DNA from: Moniliella sp. 'wahieum'
Lineage: Eukaryota
Direction of reading: 5' to 3'
Length of the DNA stretch: 64,000 nucleotides
NCBI GenBank assembly: GCA_003971905.1
Contig: RSEE01000020.1
Coordinates: 1-64,000 of the forward strand
A program made the position numbers and the translations under genes. This document shows positions 1 to 64,000 of this stretch, piece after piece (position 1 is the stretch's first letter; every line of letters starts with the position of its first letter). The notes under the pieces were generated by a model. It worked only from the letters and a program-made list of their open reading frames with translations, did not search any database and had not been told where the DNA came from.

Positions 1-199
1 GGGGCTGGATCTATATTTCGCGAGTCCCTCTGTAACAAACTGCCCGAGCTCCCCTCTGACACGCAGCAGAACACCATCGTAGCGAAAGGATACCATGCGG
101 AACTCATATGGATACGCAACAACGCGCAGCCGTCTTGGTCTTGTAGTCACGCCAGGCCACGGGTCACGCCCTCCGGCGTCACTTGGCCGCTTGAGCCCC

Positions 200-325
200 A
201 AGCTTGAGCGCCTTGAAGCTGAGCCCCTTTAAGCTTCAAGCTTCATGTGAGGCTTCAAGTCAAGCTTCAAGCTTCAGGGGGGGATGGCGCCTCCCCGGCT
301 TCAAGCTTCAACTTCACGCTTCACG
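200..325. repeat. Cluster of AAGCTT(C/G) palindromic heptamer repeats upstream of the Sec14-like gene
   Basis: aagcttcaagcttca at 231-245 and 262-276, with further copies at 200 and 303. Confidence 0.85.
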
Positions 326-711
326 AAAGACATACGTCGACGTTCGGGCGTGGGACAGGCGGAGGCTGGGACGGTGGCTGCATGACGCATGACGAGTGCG
401 ATCGGTGATTGGTGATCTTTGGCACGGCGAGTGGCCCCGTCTGGCTGGGCGCTGGCTGGGCTTCGCGCTGACGCATGAGGGCAGTGTGCGGCGGGCGGCG
501 GCGGCTTGGCAGCGGGCGATGTGAGAGGTGATCGGAGAGCGGGCGTGCTGCGCTGAGCTGAGTCGCTGAGTCGGCGCGCCGAGGCGGGCGACTGCCGCTG
601 CGCCCGACCAGAGCCCGCGAGCCAGAGCCTAGCACACGCCACGGCCTGCTGCGGCCCCCCACGTACACGGGGCCTCGTTCTGACGCTGTCTCTCCTTCTT
701 GGCACCGCACC

Positions 712-3097
712 ATGTCCGCACTCCATCCCAGCCCCAGCATCGACAGCTTCTGCTCCGCCACGTCCCTCGCTCTCCCCGCCAGCGACCCGCCCGCCGCCCC
801 TCTGCCCCCTCTGCCCCCCCTCCCCCATGCCACGCCGCCCACGCCTCCGCCGCGCCGCCGCCCGCTCCGCGCCGGCCCCCGCCTCGCCCCATCCCGCTCC
901 GGACGGCTTGTCTCCCTCGTGTCCCAGCTGACCACCCCGGCTCGCGCTCGCCCGCTTCTCCTCCCCCGCCTCCTGCCGACCCCCTCGCCACTCTCTGCCC
1001 AAGCCGGGCTCGGACCCCGCTCCTCGCCAGCACCGGGTGGGTGCGCGGGCAGGCGGTCTTGCCCCCCTCTTCTGGAGCAGCGCATCTCGGCATTATCGGG
1101 TCCCATCCGAAGTCTCCTTGCCCGTTTTACGATCCCTTTGGCGGACGGCTGGTGCCGCTCCCTCGCTCGCCAGCCCGACGTCGCACACCTCGGCCTCGGT
1201 CCGTTCCGCGCGCTCGAACCGATCGCGCACTTCCCTCGCCTCGTTTCTCTGCCTTCTCCTTCGCTTCCTTCCGGCGCAAGTCCCGGCAGCGTCCAGCGCG
1301 CTTCCGCCCCGCCTCGCTGCCACCGCTGGCGCCCACTGCAGGTCCACCATCACCATCGCCTCCACCGCCGCGTCCATTCGGCATCGGCATCGCCCTCGCA
1401 TCTGGATCGGCATCGGTCTCTGCCGCGGCGCTGGCACCGGCCTCGGCATCCTCGCCTGCGCTCCCGGTCCCGCCCCGGACCACTGTACGCTGACGCGCGG
1501 CGGGAGCGGCGCAACGCGCTGTACGCCCGTGGGTGGAGGCCCGGTGGTGCATCGGCGCCAGTCGGCTCGTACCTCGGCCGAGCGCGAGACGCGCGCGACG
1601 GCACAGGCGGTGCTGGCTGCCGCGGGTGTACCAGTACGTGCCGCCCCACCCGACGGCATGGAAGGAGAGTGGTGACTACCTACACTATTCCCGAGGGCCA
1701 TGTGGGCAACTTGACCGCGGCCCAGAGACGGCGCTGGCGGCAGTCTCGTCTTGGGCCTCCACACTCAGGGGGAGCTGCGCCGTTCCCGACGCCGGCGGAC
1801 CCAGTGTATCCCGCTGCGGTGATCCGACGGACGCGGTGCCGGACCCGCCCCCGGCGCCTGCTGGGTGGAGCTAACGAACGCCGCCCGCCGCCAGCCGATG
1901 TCGAGGCGCGCGGCGGGCCGCCGTGTCTCGCGACGCAGCAACGTATCCACCTGCTTCGCTGGCTGCGTGCGCGCGTTGGAACGTGCCCGCTGCGATGGAC
2001 ATGTACCGCCGTGCGCATCGGTGGAAGTACATGTCGCCGGCGGATGCGAGTGCGGCGGCGATTGAGGCCGAGGTCGGGTGCCGCCGTTGGATTTGGAGCA
2101 CAGTTGGCCCATGGCTGGACCTGGTCCGAGGCTGGCTTTGTTGCCCCCCATGGCTGGCGCATGTATTTCCACAAAACCGACAAGCTCGGTCGTCCGATCT
2201 TGATCCAGGACCTGGCCCAGATCGATACTGCGGCCATCTTTGGGCGCGTGACGGGCAGAGATTGTGACCAACTTTGCTGTCACGCTCGAGGCGGCGATCC
2301 GGTACCAGTATGCGTGTGCGTCGGCGCAGGTGCCGCGCACGGTGGAGGACAACTTGATGATCATCAACGTCCAAGGCTTGGGGCTCAGCACGTTTTGGGC
2401 AATGAAGAACGAACTGCAGACGCTCCTGGCGCTGTTGGACAACAACTTTCCCGAGCTGTCGGGCCGCGTGCAAATCATCAATGCACCCTGGTGTTTGCCA
2501 CCATGTTCAATTACATCAAGGCCTGGCTGCCCGCCGCGAGCGCGACAAGATCGATATCAAGGGCAGCGACTATGCGCGCACACTGCGCGAATGGATCGCG
2601 CCCGACGCCCTGCCCCGCTCCTTGGGCGGCTCTTGCACGTGCGGCGACCATGCGTGTGCTGGGACGGCGCGCAGACCCAGCGCGCCGCCGCGGCCGTGTC
2701 CAGCGTAGCGTCCTTGGGCAGCGGCCTGGGCTCGGGGTCGTCGGGGTCGGGATCGGGATCGGGGTCGCGTTGCACTGGCCACGCCGCTGACGACACCAGC
2801 GCCTCGTCGGCCGCCCTGGCGGCCATGGGCACCGACACGGCCAAGGCCGGCACGCTGCCTGCCACCCAGTTTGAGACGCTCGCCTTGCCGCCCGTGCCGG
2901 GGGGGCTGTGCACGGTGACGAATGCCGGCCGTGGCCGCGGACGTATGGCGGGTACCAGCACCTGCGCTTTGGCCCGAGCTTGGTGGCGCACTGAGTGGGA
3001 GCACTGGAGGAGGAGGAGGAGAGGAGGAGGAGGAGGGTTGTGGTACTGGTACTGGCACTGGTGCTGGTACGGAGGATTGACGACGACGCACATATAG
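712..3097 (+). CDS. Sec14/CRAL-TRIO lipid-transfer protein with long low-complexity N-terminus (frameshifted)
   Basis: Motifs across frames: PEGHVGNLTAAQ, YFHKTDKLGRPILIQDL, NLMIINVQGLGLSTFW, LLDNNFPELSGRVQIINAP, DALPRSLGGSCTC, C-terminal GGC...GPW. Start and stop approximate. Confidence 0.85.
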
Positions 3098-3203
3098 GAC
3101 GGACGCGATGCATACAATTTTGAGTTGAATGGAAGAACCCCACTTGGGGGTGTAGTAAGATCGAAGAGTGTGATAGCCACGCCTGGGCAGCAGCCACGCG
3201 CAG

Positions 3204-3310
3204 GTCACATGTCACATGTCACATGTCACATGTCACATGCCCCTGACAGCCATCACATCACGTGCCACATCACATGTCGCATGGCGCATGTCACATGTCA
3301 CCTGTCACTA
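3204..3310. repeat. (GTCACAT)5 tandem array (ACATGT palindrome) plus degenerate copies upstream of adenylate cyclase
   Basis: Five perfect GTCACAT units at 3204-3238; more copies at 3270-3310 and 3447-3505. Confidence 0.9.
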
Positions 3311-4443
3311 GCTATCAACATATCCGGCGCATCCCACCCGGCCTCTCGGCCACGGCTGCTCTCCTCGACCGCATCCAAGCCCAAACGCCAGGCACCAGCC
3401 CCGCACCGCACCTGTGTGTGCGCAGCCGCCGCGGGGGCTGCCTGGCGCATGTCACACACGTCACAAGCGCCATGCCCCGCATGCATCACACATCACACGT
3501 CACACGCGGGCCCCCAGGCGCAGGCGCAGGCGCAGTGTGAGCTTCGCACGGGCGCCGGTGGCGGGGTGCTGCGTGCTGCATGCTGGGCTGGCCGGGGCGG
3601 AACCGCACCGCCCTGCACGCTGCACCCCCGCAGCCGCCTGGGCGATGCATGGGGTGGGTGCTCCCGTGCGGGTGTCACGTGGCATGCGTGGGCGCTGCCA
3701 CACCGCCCGCAGCCACGCGCGCCGGCTGGGCTGCCCAGCGCTGCCGCGCCACGCGCTGCCTGCCGCCACCTGCGAGGGGTCACGCGTCCGCGCCACCCGC
3801 CATCGGAGCACGCCGTCACCGCTCGCCCCCTCACGCGTGCGCGATGCGGCCGGCGCCATGCAGCGCTGCTGCTCTGCGCCTGCTGCGCGACAGCCGGCCT
3901 GGCACCGCGCGGCACCACCCACCCCACCACCCACCCACCCACACCTCCTGCCCGCTGCGCCTCCATCCTGCTCCGCCCGCCCCCCTGGTCTTGCGCCGCC
4001 CGCGCTCCTCCAGCTCCGCCACCCTCTCCCGCACCGCCCCCCCGCCCCCCCACGCCTCCTCCGCCTCCCTCGCCCCCTCCAGCGCCTCCGCCGGCACCCC
4101 AGCCCTGCCCCCCCCGCCGCCGCCGCCTCCGCCCCACCACACCGTCGCCCGCGCCGCCAAGCGCGGCGGCGGCACCATCCTCGCCATCCTCAAGCACGCA
4201 CCCACGCCGCCCACCCGTCCCCCGCTGCCTCCGACCACCCGTCCCCCGCCCCCGCCGCTGGCCCGCGCAGATCCAGGGCGCAGGCCGCGGCCGCGATCGC
4301 CGCCTCCGCACCCTGCCTCTGGCTGGTTCTGCCGCGGCGGGCCTCGCTTCGCCTCTGCCTCTGCTCTGCCTCCCGTCCGTCGCTCGTCCACTCCCATCAC
4401 GCGTACTCCTCCCCCGCCTCCACCCCCGGTAGCCCCAAAGCCC

Positions 4444-7400
4444 ATGTCCAGCGCACCCCGCCCCGTCCCCCCTGCCCTTCCCCTTGCCCTACCCGCTCCC
4501 TCCGCCTCTGCCTCCACCTCCGCCTCTACCCACGCCCGCCTGGCTGGCCAGGAGAGCACGCCCAGTGTGCTGGGACTCGGACTGGGCGTGGAGAGCAGGC
4601 ACCCAGCAGTGGCGAGGACGAGGAGCGACCCGCCGCTTCCATACACGCCTCCGCCCCGCCCCGGGCTCCCGGCAACCAGCTTTGACTTTGAACGGCCCGG
4701 CTGGCTCGATTCTCGGCCCTCGGGCGAGGCCGCCTACTCGCATGGATCCGCCTCCCCCCCGCTTGCCCCACCGTGGCTCGCCCGTCCGCCCGCCAATGCC
4801 GCCTTATTGGACACCGCCGCCCCACCGGACGCCGACCCGCTCGACCCCGAGACGGCTGTCCATTCGCCCCCGTCGCCCGTCGGCTCTGGCCACGTGTCGC
4901 TGCCACCGTCCGGTCCTGGCCCTGGTCCTGGTCATCATCATGGCATCTTCCCCCTGCTGCGCCATCCTGGCAGTGGTGCCCCGGGCCCCGCCCAGCCTCG
5001 AGTCGGCGGGTACCCCACCTTTTGCCCCATCCCCATCCTCACTCTTCTCTGCCGCCTGCCACCACTTCCACCCACCGCTCCTCTCCCAGCCCCCCCGGCT
5101 CTCGCTCAGCTTCGACGCCACGATCGAGCTCCCTCCCGGTCGGCTTCCGCCTCGCGCTCCCGCTCCCACATACGTACGCGTAGTCATTCCCGCGGCCGAT
5201 CTGCCTCCCCGCCACGTTGGCCGAACATCCCTCGCCGCAATGGACCGCCCGCGCCGCCCCAACCGGTCGCATCTGCCCTTCCATACCAAGAAGCGTGCTG
5301 CCCACGACACCCAGTCCCAACGCTCTCTTGATGCCGGCTGACCAATGTGCTGGCCACTTCGTCCTCTGATACCTCCCTGCGCCCTGCTGCCGATGACGAC
5401 GACGCTGGCTCCACCACCCATCCCACCAATCACGATCACGGGTTCCGGATTCACTTGGGTGGATTGTTCAAAAAACATAATCACCGTCATCCTGCCCCTC
5501 CCTCTCACCACCATTCCCATCACCATTCCTCACCATCACAACTCCTCCCCTGGCCCTGTCCAAGCAGCACCATCTCATTCTGTCTCAGCAAGCACAGCGC
5601 ATCTTCCGTCCCTCCCCTCTGTACTGGATCCAGCACGCACCCCATCCCCAGCTCACCTTCGGCCCACGATCCCCTCCGGTCCTCCACATCGCTGCCTACC
5701 CCTCCGGGAACGAATCAACCTGTCCCGGCCTCGCCTGGGCTCGAAGTAGGGGGGCCCTGGCCATTCTTTGCCCCGGCCCACCCCTACACCCTGCCGCCTG
5801 GGTCCAGTAGTCCAGCAGCCCCCTCGGCTCCCATCGCACATGAGAGCAGCTTTATTCCCGCTCGCCCGCTCGCCCCTCGCCCCGGCTCCTGGGCAGCCGC
5901 GCCGCCAGCAACGATCGACCTTCGCTTTGATCCCAACGACGTGACTGCCTTTGTGGATCCCCACCGCTGTCTCGGCCCTCGTCCCCATCTCGGTCTCGCT
6001 CCACGTCGCGTCCACCCCGATCTGGATCTACGTCGCGTGCGCCGTCGCGCGCATCCCCGCCCCGACTGTCCTCCCAGCCCGTTTCCCGCGCGCCTCGCCC
6101 ATCATTCGGGTCCAGCCTCCTGTGGCGCAAGAGGAAGATAAGATGGGCAAACCGGGCCGTCGGTCCCTGCATCATCGCGAATAGGTAGGCCATTGAAGGG
6201 AGGCTGCGCTCTCACTCGACACGCGTGGTATGCGCGGCTCCCCGTTCCTTCCTACTTTCCCTCCTTTGGCATTCCTGCCAGCAAGAGTCCATCCCCTGCC
6301 CCCACTTCACCCCCACGCCCACGCCCACCCCCCGCCCCCTGCGCCGCCTCCCCCACCCATCGTGCCGCCCGAGTCGGTACTGCAACGCCCACCTATTCAG
6401 CCCTTGCCACCCCACACGGCCCCCGCAGTCCAACCTTTCTGGCCTCCAGGCCGATTCCGCGTCGGACGCGCTCCTTCCCGAGCGCACCAGGGTTCGATCT
6501 CTGGCTCTGGCACCGGTTCGGTTCGGGTTCGGGCTCGTGTTAGCCGCCGCGTCGTGGTCCGCCCCGGACAGTTGGGCGGTCAATCCGCCTTCGCCCCCCT
6601 CGTTGAGCTCGCGACGAGAGGAGGAAGAAGAGGAAGACGTGGATGCGCTACTGGACAAGCAACACAGTGCTCCGGCTCAGTTCATTCCACCGGTAGTCTC
6701 CCCCCGTGGCTGGGAGCGAAGAGACGCCGGTCACTGCGCCCCCGCGCGGCCCGAACAATTGGATGGCACCGGATTCCTGGGCTGTTCAAGCGGAAGGCGG
6801 TGGGTCGGAACCGGGCGAGGAAAGGTCTTCCCCTCGACACGGTTTCTACCCCGCAAGAGAAGGAGGCAATGCGCACCAACGGAATGGCTCCCAGCCCGCA
6901 GCTCCTCCCCCGACTCGTTTTCGACCCATCGTGGCTCGGTGGCCACCTTGGGGCCGGACCTAGGTGGGGGCGGCACAGGTCCGACTCGCCTCGGTTCTGC
7001 CCGCTCCGTCGCCCGAATCTTCCACGTTCTCCCTCATTCGTCCTGCCACCGACGGCCGCACCACCGCAGTCCATCCGTTCGGTCCAGTCGGGCCATTCGA
7101 CGCATTCGAACCACTCGGGTCCTCTGGCACCTCGCAGCACCCGGCCTCGACTAAGAAACCCGCCGCGAAACGCGCGCGGTGGGGCGGGGCGTTGGCAGCC
7201 GCGTCGGGCGCGGTGGGCACCGCAGCGTCCCTCTTTGGCGGCTTGCGCAACAACCCGCCCCGCGTGGCTGTGCTCGGCCGGTACGGCCACCATCACCATC
7301 GCGAGCCAGCCAAGGAAGCGCCGGTCGTCGACCCGCCTTCCCGCTACGCTTCTCCCGCCCCCGTCGCCGCGCCAGGCGTACTGGGGCAACCAGCACCCTC

Positions 7401-10400
7401 TCGGGTCTCCCCGAGACGGCGGTACCTCATTATGCGTGGATGTTGGGCTCGCGCGAGCGAACGGGCAGTCCGTCATTGCGTCGCACCACTCTTCGTTGGC
7501 ACCGCCGCCGCCGGCGCCGCCTGCGGCCGCGCCCTTTTCCACCCTGCTTCGGCTGTCGCGTCGGGCATGTGGGCGGACGAAGGAGGCGGCGGATCGGATC
7601 TCTTGTCGGTCTACCGGCATGTGGTTGTGGCCAGCGAGCCGGCTCGGCGCTTGGGCTTGACGCGACCCAGTGTGGCCACGGGCGCACGGCCACCACCACC
7701 TTACCTCCTCGGGCGAGATGGCCAAGGCGCATTTGGTCCGCATCTGGCTCCCCGACGGCTCCTTCACCACCTTGGGTCTTACCCCGCAGACCACCGTCCA
7801 GGAAACCAAGGCGATTTTGACCCGCAAACCCTCGTTCTGGTCCTTGGGCAATTCGTTCCGCTTGTTCGTGTGGGACAAGGGTGCTGGTACGTCCTCGATC
7901 CCCCTGTCTCCCTGTTGCTTGATCCAGCTGCTCCTGGTGTGTGCGCATGTACTGACCTGACCTGACCCGGGTTGCGTTTGCCGAGCGTCCCTTGGGTCCC
8001 AACGAGCGGCCTGCGGTGATGCAGCGCCGCCGTCTCATGCAGGCTGGCTACACGGACGCCGATGGGTTGGAGGAGATTGGCAAGGATGACTTGTCCTACT
8101 TTCTCAAGTTTATCTACCGGCCCGATTTTGTGCCGACGTTTGACTCGGACAGCTTTGGCAACGATCCCGCTCGCTACGCCAACCTGGACCTTCACGCACG
8201 CAACTTGGAGATGGTGCCCATCTTTCTCTACAAGCATGCCGACTGGATCCTGTCGCTCGACCTGTCTGGCAACCCGATCCCCGACGTACCAGCGGACTTT
8301 GTTCAAATGTGCACCCATCTTCGCCACCTGACCTTGACCAACTTGGCGCTCAAGCGCATCCCAGCTGGTGTGCGCGTCTCTGCCTCCCTCACCCACCTCG
8401 ACGTGAGCAACAACCGCATCCTCCGCCTCGAGCCGTCGCTGGAGGAGTGCCAAAATTTGTGCTCGATCAAGGCGCAGAACAACCGGTTGTACCAGCTGCC
8501 ATCGTGGGTGGCCAACGTTGACTCGCTTCGCACCTCCATTGTCCAACAACCGCTTTGATGTGCTGCCGCCCGTGGTGACCCAGTTGCGCAACTTGGCCGA
8601 TCTGGACGTGTCGTTCAACAACCTCCATACGCTGCCTCCCGAGATGGCCAACCTGGCCAACCTGGAGCACCTCAAGGTGGTGGGCAACTCTTTGGAACGC
8701 TTGCCGGACCAGATGGCGCAGTTGGGCAATCTGCAAACGATCGATCTGCGCCGCAACTTGGTGCACGACGTGTCGATCCTGTTTGCCATGCCGCGGGTGA
8801 ATGTGGTGAAATGCGAGCACAATCAGATCCGCCACTTTGAAGCCACGTTGGGGCCAAGATGCGGATTCTGGAAGTGGGGCAGAACCCAATGACCAAGGTC
8901 TCTCTCGGTGCCTTGTCCGCCTCAGACCTCACCAGCCTCAACTTAAGCTCCACCAACATGGCTCGCTTGGACGAGGGCTTGTTCCGCCTGCTGCCTTCGC
9001 TCACCGAGCTCGTTTTGGACCGCAACCAATTTGTCACCCTGCCCGATTCCTTGGGCCAGCTGACCAACCTGGTCGTCTTTAGCGTCAGCAACAACAACTT
9101 GGTCGCCCTGCCCGATTCGATTGGCAACCTGCGCAACTTGACCCGGCTCAACATTCAGAACAACAACCTCAAGCATCTCCCGCTTCCATTTGGCACTGCG
9201 CCGCCTGTACCGTCTCAACGTCACGTCCAACTTGCTCGAGCCTTTCCCGCCCCGCCGGCCACGCCCTTGGCCCCAGCGCTGCCGCGTCGGAGACCGCGTC
9301 GCTGCTGCCGGGCACCAGCTCCGCTTCGGGCACCAGCACCTCGGCCACAACGTCGGATGCCAGCCGCCAAGGCTCGGTGGGCTCGACGTTGCCGTCATCA
9401 ATGGCGACGACGGTGCTGCCGCCGCTGGCATGCAGTTTGCGCCAATTGCGCCTGGCGGACAACCATGTGGCAGACGATGTGTTTACGATTTTGCGCTTGT
9501 TTACCGAGCTCGAGGTGCTCAACTGAGCTTCAACGAGATTTACGAAGTGCCGAGCCACACTTATCCGCCCACACGCGGCTGCAGGAACTGTACTTGTCTG
9601 GCAACAGTTTGACCAGTGTGCCGGAAGACTTGCTGGGCCTGCCTGACCTGCGCATCCTCTTCCTCAATGGAAACAAGCTCCAGACGCTCCCGGCCGAGCT
9701 GGGGCACATGACGGCGCTGGTCAAGCTCGACGTGGGCAACAACAACCTCAAGTACAATGTAGCGAATTGGACGTACGATTGGAACTGGAACAACAACCCC
9801 GACTTGCGCTACCTCAACTTGAGTGGCAACAAGCGGTTTGAGATCAATTCCAAGTTCATCACCCTCTATGGCCGCCGGCAAAACATTACCGACTTTAGCA
9901 ACGTGCGCTCTCTCCGTGTCTTGGGCCTGATGGACGTGACGGTGGCCACGAGCTCGACGCCGGACGATGTGATGAACCGACGGGTGCGCACCTCTCTCTC
10001 CAAAGTCAACAGTCTGTCGTATGGATTGCCGATGCGCTGGGCGAGCGCGACTCGCTGCACACGGTGGATGTGGTGGTGCCGGATTTCCGCAAGCGGATGG
10101 ACAGGAGGCGTTGCTGGGCTTGTTTGCGGGCCGGGGCACGGATGCGAGTGGGGGCAGCAAGATTGCCCGCTTCATGGCCGAGGGCTTGTCGGTGCAGTTG
10201 GAAAAACAACTGATGTTGTTGGAGGCCGATCCCGAGGGCGGACGGTGGAAGATTGTCTGCGCCGGTCGTTTCTCTATCTCAACTCGCTCTTTGCCCAGCT
10301 CATCTCGGACGAACATAAGCGCCGCTCGGACGCGCGCGTGCACGCACTGGAAACCCGCTTGCCCATCAACCGGTCCGACCTCACCTCGCTGCCCGAGTGG

Positions 10401-12239
10401 ACCGAGGGTTGCTCGGCGTGGTGGCGTACTTGACGGGACGGACGTTGTACATTGCCAATGCGGGCGATGCGCTGGCCGTGCTGAGCCACACGGGCGGGCA
10501 GGCGGAGCTGCTGGGCCACAAGCACGAGCCCTTTGACCGCGACGAGACACAACGAATTCGCACGGCGGAAGGGTGGGTGTCGCTGCGCGGGTGCGTGAAC
10601 GATGTGCTGGACGTGTCGCGTGGGTTTGGGTACTACCATCTGTTCCCGGTGGTCAATGCGGCACCAGCGGTACGCAAGGTCGTCTTGGCTGATTCGGACG
10701 AATTTTTGATCTTGGCCAACCGATCCCTGTGGCAGTTCCTCTCCTACCAGACCGCCGTCGACATTGCGCGGATGGAACGCGACGACCCGATGAACGCGGC
10801 GCAGCGCCTGCGCGACCTGGCCATCTCCTACGGCGGCGACGAGAGCATCATGGTGATGATCTTGTCGGTGGCGGATCTATTTGGCCCGCGACGGCCGCCA
10901 AGCGACCGGACTGCCACGTCCGACACGGATGGCATGCGGCGCAAACGGTTTGGCGAATCGCTGGGCGGGAGTTTGCCCGCGGACCGCAACCTGGCTCGGT
11001 TGGAGCGCGAAGTGGCGCCGCCCATTGGCCAGATCGCGCTGGTGTTTACCGACATTCAAAATTCCACCCGCTTTGTGGAGACCAACTCGGGCATGCACAC
11101 CGCTATGCGCATCCACAACTCGCTCCTTCGTCGCCAACTGCGCGTCGTGGCCGGGTTTGAAAGTAAGGTCGAAGGCGATGGGATGATGGTACGTCTGGGT
11201 TCCCATTGGCGCTTCCGCTTCCTTTGTGCACGCATCTGGTCGGCCGATTTTTCTGACTGGGATCTCTCTTTTGCTTTTGTGTTTTGTTTCTGGGACGTTT
11301 AGGCTAGCTTTTCGAGCGTCTCGGCTGCGCTGTTGTGGTGCTTTAATGTGCAAATGCTTCCTGAAAGAGGATTGGCCTCAAGAGCTGCTTGAGAGCGAGG
11401 AGGGCAAGGAGGTACGCGACGAGGAGGGCAACGTGATTTACCGTGGCCTTCGGCTCCGGATGGGCATTCATTGGGGCAGTCCGGTGTGTGAGCCCGACCC
11501 GATTACGGGCGAATGGACTACTTTGGTCCGATGGTCAACCGGGCCGCGCGGATTCAGAGTGCGGCGCGCGGCGGGCAAATCTTTGTGAGCCAGGACGTGG
11601 TGCAAGAACTGACGGACACGATGGGCGCCTTGGACTCGACCAACCCGGCACGGACGGAAGAGGAGGAGGTGGGACACCAGGCCAGTCGCGACGTCACCTT
11701 GCTCCGCCGGATGGGATTCGGCATCAAGGAGATTGGCTTCCGTCGGCTCAAGGGACTGGAGAGTCCCGAGCTGCTGTACAATGTGTACCCGAGCGCGATT
11801 GCCGGGCGGCTGCTGCACGATCCGTCGCTGCAGGACCCGGCGGTACCGTTGCGGGTGTTTGAACCGACGGTGCAGTTGCTGGATGCGCAGCAGGTGCGCC
11901 AGATGGCGTTGTGTGCGTGCGCATCGAGGCCTTGAGCGCCGGCCACGTATTTGCCGGCCTCGCGACGACGAGGGTGGCCTGCTCCCGGCCTGTAAGAGGT
12001 CCTTGATGGTCGAGCAAACAGCGACGGCGCAACCAGAGTTGCTAGTATGCGGGGTACGCGACGATGCATCGGACGAAGAGTTGGCGGTGGTGCTGGCCCA
12101 GGTGACCACTCGCCTGGCCAATGCGGCGAGCAAGATGACACTGGACTCGATGCTGGCCACAGCCGGCGCGGGCGACGGGCTAAGCGTGCCGCTGGCGGAG
12201 CTGCATGCGCTCGTCGCGCGGCTGCAGCACCTGGGCTGA
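4444..12239 (+). CDS. CYR1: Fungal adenylate cyclase (disordered N-terminus, Ras-association region, LRRs, PP2C-like domain, class III cyclase domain); frameshifted, introns near 7888-7985 and 11189-11301
   Basis: ERPAVMQRRRLMQAGYTDADGLEEIGKDDLSYFLKF; many LRRs (LDLSGNP, LQELYLSGNSLTSVP); YNVANWTYDWNWNNNPDLRYLNLSGNKRFEI; PP2C-like LYIANAGDALAVLS...VSRGFG; cyclase IALVFTDIQNST...EGDG, LRMGIHWGSPVCEPDPIT, MDYFGPMVNRAARI. Start uncertain and may lie upstream (~3858). Confidence 0.95.
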
Positions 12240-12399
12240 TGGTGGGCACAAGATCTGGCCTGAATCCAGCGTAGGCCGTTGTACGAGCGCGATGCGTGCG
12301 GCGGGCACGCTGCCGAGGCGAGGGGGGGATGAGGGGCTGGTGGAAGGCGAGAGATGTGGGGTTCTACTGGCTATGAGAGCCGCAGAAGGCTGTTTGGTT

Positions 12400-14812
12400 C
12401 CATTAATGTACATATAATACACGCACCAGAGCGTGGAGCCCTCTGGAGGTGTGCGGCTCTCACCGTTCCATTGGAACCAAGCAGCGTTGTGGACGCTCTC
12501 GGAGCCTACACAGCTGAATCCCCACCGCCTGATAGTACCATAGTGTATTGTTGCCGCCCCTGGTTCGGTGGCTGCGCCGCTTCTCCACATGTCCTTGCTC
12601 GCGCTACAGGCCCATGTGCTCAAGAGCCTGCTGCCTCCAGTCCCACTGCACCAACGAGATGATCCTGCCCGTGGCGTCGCGCAGGCCCACCCCTGCCTTG
12701 GTGGGAGTCAAGTGCAACGTCGGCGCACCCCTTTCGATTGGCGGCAAGGCGGCCCAGGCAGCCATGCCCTGCGACCCCGCTCCCTTTCCCACCTCCAACT
12801 CGGTCGCACACAGGGGGCCAGTGCGGGCCCAGTGGACCAAGACGGCCAGGTCCCATGGCAGTTGCCTTTGTGAGTGGCGGTAGCACGCACCGTCTGCCCC
12901 GCGAAGCAGAAGCAGGTTCCCCTCGCATTCGGCCCAATGCGTGTCGCCCCGTTGGATTTGACCATGCGGGTTGATAAAGTAGCCGTGGCTGACCCCCGTG
13001 GTGAATCCATCGATCCGCACCAGCTCGCATTGCGCCGATGCATGTTGAAAAAGGCATTGTAGTGTCGGAAGAGAACGAGGCAGCCTTTGCGGTACTGGAT
13101 GACCAGCGTCTCTGTCGTGCTGTCAACATGGATCCGATCAAAGCACAAGTTGGAAAGGGTGTCATCCTGTCCTATCACTCGTTAGCCCTGCCGCCCACCA
13201 TATGAAAACCAAAGGCAGGCAATCGGCTCACCATATCCTCATCCCACCTCTGGCACGATACTTGCATGGATCCATCTAGGGACGATGGGCCTGCAAATGT
13301 GACACGGCGCGCATAGGCTTCACTCCGGTGGGTGTGCCTTCCGGTGACAAGAGTCCCATGTGCATACTCCAAACCGCAGTTCCAGTGGCGGCCGAAACGG
13401 CGCGAATGTCCAGCTGGTCATGCCCCTGATGCACGAAAGGAACCGACACGAAAAAGAACGAGCCGTCAAACGCGACGCTCTCTCGTAACACACCCAGTCA
13501 GCCAGGTGATGGTCATAGTCATCCCTGTAGAACAATTCCGGCCAGACGCAAAACATGCACACACAATGTCAGAAAACACATCCGAACAGAGTGCAGCGAG
13601 AGTAGGGTGCAGATAGGTCTCCGCTAAGGAAAGAGAAAAGACGGGTTCGTACCGTTGGGCAGCTAAGGATATGCTTCGAAATGGCTGGGGTCCCAATAAC
13701 CCACCTGTTGCTTGTCTGAGGAGATGTTGAATATGGTAAATTTACCTTCGTCTTGAGAATTGACCGTGAAAAGGCTAACAGGACAATTGAAGGTCAAGCC
13801 GGTGTATAAGGCGGGTTAATATATCGGTACAGACAACAAAGCGCTGGAAACGAAAACTCATACCTGGATAGGAGGGGTGGAGCAAAAAGTCGGGCATTAG
13901 TAGCACATGGAACCGTGCACAGTTGTTTCAAGTGTCCTGAACGAGGAGGGTGCCCAAGCTTGGACGGAGGTATACTCGCTTCTGTTTGGAAGACGTAGGC
14001 TGGTTGCCCGCGACCATCAGCACACATGCAGATTTTTAGGAACAAACATTAATACCAATCATCAGACGCCCCTTCAAAAACATTTTGCCGGGAAAAGGGG
14101 GGAAAGGATCGTCATTACTCACATAGATGTTCAGAAAGGACACTCACAACTATGTTCCCCCACAGGCAAACGTATCGAGGGGTAAATTTGGTATTGGGGC
14201 AGTTGCGATTCTGATGTGCCCTCCATTGTCGAGTCGTATATGCTGTAAGCCAATCCCGCTCCTCAACCACCGATGGGGGGGCAAGAATGGTACCGTCAGG
14301 AAACTCAGTGACAAAGTCATTCTGAAGCGGCGTCATAGGTGGGGCCCCACTTCCAACGACAGTGTGGGGACGTTCGCGCGGATGGCAAAACGGAATGGTG
14401 CCAGAATCCGTTCCAACGCCAAGTTGCCGCGCCATAAGGTGATGGAACACTACCAGCCGGTCCCACGATTTGGGAGAATTGTGCACAGCCGGGGGTCCCA
14501 GGTATGAATGTCAAGGTCAGGCAGTTGCATTGGCGATTCTTCGGTGGATGGTGTACCCAGGTGCCACCGCCGAGCCAAGCGATGCCAAAGCGCGGGACAA
14601 GTGAGACGGCATGCCAGGCTGTTGAACATATGGCATGCGCGTATAGGATGAAAACTGTCAGCGGGCAAGTAATAAGAGAAAAAAACGATACAGGAACAAA
14701 GAGAAGAGAGGAGACGACGCACCACGACATGTGCGGCCGAGGCGCACAATCTCAGCGGGTGCCAACACACCCGATGCCGCGATTTCCAGGCGCAGTTCAA
14801 AGGCAGCAGCAT
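12400..14812 (-). CDS. F-box domain hypothetical protein (spliced, frameshifted)
   Basis: ATG at 14812 reads MLLP, then after a one-base shift ELRLEIAASGVLAPAEIVRLGRTCR, intron GTGCGT...CAG (~14722-14617), then AWHAVS, matching the F-box pattern LPxE..I...L...+.RxCRxW. Protein-like ORF pieces continue to ~12400. 3' end approximate. Confidence 0.55.
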
Positions 14813-16029
14813 ATGATGGAGATGAAGCAGGACGAACTGGCGGCAAATGCGCGAGGTTGGTGGCAGCACGCACGAACCACACGGCCGTCGGACGACCGAG
14901 GCTGTCAAAATGCATATAAATATGCCGATGTAACGCCACTCTGTTCGCTCTCTTCGAACCGGAGATCCACGCCCCCCAACACTAAATCCATCGATCAGAG
15001 ACATACATATCTTGTGCGATAATCGCCGATAATTGATAACACTGCGGATTTACCCCGCATCCGCAGTAACAAAAACCCCCAATAGGCTCCTTAGCTTTGT
15101 ATTCCTCCCTCGTGTGCACCTCAACATATACAAACGTCAATTAGCGCTGATACTCTGATCCGCTGACGCGGGAAGCTGACTGAAGGAGGTAGATCTCCGG
15201 ACTCAGGGTAGGTACAGGAGGCTATCGCACGTTTGGGCTATATTGTGGGCCGAAGCTCATCTCCCTGACAGTGACCTATTTAGCGCCATAATTGAGGCAT
15301 TGGGGGGACCGTTGAGATGACTGCACAGTGGAGTTTTGCAGTTGTTGTGTGATATACTATGACTGTGTGTAGTTCTGCAGCTGTGGGACATACTATTGCC
15401 TTTGACTCCTCTACATAGTTTGGAAAACAACGAGACAGACGCTAAACAGAGCGTTTTCTTTTTGGTTATCTTCCTTCACCCTCTCCCGCTCTTTCGAGTC
15501 GTCCTTGTTTTTGTCAGCTATAAGCTCTGCTACAGCACTCTGTTTTGTGGTGGATACACTCTTCCTCCATTGATTATTCGTTTCCCGCATCTCCTTTTTC
15601 TCCTTAGTAGTTGTGTCTCGTCTTCGAGTATGACAAGCATCACACACTTACTATTATGCGTACCACACAAAAGTGTAGAATAGCTCTCGTGCCAGGATAA
15701 GAGTCTCTCCAATATACATTCTCAACATCCACAATTCACATATATAGTACACCTAGATAATTCCATCCCTCGTGCGTGATGCACGCACAAATGGCTTCGC
15801 TCTGGTATCAGCCAAAGGCTAAGGCCGAGGTTCCATCATAGGGAGGAGAGTTAAAGATCTGCCAGAAAGATATACCTACTCCACACCGCATCAGAATGTT
15901 GCACGCCGGCTAGCATTGTGTTATTCCGAGGCAAGAGAGAAATGATGGACGAGGGCTCGTTAAATGAGAAAAGGGTGTGTGTGTCCTTGGCCTTAATTCG
16001 GGTGACTATAGGCCCAGCTTTCATTCCCT

Positions 16030-19000
16030 CTAGCACTGAATGGGCCCAAAATGAGAATCAAACCAGCCGTCCATGTCCTGCCAGTATCCTTCGGAACGAA
16101 CAAAGTATTTCCGCACCATAGTCGGGGTACCTCGTCCGGCCAAAGGTAGTTTAGAACGGAAAGGCGAGGAGGGAGTTGGAGTGCGGACAGGTGGTAAAGG
16201 CGACCGTTTTCCTGATGCGTAAGGCGACCTTTTTCCTGATGGGTAAGGAGATCGCTTTCCTGATGGCTGCGGGGAGGGTGCGGGAGATACTGGCCTTCTC
16301 CTTTGTTGCAACAGAAGCACTTTGGTCAAAACAGCCTGGGACCCAATGGCGTATTTAGTTTGAGCCTCTGTGCCCGCCTTGAGCGGGTCGAGAGAAAAGT
16401 GGCTGGCCCTTCTTTAGTGGAGCGTCGAGCCGAGCGAGGGGAACCTTGCGTTCATTCGCCGCCTTGGCCACGGCTACCTCCAAATCATCCATCTTGTTGG
16501 CCACGTATGGAGCCCACGCCCAATCACCCTGTTCCGTGAAGCCACCAGAGGAGCGATAGGCCTCGCCTACTCCCCACCCCACGGCTGGAGCATGACGGTC
16601 GCCTCTTGGATGCGTGTTGGCCGCCTGCAAAGGGGAGACACTTGCCCCTCCCTTTTGCCTCATCCCTGTTCTTGGCGTCGCGGACCCGCCCACTGTACGC
16701 CCCAATCCGGACCAGACTCGTCCCAGAGCGCGTATGGCCGGGGGAGGTCGGGAATCCATCGCTGAGGACGACCTGCCTTTGACGAGAGAGTGCCGGTTGC
16801 GTGTATAGGTAGGAGAGAGCAAGTTGTTAGCTTCATCTCTGGAGACAAGGCTGGTCCAGGAGATCGGGATGGAGGGGTCTTGAGTGGGTCCATAACTGTG
16901 GTAGGCTGGACCAAGTTCGGGGTGGCACGGGTGGAAGCCGTCACCAGTCGAAGCGGTACATTTCGTTCCCCTTTGAAACGGCAGTAGGGCTCGAAGCCGA
17001 GCTACCTCCTCCCTTTTCATGCGAACGGTGCGAAAAAATTCGGCTTGCCTTCTTTTCCTCATTCGATTGAGAACGGAATGGTGCTCGTGAGGTACCAGGA
17101 GCTGCAATTGGGGATCCGAGTTTGTTTGCCAATGGTTTCGGCTGAGGGGGATATGAACAGTTGATGCACGGAGCAGCGGAATGCGGCTGGCATGAAATGG
17201 AATTCGCGACAACAGTGTTCGGCTTGCTGGTGTTGCTGGATCAAGAGTAGGGGAGGTGCTTCCATCGGAATGGGATCCCTTCATAGAAGAGGCAGCATGT
17301 GAAGGAAACCGTGATGTCAGTCTCCATGAAAAAGAGGAGGCCACAGCAGGTTGTGGAGACGTGTCCTGCTGCGGCAGTGAAGGTAGGGCAGGTTGGTCCG
17401 AGGCAGCGCACTTCACTGAAGTGCGCGATGGAGTATCCTCCTCCACCACTCCGGCAGTCCAAGAAGGGACGATCCCTGGGATGAGAGAGGAACCGACCGA
17501 GCCGGTGATGGGGCTAGTGCTCGTAATACTGGCGACCGCGGAGTGCCTAGTGGCTTGCCACGGGACCAGAAAAGAAGCGCTGCTTGGGTGGCTCGGGTGT
17601 GTCGGACGACTGGCCGACGGCTGAGGGGTCTGAGTGCGAGGCGTATCCCAATAATGAGGGGGGGAGGCATAGGAGAGGTCAAAAATATTGGACCTGTAGA
17701 TACCGAGGAATGGACGAGGCAAGCGAACGCAAGCTGCTGTTGAACTCGCCTAGTTGTGCGCGTAAAGTCGTTGATCCGCACCATCAACGCCCCTTTCCGC
17801 TGCTCTATATCCTGCATCCCCGCAATCAAACGGCCATGAGGCGCATGCTGGATCACCACTGCCAAGGAAGCCTGAGCTCGATCCAAGGCAGAAAGATAGT
17901 ACTCTTTGCGAGAGGTCCAAGTCTGAACAGCCTTCGCAAGCTCTTTCTCAGCCTCGACCATACTTATCCCGACGTCGCTTGATGTAGAAGGATCCTTGAG
18001 AGCGGATTGAGCTTGAGTTAGTGCCTGCTCTGCTGTGGACATAACAGTCTCCAGAGTGGTGCAAAGGTTGGCTGCATGCTCGGGCACTAAATCAGGAGTA
18101 CTTAGGTCTGCCGCCGCCTCGTTCCGGGCAGCGACGACTTGCACCTCGACCTGTTTCCATTCACGTTCGAGTGTCTGGAATTGTAGCGTGATCCACTTAG
18201 ACAGAGGATCGTGCTGGCCGATGCGCCGTCTCGTCCAATTGCTGGCGAGGTGGAGGAGGACGGTTGGATATTCTGAGGCGCCCGCAGGTCCGGGGCAGCG
18301 ATAGAAAGGGGGAAATGAGGGCATGGATCAGCTCGTCGTCAAAACTGCCCGATGTCACCCCAGTACTCATAGTGTGTTAGCGGAGGTAAAACTGGAAATA
18401 CTGCCGGCAGAGTGGTGGAGCCGTTGATGTCGCTCTAAATTGGGAAATGGTTTTCCCCCTACGCCCCCTTGCCTGAGACCCAATAAGTGGACGCCGTTTT
18501 CGGAAAACATTAGCCCGTGATTTGCATCTTGCTTTTCCAGCTCTGCAACGGCCGCCATGGCCTTGTTGCCACATTGATTTGCCAGATCCAAGGCATGGTC
18601 TAGCATCGCTGGTCCTCTGCATCAGCGGTTCCTGATGGGGACAATGTTCCCTCATCTTCCTTGGCCGCGTGACGACGCTCGTGGAAAATAAACAGGGCAA
18701 CACGAACGGCATCGATGGCAGCGCTCCAGGAGAGGAAAGCCGATATACAGGGATTGGTGGGGCTGAGGTCGGTGGTGGGGGGGGGGTAGGAGGTGGTTGA
18801 GGAAGGTTGAGGGGGCTAAGGTGGGAGTGGGGACAGGCTGGGGAGGGTCGTTCCTGGTGGGAAGCACGTCAGGGCAGTTGATCGAGAGCAGGTGTGAACA
18901 GAGAAAAGGGCAGGCGAAAGTGAGGAAGAAGACCCATCGTGGGCCTGCATGCTCAAATCAATGGCATTCTGAGCGTGGGATGCGCTCGGCAAGAAGGACA

Positions 19001-19300
19001 TTGGCATGCCGGGCGGAGGCGGAGGGCTGGAACTGGGGTTGGGACTGGGGCTGGAGAGGGGCGAAACGTCGTCGGAGGCGGCTATATTTGTGTTGGGCAG
19101 ACGGAGGCGGAGGATGGCGCGTGCCCGCGCGCGTGCGCTGGCCAGTGCGGCTGCACGGGGCGATGAAACGGCGGGCGGTGGGGAGAGGAGGCTCAGGGGA
19201 GAAGATGCGCGGGGGGTGGCTCGTGCTGCTGATGGAGGGCATTGGATGGAGCGGGGAAATGTGGGCAAAAGGGAAAAGGAGGGAGCACGAGTCGGGCAAT
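16030..19300 (-). CDS. Kar9-like helical protein with SxIP motifs and a C-terminal GAS2/GAR-like domain (frameshifted)
   Basis: Helical ORF 17413-18324 (LQFQTLEREWKQVE...WTSRKEYYLSALDRA) resembles the Kar9 family; SRIP twice near 17178-17210; C-terminal YVANKMDDLEVAVAKAAN...KYAIG...KVLLL...VRSEGYWQDMDGWF resembles GAR. Start uncertain. Confidence 0.6.
16196..16268 (-). repeat. 24-bp coding tandem repeat x3 encoding (P/A)SGKRSP(Y/L)
   Basis: Translation PSGKRSPYPSGKRSPYASGKRSPL in ORF 16030-16329. Confidence 0.85.
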
Positions 19301-19858
19301 AGGCTCTCGATGGTGCCCACTTAGGAACATGACTTATCCATCGTGCGCGTGATGTGTGCCAGATGCTCTCCTTCCTCCTCTGTACGAACCCCGCGTGGTA
19401 ATTATTAGCTCCACCAGCCCAGCTACTTACCCCTCATTGCGCCACTGTGAAAGTTTCCACTTTTCTCGCCCCTCGCCGTCCCTCTCTCCTTGTGAATTCA
19501 AAGAATTTGCAGGGCTTCAACCACCACCGAGACCATAACTACTAGAACCGCTTCTATGACTTGCTCATCGATCATGATCGAGCTCGGCTCCGCTGTGTGT
19601 GTGGTACTAATAGCTACGACTCTATGGGTGCAACATCAAAATATTGAGTCGAAGCGTATTGGCCCTATTAGGGAGAGAGAAAAGACAGCAGGAGATAAAA
19701 GCGAACACGCCGGCCCGAGAGCACAAGGGATGGCGCACGTGCGAGTCCAATTAAAGTTTAAGGTGACCTGGTGCCCGCGTACTACCAGAGGTCCCGTTCA
19801 GGAAGCCATCATCTTTTCACGTCACAAAACATCACAGATACCCCCGCCGATGAGAGAT

Positions 19859-22800
19859 CTACCACGCCGCCTTGGCTACCCAACTGCGCGGGAAGCAGCG
19901 CACCAGCAACTTGCGGCATTCGTCCATCACGATCACCCCCAGCGCCAGAGGAATGGGGATGAACCAGAAGCGGATGGGAACAGGTGCAGTACCAAGGTGG
20001 TTTGGAACCAATTCACCTCAGTCACCAGAATTGCAATCCCAATGGATACCAGTGGACCGAGCAGCACCGATAGGTTGCGGCGCTTCTTGTTAAAGATCGG
20101 GTCGGACTGGAGTAGCGACATGCGTTTGGACCGAACCGAGAGTAGGTTGCCGATCTGCATGATGACCAGCGTGACGAAAAAGATCGACTCGCCAACGTTG
20201 GTAAAGTTGGTGATCTCTTCGGCCGTGTAGCCATGGAAGCCGTCACCCCAATTTTCATACAAAAAGAACAGGTCCCCGATGTTGAAGCCTCCGTCTTGCT
20301 TAAGGTACAAAAAGAACATGCCCATCGCGCTCAGCATTTCCATCATACCCACAAACCCATATGCCTGACCATACAGCTTAAAGTTGACGAGATGTTCCTG
20401 TTTCTTCCGGGGTGGCAGCGATAGCAGATCAAACTCCTCCTTCTCAAAGATCATGCAGAGCGAGCAAGCCAAATCGGTGAGAAGGCAGATGACGATCATC
20501 TGGAATGACGACAGGGGAAGCTGGAGAATAAATACTGCGAGTCAGGATCATGTCAAAGGCAGCAAGGATACCCTAGGAGGGATGCTGGTGGGGACGTACT
20601 GGGACACCAAAGAAAACATTGGCAATGATTGGTATGTCTTCCGAAAAGGACCCAGCCGGAAGAAGGTAACAAATGACCTTCTGCAAATTCTGGAACACCA
20701 GCCGCCCCAGACGCATTCCTTCAATGATAGACGAAAAGTCACCGAGCAGAACGAGGTCGGCCGCCGCCAAGGCCACATCCGAACCGGACACCATCGCGAT
20801 GCCTACGTCGGCAGCGCGGAGAGCGGGAGAATCGTTTGTACCATCGCCAGTCATGGCACAGATGTACTTGCGCTGCTGGAACTCTGAAAGGATGGCCAGC
20901 TTTTGCTCTGGCGTCGTCCGAGCAAAGACGACTTCTTCGCAGCGGCAAATAACATCCCACTGCTGTTGTGTGATGAGTGGAATCTCTTTTCCCTCAATGG
21001 CTAAGGCAAAAGGGGGCTCCGCCTCCGAATCATGCGGTACCTCTGCCACCCGAGCAACCCTTTCACTTGATGTAAAGATACCACACATCTCAGCAATCGC
21101 CGCCGCTGTGGTGATAAAATCACCAGTCACCATAAAGAAGCGGCAGCCCGAGCGGCGACAGTCTTCAACGGTCTTCCGGATCTCAGGCTTCGGTGGGTCG
21201 ACAATCCCAACCAGGCCCAAACACTCCAAGTCAGTCATGGTGCGCGTCTCTTCTTCCGTCGGCCACCATTGGGTCGGATCGGCTTTAGACGCAATGGGCA
21301 AGCGCGAAGCGACGAGAATTACCCGTTGCCCTTGGGCTGACATGTTCTTGTGCTTCCATCACCGCTTTGCGCTGGTGCTCGGGCATGGAACACTTGGCCA
21401 GCAGAATGTCCGGAGCACCCTTGAAAAGGACGGTGCGTGCCCGAGCTGGCGAGGAAATCTGCTGTTGACAGGCGGTCATCATGAACTTATTGGTCGAGTT
21501 GAAGGGAAGAACAAAGACACGCTCATAGGCAGCCAGGGTGCTCTCGTATGTCGCGCTGTTCGCCACATAGTTGAGCACTGCCACATCCGTCGCGTTACCC
21601 CGCGCGATTCCGTGTTCGAGATGAGGTTCCCCGTTCGTACTCGACTCGTCGTCCAACTTATCCTTCTCAGCCTCCATCGACTTGGTCTCCGATACCGCTA
21701 CTACCCCTTCGCTCGCTTCAAAGAATGCGTCGTTGCACAGAACCAGGGCACGTTCAAAGTGTTGGTAGGGGGGCTCAGTCCGGGCCTTCTGCAGAGCGCC
21801 CTCAGAATCTTGCACTTTCCCGTCGCAGTAGACAGTGGTAACGGTCATCTTGTTGGCAGTCAGGGTGCCAGTCTTGTCTGACAAAAGCACATTACCGTTC
21901 CCAGTGTCTCGACCGTTGCCAGCGATTTGGGAAGCACATCTGCATCCCGCATCCTTCGCGCCACCAAAGAAAGAGTCGAAGTCACCGCCATTGGCATTCC
22001 CTCTGGAATAAAAGACACAACGACGACTTTACAGAGGAAGAGAGCCGAAACGAATATGGTAAAGTCAGTTTTTGCAAAACATATGCATTTCTTCCCAAAA
22101 GGGAAGGGAGTCTCATGACGTACCATAAGGTTGACAATGATGCCCGAAGTGCTAAGGAAGCCCTTGTGGTGCTTGCGCAAGTAAGCAAGCCAAAAGATCA
22201 ACATGGAAAGGATGAGCCCAATGGTGAGGGTCACAATAATGAAGAAGCGATTTACTTCTTTCTTTTGGAGGTTGGTCGTCTTCTCCTTGCCCGTGTTGGT
22301 CAGCCGGTTGATCCGTCCCATCACCGTTTTGGGGCCGGTGAGAAGCACGAGCCCAATGCCAGAGCCGGCAGTGACATACGATCCGAGAAAGGCAACCGCT
22401 TTCGACTCGAGAAAGTTTTCTCGGTAGCATCCAGTTCCGCCGACACTTCCTCAGATTCACCCTCAGAATGGACCGATCAAAGGCCAAGTCGTTTGAGCCC
22501 GAGACAAGACGAATGTCGGCCGGAACACGTGCCCCCTGGGTCAAACCACCACATCGCCCATCACCAAGTCGGCAGCGGGAACGGTAATCTTTTTGCCGTC
22601 GCGCAACACCACTGCATCCGAGGGGAGTAATCCCATAATGAGTTCATTACGCGAGTGGTGGACCAGTCTTGGGCAGCGTTGAAGAGACCTTGAAGGACAA
22701 CGACAATCAAGATGAGAATCGCAAGGGCTAGGTTGTAGGCCTGGGGGTCCGGATTCCCCAGCGGCTTGTAACTGACCCCCAACAATATGACAGCGAGCGA

Positions 22801-23443
22801 GAGGATGGCTCCAAACCCACCAAAGAACCAAAAGAACAGCTTGATGAAGTAGTTTTGGTTTCTTGACTTGAACACATTGGGGCCATCCTTGCCCAGTCGT
22901 TCCTGCGCTTCAACCGCGCTGAGCCCCGTGGCGAGATTGACTTTCAGCTTGGCTGCTACGTCCGTTGCCGGGGTGAGGTGGTAGGACAGTTTAGAAAAGT
23001 AATCGGCATCGAGCAGCAGGGTCTTTTTGGTAGCTTTTCTTTCTTCCTGCGGGACAAACAGGAAGGCCAAGCTTGGCAGAAAGACCTTCTGAATGGTCTT
23101 GATGCGGTGGTAGTCCTTGTGCTGGATGTCGCCGACTTGGATGGAGAGGGTGTGAAACTCGGTGGGCAACAGTGCGCCTTCGCGCATCTGCACCGATCGG
23201 ACAGACTGAATGGTGTTGGTGCGTGAACCGAGTCCGGCCGGATGGGAGACGTGGGCAGGTACCGCGCTGTGTGGGGCGCCGTGCTGCGCCCATGGCATGG
23301 TCACGGGCACTGCGAGCAAAGGCAGCTGCCACCGAGTTGGAAGCTGAAAGACCATGGGCCAACGTCGGAAGCGCTGGCAGATCTTCGCCCGTTTCAGCGT
23401 CTGAAACTGTTGTGGCAGTGTGACGATGATCGTAGTCGCTCAT
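19859..23443 (-). CDS. P-type cation ATPase, Na+/K+-ATPase-like (fungal ACU-type); spliced, frameshifted
   Basis: DKTGTLT phosphorylation motif, FDRSIL(T)GES, FIPEGMP, KGAPDILL, DPPKPEI, MVTGD, VFARTTPEQK, MTGDGTNDSPAL; introns ~22122-22033 and ~20598-20522; ends DECRKLLVRCFPRSWVAKAAW-stop at 19859. Confidence 0.95.
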
Positions 23444-24469
23444 GTTGAGAAAGCGGCAGGACGAACGAATCCAAAGGAGAGAGGGCTGAGAGGGGAGAGG
23501 CGATATGGGGGAATGAGCTGGGGGATATATAGACGAGAGTGCTTGGGGAAGGCATATATATAAGGTGAATCCACATGCAACACAGGGTGTAGCCTCGTGC
23601 AGGGCTCTCGTTCTACTCTCCGTACAACTAAAAAGCAGAGGAAGGTGCATGCCTCCGTGTGTCGCAGTGACATCCTGCTATAGGGTATCCGCCCTCAACG
23701 TTCAACAGGGGGTGTGGGATCTTCGCCAGGTCCCAAACGATAGAGAGTGCTCCCCAAGCCACACCGCGCGGGTGGCCGTATCCAGGTGCTAGTGAACAGC
23801 ACATGTGTTAGTTGGGTCGCACAGAGCTCCGCAATAGCGTATTATTCTATCCGAAAGAGTGTCTCCTAAGCAATGTGGGGCCCCTTCTGTGTGCCTCCAC
23901 AAAAGTTGCGCTCTGTGTAGGTGCAGACACAGCCAGGTAGCCAATGTCACATGTATAGGCCAGAGGGAACCACTAATAGTGGACGAGGGCTAAGGGGAAA
24001 AAAGGTGTGTGTGCTGTGCGAGTTCGTCCGCAAATGAGGCACAGAGCACGCCGATGTAGAGGTGCCAATACTATGTTGATGATGATAACAAGATGGAACC
24101 TAGTACTCTCTGCCTTATTGGCTACTCTCTGCTTTATGGCACCAAGCGTGCAATTGAAATCTAGAGCACAAGGGAAGAGGAGTGGCTGCTCAATGATTTC
24201 GCAGCTAGTACGTTCCCTACACCGGTAAAAAGCCGATCTCAAGCTCCAATTGGCAGCCTTCTCGAGCTCATTGCGGCCAGTGTATTGCCCTCGGCCCACG
24301 CACGTGCCAGAGGCACACGCTGTTGGTCGCACCAAGGCGCTCGAACTGACTGTACTGATAATTCGCTGTGGGTTTTTTGAAGAGTATACTCCATGCGCGT
24401 CACGCGCGCACCCCACACCCACGCTATACCTAGGTGTTCAACTTGAACGTTTAATATAGTGTGGTTTCA

Positions 24470-24660
24470 GCGCGTGTCACATGTCCGTACTTCAAGCTTC
24501 AAGCTTCAGTACGTTCTCCTCAACGATGACGGTCATCGACCGCCTGCCACGTAAACGGCAGAACTGTGGGGGTAGCCATCAGTACCAGTGTACCTGAATA
24601 TTGCGAAAGTCGCCTAAGGCCTAAGGCCTAATGGCCACAGTCATTAATCATTAATCGTCA
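24470..24660. repeat. Mixed palindromic heptamer arrays (ACATGT, AAGCTT, AGGCCT, ATTAAT)
   Basis: tgtcacatgt ~24475; cttcaagcttcaagcttcag 24490-24509; gcctaaggcctaaggcctaa 24612-24631; cattaatcattaatc 24642-24656. Confidence 0.9.
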
Positions 24661-27114
24661 CAGATGGCAAGGCACGGGGGCTCTCTGTAGCGGAGGGGGG
24701 AGGGGAGGAGTGGGATGTGCGTGTGACATGTGCATGTGAATGTGGTGTGTGATGCGTGGCAATATACAAACGATGGATAATGCCCTACACCCACAGTAAT
24801 CTCTACTCTTCCGCGTCGCTCAGGGCTGCTCAGGCGCTCAGGCCTCTAACCACCTCGACCCAATCGGTGGCAAACAGCAGCAAAATGCTCATGCAGCTCA
24901 TGCACATGGCGATTGCACATTCCACCCTTTGCCCCCTGCTCTCGATCCCACCCTTTGCCCTTCTTCTCCCGATTCCATGCAACATTCTGTTTTGTGAAGA
25001 ATCTCATTTAATACCGGCTACTCCCCGTCCAATATATCCACAAAATCGCCTTGTCGGGGTTTTAATAACCTTGCGGTTATATTGCGTTTTTGATGAAACG
25101 TATGTTGATGTTGGGACGTGATTTCCTTCAAGGGTTATGCTGTTACGTGGCGCTCGGGTTTTTATCTCCGGACACTGAGTCCTGTATGTCGTTTTGGCAT
25201 CTCTTCTAAACACACTTTCCAGTCCCGTTCGACTAGCGAGAGAGAGCCTGCGGACACATCCATGCTGCAGATATCATCAGCGGCCCGCCATGTTTGCTTG
25301 GCCAAGCTCATCGGTGCGATGCTTTGTGCTCATGGCGCCCACAGACTTGGCAGAACCTACTGTTACCTGCTAACCCTGATGCGCATCGTCAGCGCCGTTG
25401 AGTACGTCTTTACTTCACTGGAAAATTCCCCACATTATGCTTATATACCTGTCACATGTCATGAGGCAGTTTCCATCTGAATATGTTAGTAGCCTCTATT
25501 CGGGCTTGCTTGCTGTGGTGGCCTTATCGAACATCCTGTTTGTTAGAGGGTACTGCTAGGGTTCTCCTGCGCGGCCCTCAATGGATCGGTGACGCTCGCC
25601 TAGCCGAGCGGAAGCGTTCCGCTCGCAGGCCGCGCACGCCCTGCTCGCTCCATCTCCCTTCTCTCTCTCCTTTCTCCTTCCCTTCAGACGTTGCTTGAAG
25701 ACTTGTGCCTCACCACTTTGCCTTCACGCCTTGTCTGAAGGCTGCCTTGCAGCTGATCCATAGGATCGCGAGTGCTCCCAAGTCGCACTCTAGCACTGTT
25801 ACGCCTCTGTTACACCTGCTGCACCTGTTCACCTGTTCACCTTGTTACACCTGTCCCTGTTCCAACCTTTCCCCTTCTCCTCTCTCCCCCTTCCACCTAG
25901 CCAGGTTACTCTCACAGAAATACTAAGCGCTTTTGATCTTCATTAGGACTCCGTCTGATTCCGCCTATTACAGCGCGTTGAGTACTGAGTGTGGTAACGC
26001 GGTAACGCCCCTGGCCGTCTTACTCCGCAGAGTTCCTGGACCCCTTCAACTGGTCTGACGACCTACGTATGCTGCTCCCACCTCGGAGGGTCTGACCTTT
26101 GCACGCAGCAGCCATCTAAACTAGAGGGTCTCACCCTCGCATCTGCACCCTCGGTACGACCAGGATCGGAGGCCGGACATATCTTACGTGACTCCGATTG
26201 GCTGTCCAAGGTTTTTGGATCCCTAAACGACAGGTGTGGGTCCCACTTCTCGGGACTGATGATGCATCGCTATACTGTGGACCCAACAACAGGGGATGGA
26301 GCTTGGAGGTGGAACGTGTGGACCAAAGGTATTGTGAGGGACTCGGGTAGAAACAGGTTGCGCATAACCCGAAGGGATACATGAGGAGGTTACAACATCT
26401 ACAGAACGCGGGGAAAGGAGCTGAATCGACTGTTGCATGTTATTGCAGAGCAATAACCTGAATGCGACAAAGAAAAACACCAATGGTCATTAATTGAACG
26501 CCCGATGATCATCATCTGCATATCGTCATTGACAATCGTCTTCGCTATTCGCCACCTTTTTGCGTCAATACCTTTTGCGTCAATATACCTCGCTGCCTAC
26601 CCTACCACGACCGTGCCCTTCAAGCTTTTTAGCATACTGCTATGCAGTGTCTCTCGGCCTCTTTTGATACCGCGCCGGTGGCCGCGGCTGCGACGACCCA
26701 ACAGATGGCGGCGAGTCTTACTGACGGACGACGGAACTGGGGGTAGTACGTGGTGGCCATATAGTAAAGCTAGTGAAGCTTAAGCTTGAAGTGCCTAGTC
26801 GCCAGGCCACTCGCCCAGCCTGTCACATGTCACGCGGCGAATAGAGTTCCAGGTGCGGCAGGTTATCGATTACCTAATCGATAAGCAGCCGCTCCCCCCG
26901 TGCGATGCCGGCGGCCGCGGGCAGGTAGGCATGGCGCCGTGTGGGCAGGGCATGGAGCTGTGCGCTCGGCAGCCGCACGCACCCCCCACCACCCATCTGC
27001 CCCCGCCACCATCTCCCAGCCCGTCTCCGCCGCTCGCAGCCGCGCGATGATCGCCGCTGCTCGCCGCTGGTGATTCCCGCCGGCGTCTGCTTCTTCCCCA
27101 TCCACACCGCCGCC

Positions 27115-30100
27115 ATGCTGTCTGGGCTGCTTCGGCTGCTGCCCCCCTCCCCCTCCCCCTCCCCCTCCCCCTCCCCCTCCCCCTCCCACCACCCGCCTTC
27201 GACCTGCTCTACACGCGGCCCAAGTGTATGTCCACCCCACCCCCTATGCGCGCGACAATGTCCCCGGTGTTCTCGCCCTCCTCCGCGACACCACCGCCCC
27301 CCTTCCTGCCCACGCCCTCTGGCTCGCTTTCCTCCCCGAGGCTGCCCTGCCGCCGCGCGACGACGCCTTTGTCCATGTCCGCCCCGGCGCTCCCGCCGGA
27401 CTCGAGCTAGAGCTCGAGTCCGATGGCGACGCCACTGCCTGGCATGACGCGGTCCATGCTACCTTCATCTCCTTCTCCACATCTGCGTCTCGCGCCGAGG
27501 CTGCCCCCTCCTACGTCGATGCCCCCCTCCCTCTTCGCTCCCAGCACCGCCCCCTAGCCGGCCTGCCGCCACCGGCACGACCGATCGCGTTGCCTTGACA
27601 CTACCTTTACCCCCCGAACAGTATGCGTTCGCCTTCCCTCTTGCTGCTGTGCAGGGATTGGTGCTAGCAGCACCCACCTTTTCTCAGTGGTACGGCAGTA
27701 CGTGTCCTCTTCAAGTCGGACACGGACCCCTGCAACACATCGGTGCAGCTGCCGACCCTCTCTACCATGATGAGATCTGTCCGAACGGTCGACCTTGATC
27801 ACGAGTCCGAATTCGAGACCGATTCCGGCCACGCGCCTGGCATTAACCGACAACATCCATCTTCCGGAGGGCACACCGTGCCCCACACCATGCGTGCTGG
27901 CGCGAATCCTGTCATTGCTGCTGGGAGGGCCTCGGGATCCCCATCCTCTAGTTCCCATTCAGGATCTACCTTGAGTCGCACTTCTACTCCCGTCACTCAG
28001 CGCCCGTCCTCCTCGGATTCCAGTCCCCGCACCGACTTCCGACGCCAACATGGGGGGGGGATGAATTGGTGACGGTGATGCGGAAGTACACCAATGTCTT
28101 CCGATCCCTGCTCCAACCGGGACTTTTCTTACTCAGTCCAAGCCCCGAAATGATGGCCCATCATGGCAGTCCGTACTACGAGGCCGACGCCATCGATCGG
28201 CCGGCCCGCCGCACCGGTGTTTGGGGTCGCTTGACCGACCCAGGCTCCTCTCCCGGCCACCCTCTCCCTTCTCTGGGTAGTCCCAGCACTCCACCGAGGC
28301 TGACGAGCACGATGCTGGCCTGGACGATATCCATCGTCTTGACCCATACTTTTTATGGGAATCGACTCGATCGCTCGTCTTGACCCGTTTCGCTTCTCTG
28401 ACGCAATCGGCGCGGCAAGCATCGCAGCACGTCCTTGCCAAGTCCGCTGCACCAGGGCTCAGTAGATGCATTGCTCCCAACACCTTTGAACTCTGGCTTT
28501 TCCCTCCTTACCCCATCAGCGGCTCAGGATCACACTGATCCAGCGTCAGAAGGCGCGACAACCACGTTCGGATGGTTTGAGCGTCGTGCTTGACCAAGGG
28601 GATCGGCCCCGTTCATCTTCTCCTGTTCCAACAGCGGAGCATACCAGTTCGGCTGGTACATCTGCTCCGCTCCGTCGAGCCGCCAGTGCCTCTGGCTCCG
28701 TCTCAGACCCAGAGCACAGCCGAGCCCTCGGAAGGTCCGATGGGCCCAAAAGTGTTCGTACGCGGATGCGCGACTATCTGCATATCGGCCTCAGTCCCTT
28801 GACTAAGCCAGTCCAAACATTGGCCCAGGCGGGTCCGGTTCCAATGGGTCCTCTGACGGATGCGGAATGGGGTCGGATTTCGCAGCAAGGTGGTGTCGAA
28901 TTTGATTCGGCTCGCACGTATCTTACTCGCTGGGCGCGTTTGGTGGCCGTGCAGGAGCGGTGCCGTCGCACGGAAGAGGCAGGTGTCCCTCCAAGCACCA
29001 CAACTCCTGATACGAAGAATGAGTCAAGCACACCGTTGCCTCCTGGTGCTTCTGCTCCACTCCCCTCATCTTCGACAGACGAACCGCCTCCAGCTCCCGC
29101 TGATGAGGTCGATGAGGAGATCGGGCAACTGGGGGTATTCGAGCTGCTCGCCGTTGCCCGGATGTACCCCTACTCCCTTCTACGCGTGCCCACGATTCAC
29201 TTGGGCCCAATCTCGCTGGAGGAATGGGAAGGATGGTTTGAACCTCGCACGGTCGTCTTGCACGCCCTGTGCGCAGCGTCAAGCAAGCTATCTTCACCCG
29301 TGGCGTTGCCCCTGATCAAGTGGCAAACCCCCCAGGCCCGGCAAACGATTTGGCCTTTCTTACTGGGTGTGGTGGCTTGGGAAAGCACTCGGTGTGAGCG
29401 AGAGGAAGCATGGGAGAGCAAGCGCGAAGAGTACCAGCGGTTCAACGCTTTTGGGAACACGACCCCTGTCCTCCTTGCACGAGATGATGTGCTGGACCAG
29501 CGGAGTCAGATCCGAAAGGATTGTCTCCGCACCGACCGGGGCCACCCAATGTTTAGCTCGCAGGACAATTCCGATTCGAACAAACGGACGCATGGTGGTC
29601 CCTCCCTTTCTCCGGCACCAAAAGTCTTGTCGGCTAGCATCATTCAGAGAAGGAATGGGCGCATGCAGGCTCGTCAGGCAATCAGCACGTGGCCCGCTTG
29701 GGCGAAATCTTGTTGACGTATGGGTTTTGGGAAGCACACCAGGCCGCCTTGGAGCAAGCGCTGGCTGCTGGCGAGCCGCCGCCACGGTTGGACCCTCGGA
29801 CGTTTCGGTATCAGCCGTTGATGGAGACCAAACAGCGACAGTCGTTGGGGGGGTATGCGCAGGGCATGTCCGACCTATGTGCGCTGCTTTACATCGTCTG
29901 CCATGGGGACGAAGTGTTGACATTTTGGTGCTTTGTACACCTGATGCAACGCCTAGCACCCTCTTCTTTGCGGATCAGATTGCCATCGCGGGGCCGCTGC
30001 TCCGCCTGCAGCGCCTTCTGGCCCTTATGGATCCTGCGTTCTACGCCCACATTGAGCAGGCTGGCGGTCTCAGCTTATTCTTTGCCTATCGGATGTACAT

Positions 30101-31255
30101 TCCCCGAAGAGACACCGGTGATGACTGATCGATTGTGAATGGTGGGGATCAGATGGTTTCTTGTGGGCTTCCGGCGCGAATTCAGCGTACCCGACACGCT
30201 CAAGTTGTGGACTGTATGCTAGCCGCTGAGTTTACTCCTTTGTCTCGCACCCCCCGGCTCGGCCGTCTGTTGTTCCTGCTCCTCGGCCCATGCCGGAGCC
30301 AACGGACCGGTCCCGAGCCGATGGGGTCTCTTTTCTCTCTCGCGCCAGATCTGCTGGAGTTGAGCCAGGGGACCCATCCACCGCGCCCGACTCGAACGGG
30401 TCCACATCGTGGCATGTCCCTTTCCGCCCAGATCCCAAGCCCCTGACGCTCCCAACGCACCCGCCCCTCCCGCCAGCGCCCGAGCCGAGAGTGGGACTTA
30501 CAAGCGGGTTCAGCCTGTTTGTGGCGCTGGCCATCATGCAGTCGAAGCGTGAGGTGATCATGACCGAATTCTTTGACTTCGCCGATATTCTCGGCTACAT
30601 CAATGGCCTTCACCACAAACTCGACGTGGAGCAGATCATTGCTGCTGCCGAGAAGGCAGCGCGGGCTGCCAAAGTTCTCTTCCGCGTGCGGGATGTGGCC
30701 GAAGGAGATGGAGCGGAGGTCCTTACGCCTTCCTCTCCTCTGGATGAAGTGAGGTGCGGTGAATCCGGTGTCTCCATTTCTCGACAGAATCGGAGACGTT
30801 CGTCTGGTCGGATCTCCATGTCGTCTAGCAGCTTCCCGTGTTCCTGTCCCGTCTTGGTCCCGCTTGCCCGATCCTCCTCGGGTTCAGGATGGTCAAAACT
30901 GGGCTTGAGTGATCGCACCGGTGAGATTGAGGGTCACGCGCGGGCGGAAGATGGGCAAGCGGCCCTCGTTCCTCCCTCCCCCGTTACGGACGAGCGCGAG
31001 CGGGGTGGCGAGCTCGATTCATGTTCTCACCGGGTTTGGGCGGTGGACGAGGAAGATTTTGTGCTGGGCATGGACGAATTTTCGTCGTCGTTGGATCTAC
31101 CCGGCCCGCCCACCCTCCCGTGCGAAGCGGCAGTCGATGAGACAGAGGCGGAGGAAATGCGGGCGGCACAGGCGCTAGCTCGGTCTAAAGGGGCGCTACC
31201 GCTTTGCGCCCGCATTGCCGAGGCGGATGAGTTACTACGAGACTTGGTCCTATAA
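27115..31255 (+). CDS. GYP7: Rab GTPase-activating protein, TBC domain (Gyp7-like); frameshifted, intron ~30094-30152
   Basis: N-terminal LLYTR..VYVHPTPYARDNVPGVLAL typical of Gyp7; IWPFLLGV..W; IRKDCLRTDR; GYAQGMSDLC; FWCFVHLM; LFFAYR|WFLVGFRREF; FVALAIMQSKREVIM. Confidence 0.92.
27142..27187 (+). repeat. (CCCCCT)n microsatellite in the 5' end of GYP7 (Ser-Pro run)
   Basis: About seven tandem ccccct units. Confidence 0.9.
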
Positions 31256-31926
31256 CGAGCGTCTCTTATTGTGCGCCCCTTCCCCCCTCCCCACCTCGCA
31301 TCTTCTCCCTCCTTCCCCTTCCCATACTGTCTTGGGTACGCCTTTACGATCGCTGTTTTCGCACCCCCACCCCCTACCCACCCGACGCTCCAAGTTGTTG
31401 TCCTCATCTGTGCTCCTTTGTTTCCCCTACTACGTCTCTTTCCCCTTTTACCCCCCTCCCTTTTCCCCCTGCCCTGATAGTCCCTTCCCTCGCCCCGCTG
31501 CTACTCCAAGGCTGCTTCGTGTTGCCTGTCTCGATTTTTGTATAAATACGACCTGTCCACTTCTTTACGCTTTCCAACTGGCGCCGGGCGGAGCCTCCTA
31601 CTGTGCATAAGCGAAACGTACGTGTCGCTCTAAACAAGTTTTGCTCTAAAGGCTAGGCTCAAAAAGAGCGAGGTAGTGGAAAACATGGCTGATGCAATGG
31701 CAGGTCGATCGTCAGTGGTTAGTCGAAGACGGGGGGGATGGTATGGTGGCTAAACGAGACCACACGGGAAATCCCAGATGATGGCATAGCTGATACATGA
31801 TTTACATGAAAGGCTTTGTTTGGCTGGGCATGGTGTGGGCGCCCTCCATGGATGAATAAACAGTTGACGAACAATTCATACTGAGGGTTACACTCAGGAG
31901 ACAGATGGGGGGGGCTATGTACAATT

Positions 31927-32797
31927 TTAGGCCAAGCGAGCAAGATAAGCGTCCCATCCGGCCTGGCGGTAGCGCTGGGCCTCAAGCTTGACCTGCTCCA
32001 TCGCTTGCGCCTTTACCGTCTCATCAGCCCCAGCCTCGAGCGCCTTGAGCAGCGGGCCGTAAATGCCACGGCCAACGATCATCACGTCGGACTGGGACTC
32101 ACGCACGACTTGGTCGGGGGTACGGTATTGCTGGCCCAGTGCGTCGCCCGCGACCGCAAGATTGACCCCGGGGGTAATACCAAAAAGTCCTGCTGCTCAG
32201 CAGCCGGGATAGCGTGGGCGGCATAGTACGTTTGGTCTACCCGGCCCATCGCAATGAATCCGACAACAAAGCCAGTCGTGTCGTCCAAAGCGGCGGCCAC
32301 CTGGCGTCGTATAGGGCTCGGTGCACAGGTTGCCCTTGGAACTCATCTGGGCCAGCAAGAGGCAGGCGCGGCCCTTGGGAACGCCGGCCTTGGCGAGCCC
32401 AGCAATGATACCAGGTCCAGGGACGAGGTGGGCGTTGGTGAGGTGAGCCCAGTCGGCAATGCGGTAGACGCCCTGGCTGTACTGCATGGTCACCGTGTTT
32501 CCAATGTCGGCAAACTTGCGGTCCTCAAACAGCACCACGTCCAGCTCGGTACTGAGCCGCTCCAGCTCCGTCGCCAGCGACGGGTAAAGTCCGTGACAAT
32601 GTCAATGTGCGTCTTGACCATGCACACAACGGCGCAACAGCGCGGACGACCGCCAGCAGGTCCTCCGCCCGGGTCACGTCCACGCTCACGCACAAGTTGG
32701 ACTGCTTGCGCTCCATCGTCTCGAGGATGGAGCGCGCCGTGGGGTTGGAAAAGTGTTCTGCGCGCGCGCCATACGGTTGGGTGGGGAAGGTGGACAT
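31927..32797 (-). CDS. URA3: Orotidine-5'-phosphate decarboxylase (frameshifted)
   Basis: [65 protein letters not shown]. Confidence 0.97.
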
Positions 32798-33017
32798 GGG
32801 CAGGACTCGTGACGAAGGGAGGCGGTGGTGGTTAGGTGGTGGTGGTGCAAACGCAAGAACACCAGGGTATGTATGTAGGTGCCTCATGGCCAGAAAAGTC
32901 ACATGGCCAGAACATTTCCGCATATCGGTGCAACTGGGCCACCTGAACCACCGGGGCGTAAACGCGTAAACGCCCTAAATATTAAATCTCGCTAAAGTGC
33001 TTGTCCCGCGAATCGTC

Positions 33018-33045
33018 CTTGAAGCTTGAAGCTTGAAGCTTGAAG
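33018..33045. repeat. (CTTGAAG)4 array (AAGCTT palindrome) upstream of URA3
   Basis: cttgaagcttgaagcttgaagcttgaag. Confidence 0.95.
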
Positions 33046-33400
33046 TTTCAATAAGGCGCACGTGGGCAGGAACAAAGAACCAGCGCTTTCATGGGGAATC
33101 GATACCCTCGGCCGACATGGAATGGTGCCCCAATTCGGTACTAGCGACGGTCGAAAAGTCTTGGTGTGCTAGAAGAGATACGCAAGCTGGGCGACGGTGC
33201 GGCAGCGTGGTCCCGTCTTATGAGTCGGCGAAGCGGCAACAACCGTTTGTGCTCCGCTACGTTTGCAATTTGCCTACCTTAGGGTTATTGCAAAACGTAG
33301 GCGAAGGGACAGAGGAGGCCCCTCGCCTATCCTGAGCTCGCTCAACTACGTCCAGCGTTCGCTGGCAACTCCTTCCCCGTGGTCACAAATCGGGTGTTGG

Positions 33401-33570
33401 TGTCACAGTCGGGGCTAGGGTGAGGGAGACCAAAATCGGGACTAGGCCAATAACCCTAAGGGGAAGAAGCAAGAGCAGAGAACATGGTGCGAGTGGAAGA
33501 AACAGGGAAGGAGCGAGACGCTCGAGACGAAGAAATTGGACATGGGAGCGAGATCAGCCAAACCATGACA
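33401..33570. mobile_element. Short solo-LTR/TRIM-like element, 170 bp, TGTCA...TGACA termini, 5-bp target site duplication GTTGG
   Basis: gttgg|tgtcacagtcggggcta ... gagatcagccaaaccatgaca|gttgg; homologous copy at 45394-45588. Confidence 0.85.
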
Positions 33571-35059
33571 GTTGGGGCTGCCCTACACACCTACTCGAAA
33601 ATCTCTGCCGCTGATGCTCCCCGGATCCAGTGTGGACCCCCGTTTGGTATGACACTAGATGACTCTATAGACCTATTTGGGTCACACTATCGGCCTGGCT
33701 CACCGGCCCCGTCCTCCCATTGGCCCTCTGCTGAAGGAGGAGTAGAATGGAGGATGTGGTTCTGAGGAGATACATGAGGCTATGAGAAGGGTAGGGCCTT
33801 ATATAGCCGAGGATACCGCGGAGCTGAGGGAGCGCCCGGGCGGATAAGAGGAGTGATGCCTATCATATATCATGCAGGATGATGTGATTGGGGCATATCG
33901 CCCCGACACCATCCGCGGGAGCTGGACACAGACAACAGTTACAGAGAATGAGAGGGAAGGGCGTTGCCTGGCAGGTTAACGGTGGATTGACAAAGGATGT
34001 TGTACAAGGACGAAAGATGAGAGGAAGAGGCGAAATGTGGACGAGAAGACGAAATAGGCAAAAGCCCGCTAGGGGGAAAGGAGCATGGGTCAAAGGTTAT
34101 ACAGACAGTATCTATAATTGTATAGGGGATAGACAACACCATGAAGAAAGGAGAAATTAATCGAGATTAGTGGCTCCCACAGAAAGGAGCACAGGCCACC
34201 AAGTATTAGGGAAATGATCCCACATTCGGCCAGGCGGGAAATGAGAAAGGCGCCAGGAGAGAATCTCACTGCGAGAGAACGAGGTAGTGCACAGATCACA
34301 GGAAACTGAAGTCCAGATCCACGCGAGACGGGCAACCCGGATTTGGAAAGAAAGTGGAAGAGACGACTTTTGACGGGGAATCGGACCCACCATCTTCGGT
34401 ATTGTAGCCACGGATTTGCTTCTGACCAACACTGCACTATATTGATCCTGGGTGTGAGTGTCAATAGAGGAAGATTAACCATATATTGATTGACCTCCAA
34501 CAATCAGGAGGCTCAACTTTTGAAGAAGCTCACTTGCATCCACGACTAAAGACCAAACATAAAACGATGGGAACATGCTCCGTTTAGACAAACGGAGTGC
34601 ATGGGTTTGCTCTCAACTCTCAACGTTCAACGTTCAGACAAGCCATGTAGAAGACCAGAGGACAGGCAGTTGGTAGTGAATTGCATTTTGCACATGAGCT
34701 ACAGAGGCTAGAGAATATTCCTGCCAGCCAGGAAGGAATATTGCACGGAACAAACCAGAAGGTTCCGGACTTGGGCTACCGGCGCCACTACACCAGTGTG
34801 GCGTCACAAGCCAACCTAGTCTTGACGTAGTATTAACGCCCAGGAAGAGCTCAAAGAGCAGCAAATGGGAATGGTGGTCGATGGAGATCAAATTGCTAAG
34901 GCGGTGGCGAATCCAAGTCATCATGGAGTCGGAAACGCCACGTCAGAAAACATCACACGCGCATCACACATGATGTCACTCGGAAGTGACCTTGGCCATA
35001 AATGACCAGAGGTCAACAGACCCATAATCCAGGCAAGGCAGGAGGGAATGGGAGAGGAT

Positions 35060-35890
35060 GGGCTCGGCCACCTCGGCCACCTCGGCCATTGCCTGGGACA
35101 TGTGGCACGTGTCATGTGACAGAAGCCACTGGCTACGCCTGTGTGGCATGCGACGCGTGACGTATAGACGAGAAGCCGCGCGGCCGGAAGACGATCGATG
35201 ATCGATGATCAATATTGAGATGCAGGCCGCGGCCTACCGCGGACGGAGGTCTAGTAGGGCAGAGTTAGAGCCTACCGGCCCTAATTTGTTGACCGGTGCC
35301 GGTGATTCCGGTGACTAGTGACTAGTGACTACTGAACGTGAACGTGAACGTTGAACGTTGCACGTAACTGAGCGGACTGAACCAGTGTTCATCGATCATC
35401 GAGCAGATCTAGAAAGAATGGGAAACGAAGGGCGATCGCCAGCATATGTCCGGCGGACATTACTGAGAGGGTGTTAGTTTTCAGTATCGGGGGTGCTTCT
35501 CAGCAGTAGTACACTGCCCTGGTGCCTCTGGCCAAGACCAACCGTGGTAACTAGAACTAGTACCTAGCAGGTCGTTACCTTAGGGTTAGGCCTGCTATTA
35601 GATCTTCACGCTTCAACCAACTAGTCTCTGGTCGCCGTCACGCGTGACGCCTGAGGCTGAGGAGGATGCCGCGGCTTTTGATATCTGAAACTGGCCGGGT
35701 GCCCGCTAGCCACACTCTCCAAACTCCGGACCCCGGCTTCAAGCCCGCGGCCGAAGACTAGCAGCAAAACCCTAGGCCCAGTGTTGAAGCTTCAAACGCC
35801 ACGCTCTGCCACGCTCTCACTGTGTGACATGAGTAATCGAATCGAGAATCATTAATCGATAGTCATCGCGCGCCTAGTCATCGATCATCC
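35060..35890. repeat. Dense mosaic of palindromic heptamer arrays upstream of the PDR transporter
   Basis: gatcgatgatcgatgatc 35193-35210; (gtgacta)3 35311-35331; tgaacgttgaacgttg ~35345-35360; also accggt, acgcgt, aagctt and attaat units. Confidence 0.85.
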
Positions 35891-36061
35891 TGTCTGATTT
35901 TCAGCTGCATCTTCGGTATCGTGTACGATCAGGCCCGGCCATCTGGTCCGTATCCTCCAACAAATACTTATTATCCAATCCAACGCAACCTGAACCTTCC
36001 CACACCCTCCTCCGTGCCCTCTCCTTCACCACCTCCTTCTTCCTGCGGGACTCTGTGCGCA

Positions 36062-39000
36062 ATGAGTGCCGGCGTGACCCACGCTCCTGGCATCGCATCC
36101 GCTGGGGTGCAGTCGCCCCAGACAGGCGCTTCCTCCGAGCCCGGTGCCGACCGGCTCACGCCGATCGGCACTTCGGAAGTTCCCCCCGCCGAGGACGAAG
36201 GCGAGCTTTCGGATCTGCATCGATTCCTCCAGACTACCTGGATCGACGACCCCCATGCTCTTGCCGCGCCGCCCATGGATGTGGCGTGGAAGGACTTGCA
36301 GGTCACCGGCGTTGGGGCTGGCTCCAAGCATGGCCAGACTGTGCTGTCGATGTTTTACGCTCCTTTTTCTCCCAGCACCATCAAGTCCCTGCTTAACCCC
36401 CCTGTCAAAACCATTATTAACTCCACCACTGGTGCGCTCAAGGCCGGTGAGACGCTCCTTGTCCTTGGCCGGCCTGGCTCTGGCTGCACCACCTTCCTCA
36501 AGACCCTCGCTAGCTATCGGGAGGGATACCGCTCTGTTGACGGTGACATCACCTACGGCGGCGCTAGTCACAAGACTATTGATGGCCCCTTGGTACGTCC
36601 TGTTTCTCGCTTTATCTGCTTTCCACCTCTGCCCCCAACTAACCCATCCATCTTCTTAGCGCGGCGAGGTTGTCTATGCAGGCGAAGATGATATACATTT
36701 CCCATCTCTCAGCGTGAAACACACTCTCAGCTTTGCTACTGCTGGTCGCACGCCTCAGGAGTCTGTACGGCCACTGATGGGCCAAGCGAAGCCTAGCCGC
36801 GCCACCTACATCAACGAGGTGCGCGATGCCCTTGCGCGTACCCTCGGCTTGACTCACACATACAACACACCCGTTGGCGATGCGCAAATCCGAGGTGTGT
36901 CGGGTGGTGAAAAGAAGCGCGTCAGTTTGGTCGAGATTATGGCTCTTCATGCCCGGGTCATGTTGCTTGACAACCCATCCCGTGGCCTGGATTCCAGCAC
37001 AGCCGTCGAGCTCGCTGCAGCGCTCAAGACACTGTGCAGGGTGACAAAATCGAGTTGTGCGGCGTCCATGTATCAAGCCGGTGAGCCCGTATACAACCAT
37101 TTCGATAAGGTGGTTGTCCTCAACTCTGGGCATGTCATCTATTACGGCCCATCCGATCAGGCGGTTGATTACTTCACCGACCTAGGCTTCGAGCAGTTTG
37201 AGCACCAGACCTCGGCCGATTTCCTTTGTCGGCGTGACAGATGTTGCGGCACGCAGGGTGCGTCCTGGCTTTGAGAAAAAGGTTCCCGTGACTCCGGAGC
37301 AAATGGCCGAATGCTGGATTAATAGCCCGCAGGGTATCGCAAGTGCCCAGGAAGCGGATGCCGTGCTTGCAGCAGGTGCCCAGAGCGACGCGAAGGGCAT
37401 GGTTCAAGAGTTGCACAAACAGCGAGAAAAGTGGACGACCAAGAACACGCCATTCCTCCTCACTTGGGCGCAGCAGATTCGCCTGTGTATCAAGCGCCGT
37501 GCACAAGTCCAGATGGGTGACCTGGCGACTCCCATTGTGATGTCCGTGGCCGTTTTGATTCAAGGTCTGATTAACGGGTCTGCATTCTATCAAATGCCGA
37601 AGACAACTGCTGGCTTTTTCCCCCGAGGCGGTGTGCTCTTTTTCCTTTTGCTCTTCAACTCGTTTATGGCCCAGACCGAAGTAACCATCTCATACACCCA
37701 ACGTCCCATTGTTATTCGACACCGCAAGTTTGCGTTAGTCCACCCATCTGCCGACGCTCTGGCCAATACATTACTGGACATTCCGATTCGCACGGTCAAC
37801 GTGACTCTCTTTACCATTCTCATTTACTTCCTCACTGGCCTCTCGTACACGGCCGACCAGTTTTTTATCGCCTGGTCGGTTATCATGCTTGTCACTGTCA
37901 TCATGGTCGCCATCTTCCGTTCCATTGCGGCCGTGTTCCGGCACTCGTCGGACGCAATGTTAGTCAGTGGTCTCATTGTCTTGTGGTTTGCGATCTACGC
38001 TGGCTATGTCGTCCCGCGCACGTCGATGGTCATCTGGTGGAAGTGGCTCTCCTACTGCAACCCGGTCGCGTGCGTTTACCCCTTTGCTCTATAGCATTCG
38101 TGTCTCAACTTATTAACATCTCTACTTTGTCTGTGCAGATTCGGTTTTGAGATTCTCATGGCGAACGAGTTCCGCCGAATCAACGCTCCCTGTGCTGGTC
38201 TCGTGCCCAACTACCCCGACGCCGCGCTAGCCAACAAGGCATGCACCGTGGCGGGTGCTGTTTCAGGACAGACGACCGTTAATGGCCTGAGTTACTTGGA
38301 GGCCCAATATGGGTACCTCTGGAAGAACAAGAATCGGAACGTGGGCATCCTCATCGGATACTTTGTCTTCTTTGTTCTTTCTATGCGGTCATGACCGAGC
38401 TCCAATCCGACCCATCTACTCAGGGGGGTGTAATGATTTTCCGTCGGGGGGTCAAGAACACCGTCTCTCAAGGAGAACTCGAACAGATTACCGAGGAAAA
38501 GATGAAAGAAGAAGAGTCAGGAGATTCGGAGACGGTGGATGGCGCGCTTGCTCCAACCAGCGACGATATCTTTGCTTGGCGCGACGTGACCTACACTGTC
38601 AACATCAAGGGTGGCGAGAAGCGACGCCTGCTAGACCAGATAACTGCCTGTGTGCAGCCTGGCAAGATGACGGCCTGTAAGTACTGCTTCGTCCTTTCTA
38701 CTCCACGGTATGATACTAACATGGTTCGATGCGTAAGTGATGGGCGAGTCCGGTGCAGGCAAGACGACATTGCTCAATGTGCTGGCGCAGAGGGTAGACG
38801 GGTGTTGTGACGGGCGACTTTACTGTCAATGGCTGGCCTCTTTCTTCCGCTTTCCAACAGCAAACAGGATATTGCCAACAACAAGACCCATCTGTCAACA
38901 GCCACGGTACGCGAGGCGCTCCAGTTCAGTGCGCTACTCCGCCAATCGAGTGGTACACGAGAGGAAAAGTTGGAGTATGTCGAGGAGGTCATTCGCATGC

Positions 39001-40655
39001 TCGACATGGAGCTTTTCGCCGACGCTCTGGTTGGGGATGTGGGAGAAGGCCTGTCTGTCGAACAAAGGAAGCGTCTCACTATTGCTGTGGAGCTGGCTGC
39101 TAAGCCTAAACTGCTACTCTTTCTTGATGAGCCCACGTCGGGTATGGACTCGCTGGCGGCTTGGTCGATTGTCCGATTCCTCAAGAAGTTGGCAAACTCG
39201 GGCCAATCCATTCTTTGCACAATTCACCAGCCTAGTGGCGAGCTTTTCTCTCAGTTCGATCGTCTCATTCTCCTCAAGCGTGGTGGGCAAACCGTCTTTT
39301 CGGGAGACATTCACAATGAGGAACGAATCTGCGGTCGCATGCTCGACTACTTTGAGGGGGTTTCGGGACAGAAGGTCGGCCACGGCAATCCAGCCGAGTT
39401 TATGCTCGAGTGTATTGGGGCGGGTGCAACGGCCACAACGGACAAAGACTGGGCTCAGCTCTACAATGACTCCACACTGGCTCGTGACATGCGCATGGAG
39501 GTGGAAAAAGTCATGGCGCGGCGTCAAGACCCAGGATGGCGCCCGGAGGAAGGTGACGACAAGAACCAGGTGTATGCTGCGGGCTTTGGAGCCCAAGTCA
39601 GCCAACTCGTCAAGCGCACCGCAGTACACTATTACCGCCGGCCTGACTATCTTTTGGGTAAGATTGGGCTCTACGTTGTGTCAGGCCTGTTTATTGGCTC
39701 CTCCTTCTGGGGGCAAGGAGAAAAGTCGTCGGTCAACTCCCTCCAGAACAAGCTATTTGCCACTTTCTTGTCGCTGGTTATCGTCACATCTCTGGCTCAG
39801 CAGATTATGCCTGAATACCTCGTACTGCGTGACCTCTTTCAAATCCGGGAGCACCCTTCAAAGATGTACTCATGGGTGGCCATGCTCCTTGCCTTTTTCA
39901 TCGTGGAGACTCCCATCAACTGGTTCGGTGGTACTCTCTTCTGGATTCCGTGGAACTTTATGGTCAAGGCGCAAGAGAAGGCATTTACCTGGTTCTGGTA
40001 CGCCATTCTCTTCCAGAGCTTCTGGACTTTCCTCGCCACAGCAATCCAAAATATGGGGGCTGCCAATTCAATGATTGGTGGTGTCATCTTTGCCCTGATT
40101 CTCAGTATTATCCTCCTGTTGAGCGGTGTGGTACAACCACCTCCTCTTCTTCCCGGAATTTGGCGAGGGATCTCCAATGCTAGTACCCTTCGGTACTATA
40201 TCGAGGCGGTCGTTGGTGCTCTATTGCACAAAAGCGTATCGTTTGCGCGCCCAAAGAGCTGGCGGTCATTCATCCCCCGGCGAACCAGAGACGTGCGATC
40301 AATATCTCTATGGCTTTAGCTCCACCTTTGACGATCCCAACCCAGTCGGTACCGGTACTATACCACCAACGCTGACGGAACATGTGGATACTGCCAGTAC
40401 CGTTATCAGACCGAGTTCCTCACCAACGATGACCTTCACGGTTCGGATCGTTTCCGTGACATTGGGTTTCTTTGCGCCTACATTGCCTTTAACTTCTTCC
40501 TCGCCTTTTTCTTCTACTGGCTGTTCTACGTCTTTAACCCGTCCAAGATGATGGCCAAGCGCAAGGAGAGGAAGCAAAACCAGCGCGACCAGGCTGAAAT
40601 GGCTCAATTCGCCGATCCGGGTCAGGATATCGAAAAGGTGGACCAGACCGCCTAG
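36062..40655 (+). CDS. Full-size PDR/ABCG-type ABC transporter (NBD-TMD)x2; introns ~36593-36659, ~38070-38138, ~38677-38736; frameshifted
   Basis: NBD1 LVLGRPGSGCTTFLK, RGVSGGEKKRVS, DNPSRGLDS; NBD2 MGESGAGKTTLLNVLAQR, GLSVEQRKRLTIAVEL, FLDEPTSG, ILCTIHQPS, NPAEFML; stop at 40655. Confidence 0.96.
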
Positions 40656-41571
40656 AATGACTCTATCTTGCTTTTCCCCTCCTTCGTCTCGATTTGCTTT
40701 TCCCTTTATCCCTTTGACTACGTCACATTTTCCTACTATCTCTCTCTCCTTTAATAAACTGTGGCACTATAATGTCGCCCCCCGTACCATTTGATGTCGT
40801 GTTACTACTGCATAAGTGTAGCATAAAACTGTTGGTTAGGGACGCTTCTCCGCTGTTGCTTCACTGGGTCTCTAACACTTCGCGTCGCGTTCACGCATCG
40901 CATTCGTGTGCCGTCTGCTGGGCACATATTCCACATTCAGTTCATTCCATGGCTTTTCGTGGAGCAGCAATAAAATGTTGCCGATAATTCGACGGTTAGC
41001 TTCCTCCCATACCGGGTCTGCCATTATACTATTACCTGTGAGTTTGTGGTGCCGTGGAACAGGATATTCTCCGACGAGCAGTCTACAGGAGAGGTGGCCA
41101 GTCGGTCGGGCACAGAGAGCGGGATTGAGGGTACGAGTGAAGCGAAATGCGGAGTGGTGGTGGAGAGGCAGAACACCAACTGCAGAGAAAGAGGACAGGA
41201 AAGGTGGGCGCGCGCGCGCAGCGCGAGCTAGCATGAGTATGAACGGGCCTTCGTGCCCTAGAGTCAAGGCACCAGCCTAGGCTATCTATATCACCCGACG
41301 TCACACAGTGTCACTAGTTCACTCTGCCAGTAGCCCTGTGACTGGTCAGTGTAACCAGTGACAGCACTGGTCACTGGTCACCGGTCACCTGGTCGCGTCT
41401 GTGCATGTCACGCGTCAACATCGAGATCATCCACCATCAATCATCCATCATCCAGCCGATAGCAGGTGCAGGTTCCCGCTTCCACTTCTGTTCGCACCAA
41501 GCCTTCCTCCAGAAAAACTGGTATCACCACCCCTCAGTCCAAGCCATGTTGGTGACGTCACGTCCTTCAAT

Positions 41572-42395
41572 ATGCGCCACTTCCCCATGTTGGCCGAGCG
41601 GGAGATCGTGGAATGGCTTCTGTTCCAGGTCAAAGCGCTAGCGGGGGTCCATTCCCGCATGCCAGGGCCGAGGTGAAGCAAGTGGAGCACCTTTGGGGCG
41701 AATTCCCTTCTTCTTGGCATCTCTTCCCTGTTGAGGGCGATGGCTAGACGGTGGTCATTATTGGCGTTCATTAGGCTCGGCCCACATGATTCTTCTCTTT
41801 GCCCCCCTGGGATAGGCGATGAGATGGTTCGGGTACAGCCACTAGCATCTTGAAGGAGCTACGTGTGCTGTTGACGCCGGCTTGGGTGTTCAAGGGGGAG
41901 TAAGATGTGGTGTGGCACTGATACTCTTCTGAACAAAAGGTGGGTTTCTAGGTGGCGGGGGAGAAAATGTGGTGAGGGTGGACCTTCTTCAAGGCGGCTC
42001 AGTCGGGCTTTGGCTGCAATAGGTGTGACGGTCATGCCAAGCTCCCCGGGTCGAATGGGTAGGTGGGTCTCGAACCGGAGTGGACGGGTTTTTGGAACGC
42101 CTGACTGGCACGTACCCCACCGCCATCCCTCGGGGGGTAGATCCAACTGTATCAGATACGCAGGATCAGACCTTGGGTCCTGTGCACGCCTCAAGGGGTG
42201 CTGGCGACGTTTGGGATTGGATGTCTATTTGCAGGCTCTAACATTCATGCCCGTTCACACCAAGGGGGGCCTAACCATCATCGATGGCTGTGCCTGGGAC
42301 CACCTAAAGCAGTTTGTTCGCCTGTCCACTGCATTCATGGTGAGGCGCTAGCAGACCAGAAGTATGCAACGAATCTGCAGCGGTATTTCTTTTGA
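41572..42395 (+). CDS. Possible orphan hypothetical protein (frameshifted)
   Basis: Consecutive protein-like ORF pieces (MRHFPMLAEREIVEWLLFQVK...DVYLQALTFMPVHTKGGLTIIDGCAWDHLKQFV) downstream of a palindrome cluster at 41300-41420; no family recognised. Confidence 0.3.
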
Positions 42396-42479
42396 ACTGA
42401 GGGAGTAGAGAAAAGTGGAGGGAAAGAGAAGGAAAGAGACAAAGTGGATTTTTTTTTGGGGGGGGGGGGCGCTTGGGCG

Positions 42480-42734
42480 TTAGTCGGTCCCATCAGGGTA
42501 AATACGCATGCCGATGCGCTGGATGCAGTTCCGGCAGTATCGCCCCTGAGGTTTGTAGGCATACGTCAACACGCTTGACGGCGCCCGACATTCGGGCCGC
42601 TGGCATCTGGGAAGTGTGGAGCTCTGGACGTGAGTGGCAATGCGCTCCTCTGGATGGGGCGACTGGGGCTGAGGACGTACCGCAAGCACAATGGCAGACG
42701 AATGGCACATCCCGCTGTCAAGCGCAATGGGCAT
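42480..42734 (-). CDS. Putative small Cys-rich protein with a 57-nt intron (42680-42624)
   Basis: accaccATG start context, GTACGT...CTCAC...CAG intron, exon 2 RCQRPECR...YCRNCIQRIG, stop followed by a polyC/pyrimidine-rich tract like the 3' UTRs of neighbouring genes. Confidence 0.4.
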   Translation of the reverse strand: MPIALDSGMCHSSAIVLAVRPQPQSPHPEERIATHVQSSTLPRCQRPECRAPSSVLTYAYKPQGRYCRNCIQRIGMRIYPDGTD

Positions 42735-43490
42735 GGTGGTAGCCAGAAAAACGTGAAGAAGGGCTATAGGGAGTATGACACCAGAAGATGTGTCCACCAT
42801 GCGTTGGCGGGCAGCAAACAACATGGGGCTTATCAAGCTTACACAGGCCTGGGATAGTGCCACTCGAATCGAGTGGTGGTTTGACGTGCTTCCTTCGGCA
42901 GGCGCCGTTCGATACGGAAGCTTATATTTTGGGTCCGCTGGCACACCGTGGGAGCCGCCCAGTTCGCACATAGCAAAAAACTCAAAATAATCCGCCAAAA
43001 AGCGCAGCGCCCTGCGCGCCTACGCCCCGCTCCTGTCCCATTCTCACTCATCCTGCTATCCGCCGGATATCGAGATGGGGTCAAACGAGGCAAACCTATG
43101 CTTATTCAACGTTCAGTTGAACTTTGAACGTTGACTACTGCCGAGTCTATTGATCGTCGCGGGCCCAGATCGCACGCGACCGTACCACATCGGCTGTTCA
43201 TAATTCATGACATCCCCATTTGTTCAATCTACAAACCACCTCTTTCATATTGCGAGCTCCGGAATGGTGACACAAGGGACGATGGAGAGGAGAGCATGTT
43301 CCATGGATGGGGACAAGGTACATGAAGACTAGGAAGGGAAGGGGATCGCAGCAAGCGGATAGATTTTTCTTTCTCAACCTGAGCCGAGGTTATCCTCGCA
43401 AGGAAGATGTTCACGGAGCAAGGAGAGCAACAGGGGGAAGCACTGAACACGCCGTGGAACAGGCGTAGCTACCCACCACAGGACAGGTCC

Positions 43491-44413
43491 TTAAGCGCCC
43501 AACGAGGGGAAGGCCTTGGAGTCACCGAGGTTAACGTCCGGCTGGCGGCTGCCCTGGTTGGCACGGCCGCCGCGACCGCGGCCGTTGCCGGCACCACGGC
43601 CACGAGGAGCGCCCGGCCACGGCCAGAGAAGCCGGGGCCATCACGGGGACGCCCCCGGCCCGCAGTGGGGGGAGCAAAGGAGAAGGCAGTGTCAATCTGC
43701 TCGAGCGACTTGTCCTTCTTGGCCTTGTGGGCCTTCTCCTTTTGATGGCAGCGAAGTACGACTCCTCAGCCTCAGTGGCCTTGGTAACCTTCTTGCCCTC
43801 CTGGGGGGCAGCCTCAACCTGGCGGATCTCGCGCTTGGGAGCAATCGCGGCCTTCTTTTCAGCGAGCGAGGCAAGGTACTCGTCGAGGGTCAGAGTCTTG
43901 TCCTCAGGCTCGGCCGGAGCGGCCTCCTCAGCGGGGGCGTCAGCAGGGGCAGCCTCTTCAGCCTTAGCGTCGGCCTTGCCCTCGTCCTCAGCCTCGAGCT
44001 CGCGCTTGGGGTCAGCACCGCCCCATCCCTGCTCAACGGTCTTGGCCGTGTCAGTGTGGGCAGTAGCCGAGTGCCGGTCGAACTGGCGTCCGTGGCCGCC
44101 GCCACGGGCGCGACCACCACGGCCACGGCCACGGGTCTCACCTGCTCCAGAAGGTTAGCTAGGGTTGCAACAAGAGGAGAGAACACGTACCACGGGGTAC
44201 ACGGCGGTTCTCACGGGGTACGTTGCCGGCAGCGGCAAAGGACTCCTCCTTGGGCGCGGCAGGGCCCTTGCGGTTGTTCTGGCGCTTAGGCGCACCGGGC
44301 ACCTCACGGGGCTTGGGCGCGTCGGCCTTCTTGGGCGCAGCCTTGGCAGGCGCCTGGGCGGGAGAACCGTCCTCGCTAAGGAGCGCAAAAGGGTTGGACG
44401 AGGCAAAGCTCAT
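43491..44413 (-). CDS. STM1: Stm1/SERBP1 (HABP4_PAI-RBP1) ribosome- and RNA-binding protein; intron 44190-44142
   Basis: MSFASSNPFALL start; RGRGRGG...GRQFDRHSAT; GWG; DKTLTLDEYLA; RGG-rich tail ending VNLGDSKAFPSLGA-stop. Confidence 0.9.
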
Positions 44414-44729
44414 GCCGACGACGACGATGGGGGTGGGAGGAGCAGCTGGAGGGAAAGAGAAGCCCGCAGACCTTCAGCTGGTTCGCAGCTTGCCTGCTGG
44501 GACCAAACCAGGCCGCACAAGGACAGTGTACGTCAAATCTTGCCGCAGCATACTCAGAACTAGGGTTAGACGTAGTATATTAGGTAACGTGTTCAGGGGC
44601 CCCACCTTGACGTTTCCATTTCTCGATTCGAGGAACCGCCTCGCAGGCGGCCTCTGCGTGCCTACCAGGCTCTACCTCAGTCTCCCCTCATGCCTCGGTC
44701 TCAGACCTCAGGGTCTGCTCAATATACCT

Positions 44730-44830
44730 GAGCCTCAGGCCTGAGAATGGCCTCAATCCTCACTAGCTCACTAGCGCTCACTAGTCACTAGTCACTGGCA
44801 TCACTACTGTAGTCACTTACTCAGCTTGAC
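44730..44830. repeat. ACTAGT/AGGCCT palindromic heptamer cluster upstream of STM1
   Basis: cctcaggcctgag ~44733; tcactagtcactagtcact 44778-44796. Confidence 0.85.
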
Positions 44831-45062
44831 TTCGCCGGCCCACTCGCTCCATTGAGCGTCCCACACTGGGCTGTACCCCAGGAAGCCGGGACTTGCATTG
44901 CACCTTGGTCCCGTTCCATAGCTGCGTGCTACAAGTCACGGAGAGACCAGTTGGCTATGGGCACCCCCAGTAGTGGCCAAGCCGTGTCGGCCAGTTTCAT
45001 TTCAAGCCTTTTATTGGTTAGAGCCTGGATCCGTGCGCGGCAGATTGTCTGAGCAAAAAAAG

Positions 45063-45150
45063 TTCCCCGACCGGGAGTCGAACCCGGGTCTTGACGGTTC
45101 CCCACAATGGAAATGAGAGCGTCACATCATAGCCGTTGGACCATCGAGGA
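45063..45150 (-). tRNA. tRNA-Glu(CTC) with 16-nt intron
   Basis: Reverse complement: TCCTCGATGGTCCAACGGCTATGATGTGACG-CT-CTC-A[tttccattgtggggaa]CCGTCAAGACCCGGGTTCGACTCCCGGTCGGGGAA, followed by a poly-T terminator. Confidence 0.95.
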
Positions 45151-45393
45151 TTGAATGTTTTAAACGCATTGACAAAATATAAGTGTGAGTGAGCAGTAGT
45201 TGACTGGTGGTTAGTTATTTGTTTCGTAACGTAAGTTTTCTTAACAAACTGGCTCAGGCAACTGAGCCGATACCTTGTGAGCATCTATGTTACAGCAAAC
45301 CCCTACGACGTTGGGAAAACTTAGTGGGTGTTACCACACCCCTCTGTGGTGGCAAATATACACCAAACCGCGCATCCATGTATAGTAACCGCG

Positions 45394-45588
45394 TGTCACA
45401 GTCGGGGCTATATATATATGAAGGCGAGGGAGAGAGACGGAACCAGGCCAACAAGAAATGTAGCAATCGTTCGTACAGAAGAAGCAAGAGAAGATGAGGT
45501 GGTGCGAAGCAGAAGAACAGGGAAGGCGCGGGAGTCTCGTGATGAGAAGAAATTGGAATATGGGAGCGAGATCAGCCAAACGATGACA
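45394..45588. mobile_element. Second copy of the short solo-LTR-like element, upstream of tRNA-Glu
   Basis: Same termini tgtcacagtcggggcta ... gggagcgagatcagccaaacgatgaca as 33401-33570; flanks ccgcg/tcgtg are not a perfect TSD. Confidence 0.8.
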
Positions 45589-45598
45589 TCGTGTGCTG

Positions 45599-45865
45599 AC
45601 ACGTCCATCCCTTCAACGGTGTCCACCCCAGCCCAATAATGCAGTAACTATAAGCTGGCAGTCGACCTGGGTGCAGCATCCGAAATAGCAGTTTTCCACA
45701 ATGCTCACAGGGCGGTGGGGGTGCAGGGGGAAAGAACTGCCAATACCAAAAGGCCAATGTCATAGACAGGTGAACTTGCCATCGTACCCGAGACCTCGCC
45801 CGCCGGCGACGGCACCGGGGAGACCCTCTGCTAGAGACGTTAAAGAGACTGGCGACCTGGTCCAA
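45599..45865 (-). pseudogene. Degenerate duplicate of the FHL1-like gene 3' coding end and 3' UTR (parent at 49721-49975)
   Basis: Shared blocks acacgtccatcccttcaacgg, gctggcagtcgacctgggtgca, cagggcggtgggg, acaggtgaa.ttgccatcgtaccc.agacctc.cccgc. Confidence 0.85.
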
Positions 45866-45869
45866 AAAG

Positions 45870-46083
45870 TACCTGACAAGACGTGGTTCCAACGTGGCTG
45901 GAACCGTACGCTCCGTCACGGAAGTACCAAAAGGACAAGATTACCTTTGTTATCAGTGCCGTGCTCATTATTGTTGGCGCATATTTGACTGTCGCTGGTA
46001 ACTACTCGGCCGTGGTGGCGATGAAGGACGATGTGTCGGCGGGCAAGGGGAATCCTTTCTCATGCCAAGACAATAGCGTCTAA
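45870..46083 (+). pseudogene. Isolated C-terminal fragment of an Mtr/AAAP-family amino acid transporter
   Basis: KITFVISAVLIIVGAYLTVAGNYSAVVAMKDDVSAGKGNPFSCQDNSV-stop: last transmembrane helix plus the FSCxDNS terminus typical of fungal Mtr-like permeases; no upstream exons visible. Confidence 0.7.
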
Positions 46084-47143
46084 TTATGAACTCTTTTCCT
46101 CCTTCAGTCACCGGCGACCCAGGACGGCCACACGAAGTTTGAGCACCGGAAAAGTCTTGCTGAGAGGAGTCTCATAAGAGATGGTTCATCGCTCACACGT
46201 GTTTACCGCGCTCATTCACACCCACTCGCGCTGCATCCAGCCCCCTCACACTCTTATTCACGTCTGCGGCATCAGAGTGAGCTGGCTACATTGGCACATG
46301 CTCTGCCTGAACACCTCTCCATTGCATTAACGGTTTCCGTTCCAGTCCAATACAGTATAATAGCAAAAGGATGTGGCAGCCGACCTGTGGATGAATTAAC
46401 CACCGGGGGCTGTTACCAGTGACTGGAAAGAAAGTCCTGCTCAAAACTTGAATGAGTTGATTCTCCGTATGATGTTCAGCATGCTTGTGCCAGTCCCAGT
46501 ATAACATGTTTGCTATATATGCACCACAGGCTATACACGGCAGCAGTAGGCTAATATCATTATAGAGTCTGTGGGCCTTTGAGATCAGAGAGCCACAGGG
46601 CGGCTCGTGCGTTTGGCCCAAAATGTGAACTTCGGTCACTAGCTCATACAGTCTCAGATCTCACAGCAAAGCGTTCATTGCGGCAGAGGATGTGTGTTGG
46701 AGGCATATGAGCGGGAGGATGTGTCTCAAAATGGGACTGGCTGTCCCAACAGGTCAACTGGTACAAAAATGAGACAAATCGCATGCATCACACCTACTGA
46801 TATTCCAATGGGGCGCCGCCTATCGATCGTCTATCATCCATGCATCATGCATCGCACATCGACAATCCGCGCACGCACTGCCCCCCTGCCGCCACCCCGC
46901 CAGCCCAACTGCCCGCACGGCGTCACTGTGTGCGCCTAAAGTACGCTCGCATGTCAGGCACTGGCGCTGTGCCCAGGCGGGCCCAGCAGTGCTCCGAGGG
47001 CACCTGAGCGCCTGAGCCTCGACCACGCCCGCTCCCTGATGGCCGCATAAAAGGCCTGCACGCCGCCATCTGGCCCTCTTCTTTCTCCCACCACCGCCTG
47101 CCTTCATTCCTGCGACGCCGGAAAACGACACACAGCATCTGCA

Positions 47144-48899
47144 ATGGCCCCGCTCAAGTCGTCTGCCTTCTCCCGCCGCCCGCGTGTCGGCCAGCTTGGC
47201 CCGCGCCTCAAGCAGGCCCTCCCGCACAAGGGACACAAAGCCAGCACCCTCCTCCGTCCTTGCCTTATCCCTCCCCTCCCGCGCCCGGCGGCCGCGGCGC
47301 CATTGCTCCCCACTCCTCTCCCTGCGCCGGCCCCGCTTCCGATGCCCCGGCCGATTTGCAATCTGCCGCGCCGGCGCCATGCCACCGGCGCTGTTCCTCA
47401 TCGGACGCCTGGTGGCGCAGCAGCACCACCTGCCGCCATTGCCACCGCTTCCACGGTTGTACCCGCCACTACGCCCCCTCCCGTGCTGCGAAAGCGCGCG
47501 AATGAGAACGTCTTTGCCACTTTTGGTACACCAGCACCCAAACGGCACCAAGTGAAGCATGCTCGCATCGCTGAAAACAACAATACCACCCATTATTTCT
47601 CACCCTATCCCAGTGAAAATCCAAGCGTACGTCCTCTCTCCCCTACATGCGCCCATAACGTGGAAGCTAACTCTGATATTCACGTGCAGCCTGCGGTTGC
47701 CGACGAGGTGCAAGCCGACCCAATGGAACTGGACAATCTCGCCAGCATTGGTGGCACCCAAGTCATTGGCCCCGTCCTGCGTTTTTCTCGGAGCGACAGC
47801 TGCGCCTATCTTCTGGCGCAGCGATACATCATTACCGGGGACCGTGGCAAGACCCCCTATGGACACGCAATGCTGGCCCATGACATGGTCACCAACCAAG
47901 AGGTGGTGATCAATGTCAGCCACACCGCTACCGACATGCGTGCCGAGAGCATGCGCCAGGCCCGGATCCTGCATGCAGTGGGAGCCATGAAGCCGGACGT
48001 CATTGGCTGGGTGCACGTGCGCGAGGTGTTTCTCTACAACCACGACCGCCTTTGCATCGTGTTTGACAGCAAGGCTTGCACGCTGGACAGCTTTATCAAG
48101 CACGATCTCCACGGACGTGGGCTCCCACTGGAGCACATCCAGGCCATCATGAAGCAACTCCTCCTCTTTCTCGCCTCTCTTCATGACCAGGGCTTCGTCC
48201 ATGGCAATCTGACCGCAGAACACATTCGGTTCGACAGCACCGCCGCAGCTCTCATCCCCATTCCCTCCAAGAATGGCGAGGTGGTTCCGTTCCTCTCTTC
48301 GCCAATGGTCCACATGACTGGTGCGGTAACATCCGCATTCGTCCCAGCACCAAACCGAGTGCGCTTCCCAAGGCCTACCTTCCACCCGAGGCCCTGCTTG
48401 GCACACACGCCTGGTCGGCTCCCCTCGACATGTGGGCAGCTGGGTGTGTGATGCTGGAGATGATGACGGCAAGCTGCCATTTGGACCCCATCAGCGCGAT
48501 GTCTGGCCAACGCAGGAGGCGTACAACCAGTACAAAGCAGAGAAGCATGCCTTTGAGGCCAGCGACACACCCCTCTTGGCGCAGATGCAGAGTGCGCTGG
48601 GTGTGATGCCCAACAGCCTGCTGGCCAATCTTCCGGCCGACAAGCGTCAGCAGCTCTTCTTCCCCGATGGCACTGTGCGCACCACCAAGCCGATCCCATC
48701 CACCCCACTTTCTCGGTACCAGTACCACCAGAACGAAGCAAAGTACATGACCTACGACATTTGCTTCCGGGACCTTGTCGATCAGCTTCTCGAGCCCGAC
48801 CCCAGTCTGCGCATCTCGGCCGAGCAGGCCTTGAAGCACCGCTTCTTTGACCTCCAACGCGGCACGGACTACCCACGCAACATTCACCTGCCGCAGTAA
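47144..48899 (+). CDS. Divergent CMGC (CLK/DYRK-like) kinase-fold protein, probable pseudokinase; frameshifted
   Basis: FLYNHDRLCIVFD, LPLEHIQAIMKQLLLFLASLH, HGNLTAEHI (HxD loop), YLPPEALLG..WSAPLDMWAAGCVMLEMMT, FRDLVDQLLEPDPSLRISAEQALKHRFF. Confidence 0.8.
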
Positions 48900-49817
48900 C
48901 CGCTATCCGGTTTACTTTTAGGTTTCCACGGCCCAGCGCCCGACCACACAATCCAGTCGGGCATTATGCCGAGTGTATGGAAGGAAGATGTCCAATACTC
49001 CTATTGTGTACCCCACGCCAACCTAATGGGTTGGCAATATGTGGGGCGTGGGCCCCTCTCTCCTGATAAGCGATGAGAAGGACAGATTTAACTAACGAGG
49101 TCGAGCACATCGCTCCCTCGGCCCTGCCTCAGGGTTAATCGACCTATTACTCTTCTACGCCATTATTGGAGCATACAACGACCAAATCATTTGGTCCTTC
49201 CGGTCAAGTGCCGGGCGGTTCCGACCCCGTCACGGGAACCGGATCATTTTACTTCTGTTCTCCTTTTTCCCTTTCCCATACCGCGGGGCTATCGTATGGA
49301 ATTGAATTGTCTTCGGACTGTGATGATGGATGAAACGAATCCCCTCTTTCGTAGTGAGCTAGTGATACCACAACCACCGGCAGCAGTCTGTATGTAGAAC
49401 GTGTACATACGTACTATGGAGGTGATTCTGGCAAGCTCTTGTACTAATGCCAAAACCCGTATATGACAGCTCAACCAAATATTCGGGCATTGCATGTGCT
49501 AGCTGCTTCTTTCTATCCCTTTAACCAATTTGACCGGGGAGGGGACAAACGGAGACTGAACCGGGATACGATCGATGTTTAGTACGACTATGTACTCCAA
49601 ACACACTAGTATACATGTACTAGGGTAGCCGCGGGTTCTCTGGCTTCCCTCCTCTCATCGCTTTTTTTCGCATCTGTGGGGCACAGAGCGAGCTACATTC
49701 TGGTACATCCTGCCTGAATAACACGTCCATCCCTTCAACGGTTTCCATCCCAGTCCAATGCAGTAGCTAGGCTGGCAGTCGACCTGGGTGCATTATCCAA
49801 ATACAGCTTTCCGATGC

Positions 49818-52800
49818 TCAGGGCGGTGGGGGCGCAGGAGGAACGGAACCACCAACACCATGAACAGGTGAAGTTGCCATCGTACCCAAGACCTCACCCG
49901 CTGGCGGCGGCACAGGAGACGCTGCCACAGACGCTGCGGCTGGCACAGATGAACAGGGATGGCGACCCTGTCGAAGCGAGCCCGGACGACACACTCGACT
50001 TGGCCTTCTTGGTGGCCAGGATGAGCAGCTTCCGTTGGGCGGGCGAGAGCTTGGTTACATCCAATTTCTGCCCCGCTGCAGCATGGCAATCAAGCCCGCC
50101 GCTTCCGGGTGGCCTTTAAGCGCGTCCAACGGGGAGGATTTGGCTTTGGGCGTGGAAGAAGAAGCGGGTGCGGGCAACACAGCAGACTTGATGGAGCTGC
50201 TTGCTCCAGCGGTCGCAGACGCGTCGGGAGCGCTCCCAAGTGAGGAAGCAGTCTGAGAGGACAATGCCACAGTAGGAACATCCAACCCAGGTGGGGGCAA
50301 GGAGGTCGAGGAAGGTAATGGCGCATTCTTCGGGGACAGAGAGGAGCTATCCCTCGCAAGAGCGGGCGCCACGGAAGAAGGCGGGGTTGGCGACAGCCTC
50401 TGCCCGAGTGCGGTTGCTGGCACAGGTGCAGGTGCAGGTGCAGGTGCAGGTGCAGGTGCAGGTGCAGGTGTAGGTCCAGGTGCTGGTGCCGCTGCTGACA
50501 CAACGTCCACAGCTTCTTCCTGTGCAGGTCCCCCCTCTGCTTCCGGGGTTGCTACCAGTGGCGGGAGAGAAAGTTCTGCTCGACTTGAATCCACAGTGGG
50601 GACGGAAGAGGGGAGGGGAGAAGCGCTCGTCCTTGCTGTTGGATCCGTGGGGGGTACGGGAGGGGGAAGGGGCTGAGCTCCCACAGCGGCAGGCACCGGA
50701 TGGACCGCAGAAACTGTCGTGAGAGGGGGAGTCACAGCCGGCAGCTTTGAAGCTGCTGTACCTGACGATGTGGCGGGTGTGTTGTCCGCTACTGAAGGAG
50801 GCTCAACTGGAGGACCTAAGGAAGTGTGGTGGCCACGGGAACTGCTGGACCGGCACCAAGAGGGGCCCCTGAGGGTGCAGGAATCGATACCGGAGTAGAC
50901 ACCTTAGGTGATCCTGGAGCAGGGGACTCTTCGTATGGCGCTTCTTCTTCTTCTTGATGCGATGACGTAGGTATACCTTAAGGCGTTCCTGTACGTTGGC
51001 CAGAGCAGCGGTAAACCCTTTCGCTTCAAGCGCTTGAACTTCCTCCGCCGACAGGGGGAACACATCCGGATTCAAGTAGAGCGTCCCTTCGTGCACAACC
51101 AACGGTGGACCAGAGAGTAGTTTCTCCAGTTGCCCCTGTGGTGCGGCAGCATGAGCAGAAGAGGAGGAGGTCCGACAATGATCTTAATTTGGCCTTCGGT
51201 CATGGGCGCGGCGGGAGTGGCGGGCGCAGGTACGGGAGCGACGGAGGTGGGGACCCAGTCCGCAGGGACTTCGACGGGGGAATGGGCGATCTGGCAGGAA
51301 CAGCAAGGCTCGTGGCGGGAGCGGGAGATGCCTTCGTGGCTGGTGGAAGAGAAGGAGATCCAGCGTCGTGTTGTGATTTAGCCCACTGCCCAGCAGGGGT
51401 AGAAGCGAGAGCGTAAAACACACCCTTTCTTTGGGTACTGTCCTCGGGCGTCCGCGGGACCCTCACCACATCCTTAGCAGAGGTGAGAGCATGACGGATG
51501 GCACTGTGCCAATCATGCCCGTTTGCCCGGTTGTGGGTACGGTACCACGACCATTTGTCCGCAATCCAGTCGTATAGTTCATGCAACGTCATCTTACCTC
51601 CTTTCTGGGTTGCTTGCGGCGAACCCAATGCCATTGTGACAAGGACTTGGTTGGAGATCGCTGGGCGGTCATCAGGTGGTCCCGGCGCACTGAGCGACGC
51701 ACCAGGGAGGAAGGAGGGCAAGGATGGCATCCCCATTCCTCCTACGCCTCCCATGGTAAGGAAATGGATATCCAAAAGGCATAGTGGGGAACATTCCGGG
51801 TCCAAACATAGGTGGGAACCCCATCTGCGACCCCATCCAAGGAGGCACCTCGGGCTTGTCGGGTCGGAGGGGGACAGCCTTGGGAAGTGGCAAATCTGTA
51901 GGGGGAGATGCAGAAGGAAGAGACGACGGTTGCTCACCGGAGAAGGGATGCTCCCAACAGTTGCGGAAGTAGCTGTTGAGTCCACTTCGAGGCGAGTTTT
52001 CTCCTTCTCCTTCTTCTCCAGAGGCCCATCTTTATCCTTGAGAGTGAGCTTGTCCTTGTTCTTGACGGAAGTCTTGGCATAAGCGGGTTCTTATCATGCC
52101 CTTCTCTTTGCCCTTCTCTTTCTCCTTCTCCAAGTCCTCTCTTTGGCGGGACTTTTTGCTTATCCTTGCTGGCACTTTGTCCTGGGCGCCCACCTTCTCC
52201 TTCTCCGTCGCAGTCTTCTTCCGCTCCCGCTCCCTCCTCTCGCGATTGGCCTTGCGCCGCGCCGCGTCGACGGCCTCGATACCAATAGGCTCTCCGACGC
52301 GAGGGACATGGCTATCATCCTTGTCCGTACGTTTCCTCTTGCGCGAAGTGCCGTTGCTCTTTCCTTTGTCCTTGTCCTTCTCTTCCTTGACTTTAGCATC
52401 TTTGTCCTTCGGGTACTTCCCCTTCTCGTCCTCCTCCTCCTTCAAAGGTCGTGCAGGCTTGGCACGCTTCTTAAGCCGTAGTTTCGGTTCCTTACAAGGG
52501 GGAGGAGCAGACCGCTCATCAGCCATCTCTCCTTCAGAGAGAGAGAGTCCCCGCTACCAATCGAAACAGACCTAATGCTCGATTGGGGGAGCGAGTCGCT
52601 GTCTTCCTGCTCTTGGACAGGAAGGAGGGGGGCGACAGTGCTTCGGGCTCAGGTGGAGGGAGCACAAAGTAAAACACGCGCTCCGAGATCTGGACCTTGG
52701 TTCTTGGCATGAAGTCAGTCTTGACCGAAACAGAAAAGAGGGGGGGATGCATACCGGTTGGAAAGCAATACACAAGTGCCGCGATCGTGATAAACGTCAT

Positions 52801-53338
52801 CCACGAACGCACCGTTTCGTCCGAGGACTTGAAAAACAAAAGCACCATCTGGCAAGGCTGGACCAAGTTCCTCCTCTTCCACGCGTCGGGGACCAGGCGG
52901 ATGGGGCAAGGGCACCCCTGCAGGCGAATAAATATGCGTGCATGGTGTCGGGAGATGGACTTGAGCGGTCCCAGGTCCACATCCACCCCGCCTTCTACGC
53001 GGGAGCCGGTGATCCTCTGGGCCGGGGGCGGGGAAGGTGCGGTGCCGGGGCGCCGGCCAATAAGGACATCGAGGGTCTGAAGGTAATAGGAGAAGCCGGG
53101 AAACTCGAGTTTGGCATACGCCTGGATCTGCTCGCCCTCGGGCTGGGGCAGTTGGGTGGGAATGGGCAGGTCGTCGAGAGCAGCGATTGATTCGGCCTCC
53201 AGGTCGTCGGGCGGGTCGTCGGGCGGGGTCGTGCAGGTCGCGGAGCGACGCGTGCCCACTGGCGGGCGGGGGCATGGGTGGAGGCAGCGGCAGGGGTGCC
53301 GGCACGGGGCTCCCGCGGGGCTGCGGCGGGCTGGACAT
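49818..53338 (-). CDS. FHL1: FHA plus forkhead transcription factor (Fhl1-like); intron ~52754-52703; frameshifted
   Basis: IQAYAKLEFPGFSYYLQTLDVLIGRRP, VDLGPLKSISRHHARIF, VLGRNGAFVDD, VFYFVLP (FHA); forkhead MTLHELYDWIADKWSWYR...WHSAIRHALT; Pro/Ala-rich tail with stop at 49818. Confidence 0.85.
50424..50470 (-). repeat. (GGTGCA)n coding microsatellite giving (Ala-Pro)n in the FHL1-like gene
   Basis: Tandem aggtgc units; translation PAPAPAPAPAPAPAP. Confidence 0.9.
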
Positions 53339-54030
53339 GCGCGCGATGGCGACGCGGACGGAGCAGGCTAGATGGTGGCAGTGAGTGTGCGACCGCTGAG
53401 AGGCACGCGTTGGGTGGGACGGCCTGCTGAATCTGGCGTCGGGGCGGCGATGGTGATACAGACGTGATGCACGCTGCCTCGCCTGTAGCCTAGTGGGCCG
53501 GGCGGAATGGGCCGATGTTTGGCGTTCCGCCCCTGAAACTTTTCCGCCGCCACGTGACATCTTGTTGGCCGGTTCCAACGTCCTCTCCCGTTCAAGGATG
53601 GCGCAGATTGCGAATGGCTCTCCCTGTTTTCTTTTGGGTTGCTCATATGGTGTGGCAGCAATTGCAATGCACAACCCGCTAGAGAGGACGCACAAGCGGG
53701 GAGCACAACCCATGTCCGCCTTTTGCCATTCTCCCGCTCGTCCGTATAGGCGTTTGACGTGTGCGTCAGTACGTCTCCATCCATTTCTTACTTACAATCC
53801 GTTCTGTGGCCGCAACATATACGTTGTGTATGCTGGCGCAAGCGGTCATCAAACAAAGAATACACACCATCGATGAGCAGTGGATCAATAAAGACAAAGG
53901 GAGAGAAAATGTACCCAAAAGAAGATTCCACAACCCACAATACCCTTATGTTGTGGTCATATCATGCGGAGCCTGTGATGAATACCGGCCCACAAGGCCA
54001 TTCTCTCTCCTCTTGCATCACACACACCTC

Positions 54031-56037
54031 TTATGACCAGAGCCAGGCTACCAAGCGCATCCATCGCTTTGGTGGACGAGGAACGTCTTCCGGGTGGCCG
54101 TGGTGGAACTGTGACAGCCACGGCTGGAGAGGTACGTCAGCCAGTGGGATCCAGTCCCACCCCGACCACACCAACTGGTATCCCACCAGAATAAGGATGT
54201 TAAACACCGGGCTGGCATAGGCACTAAGCAGCGTCTTGACCTCAAACTTGCCAGGGATAAAGAGTTTCACCCCGCCCGACAACAATAGAAATATGCACCC
54301 AACGCACTCAACCAGTGCCACATAACCGCAATATGGCTGTAATGGTGTCGCCCAGGGAAGGGAAGTGCGTTCGATACCTTGGGCTCGTTGGGCACGATAT
54401 ACATGCAAAAAGGTAATGGAGATACAGACCATGTGTAGAGCATGGCCGATTGGTCGCAGCCATAAGATAGCTGAACACCTCGGCAGCGGTAGAAGAGAGT
54501 TGTATAAGCAAGACCAATACCGAAAGCAGCACACCCACCGCGTAGTAGGGCACACCAAACCGGTGCACCTTAAGGAAGAAGTGAGGTAGCACTTCATCTT
54601 GGGCCAGGACCATGATACTCGTGAACCACCCATTAGGCTTGCCGTGCTCCACGCAGAGATGATGATGCCGACCTCAATGATCGAAGGGAGAACACGGTAT
54701 CCCGCTCGCTGGGCCGCAATCACAAATGGTGACTGGTTTCTACTGCCTCCCAGAAGGAAGGGGTCATTGCTACTGACAAGCACTCCGGCAGCCAAGGCAA
54801 GCAGGTCGTAAATAACGAAAATCCGGATAAAGACGCGAAAATTGCACGTCTTGTGTGTATCGAGGGGAAGTGGTCTCTGCAGCGGCCAGGGCAGTGGCCT
54901 CACACCCTCCCATTGCATATACACACGGGGATAGGGCAACTCATAGTGCTAGAAGGCGCCCAGCTCCGTTGGATAGAAAGTAGGTTTTCATCGGGCCGGG
55001 CTCACGCCAATAATGGAATCCCAAAAGCGTGGTCGTCGAACCGCTTCCCAGGTCGATGCATAATGAGAAAATGAGGATGAAGATCACCATGCAGAGCTTG
55101 AAGAGTGCGAATAGGAACTCCATCTCGGCCCAGATCCTTACCACTTCTCATACCCGTCAGAATATTGCTTTGCTGATGTATGAATGGCAATAAAAACAAA
55201 GGAAGAGGGTGGTGAGGTGGCGGCAAGAGGAAATACATACTAAATATGTTGGCAAGAAGCATGAGGAAAGCAAAAACGGTTACCCAAACGGCAGGACTTA
55301 CCCCTGTCCAGAATTGGACGAGCACGACGCAAGAGGCAACCTCGCTGGCCATTCCGACGAACGTTGAATAGATCAGGTTGATACCCAAAGCGACCCCAAA
55401 AGCAGGGGAAACAAACATGCCGGCGTGCCGAAGATGGCTTCCAGTCACAGGGGCGAGGCAGGCAATTTCCCCTAAACACAGCATGGTGCAGGCGACTATG
55501 ACCCCCCAAAGATAAAAGAGAGAGAAGTGAGAGGGGCCCTGCAACAAGCAGGGGGTGGGCGATGCCGAGCCAAGCTGCGTACCCACTACTCCCCGAAAGA
55601 GCAACCATCTGTACATGTCGGTCTTGGATCCCCACTCGTAGGTCGTCAGAACGAAAGAGACTGTTCTCACCTTGTTCGAATTCGGACGTGTCGCCCCACT
55701 CTCTCTTGGGCCCAGCAAATTTGTCCAACGCCTCGGTCAAGCCGTCCAGCTTCTTGGATTTAATATTGTTGCTGCTTTGCGCGAAAGTGCGTCTTCTTCA
55801 ACAGAGACGCTCTGTTGAAATGCGAGTGCAGTGAAAGTTGGCTCCTTCTCAAAGTCCTCTTCAGGAAGTCTTCCAACTTGAGTTGCAACGGCTTATGGTG
55901 CTCGGGCGAATGGAGTGTTACTTGGACCGGGGGGAGAGAAGAGAGATTGAGCTCTGTGGAGGGTGGGTGGAGGGGGTTATAACATGGACCGTCGCCACAG
56001 GACAGCTGCTGTGTAATGTAGGAGGATGCGAGCTCAT
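54031..56037 (-). CDS. APC/YAT-family amino acid permease; intron ~55239-55143; frameshifted
   Basis: IQDRHVQMVALSG, MLCLGEIA..P, FVSPAFGVALG, WAEMEFLFALFKL, LGFHYWREPG, SPFVIAAQRAG, FGVPYYAV, LPWATPLQPY. Start uncertain. Confidence 0.92.
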
Positions 56038-56773
56038 TTTCTCTTGAAAGGACGCAGGTGGGGCAGATGAAGAGAAAATATTCGCTGAGACCGCTTCCTC
56101 TCGGGTGTTGTTTTCAACACTGATACTGATGTAGGCAACGCCCACAACTGAGTGATTGGTGGTGAAGGTGGTATGTGCAGAAAACGAAAAGAGAAAAGGG
56201 ACTCGCGCCCACGAAGAGAAAAGTCAGATATATATATATGGAGAGAGACTCTTCTGATTGCCAACTGACAGCAGAGGGAGAGGACAATATCACGGCAACA
56301 GCCACTATACTGCAGAGGGAAGTGTCGTGAGGCAATAACGGTGACTCAGAAGATTGGTAGTGGCTTCTGAAAGCCTGTAAGTCCTGAAGCTGTATGGCGC
56401 GAGATAATCGATAACAGACAAAAAGTGCTCTTCTCTTCGATCATCGTTATCGATTTCTCGATCATTACCGTGTCAGCGAATATAGGCGGTGCGTTACGCT
56501 ACACGCGTATGAAATAGATGTGGCATTTTACGCACATTCGCATACATCCACTTGTACTTCTCTCGTGCGCATGCAGTATCCCTTCTTTTTGAATCCATAT
56601 CATTGACAGAGCTTATATCCCTTCTTTTCGTATGCATGCAGAGATTGAAAAGCTCCTCTCAGATCTCATTGGCCCCTGGACAGATATATAATGTACGTAG
56701 TATTAGTATTAGTCGCCTTTGCCCAACTATATGGCCTACATATTATTGTAGAGTGTGTTAGGCGATATATGTT

Positions 56774-56865
56774 TAAGGCCTAAGGCCTAAGGAGTGTGGA
56801 GTAAGAGCTAAATACAGAGTTGGCTCTCAAACGTCATCGATATAGGGTGTGACATGTGACGCGTG
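56774..56865. repeat. AGGCCT and ACATGT palindromic heptamer arrays in the divergent region between permease and tRNA-Ile
   Basis: taaggcctaaggcctaagg 56774-56792; gtgtgacatgtgacgcgtg ~56847-56865. Confidence 0.85.
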
Positions 56866-57082
56866 CTGCCTTCTTCAAAGACTTTTCTCGTCATATATAA
56901 GTCATAGCTCTCCTTTTGATGGGCCTCTCTTACTGTCTGGAGCGATACCCGCAGCATGGAAACCGATGGAATCGAGGTGGATCTGGTCTACGATTGGAAG
57001 CCGGAGCCATGTATATAGCCAACAGCGTCTACCAAAACATTCAAAGGATGATATATCTGAAGTCGCTGGCCCTTTCTAAACA

Positions 57083-57178
57083 GGTCGATTAGCTCAGTTG
57101 GTCAGAGCGTGGTACTAATACATCCGCTACGGAGTATCGGTTATGCCAAGGTCATGAGTTCAAGCCTCATATTGACCA
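57083..57178 (+). tRNA. tRNA-Ile(AAT) with 22-nt intron (57121-57142)
   Basis: GGTCGATTAGCTCAGTTGGTCAGAGCG-TGGTA-CT-AAT-A[intron]A-TGCCA-AGGTCATGAGTTCAAGCCTCATATTGACCA, followed by a T-run. Confidence 0.95.
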
Positions 57179-57577
57179 CTTTTTTCCTTTTCAAAACCAA
57201 AACCTTCCCCCACTTCATTTTCGACCCAATCCATGCACACATCTCGTTCACTGCGTCGGTAAACATCAGATGCAATGTAACGACCGAGTGATCGATGGCG
57301 GATGGTCCGCATCGATCGCCTGAAATGCTGGCCCAGCTGGCCTTCGACAGCCGACAACCACACTGAACATATGAAACCCAGACACGAAACACTGCCCCTG
57401 CGCTGGATGCGCGAGGAGCAACACTCACTGCCCGGGTGCCTGTGCGCCTGTGCGCCACCAGCGCATGCTGGCACAGGCGAGGCAGAGGAGGCGCTCCTGA
57501 GTTGTCAGAGCTGTGCGGCAGGTGTTGTTCTAGACGCGGCCGCCGCGCCCAACACCCAGCTGTGCTGCCCCACCACC

Positions 57578-60500
57578 ATGCCCACCGCCCTGCTATCGCC
57601 TCTGATCCTGCACAGGAAGCGGCATCGGACATGCCGCTCGTCCCGGCCGCGTCGGACCCCCCAGAGCCCCCGCAGGCGCCTACGCCCAAGGAGGCGCCAG
57701 GCAACGACGGGGCTCGCCGGCGACCGAGGAGGCCAACGCGGCCGAGCAGTCTGCCTCCGGCGCCCCCAAGGAGCATTCTGCCAGTCCTTCTGTCGATGTG
57801 CTGCCAGAGAGGACGAGCCGGTCGGCGCACAAGATGCTGCCGCTGCGCTTCCATCCGAGGAGAGCAGCGCCGCTGCTCAGGCGCCCCCGGCTTCAGCGAC
57901 CACAGAGGAGACCCCTCTGTCCCCGCCTCCGTCCAGCCAAGAAGCCCCTACCGAATCGACCACACTGCCCTCCGTCCCCGCCTTTGGCCTCGAGGTGGCC
58001 ACGGAGGACCCTTCCCTGATTTCTGCGCCGGCATCCGAGCCGTCTGCACCTGCTGCCACGGAGGGTTCGTCCGAGGTGGTCGAGTCGGACCCTGTCGCCC
58101 CGCCCAGCGATGCTCCCGAATCCGGCTCAACTTCCCCTCCCAAGTCGTCAGCCCCAACTGCACCCACTCCGCCCGTTGATGCCGGTGAGCCGCAGGCTAA
58201 GGTAGCAGAGCCGCCTGCTCAGCCCCCGATCGCCTCGAATGACGCTCCTGGGCATTCAGCCACGACTGCCTCCAAGTCGCCCAGCACCGTCCAGACTGAG
58301 GACATCAAGAGTCCAGGCCCACCCAAGGCCACAGGCGGGGACAAGGAGAAGACGGCAGAAAAGCCGACCAAGCCCCGTGTCAGTCGGGCTCCGTTGGCTC
58401 CGCGTCCTTCCGCCCGCCCCGCGGCTCCCTCGCTCGTTCGTCATGCGCGAACTTCCTCCGCCACACCTGCCGTCAGCACTACTGCCACCGGCGTCCGCGT
58501 TCGCCCCGCTGCCCGGCCCTCGACGACCACGACGGCCGCGGCTGGGACAAAGCATGGCCATTCCTCTGGCTCGGAGAACATGTCATCCCCCGCGCGTCGT
58601 CCCCTCACAACGCCCCGACCGTCCGTACGTCCTCGCACCGCGCCTGCCCCCGCTTCGACCACGCCGGCGGCCTCGGCATCCACCCCAGCACCCACTCGCA
58701 AGGTGGCAAGTTCCATCCCTTCCCACCGCGTCGCACGGCCGTCGGGATCGAAGGACGTACCGGTTCGTCGGGTGTTGGTGCGCAAGCCAGAGGAGAAACC
58801 GGCACCAGGCAAAGAGGAGAAGTCTGGTACCCCGCTTGCCAAGGAGAGCAAGCCCGCGCCCATTTCAACCAAGAGCACACTTAAGGAGGCCAAGACGGGC
58901 AAGCCCCTTTCCTCCGTTGCCACTGCCCGAGCCGAGGAGGTGAATCGCCTGCAGTCCGAATTGGCCGGAGCCAAAGAGACGATTGCCTCCCTCACGGACG
59001 AAAAGGAGACATACGTGGCCCAGGTGGCGGAGCAGCAGCGACTCCGTCAAGAGGTTGAGGCCCAACTTGCTCCTCTCCAAGAAGGCGAACAACAAGCCAA
59101 AGCGACAATTGAGAAGCTAGAGTCAGAGAGCGTGCCCTGGAAACGGCCCAAGCTGATCTCGAGTCGCAGAAGGACAAGATCAAGGAGGAAACCGAAGCCT
59201 TGCAGCAGGAGATTGAGCATTTGAAGACCCAACTTTCCGAGGCAGAGGGTAAGACGAAGGCCCAACAGGACGAGGTGGTCCGACTTCAGACTGAATTGGA
59301 GCAGGCCACAAGACCATTAACAGTCTCGAGGCCAAGGTGGAGGCTGGCCAGTCCCTTGCAAAGGAGCTGGTGGAGAAGCAAGCCCTGCTGGTTCAATTGC
59401 AAGATGAAGTGCACAAGAACGAAACGGACGCTGTTCGCATGAAAGAGACGGAGGCGAGCCTGACGTCCCAACTCGAAGCGAGCCAGGCCTCTCTTTCCCA
59501 AGCCCAAAAGGAAGCGGAAGGGCACACCACCAGACTTGCTACGATCACAAAGGAGCACGAGGACCAGCTCACGCAACAGAAGGAAACCACGCCTCTGCTC
59601 TGGCCAATGTCCAGACTGAACTGCAGACCGCCAACGACGACGCGGCGCACCTGCGCCAGGAGCTGGATAGTGCGCTCAAGTTGTCGGCCCAACGGGCAGG
59701 CGAGGTAGAGTCCCTCACGCTGAAGGCTAAGGAAGCCGAAGCCGGACTTAAGACGGCCATGGACAAGGCGCGGGAGGAGGCGCGAGCCGAGTTCAGTACC
59801 GAACTGGAGCACTTGCGCGAGACGGTAGCCGGGGAGCACCGTGCCTCGCTGGAAGCTCAGAGGGGAGAGATGGAGCGTCTGCGTCTCGAGGTCGAAGCGG
59901 CGGGCCAGGCGCGTGAGAAGGCACTGAAGGATGCCGAGACCAGGCGGCTGACTGACCAGGAGGCCTTCACGGCTGATCAAACTCGTTTCCAGAATACCCT
60001 CAAAGAATTGGAGGCCGAGGTCAAGCAGGCCAAGGAGGCCCATGCGAAAGCTGAGAGCAAAGTGGAGGAGGTGCAACGCCAGCTTGACGATGTGAAGAAG
60101 ACGCATCTGTCCCCAGCGGAGAAGGACAAGGTGAATGCCCAAGTGCTCGCACTCCAGGAGGAGGTGGAAACCCTCAAGGCCCAGGGAGGCAATAAGGAGA
60201 CCGAGTTGCAGGCGCGGATTGCCTCATTGGAGAAGGAACGAAAAGCGGCGGTGGAAGCGGCCGAGAAGAGAGCGGAAGAGCAGAGAAGGCCCAGAGTCAG
60301 CTCAAAGAGGCAGAGGAAAAGTTCCAAGCCCAGCTCAAGCAGGCCGAGGAAACCATCAAGGTACGTATTTTGGTCACACTGCCGGGCTATAACAGATGAT
60401 AAAGAAACTGACTTCGCGTGTCTGCAGTCCACTCGGGAGCAGCTGGCAGACATGACGCTCGAACGGGACGGACTGATCCACACTCCCCCCCCACCCGCAC

Positions 60501-60709
60501 AGAAAGAGCTGCTGTCAGATGACGATCCCACTGCCCTAGTAGGCCAACACGCGGTGCACGTGCGGGAGAAGGCAGAGCTGGTGCGAGCTCACCAGGAGGC
60601 TCTTTCCGCTGTGGAGCGTGACCTTGTCAAGGAGAGGGAGGAGAAACAGGCCCTTTTGGCCAAATTGCGGGTCTTGGACCGCTCTGAGGAAGGAGCGACG
60701 GAAGCATAA
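57578..60709 (+). CDS. Hypothetical protein: Pro/Ser/Thr-rich disordered N-half and long Glu/Lys/Gln-rich coiled coil; intron 60361-60427; frameshifted
   Basis: ORFs 57302-59224 and 59681-60709 with heptad-rich sequence (EEVNRLQSELAGAKETIASLTDEKE...). Confidence 0.8.
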
Positions 60710-61446
60710 ACTTGCCCCCCCAGGCTGGTAGTCGTTATTATACTCTTTTTTTTTCCCAAAGCCTGTCCCTCCTGTTCCATCAAACCGCTATACAGCCGCT
60801 TGGGGAGGCGGTCAGCGCACCTTCCGAAGATCTCAATCACCCCTCTTCGTTTGGATAAAACTCTTCGTTTTGGTACGTGGCAGCCGCAGGCAAAGCGTCT
60901 GGGCTTGGTGCTAATACACTGTCTTTTCTTCTCATCAAACAGGTACCTGCAAGAAACCACTTTGATATGAGGTGGGGGAACTAGCGCTTCGTAGCCCATT
61001 ATTGAATCAACGTCCTATTCTGCGGTGAACTAGTAGCTATGCAATAGAAGCGGGGGGGGGAGGAGGATACTATCGGGACCTGTGGTCCCCTACGGTAGAC
61101 GAACGCGCCTTACGAGGCCACGTAACCCTTATCATTTAACACTCTTTTATCCCCTCTTTCACCCCCGAAACCTTCACAATTCACTACCCTGTGTTCAAAC
61201 CCTATCTCTGCCACTACGTGTACGCGTGGTGCATGAGGCTCTCGTCGACCTGGTCAATGTACCCCTACCATATGACCTTGACACTGCTCTACTTCTCCAG
61301 AGAGCCCCCCTTGACGCACCAGGGGTTCCCTGGACACGAAAATGAGATCAGACAAATAGATTGATTGAGTGTAGGATACATGTATACTGATGAAACTGGC
61401 ATTTGGTGCGTTACCGGGTGCACCATAAAGAGATGGCTCATCGTGT

Positions 61447-63059
61447 TCACGCCAGGGCGGTAGCGTTGTTGAAAGCAAGGGCGTTCGGGCTGCCCTGCGT
61501 CAACCAGAGCGTCCTTGGTAGCAAACTTGATCAGGGCCTTCTTCAGGTCCGATGGGTGGAGGACGGAAACAACCGTCTTCTTCGGCGTGGGCGAGAGCGA
61601 CTCGACGAGCCATTCAAGTGCGGCCACAGGCATGGGCGCCGACTGGAGGGCACCGCTGACCTCACGTAGGGCCGAGGCAATGGTGCGCTGCGCCTGTTGC
61701 TCAGCCAACTCGTCAAGCGACGTGACCGGCAGCGGATCCTCGAGCACAACAAAGTCCTCGGTGCCATAGATACTAAGGAGGTAGGCCAGCAGGCCTACCG
61801 TGTGAGGGGTGGCCATGGAGGTACCAGACAGAATCGCAGTCGCATCCTTCCACGTGTTCCAGGTGGACTTGATGTTAAGGCCAGGGGCAAAAATGTCGAC
61901 GCACGACCCCTTGTTTGAGAAGTAGGCACGCTTGTCCGACACATCCGATGCGCCCACCGTCACAGGGAGCGATGCGCCCGCAGGCGAAGTCCAGCATGCA
62001 TCCGAGTTCTCATTGCCCGCCGCGACAGCAAAGTGGAGACCCGACGAAACAGCACCATTGACAGCAGCGTCGAGCGTGGGCGACTTGCCACCGCCAGAGA
62101 CATGTTGGCAACAAAGCCCTTGTGCTTCTTGCGTGTTGCCGGGTCCTTCGACGCAAGCTTGGCACTGATCTCCTGTGCGTCCTTCACAGCCCAGAGAACC
62201 CCCGCCGTCACATCCGACATGGTGCCACTGCCCGAGGAGCGGAGCACCTTGACGGCAACCAAGTCGGCGTTCTTGGCAACACCATACGTCTTGCCACCAA
62301 TGGTACCAGCACAGTGGGTGCCATGTCCGTTGCCGTCCTCATCCGGGTCACCATAGGGAATGGTCTTGCCCCAGCGGGCGCGGCCCTCAAAGTCGGTGTG
62401 GTGAATGTAGACACCCGTGCTGAGGTCGTGTTAGCATGCGCTGCTCAAGCTGCGGGGCAAGGAATAAGAACGTACTCAATGATGTAAGCTGTCACACCGG
62501 CTCCCGCCGCCTCGTCGTAAATGTAGTTGTTGAATGTGCCATAGCCGAGCTGGTCGCGGTGGGAAATGCGAGCCAAGCCCCAGGGGGCATCCTTCTCGGT
62601 GAGATGCTTGTGGTCTTCGACGATGACCTTCTCGGGCATGACCTGGGTCTTGACAATCGAGTCGCGCTCCACGTACTCAACCTCGTCCTGCGCACGAATG
62701 AACGCCAGCACATCGTCGGTGAACTGCCCCGAGTAACCTTGGAGGTGGCCCTCCAAGTCGTACACGTGGCGAATGCCGTGCTGGGCTGAGGAGAGCGTTG
62801 AATCCATAGTAGGCGTTGGCGGCCTCTTGCGCCGAAGCAATCGTGTCCTGGTGCGCCAGGAAAGAGCTGGCAGAGACGCCCTTGAGCTTGACAATGTAGT
62901 TGTCCGGCACCTCGCCCAGGTGGCCTTCAGCGCTCTTCAGTGCGGCAGGCACAACCGACGCGTCTTGGATTGTTGCGCCGGGCACAAAGCGGGGCTTGGG
63001 GGGCGCGCGGTGGCCACAGCGGCCAGGGCAAGGCCGACGGCGGTCGAGAGCAGACGCAT
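61447..63059 (-). CDS. PRB1: Vacuolar subtilisin-like serine protease (proteinase B/cerevisin) with signal peptide and I9 propeptide; intron ~62474-62420
   Basis: MRLLSTAVGLALAAV signal; VPDNYIVKLK...VEYVERD propeptide; APWGLARISHR; DGNGHGTHCAGTIGG; VAVKVLRSSGSGTMSDV; VDIFAPGLNIKSTW; LSGTSMATPH. Confidence 0.95.
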
Positions 63060-64000
63060 GCTGGTGGACGAAGTAGAGAAAGGAGAGGCAGAGAGGGAGG
63101 AGGCAGTGGGTGGGTGGCCTAGGCAGGGATGGGGCCGCTAGGGGGGAAAGCAGGCTGCGATGGACAGGGGGTATTTAAGGGCAGGCGAGCGCTGGCTTAT
63201 CGGCGCGATAATCGATAACGGTCTGTCCTGCCTCTCCTCTATCGATATCGTATCTCCACAGCACGAACGGCAGTGGCGATAGCCGGTGCTGTCGCCACCG
63301 CCTGCCACACAGGCCACGCCATCCCCGCCCTCTGCCCTCTGCCCCGTGGGTGTCCCCAGGCAGGGCGCCAGTGCTGCGGGATAATGACGTCACGTCGCTG
63401 TAACGCGCAGGGTGGGGAGGCCGGGGGGGGCAGTAGTCATAGTATGACTCGATCGATCGATCATCGGCCAGAAGCAGTAGCCTCAGTGGCTAGGGAGGCA
63501 GGGGGCAGTGTGTGATGCTTGGTGGCTGATGCAGGTGCGATGGCGCCAACCCGGCTCCTAGATCCGTCCCACTGGGGGGCACCAACAGCTGCGCGCCAGC
63601 ACTGCTCCAGCCGCCTCCCGCGGGCTCCCGCTGGCTCCTGCTCTGGGATCTGAGACGGTTTCTTAGGCCCTGCGCTCTCCTGCAGCCACCCAAGCCACAG
63701 TTGAGCTGAGGCCGGCTTTTTAGCACCAGGCTCTCTGGTGTGCGCGCGACGAGATAAGATCTGGGATCAATCGATCACGCTAGCTTACTCCTGTGTGCCA
63801 TTTGACTGATATCGATTAGATAACTCCCTGTAGCGTTGACCCTTTCCTCCGATCTCCCATCCTGTCTCTTGGCCACCACCTCCCGCCTCGCCATCTGGCC
63901 GGCACCTCCATCCTCATCTCCTCCTACAACCGCAACTATAGTACACACTCGCGCTGCATTCCTCCGTGCAAGCAGAATCATCGGCAGTCATATAGCACTC

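What the first reader, a model, noticed from the sequence alone, without database searches (positions are those of the whole stretch)
200..63780. Upstream-region 'palindrome+1' heptamer arrays: fixed geometry, variable sequence
Seen: short tandem arrays (2-5 copies plus decayed halos) of 7-bp units of form A-X-Y-Y'-X'-T-N. Examples: AAGCTTc (231-276, 24490, 33018), ACATGTc (3204, 26822, 56850), AGGCCTa (24612, 56774), ATTAATc (24642), ATCGATg (35193), ACTAGTg/c (35311, 44778), AACGTTc/g (34620, 35345, 43105), ATGCATc (46839) and ACCGGT-like (41365). At least eight different cores share the same period, the same A...T ends and a T-N-A junction, so each array has two interleaved symmetry axes. 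They lie 5' of genes (Sec14, CYR1, GYP7, URA3, PDR, STM1, kinase, permease, PRB1). I saw none in coding regions or in the convergent 3' gaps (12240-12400, 31255-31927, 60709-61447). Inference: one transcription-factor motif or ordinary slippage would not give conserved geometry with free core sequence. Candidates are a promoter-localised mutational process (template switching or hairpin-opening repair at breaks in open chromatin) or a structure-read promoter code (cruciforms, nucleosome exclusion, symmetric methylation sites). I do not know a described system matching it.
Basis: partly seen in the sequence, partly recalled or inferred. Interest (0 to 1): 0.82.

Follow-up and report, generated by a model that had tools for sequence, protein, structure and literature searches.

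The report
Seven-base palindromic insertion scars in promoters
The DNA upstream of genes in this smut-related fungus is peppered with 7-base insertions at T-any-A sites, part direct and part mirror-image copies of the neighbouring bases, which look like repair scars left by a cut-and-paste jumping gene rather than a promoter code.

Summary
18 of 33 exact period-7 tandem runs have the unit A-XYY'X'-T+N, against 0.08 expected from shuffles. No run uses a palindrome with other end bases.

The free core has a simple source: it is copied from the flank. Where two same-N TNA triplets lie 4 bases apart, the filler is a direct and/or inverted copy of the two bases outside the TNAs in 49 units, which form 34 loci after two phase artefacts are dropped. 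Fewer than 1 unit is expected. Only a 4-base filler is enriched.

Each event is therefore a 7-bp insertion centred on TNA. My best reading is excision scars of a flank-hairpin cut-and-paste transposon, or a related nuclease, with a 7-bp staggered target nnTNAnn. One hairpin overhang is kept as 2 P-nucleotides and the other is trimmed. Repeated hits build the arrays.

All 34 loci lie in 16.2 kb of intergenic DNA that holds a gene's 5' end. None lies in genic DNA or in the 3'-3' gaps.

No transposon was found in the window, so the agent is inferred. The scan saw the same pattern earlier in other pieces of this genome. A selected "promoter code" is not needed.

The parts
229..325 (.). Cluster upstream of the Sec14-like gene. 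AAGCTTC arrays: TNA-AGCT-TNA units at 236, 260-276 and 301. A non-palindromic 7-bp duplication CTTCACG x2 at 312-325.
   Evidence: ID, DI+ID, ID, DD
380..394 (.). Pure 7-bp duplication CATGACG x2 centred on TGA (class DD).
3204..3308 (.). ACATGTC array between Sec14 and CYR1, with decayed copies: 5 TCA units at 3205-3235 and a further unit at 3291-3300.
3484..3506 (.). CATCACA x2 (DD) followed by a variant unit, about 80 bp upstream of the CYR1 ATG at 3580.
23693..23706 (.). Single event TCAAC-GT-TCAAC (DI), upstream of the P-type ATPase gene.
24490..24508 (.). AAGCTTC array, 3 TCA units.
24612..24631 (.). AGGCCTA array, 3 TAA units.
24641..24656 (.). ATTAATC array, 2.3 copies.
25450..25461 (.). 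Single event TGTCA-CA-TGTCA (ID).
25979..25990 (.). Single event TGAGT-AC-TGAGT (DI).
26821..26832 (.). Single event TGTCA-CA-TGTCA (ID).
32976..32987 (.). Single event TAAAT-AT-TAAAT (DI), just upstream of URA3.
33018..33045 (.). AAGCTTG array, 4 exact copies.
33861..33872 (.). Single event TATCA-TA-TATCA (ID).
34610..34636 (.). Compound array of TCTCAAC x2 (DD), then GTTCAAC and GTTCA (DI, ID), giving the AACGTTC units.
35193..35210 (.). ATCGATG array, 2.6 copies.
35311..35365 (.). ACTAGTG array abutting a TGAACG(T) array. The latter mixes periods 6 and 7.
35389..35402 (.). ATCGATC, 2 copies (DI).
35643..35656 (.). Class II unit cgTGAcg|ccTGAgg. Both inner dinucleotides are inverted copies of the outer flanks. 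The model does not explain this.
35878..35889 (.). Single event TCATC-GA-TCATC (DI), just upstream of the PDR ABC-transporter ORF.
41365..41389 (.). ACTGGTC/ACCGGTC array.
44699..44712 (.). Class II unit tcTCAga|ccTCAgg.
44778..44796 (.). ACTAGTC array, 3 TCA units, upstream of the STM1-like gene.
46652..46663 (.). Single event TCTCA-GA-TCTCA (ID).
46839..46853 (.). ATGCATC array, 2.1 copies. The outer TNA triplets are degenerate. Upstream of the kinase gene.
56403..56414 (.). Single event GATAA-TC-GATAA (ID).
56657..56668 (.). Single event TCTCA-GA-TCTCA (ID).
56774..56792 (.). AGGCCTA array, 3 TAA units.
56848..56859 (.). Single event TGTGA-CA-TGTGA (ID).
63207..63218 (.). Single event GATAA-TC-GATAA (ID), upstream of the PRB1-like subtilase gene.

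Best explanation
The heptamer arrays are mutational scars, not motifs. In the notation used here, l2 l1 are the two bases left of the T-N-A, r1 r2 are the two bases right of it, and a prime marks the complement.

Shown: each elementary event turns a site l2 l1 T N A r1 r2 into 14 bp, that is, two copies of the 7-mer centred on T-N-A. The inner dinucleotide of one copy is usually replaced by the inverted complement of the neighbouring copy's outer dinucleotide, giving [l2 l1 TNA l1' l2'][l2 l1 TNA r1 r2] or its mirror image. This automatically produces the 6-bp palindrome A-XY-Y'X'-T with a free core, period 7, a T-N-A junction and two symmetry axes.

Inferred mechanism:
1. A cut-and-paste DNA transposon, or a transposase-like nuclease, makes cuts staggered by 7 bp around T-N-A and so duplicates nnTNAnn.
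2. On excision it leaves covalently closed hairpins on both flanks.
3. A host nuclease opens them about 2 nt from the tip, giving 4-nt self-complementary 3' overhangs.
4. Two non-complementary 3' overhangs cannot both be kept in end joining. One is retained (2 P-nucleotides) and the other is removed (loss of 2 nt), so the net gain is always 7 bp.
5. Opening at the tip gives a plain 7-bp duplication.

Each event doubles the target. A palindromised unit reproduces itself whatever the repair outcome, so repeated hits grow exact arrays. Restriction to 5' intergenic DNA would come from insertion into open promoter chromatin, together with selection against +7 frameshifts in exons.
For: - Geometry and specificity. 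18 of 33 exact period-7 runs are of the A..T palindrome+1 kind, against 0.08 expected. None has other end bases.
- Flank-derived cores. There are 88 same-N TNA-4nt-TNA sites, against 37.4 in shuffles. The 26 unstructured ones match the expected 28.7. All the excess is structured: ID 15 (0.16 expected), DI 13 (0.14), BB 13 (0.04), DD 6 (0.25; 4 loci after two phase artefacts are dropped).
- Fixed length. In a scan of filler lengths 0-12, only 4 is strongly enriched (88 against 36.9, z = 7.7). Length 11, which equals two units, gives 54 against 37.
- A 7-bp rather than 5-bp stagger. Plain 7-bp duplications centred on TNA occur at 314, 383, 3486 and 34613, inside or next to the array clusters.
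- No sequence requirement beyond T-N-A. N is C 21, G 8, A 6 and T 1 in 36 chains, close to the local background of 69% C or G. The flank positions show no consensus.
- Natural-DNA control. In 780 kb from 80 metagenome loci, ID+DI+BB make up 12 of 943 same-N sites, against 41 of 88 in the window.
- Location. 34 of 34 loci lie in 16.2 kb of 5'-bearing intergenic DNA. Clustering is mild (11 neighbour gaps of 100 bp or less against 6.5 expected, P = 0.03).
- Literature, passages read. Flank hairpins opened by host nucleases and joined by end joining leave palindromic P-nucleotide footprints for hAT, Transib, RAG and a MULE (PMC5499845; PMC5873905). hAT7 and Kyakuja transposons of Basidiomycota make 7-bp target duplications (PMC12730594).
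Against: - No transposon, terminal-inverted-repeat element flanked by TNA-type duplications, or transposase domain was found in the 64 kb (Pfam on 186 ORFs of at least 130 aa). The agent is inferred only from its scars.
- The stereotypy is far greater than reported for Ac/Ds, where 128 events gave 28 footprint types (PMC5873905).
- The junction palindrome is even (l1'l2'|l2l1). Ac/Ds footprints are centred on the complement of the base next to the element, so canonical hAT chemistry does not fit.
- Two class II units (35645 and 44701; 0.09 expected) are not produced by the model.
- The predicted product with both overhangs trimmed (TNATNA) is not enriched (46 against 37.9).
- The T-N-A-centred target of hAT7 or Kyakuja is not documented in what I read.
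- Neither paper passage mentions Ustilaginomycotina.
- No reads or second strain could be examined, so no event was seen in a before-and-after state.
Confidence: 0.5

Rival explanations
1. The same kind of scar, but from an element with a 5-bp target duplication (nnTNA) plus 2 P-nucleotides, as in Transib/RAG-type excision. This is the reading given in earlier notes of this scan.
For: ID and DI units are exactly a 5-bp direct repeat plus 2 inverted bases. Transib makes flank hairpins (PMC5499845, passages read). That Transib makes 5-bp duplications and blunt hairpins, which would give even palindromes as seen here, is recalled knowledge.
Against: - The target would be asymmetric, with TNA always at one end and the P-nucleotides always at the other end. 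The mirror product nnTNA-TN'-nnTNA does not stand out in the unbiased scan, where 54 of 85 hits are of the TnA-first kind.
- The model does not produce the plain 7-bp duplications centred on TNA (4 loci against 0.25 expected).
- Under a uniform rule of opening 2 nt off the tip, the trimmed flank would lose the N-A of its TNA. That is not seen.
Confidence: 0.15
2. An endogenous process independent of any transposon. A host nuclease, for example a domesticated transposase acting at open promoters in meiosis or during transcription, cuts around T-N-A with a 7-nt stagger and hairpin ends, and repair writes the scar.
For: No mobile element was found in the window. The density is very high: 34 loci among 835 TNA sites in 16.2 kb. 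The product is extremely uniform. The loci are strictly confined to promoters.
Against: No candidate enzyme was identified, and I know of no precedent for such a nuclease. A low-copy transposon elsewhere in the genome explains the same data. A 64-kb window is a small sample in which to expect a copy.
Confidence: 0.13
3. Scars of a PIF/Harbinger-type (PHIS) element with a 3-bp TNA target duplication. The 4-base filler would be added by short templated synthesis from the flanks during repair.
For: T-N-A with any N is a documented PHIS target: NuwaII uses C|TNA|G and PIF/Harbinger uses TWA (PMC4482050, passages read). NuwaII occurs in fungi according to that abstract.
Against: - The flanks show no C before or G after the TNA. 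Position l1 is G 25, A 17, T 15 and C 15 of 72.
- A filler of exactly 2+2 bases copied from beyond the duplication has no described mechanism.
- The simple product TNATNA is not enriched (46 against 37.9).
- Fillers other than 4 bases are not enriched.
Confidence: 0.07
4. The arrays are selected cis-elements or a structure-read promoter code (cruciforms, nucleosome exclusion, symmetric methylation).
For: They occur only in 5' intergenic DNA. The arrays are quasi-palindromes that could extrude. They create ACGT, CATG and similar cores that many transcription factors read (recalled knowledge).
Against: - The core is copied from whatever two bases flank the TNA. 12-13 of the 16 possible cores occur.
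- Single events have exactly one matching flank, which is the mark of an insertion.
- Non-palindromic 7-bp duplications at TNA belong to the same clusters.
- No conservation data exist.
Confidence: 0.07
5. Replication slippage or polymerase template switching (including polymerase-theta-type templated insertions) at quasi-palindromes, or an assembly artefact.
For: Once two copies exist, slippage can change copy number. Templated inverted and direct insertions are known products of alternative end joining (recalled knowledge).
Against: - Slippage does not create the inverted dinucleotide or demand T-N-A. No arrays with G..C, C..G or T..A ends were seen (0 of 33 runs).
- Templated end joining gives variable lengths, whereas only +7 is enriched here.
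- An artefact would not avoid 45 kb of genic DNA.
Confidence: 0.05

Closest known systems
Excision footprints of flank-hairpin cut-and-paste transposons (hAT such as Ac/Ds and Hermes, Transib, MULE Muta1) and V(D)J coding joints with P-nucleotides
   Same: Both target-duplication copies are retained. Short inverted (palindromic) additions are templated by the flank. There is a matching loss on the other flank. The break is joined by end joining after a host nuclease opens the hairpin (PMC5873905; PMC5499845).
   Different: - The duplication here is 7 bp and centred on T-N-A.
- The junction palindrome is even, not centred on the complement of the element-adjacent base as in Ac/Ds.
- The product is almost invariant (+7, 2 P-nucleotides) rather than a spectrum.
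- The density is about 2 loci per kb of promoter DNA.
- The scars are chained into arrays.
- No element was seen.
hAT7 and Kyakuja (KDZ) DNA transposons of Basidiomycota
   Same: They make 7-bp target site duplications and occur in basidiomycete fungi. hAT7 groups with the Ac/Tam3-type hAT elements, which excise through flank hairpins (PMC12730594, passages read; supplement Table S1 searched).
   Different: They are described from Pucciniales (hAT7) and Agaricomycotina (Kyakuja). The terms Ustilag, Tilletia and Malassezia do not occur in the supplement, and Ustilaginomycotina does not occur in the main text. Their target consensus and footprints are not given in the text I read. No homologue was found in the window.
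NuwaII and PIF/Harbinger (PHIS) transposons
   Same: The target is centred on T-N-A or T-W-A inside a longer symmetric site (PMC4482050).
   Different: They make 3-bp duplications. NuwaII needs a C before and a G after the TNA, which is not seen here. They give no known 7-bp product.

Membership tests
Transposon excision footprint (flank-hairpin type) | Both copies of a fixed-length target duplication are retained at an empty site. | tested here: met
   Duplicated 7-mers or 5-mers centred on or ending at TNA: 49 structured units against fewer than 1 expected. Only the +7 spacing is enriched.
Transposon excision footprint (flank-hairpin type) | Palindromic (P-nucleotide) bases at the joint, templated by the adjacent flank. 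| tested here: met
   In ID, DI and BB units the inner dinucleotide is the inverted complement of the neighbouring copy's outer dinucleotide (41 units).
Transposon excision footprint (flank-hairpin type) | An element of the family, with the same duplication length and target, is present in the genome or at polymorphic sites. | tested here: not met
   None was found in the 64-kb window. The whole genome is not held, so this is untested genome-wide.
Transposon excision footprint (flank-hairpin type) | The empty, occupied and scarred states of one site are observed. | not testable with these tools
   No second strain, no relatives and no reads were available.
Canonical hAT (Ac/Ds-type) footprint | 8-bp target duplication with the nTnnnnAn preference. 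| tested here: not met
   The period is 7, and T and A are 2 bases apart. The nTnnnnAn consensus is recalled, not taken from a call.
Canonical hAT (Ac/Ds-type) footprint | Palindromes centred on the complement of the base next to the element (odd hairpin). | tested here: not met
   The joint palindrome is even (A l1' l2' | l2 l1 T) and both TNA copies keep the same N (47 of 58 cores). The defining feature comes from PMC5873905.
NuwaII (PHIS) target | C|TNA|G target with a 3-bp duplication. | tested here: not met
   Position l1 is C in 15 of 72 cases. TNATNA is not enriched.
Ordinary microsatellite (slippage) | Unit sequence is unconstrained, and many periods and unit types occur. | tested here: not met
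   18 of 33 period-7 runs obey one rule, and none has other palindrome ends.

The most novel reading that the evidence does not exclude
The scars are written by something not yet described. It could be a new transposon lineage or a host (domesticated) nuclease that cuts open promoters with a 7-nt stagger centred on T-N-A and leaves blunt hairpins. It would be a dominant, promoter-specific mutational process in this fungal lineage that continually creates palindromic heptamer arrays, some of which are then used as regulatory or structural elements.
Probability: 0.2. Interest if true: 0.85.

Novelty: new variant of a known kind. Interest (0 to 1): 0.6.

Why it matters
If the reading holds, this genome carries an unusually dense and clean natural record of one DNA break-and-repair reaction. 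About 4% of the T-N-A sites in promoter DNA are scarred (34 of 835).

Such a record would allow three things to be read directly from sequence:
- the target rule of the agent;
- how hairpins are opened and which end is kept in a basidiomycete;
- how promoters acquire new palindromic sites and short tandem arrays.

It also gives a precise search image for finding the responsible element: a 7-bp duplication of nnTNAnn. It warns that "motif-like" promoter repeats can be purely mutational.

Tried and rejected
- Whole genome of the window: not held.
- Public sequencing runs for window 26001-36000: none was listed. No read-level confirmation or polymorphism test was therefore possible, and read laying was not used.
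- Look-alike stretches in other genomes of the scan: none.
- Metagenome scan with a PDR-transporter alignment: 80 loci, the best only 64% identical on a 1.8-kb contig. No close relative was found, so the loci served only as a natural-DNA control.
- Search for an element with inverted termini flanked by 7-, 5- or 3-bp TNA-type repeats: 3 weak hits, none convincing. General inverted repeats gave nothing transposon-like.
- Pfam on 186 ORFs of at least 130 aa: no transposase.
- The dispersed repeat 45478-45821, which matches 33463-33570 and 49721-49919, was aligned to look for +7 indels between copies. None was found.
- My codon-usage exon finder was too weak to give intron coordinates, so intron length is not quantified.
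- Predictions of my model that were not borne out. A product keeping both overhangs (TNA-pal4-pal4-TNA) was found 0 times, which the 3'-overhang argument expects. TNATNA is not enriched. No events with a 1-nt offset were seen among the 7 '-D' units.
- Only 2 of 5 complementary-N cores have a matching flank.
- Literature searches found no paper describing T-N-A-centred 7-bp scars or palindromic heptamer arrays in fungi. These searches cover only the held open-access library.

Full report
**What the window is.** It is GC-rich nuclear DNA of an intron-bearing fungus (50-70% GC). Pfam hits on ORFs show these genes:
- a Sec14-like gene;
- an adenylate cyclase with LRR, PP2C and cyclase domains;
- a P-type ATPase;
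- a RabGAP;
- URA3;
- a PDR-type ABC transporter;
- an STM1-like protein;
- a kinase;
- a forkhead factor;
- an amino-acid permease;
- a subtilase.

A 502-aa ORF of the ABC transporter is most like proteins of Ustilaginomycotina. The nearest named hit is Tilletiaria anomala at 56%, and the best hit overall is an unnamed record at 75%. The whole genome is not held.

**The observation.**
- An exact scan finds 33 period-7 runs of at least 14 bp with a primitive unit. In 18 of them the unit is a 6-bp palindrome with A..T ends plus one base. None of the 33 uses a palindrome with C..G, G..C or T..A ends.
- In 100 dinucleotide shuffles made in 2-kb blocks, the mean is 4.7 runs in all and 0.08 of the A..T kind.

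**Where the free core comes from.** The unit can be rewritten as T-N-A plus a 4-bp palindrome.
- There are 58 T-N-A/pal4/T-N-A cores in 45 chains. The two N are identical in 47, complementary in 5 and otherwise different in 6.
- After seeing earlier notes of this scan on other pieces of the same genome, I classified every same-N TNA-4nt-TNA site by how the filler relates to the two bases outside each TNA.
- There are 88 such sites, against 37.4 in shuffles. The unstructured class has 26, against 28.7 expected, so it is pure background.
- The whole excess is structured. The classes are:
  - ID: first half of the filler is the inverted left flank and second half is the direct left flank. 15 units, 0.16 expected.
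  - DI: the mirror case. 13 units, 0.14 expected.
  - BB: internal units of arrays, where both readings hold. 13 units, 0.04 expected.
  - DD: both halves direct, a plain 7-bp duplication centred on TNA. 6 units, 0.25 expected. Two of the six are phase artefacts inside the ATTAATC array, leaving loci at 314, 383, 3486 and 34613.
  - II: both halves inverted. 2 units, 0.09 expected.
- Single events have a matching flank on one side only, for example GATAA-TC-GATAA at 56403 and 63207.

The core is therefore not chosen. It is copied from whatever lies next to the TNA. This explains why 12 of the 16 possible 4-bp palindromes occur among the structured loci, and 13 with the TGCA array.

**Fixed length and target.**
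- In a scan of filler lengths 0-12 between same-N TNAs, only 4 stands out (88 against 36.9, z = 7.7). Length 11, which equals two units, is the next (54 against 37).
- The central base is C 21, G 8, A 6 and T 1 in 36 chains. TNA sites of the same intergenic DNA are 69% C or G, so any N is accepted.
- No consensus appears at six positions on either side.
- As a natural-DNA control, 780 kb from 80 metagenome loci hold 943 same-N sites, of which 12 are ID, DI or BB. In the window it is 41 of 88.

**Location.**
- With approximate gene ends, all 34 structured loci lie in 16.2 kb of intergenic DNA that contains at least one 5' gene end.
- None lies in 45.2 kb of genic DNA.
- None lies in 2.6 kb of putative 3'-3' gaps, where 5.4 would be expected at the 5' rate (P = 0.004).
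- Absence from exons is expected for a +7 insertion. Absence from introns and 3' gaps points to a promoter bias of the process itself. I could not measure intron length, and there are no transcript data.
- The loci are mildly clustered.

**Mechanism.** A 7-bp insertion made of direct and inverted copies of the immediately adjacent bases is the signature of break repair with hairpin ends.
- Earlier notes read it as a 5-bp duplication plus 2 inverted bases. I find a symmetric reading fits more of the data: a 7-bp staggered target nnTNAnn.
- After excision both flanks carry hairpins. Opening 2 nt from the tip gives 4-nt self-complementary 3' overhangs. Two such overhangs cannot both be kept, so one is retained (2 P-nucleotides) and the other removed (minus 2). 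This gives ID or DI and a net gain of exactly 7.
- Opening at the tip gives DD.
- Opening 4-5 nt away would give a complementary N in one copy together with a matching flank. This is seen in 2 of the 5 complementary-N cores, at 35638 and 44735.
- A palindromised unit reproduces itself under any of these outcomes, and each event doubles the target. Arrays therefore grow as exact heptamers.
- The steps up to "7-bp insertion copied from the flanks at TNA" are shown by the sequence. The hairpins, the 2-nt opening and the transposon are inferred.

**Comparison with what is known.**
- Passages of PMC5499845 state that hAT, Transib, RAG and the MULE Muta1 form hairpins on flanking DNA, that host enzymes such as Artemis may open them, and that end joining leaves footprints.
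- Passages of PMC5873905 describe Ac/Ds footprints as deletions plus palindromic P-nucleotides centred on the complement of the base next to the element. They report 28 footprint types in 128 events, and Pso2 as a hairpin-cleaving enzyme in yeast.
- The scars here differ in three ways. The joint palindrome is even, both TNAs keep the same N, and the outcome is nearly invariant. Canonical hAT chemistry is therefore not met, and a blunt hairpin as in RAG/Transib fits better (the blunt hairpin is recalled knowledge).
- PMC12730594 (passages; supplement searched) describes hAT7 families in Pucciniales and Kyakuja elements in Agaricomycotina. Both make 7-bp target duplications, so a 7-bp stagger has precedent in Basidiomycota. 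Ustilaginomycotina is not mentioned there, and I saw no target consensus.
- PMC4482050 documents T-N-A targets for PHIS elements (NuwaII C|TNA|G). The C/G flanks are absent here, and a 3-bp duplication product is not enriched.

**What speaks against the reading.**
- No element, terminal inverted repeats with TNA-type duplications, or transposase domain is present in the window.
- The two II units are unexplained.
- The uniformity is unusual for end joining.
- No before-and-after pair of any site could be examined: no relatives, no genome and no reads.
- A host nuclease acting at promoters therefore remains a live and more novel alternative.
- A selected promoter code is not required and is disfavoured by the flank-derived cores, though co-option of some arrays cannot be excluded.

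**Novelty.**
- Six literature searches found no description of T-N-A-centred 7-bp scars or of palindromic heptamer arrays in fungal promoters.
- The scan itself had noted the same pattern in five other pieces of this genome.
- I rate it a new variant of a known kind, namely excision-type footprints. It is notable for its density (34 of 835 promoter TNA sites), its regularity and its still unidentified agent.

Noticed in passing
window 45478-45821, 33463-33570, 49721-49919, 46279-46357: A dispersed low-copy repeat. 45478-45588 matches 33463-33570 at 82%. 45599-45821 matches 49721-49919 at 78%. A shorter third copy lies near 46313. No Pfam hit, no terminal repeats and no +7 indels between copies. 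Its nature is unknown (a small gene family or an old mobile fragment).
   Followed up: partly
window 57083-57178 (+) and 45062-45150 (-): Two tRNA genes lie in scar-bearing intergenic regions. The first passes Rfam at 52.5 bits, and ARAGORN calls it Cys with anticodon ACA. The second is called only by ARAGORN, as Glu CTC and apparently with an intron.
   Followed up: partly
window 12400-19433 (- strand): About 7 kb of long minus-strand ORFs (for example 16358-17749 and 17416-18327) with no Pfam hit at E <= 1e-5 and a local GC dip to 50% at 14-16 kb. This is one or two large genes of unknown family.
   Followed up: no
window 26852-26895: A 44-bp near-perfect palindrome built from two opposed TNA-TCGA-TNA units, TTATCGATTA-CC-TAATCGATAA. 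It may be two scars in inverted orientation or a larger hairpin-derived duplication.
   Followed up: no
window 35333-35365: The TGAACG(T) array mixes periods 6 and 7 (TGAACG x3, then TGAACGT x2) and directly abuts the ACTAGTG array. The period-6 units are not explained by the +7 model.
   Followed up: no
window 50423-50489 and 27143-27187: Long exact hexamer arrays of a different kind: CAGGTG x11 inside a minus-strand ORF, and CCCCCT x7.5 near the start of the RabGAP gene. They are unrelated to the TNA rule.
   Followed up: no
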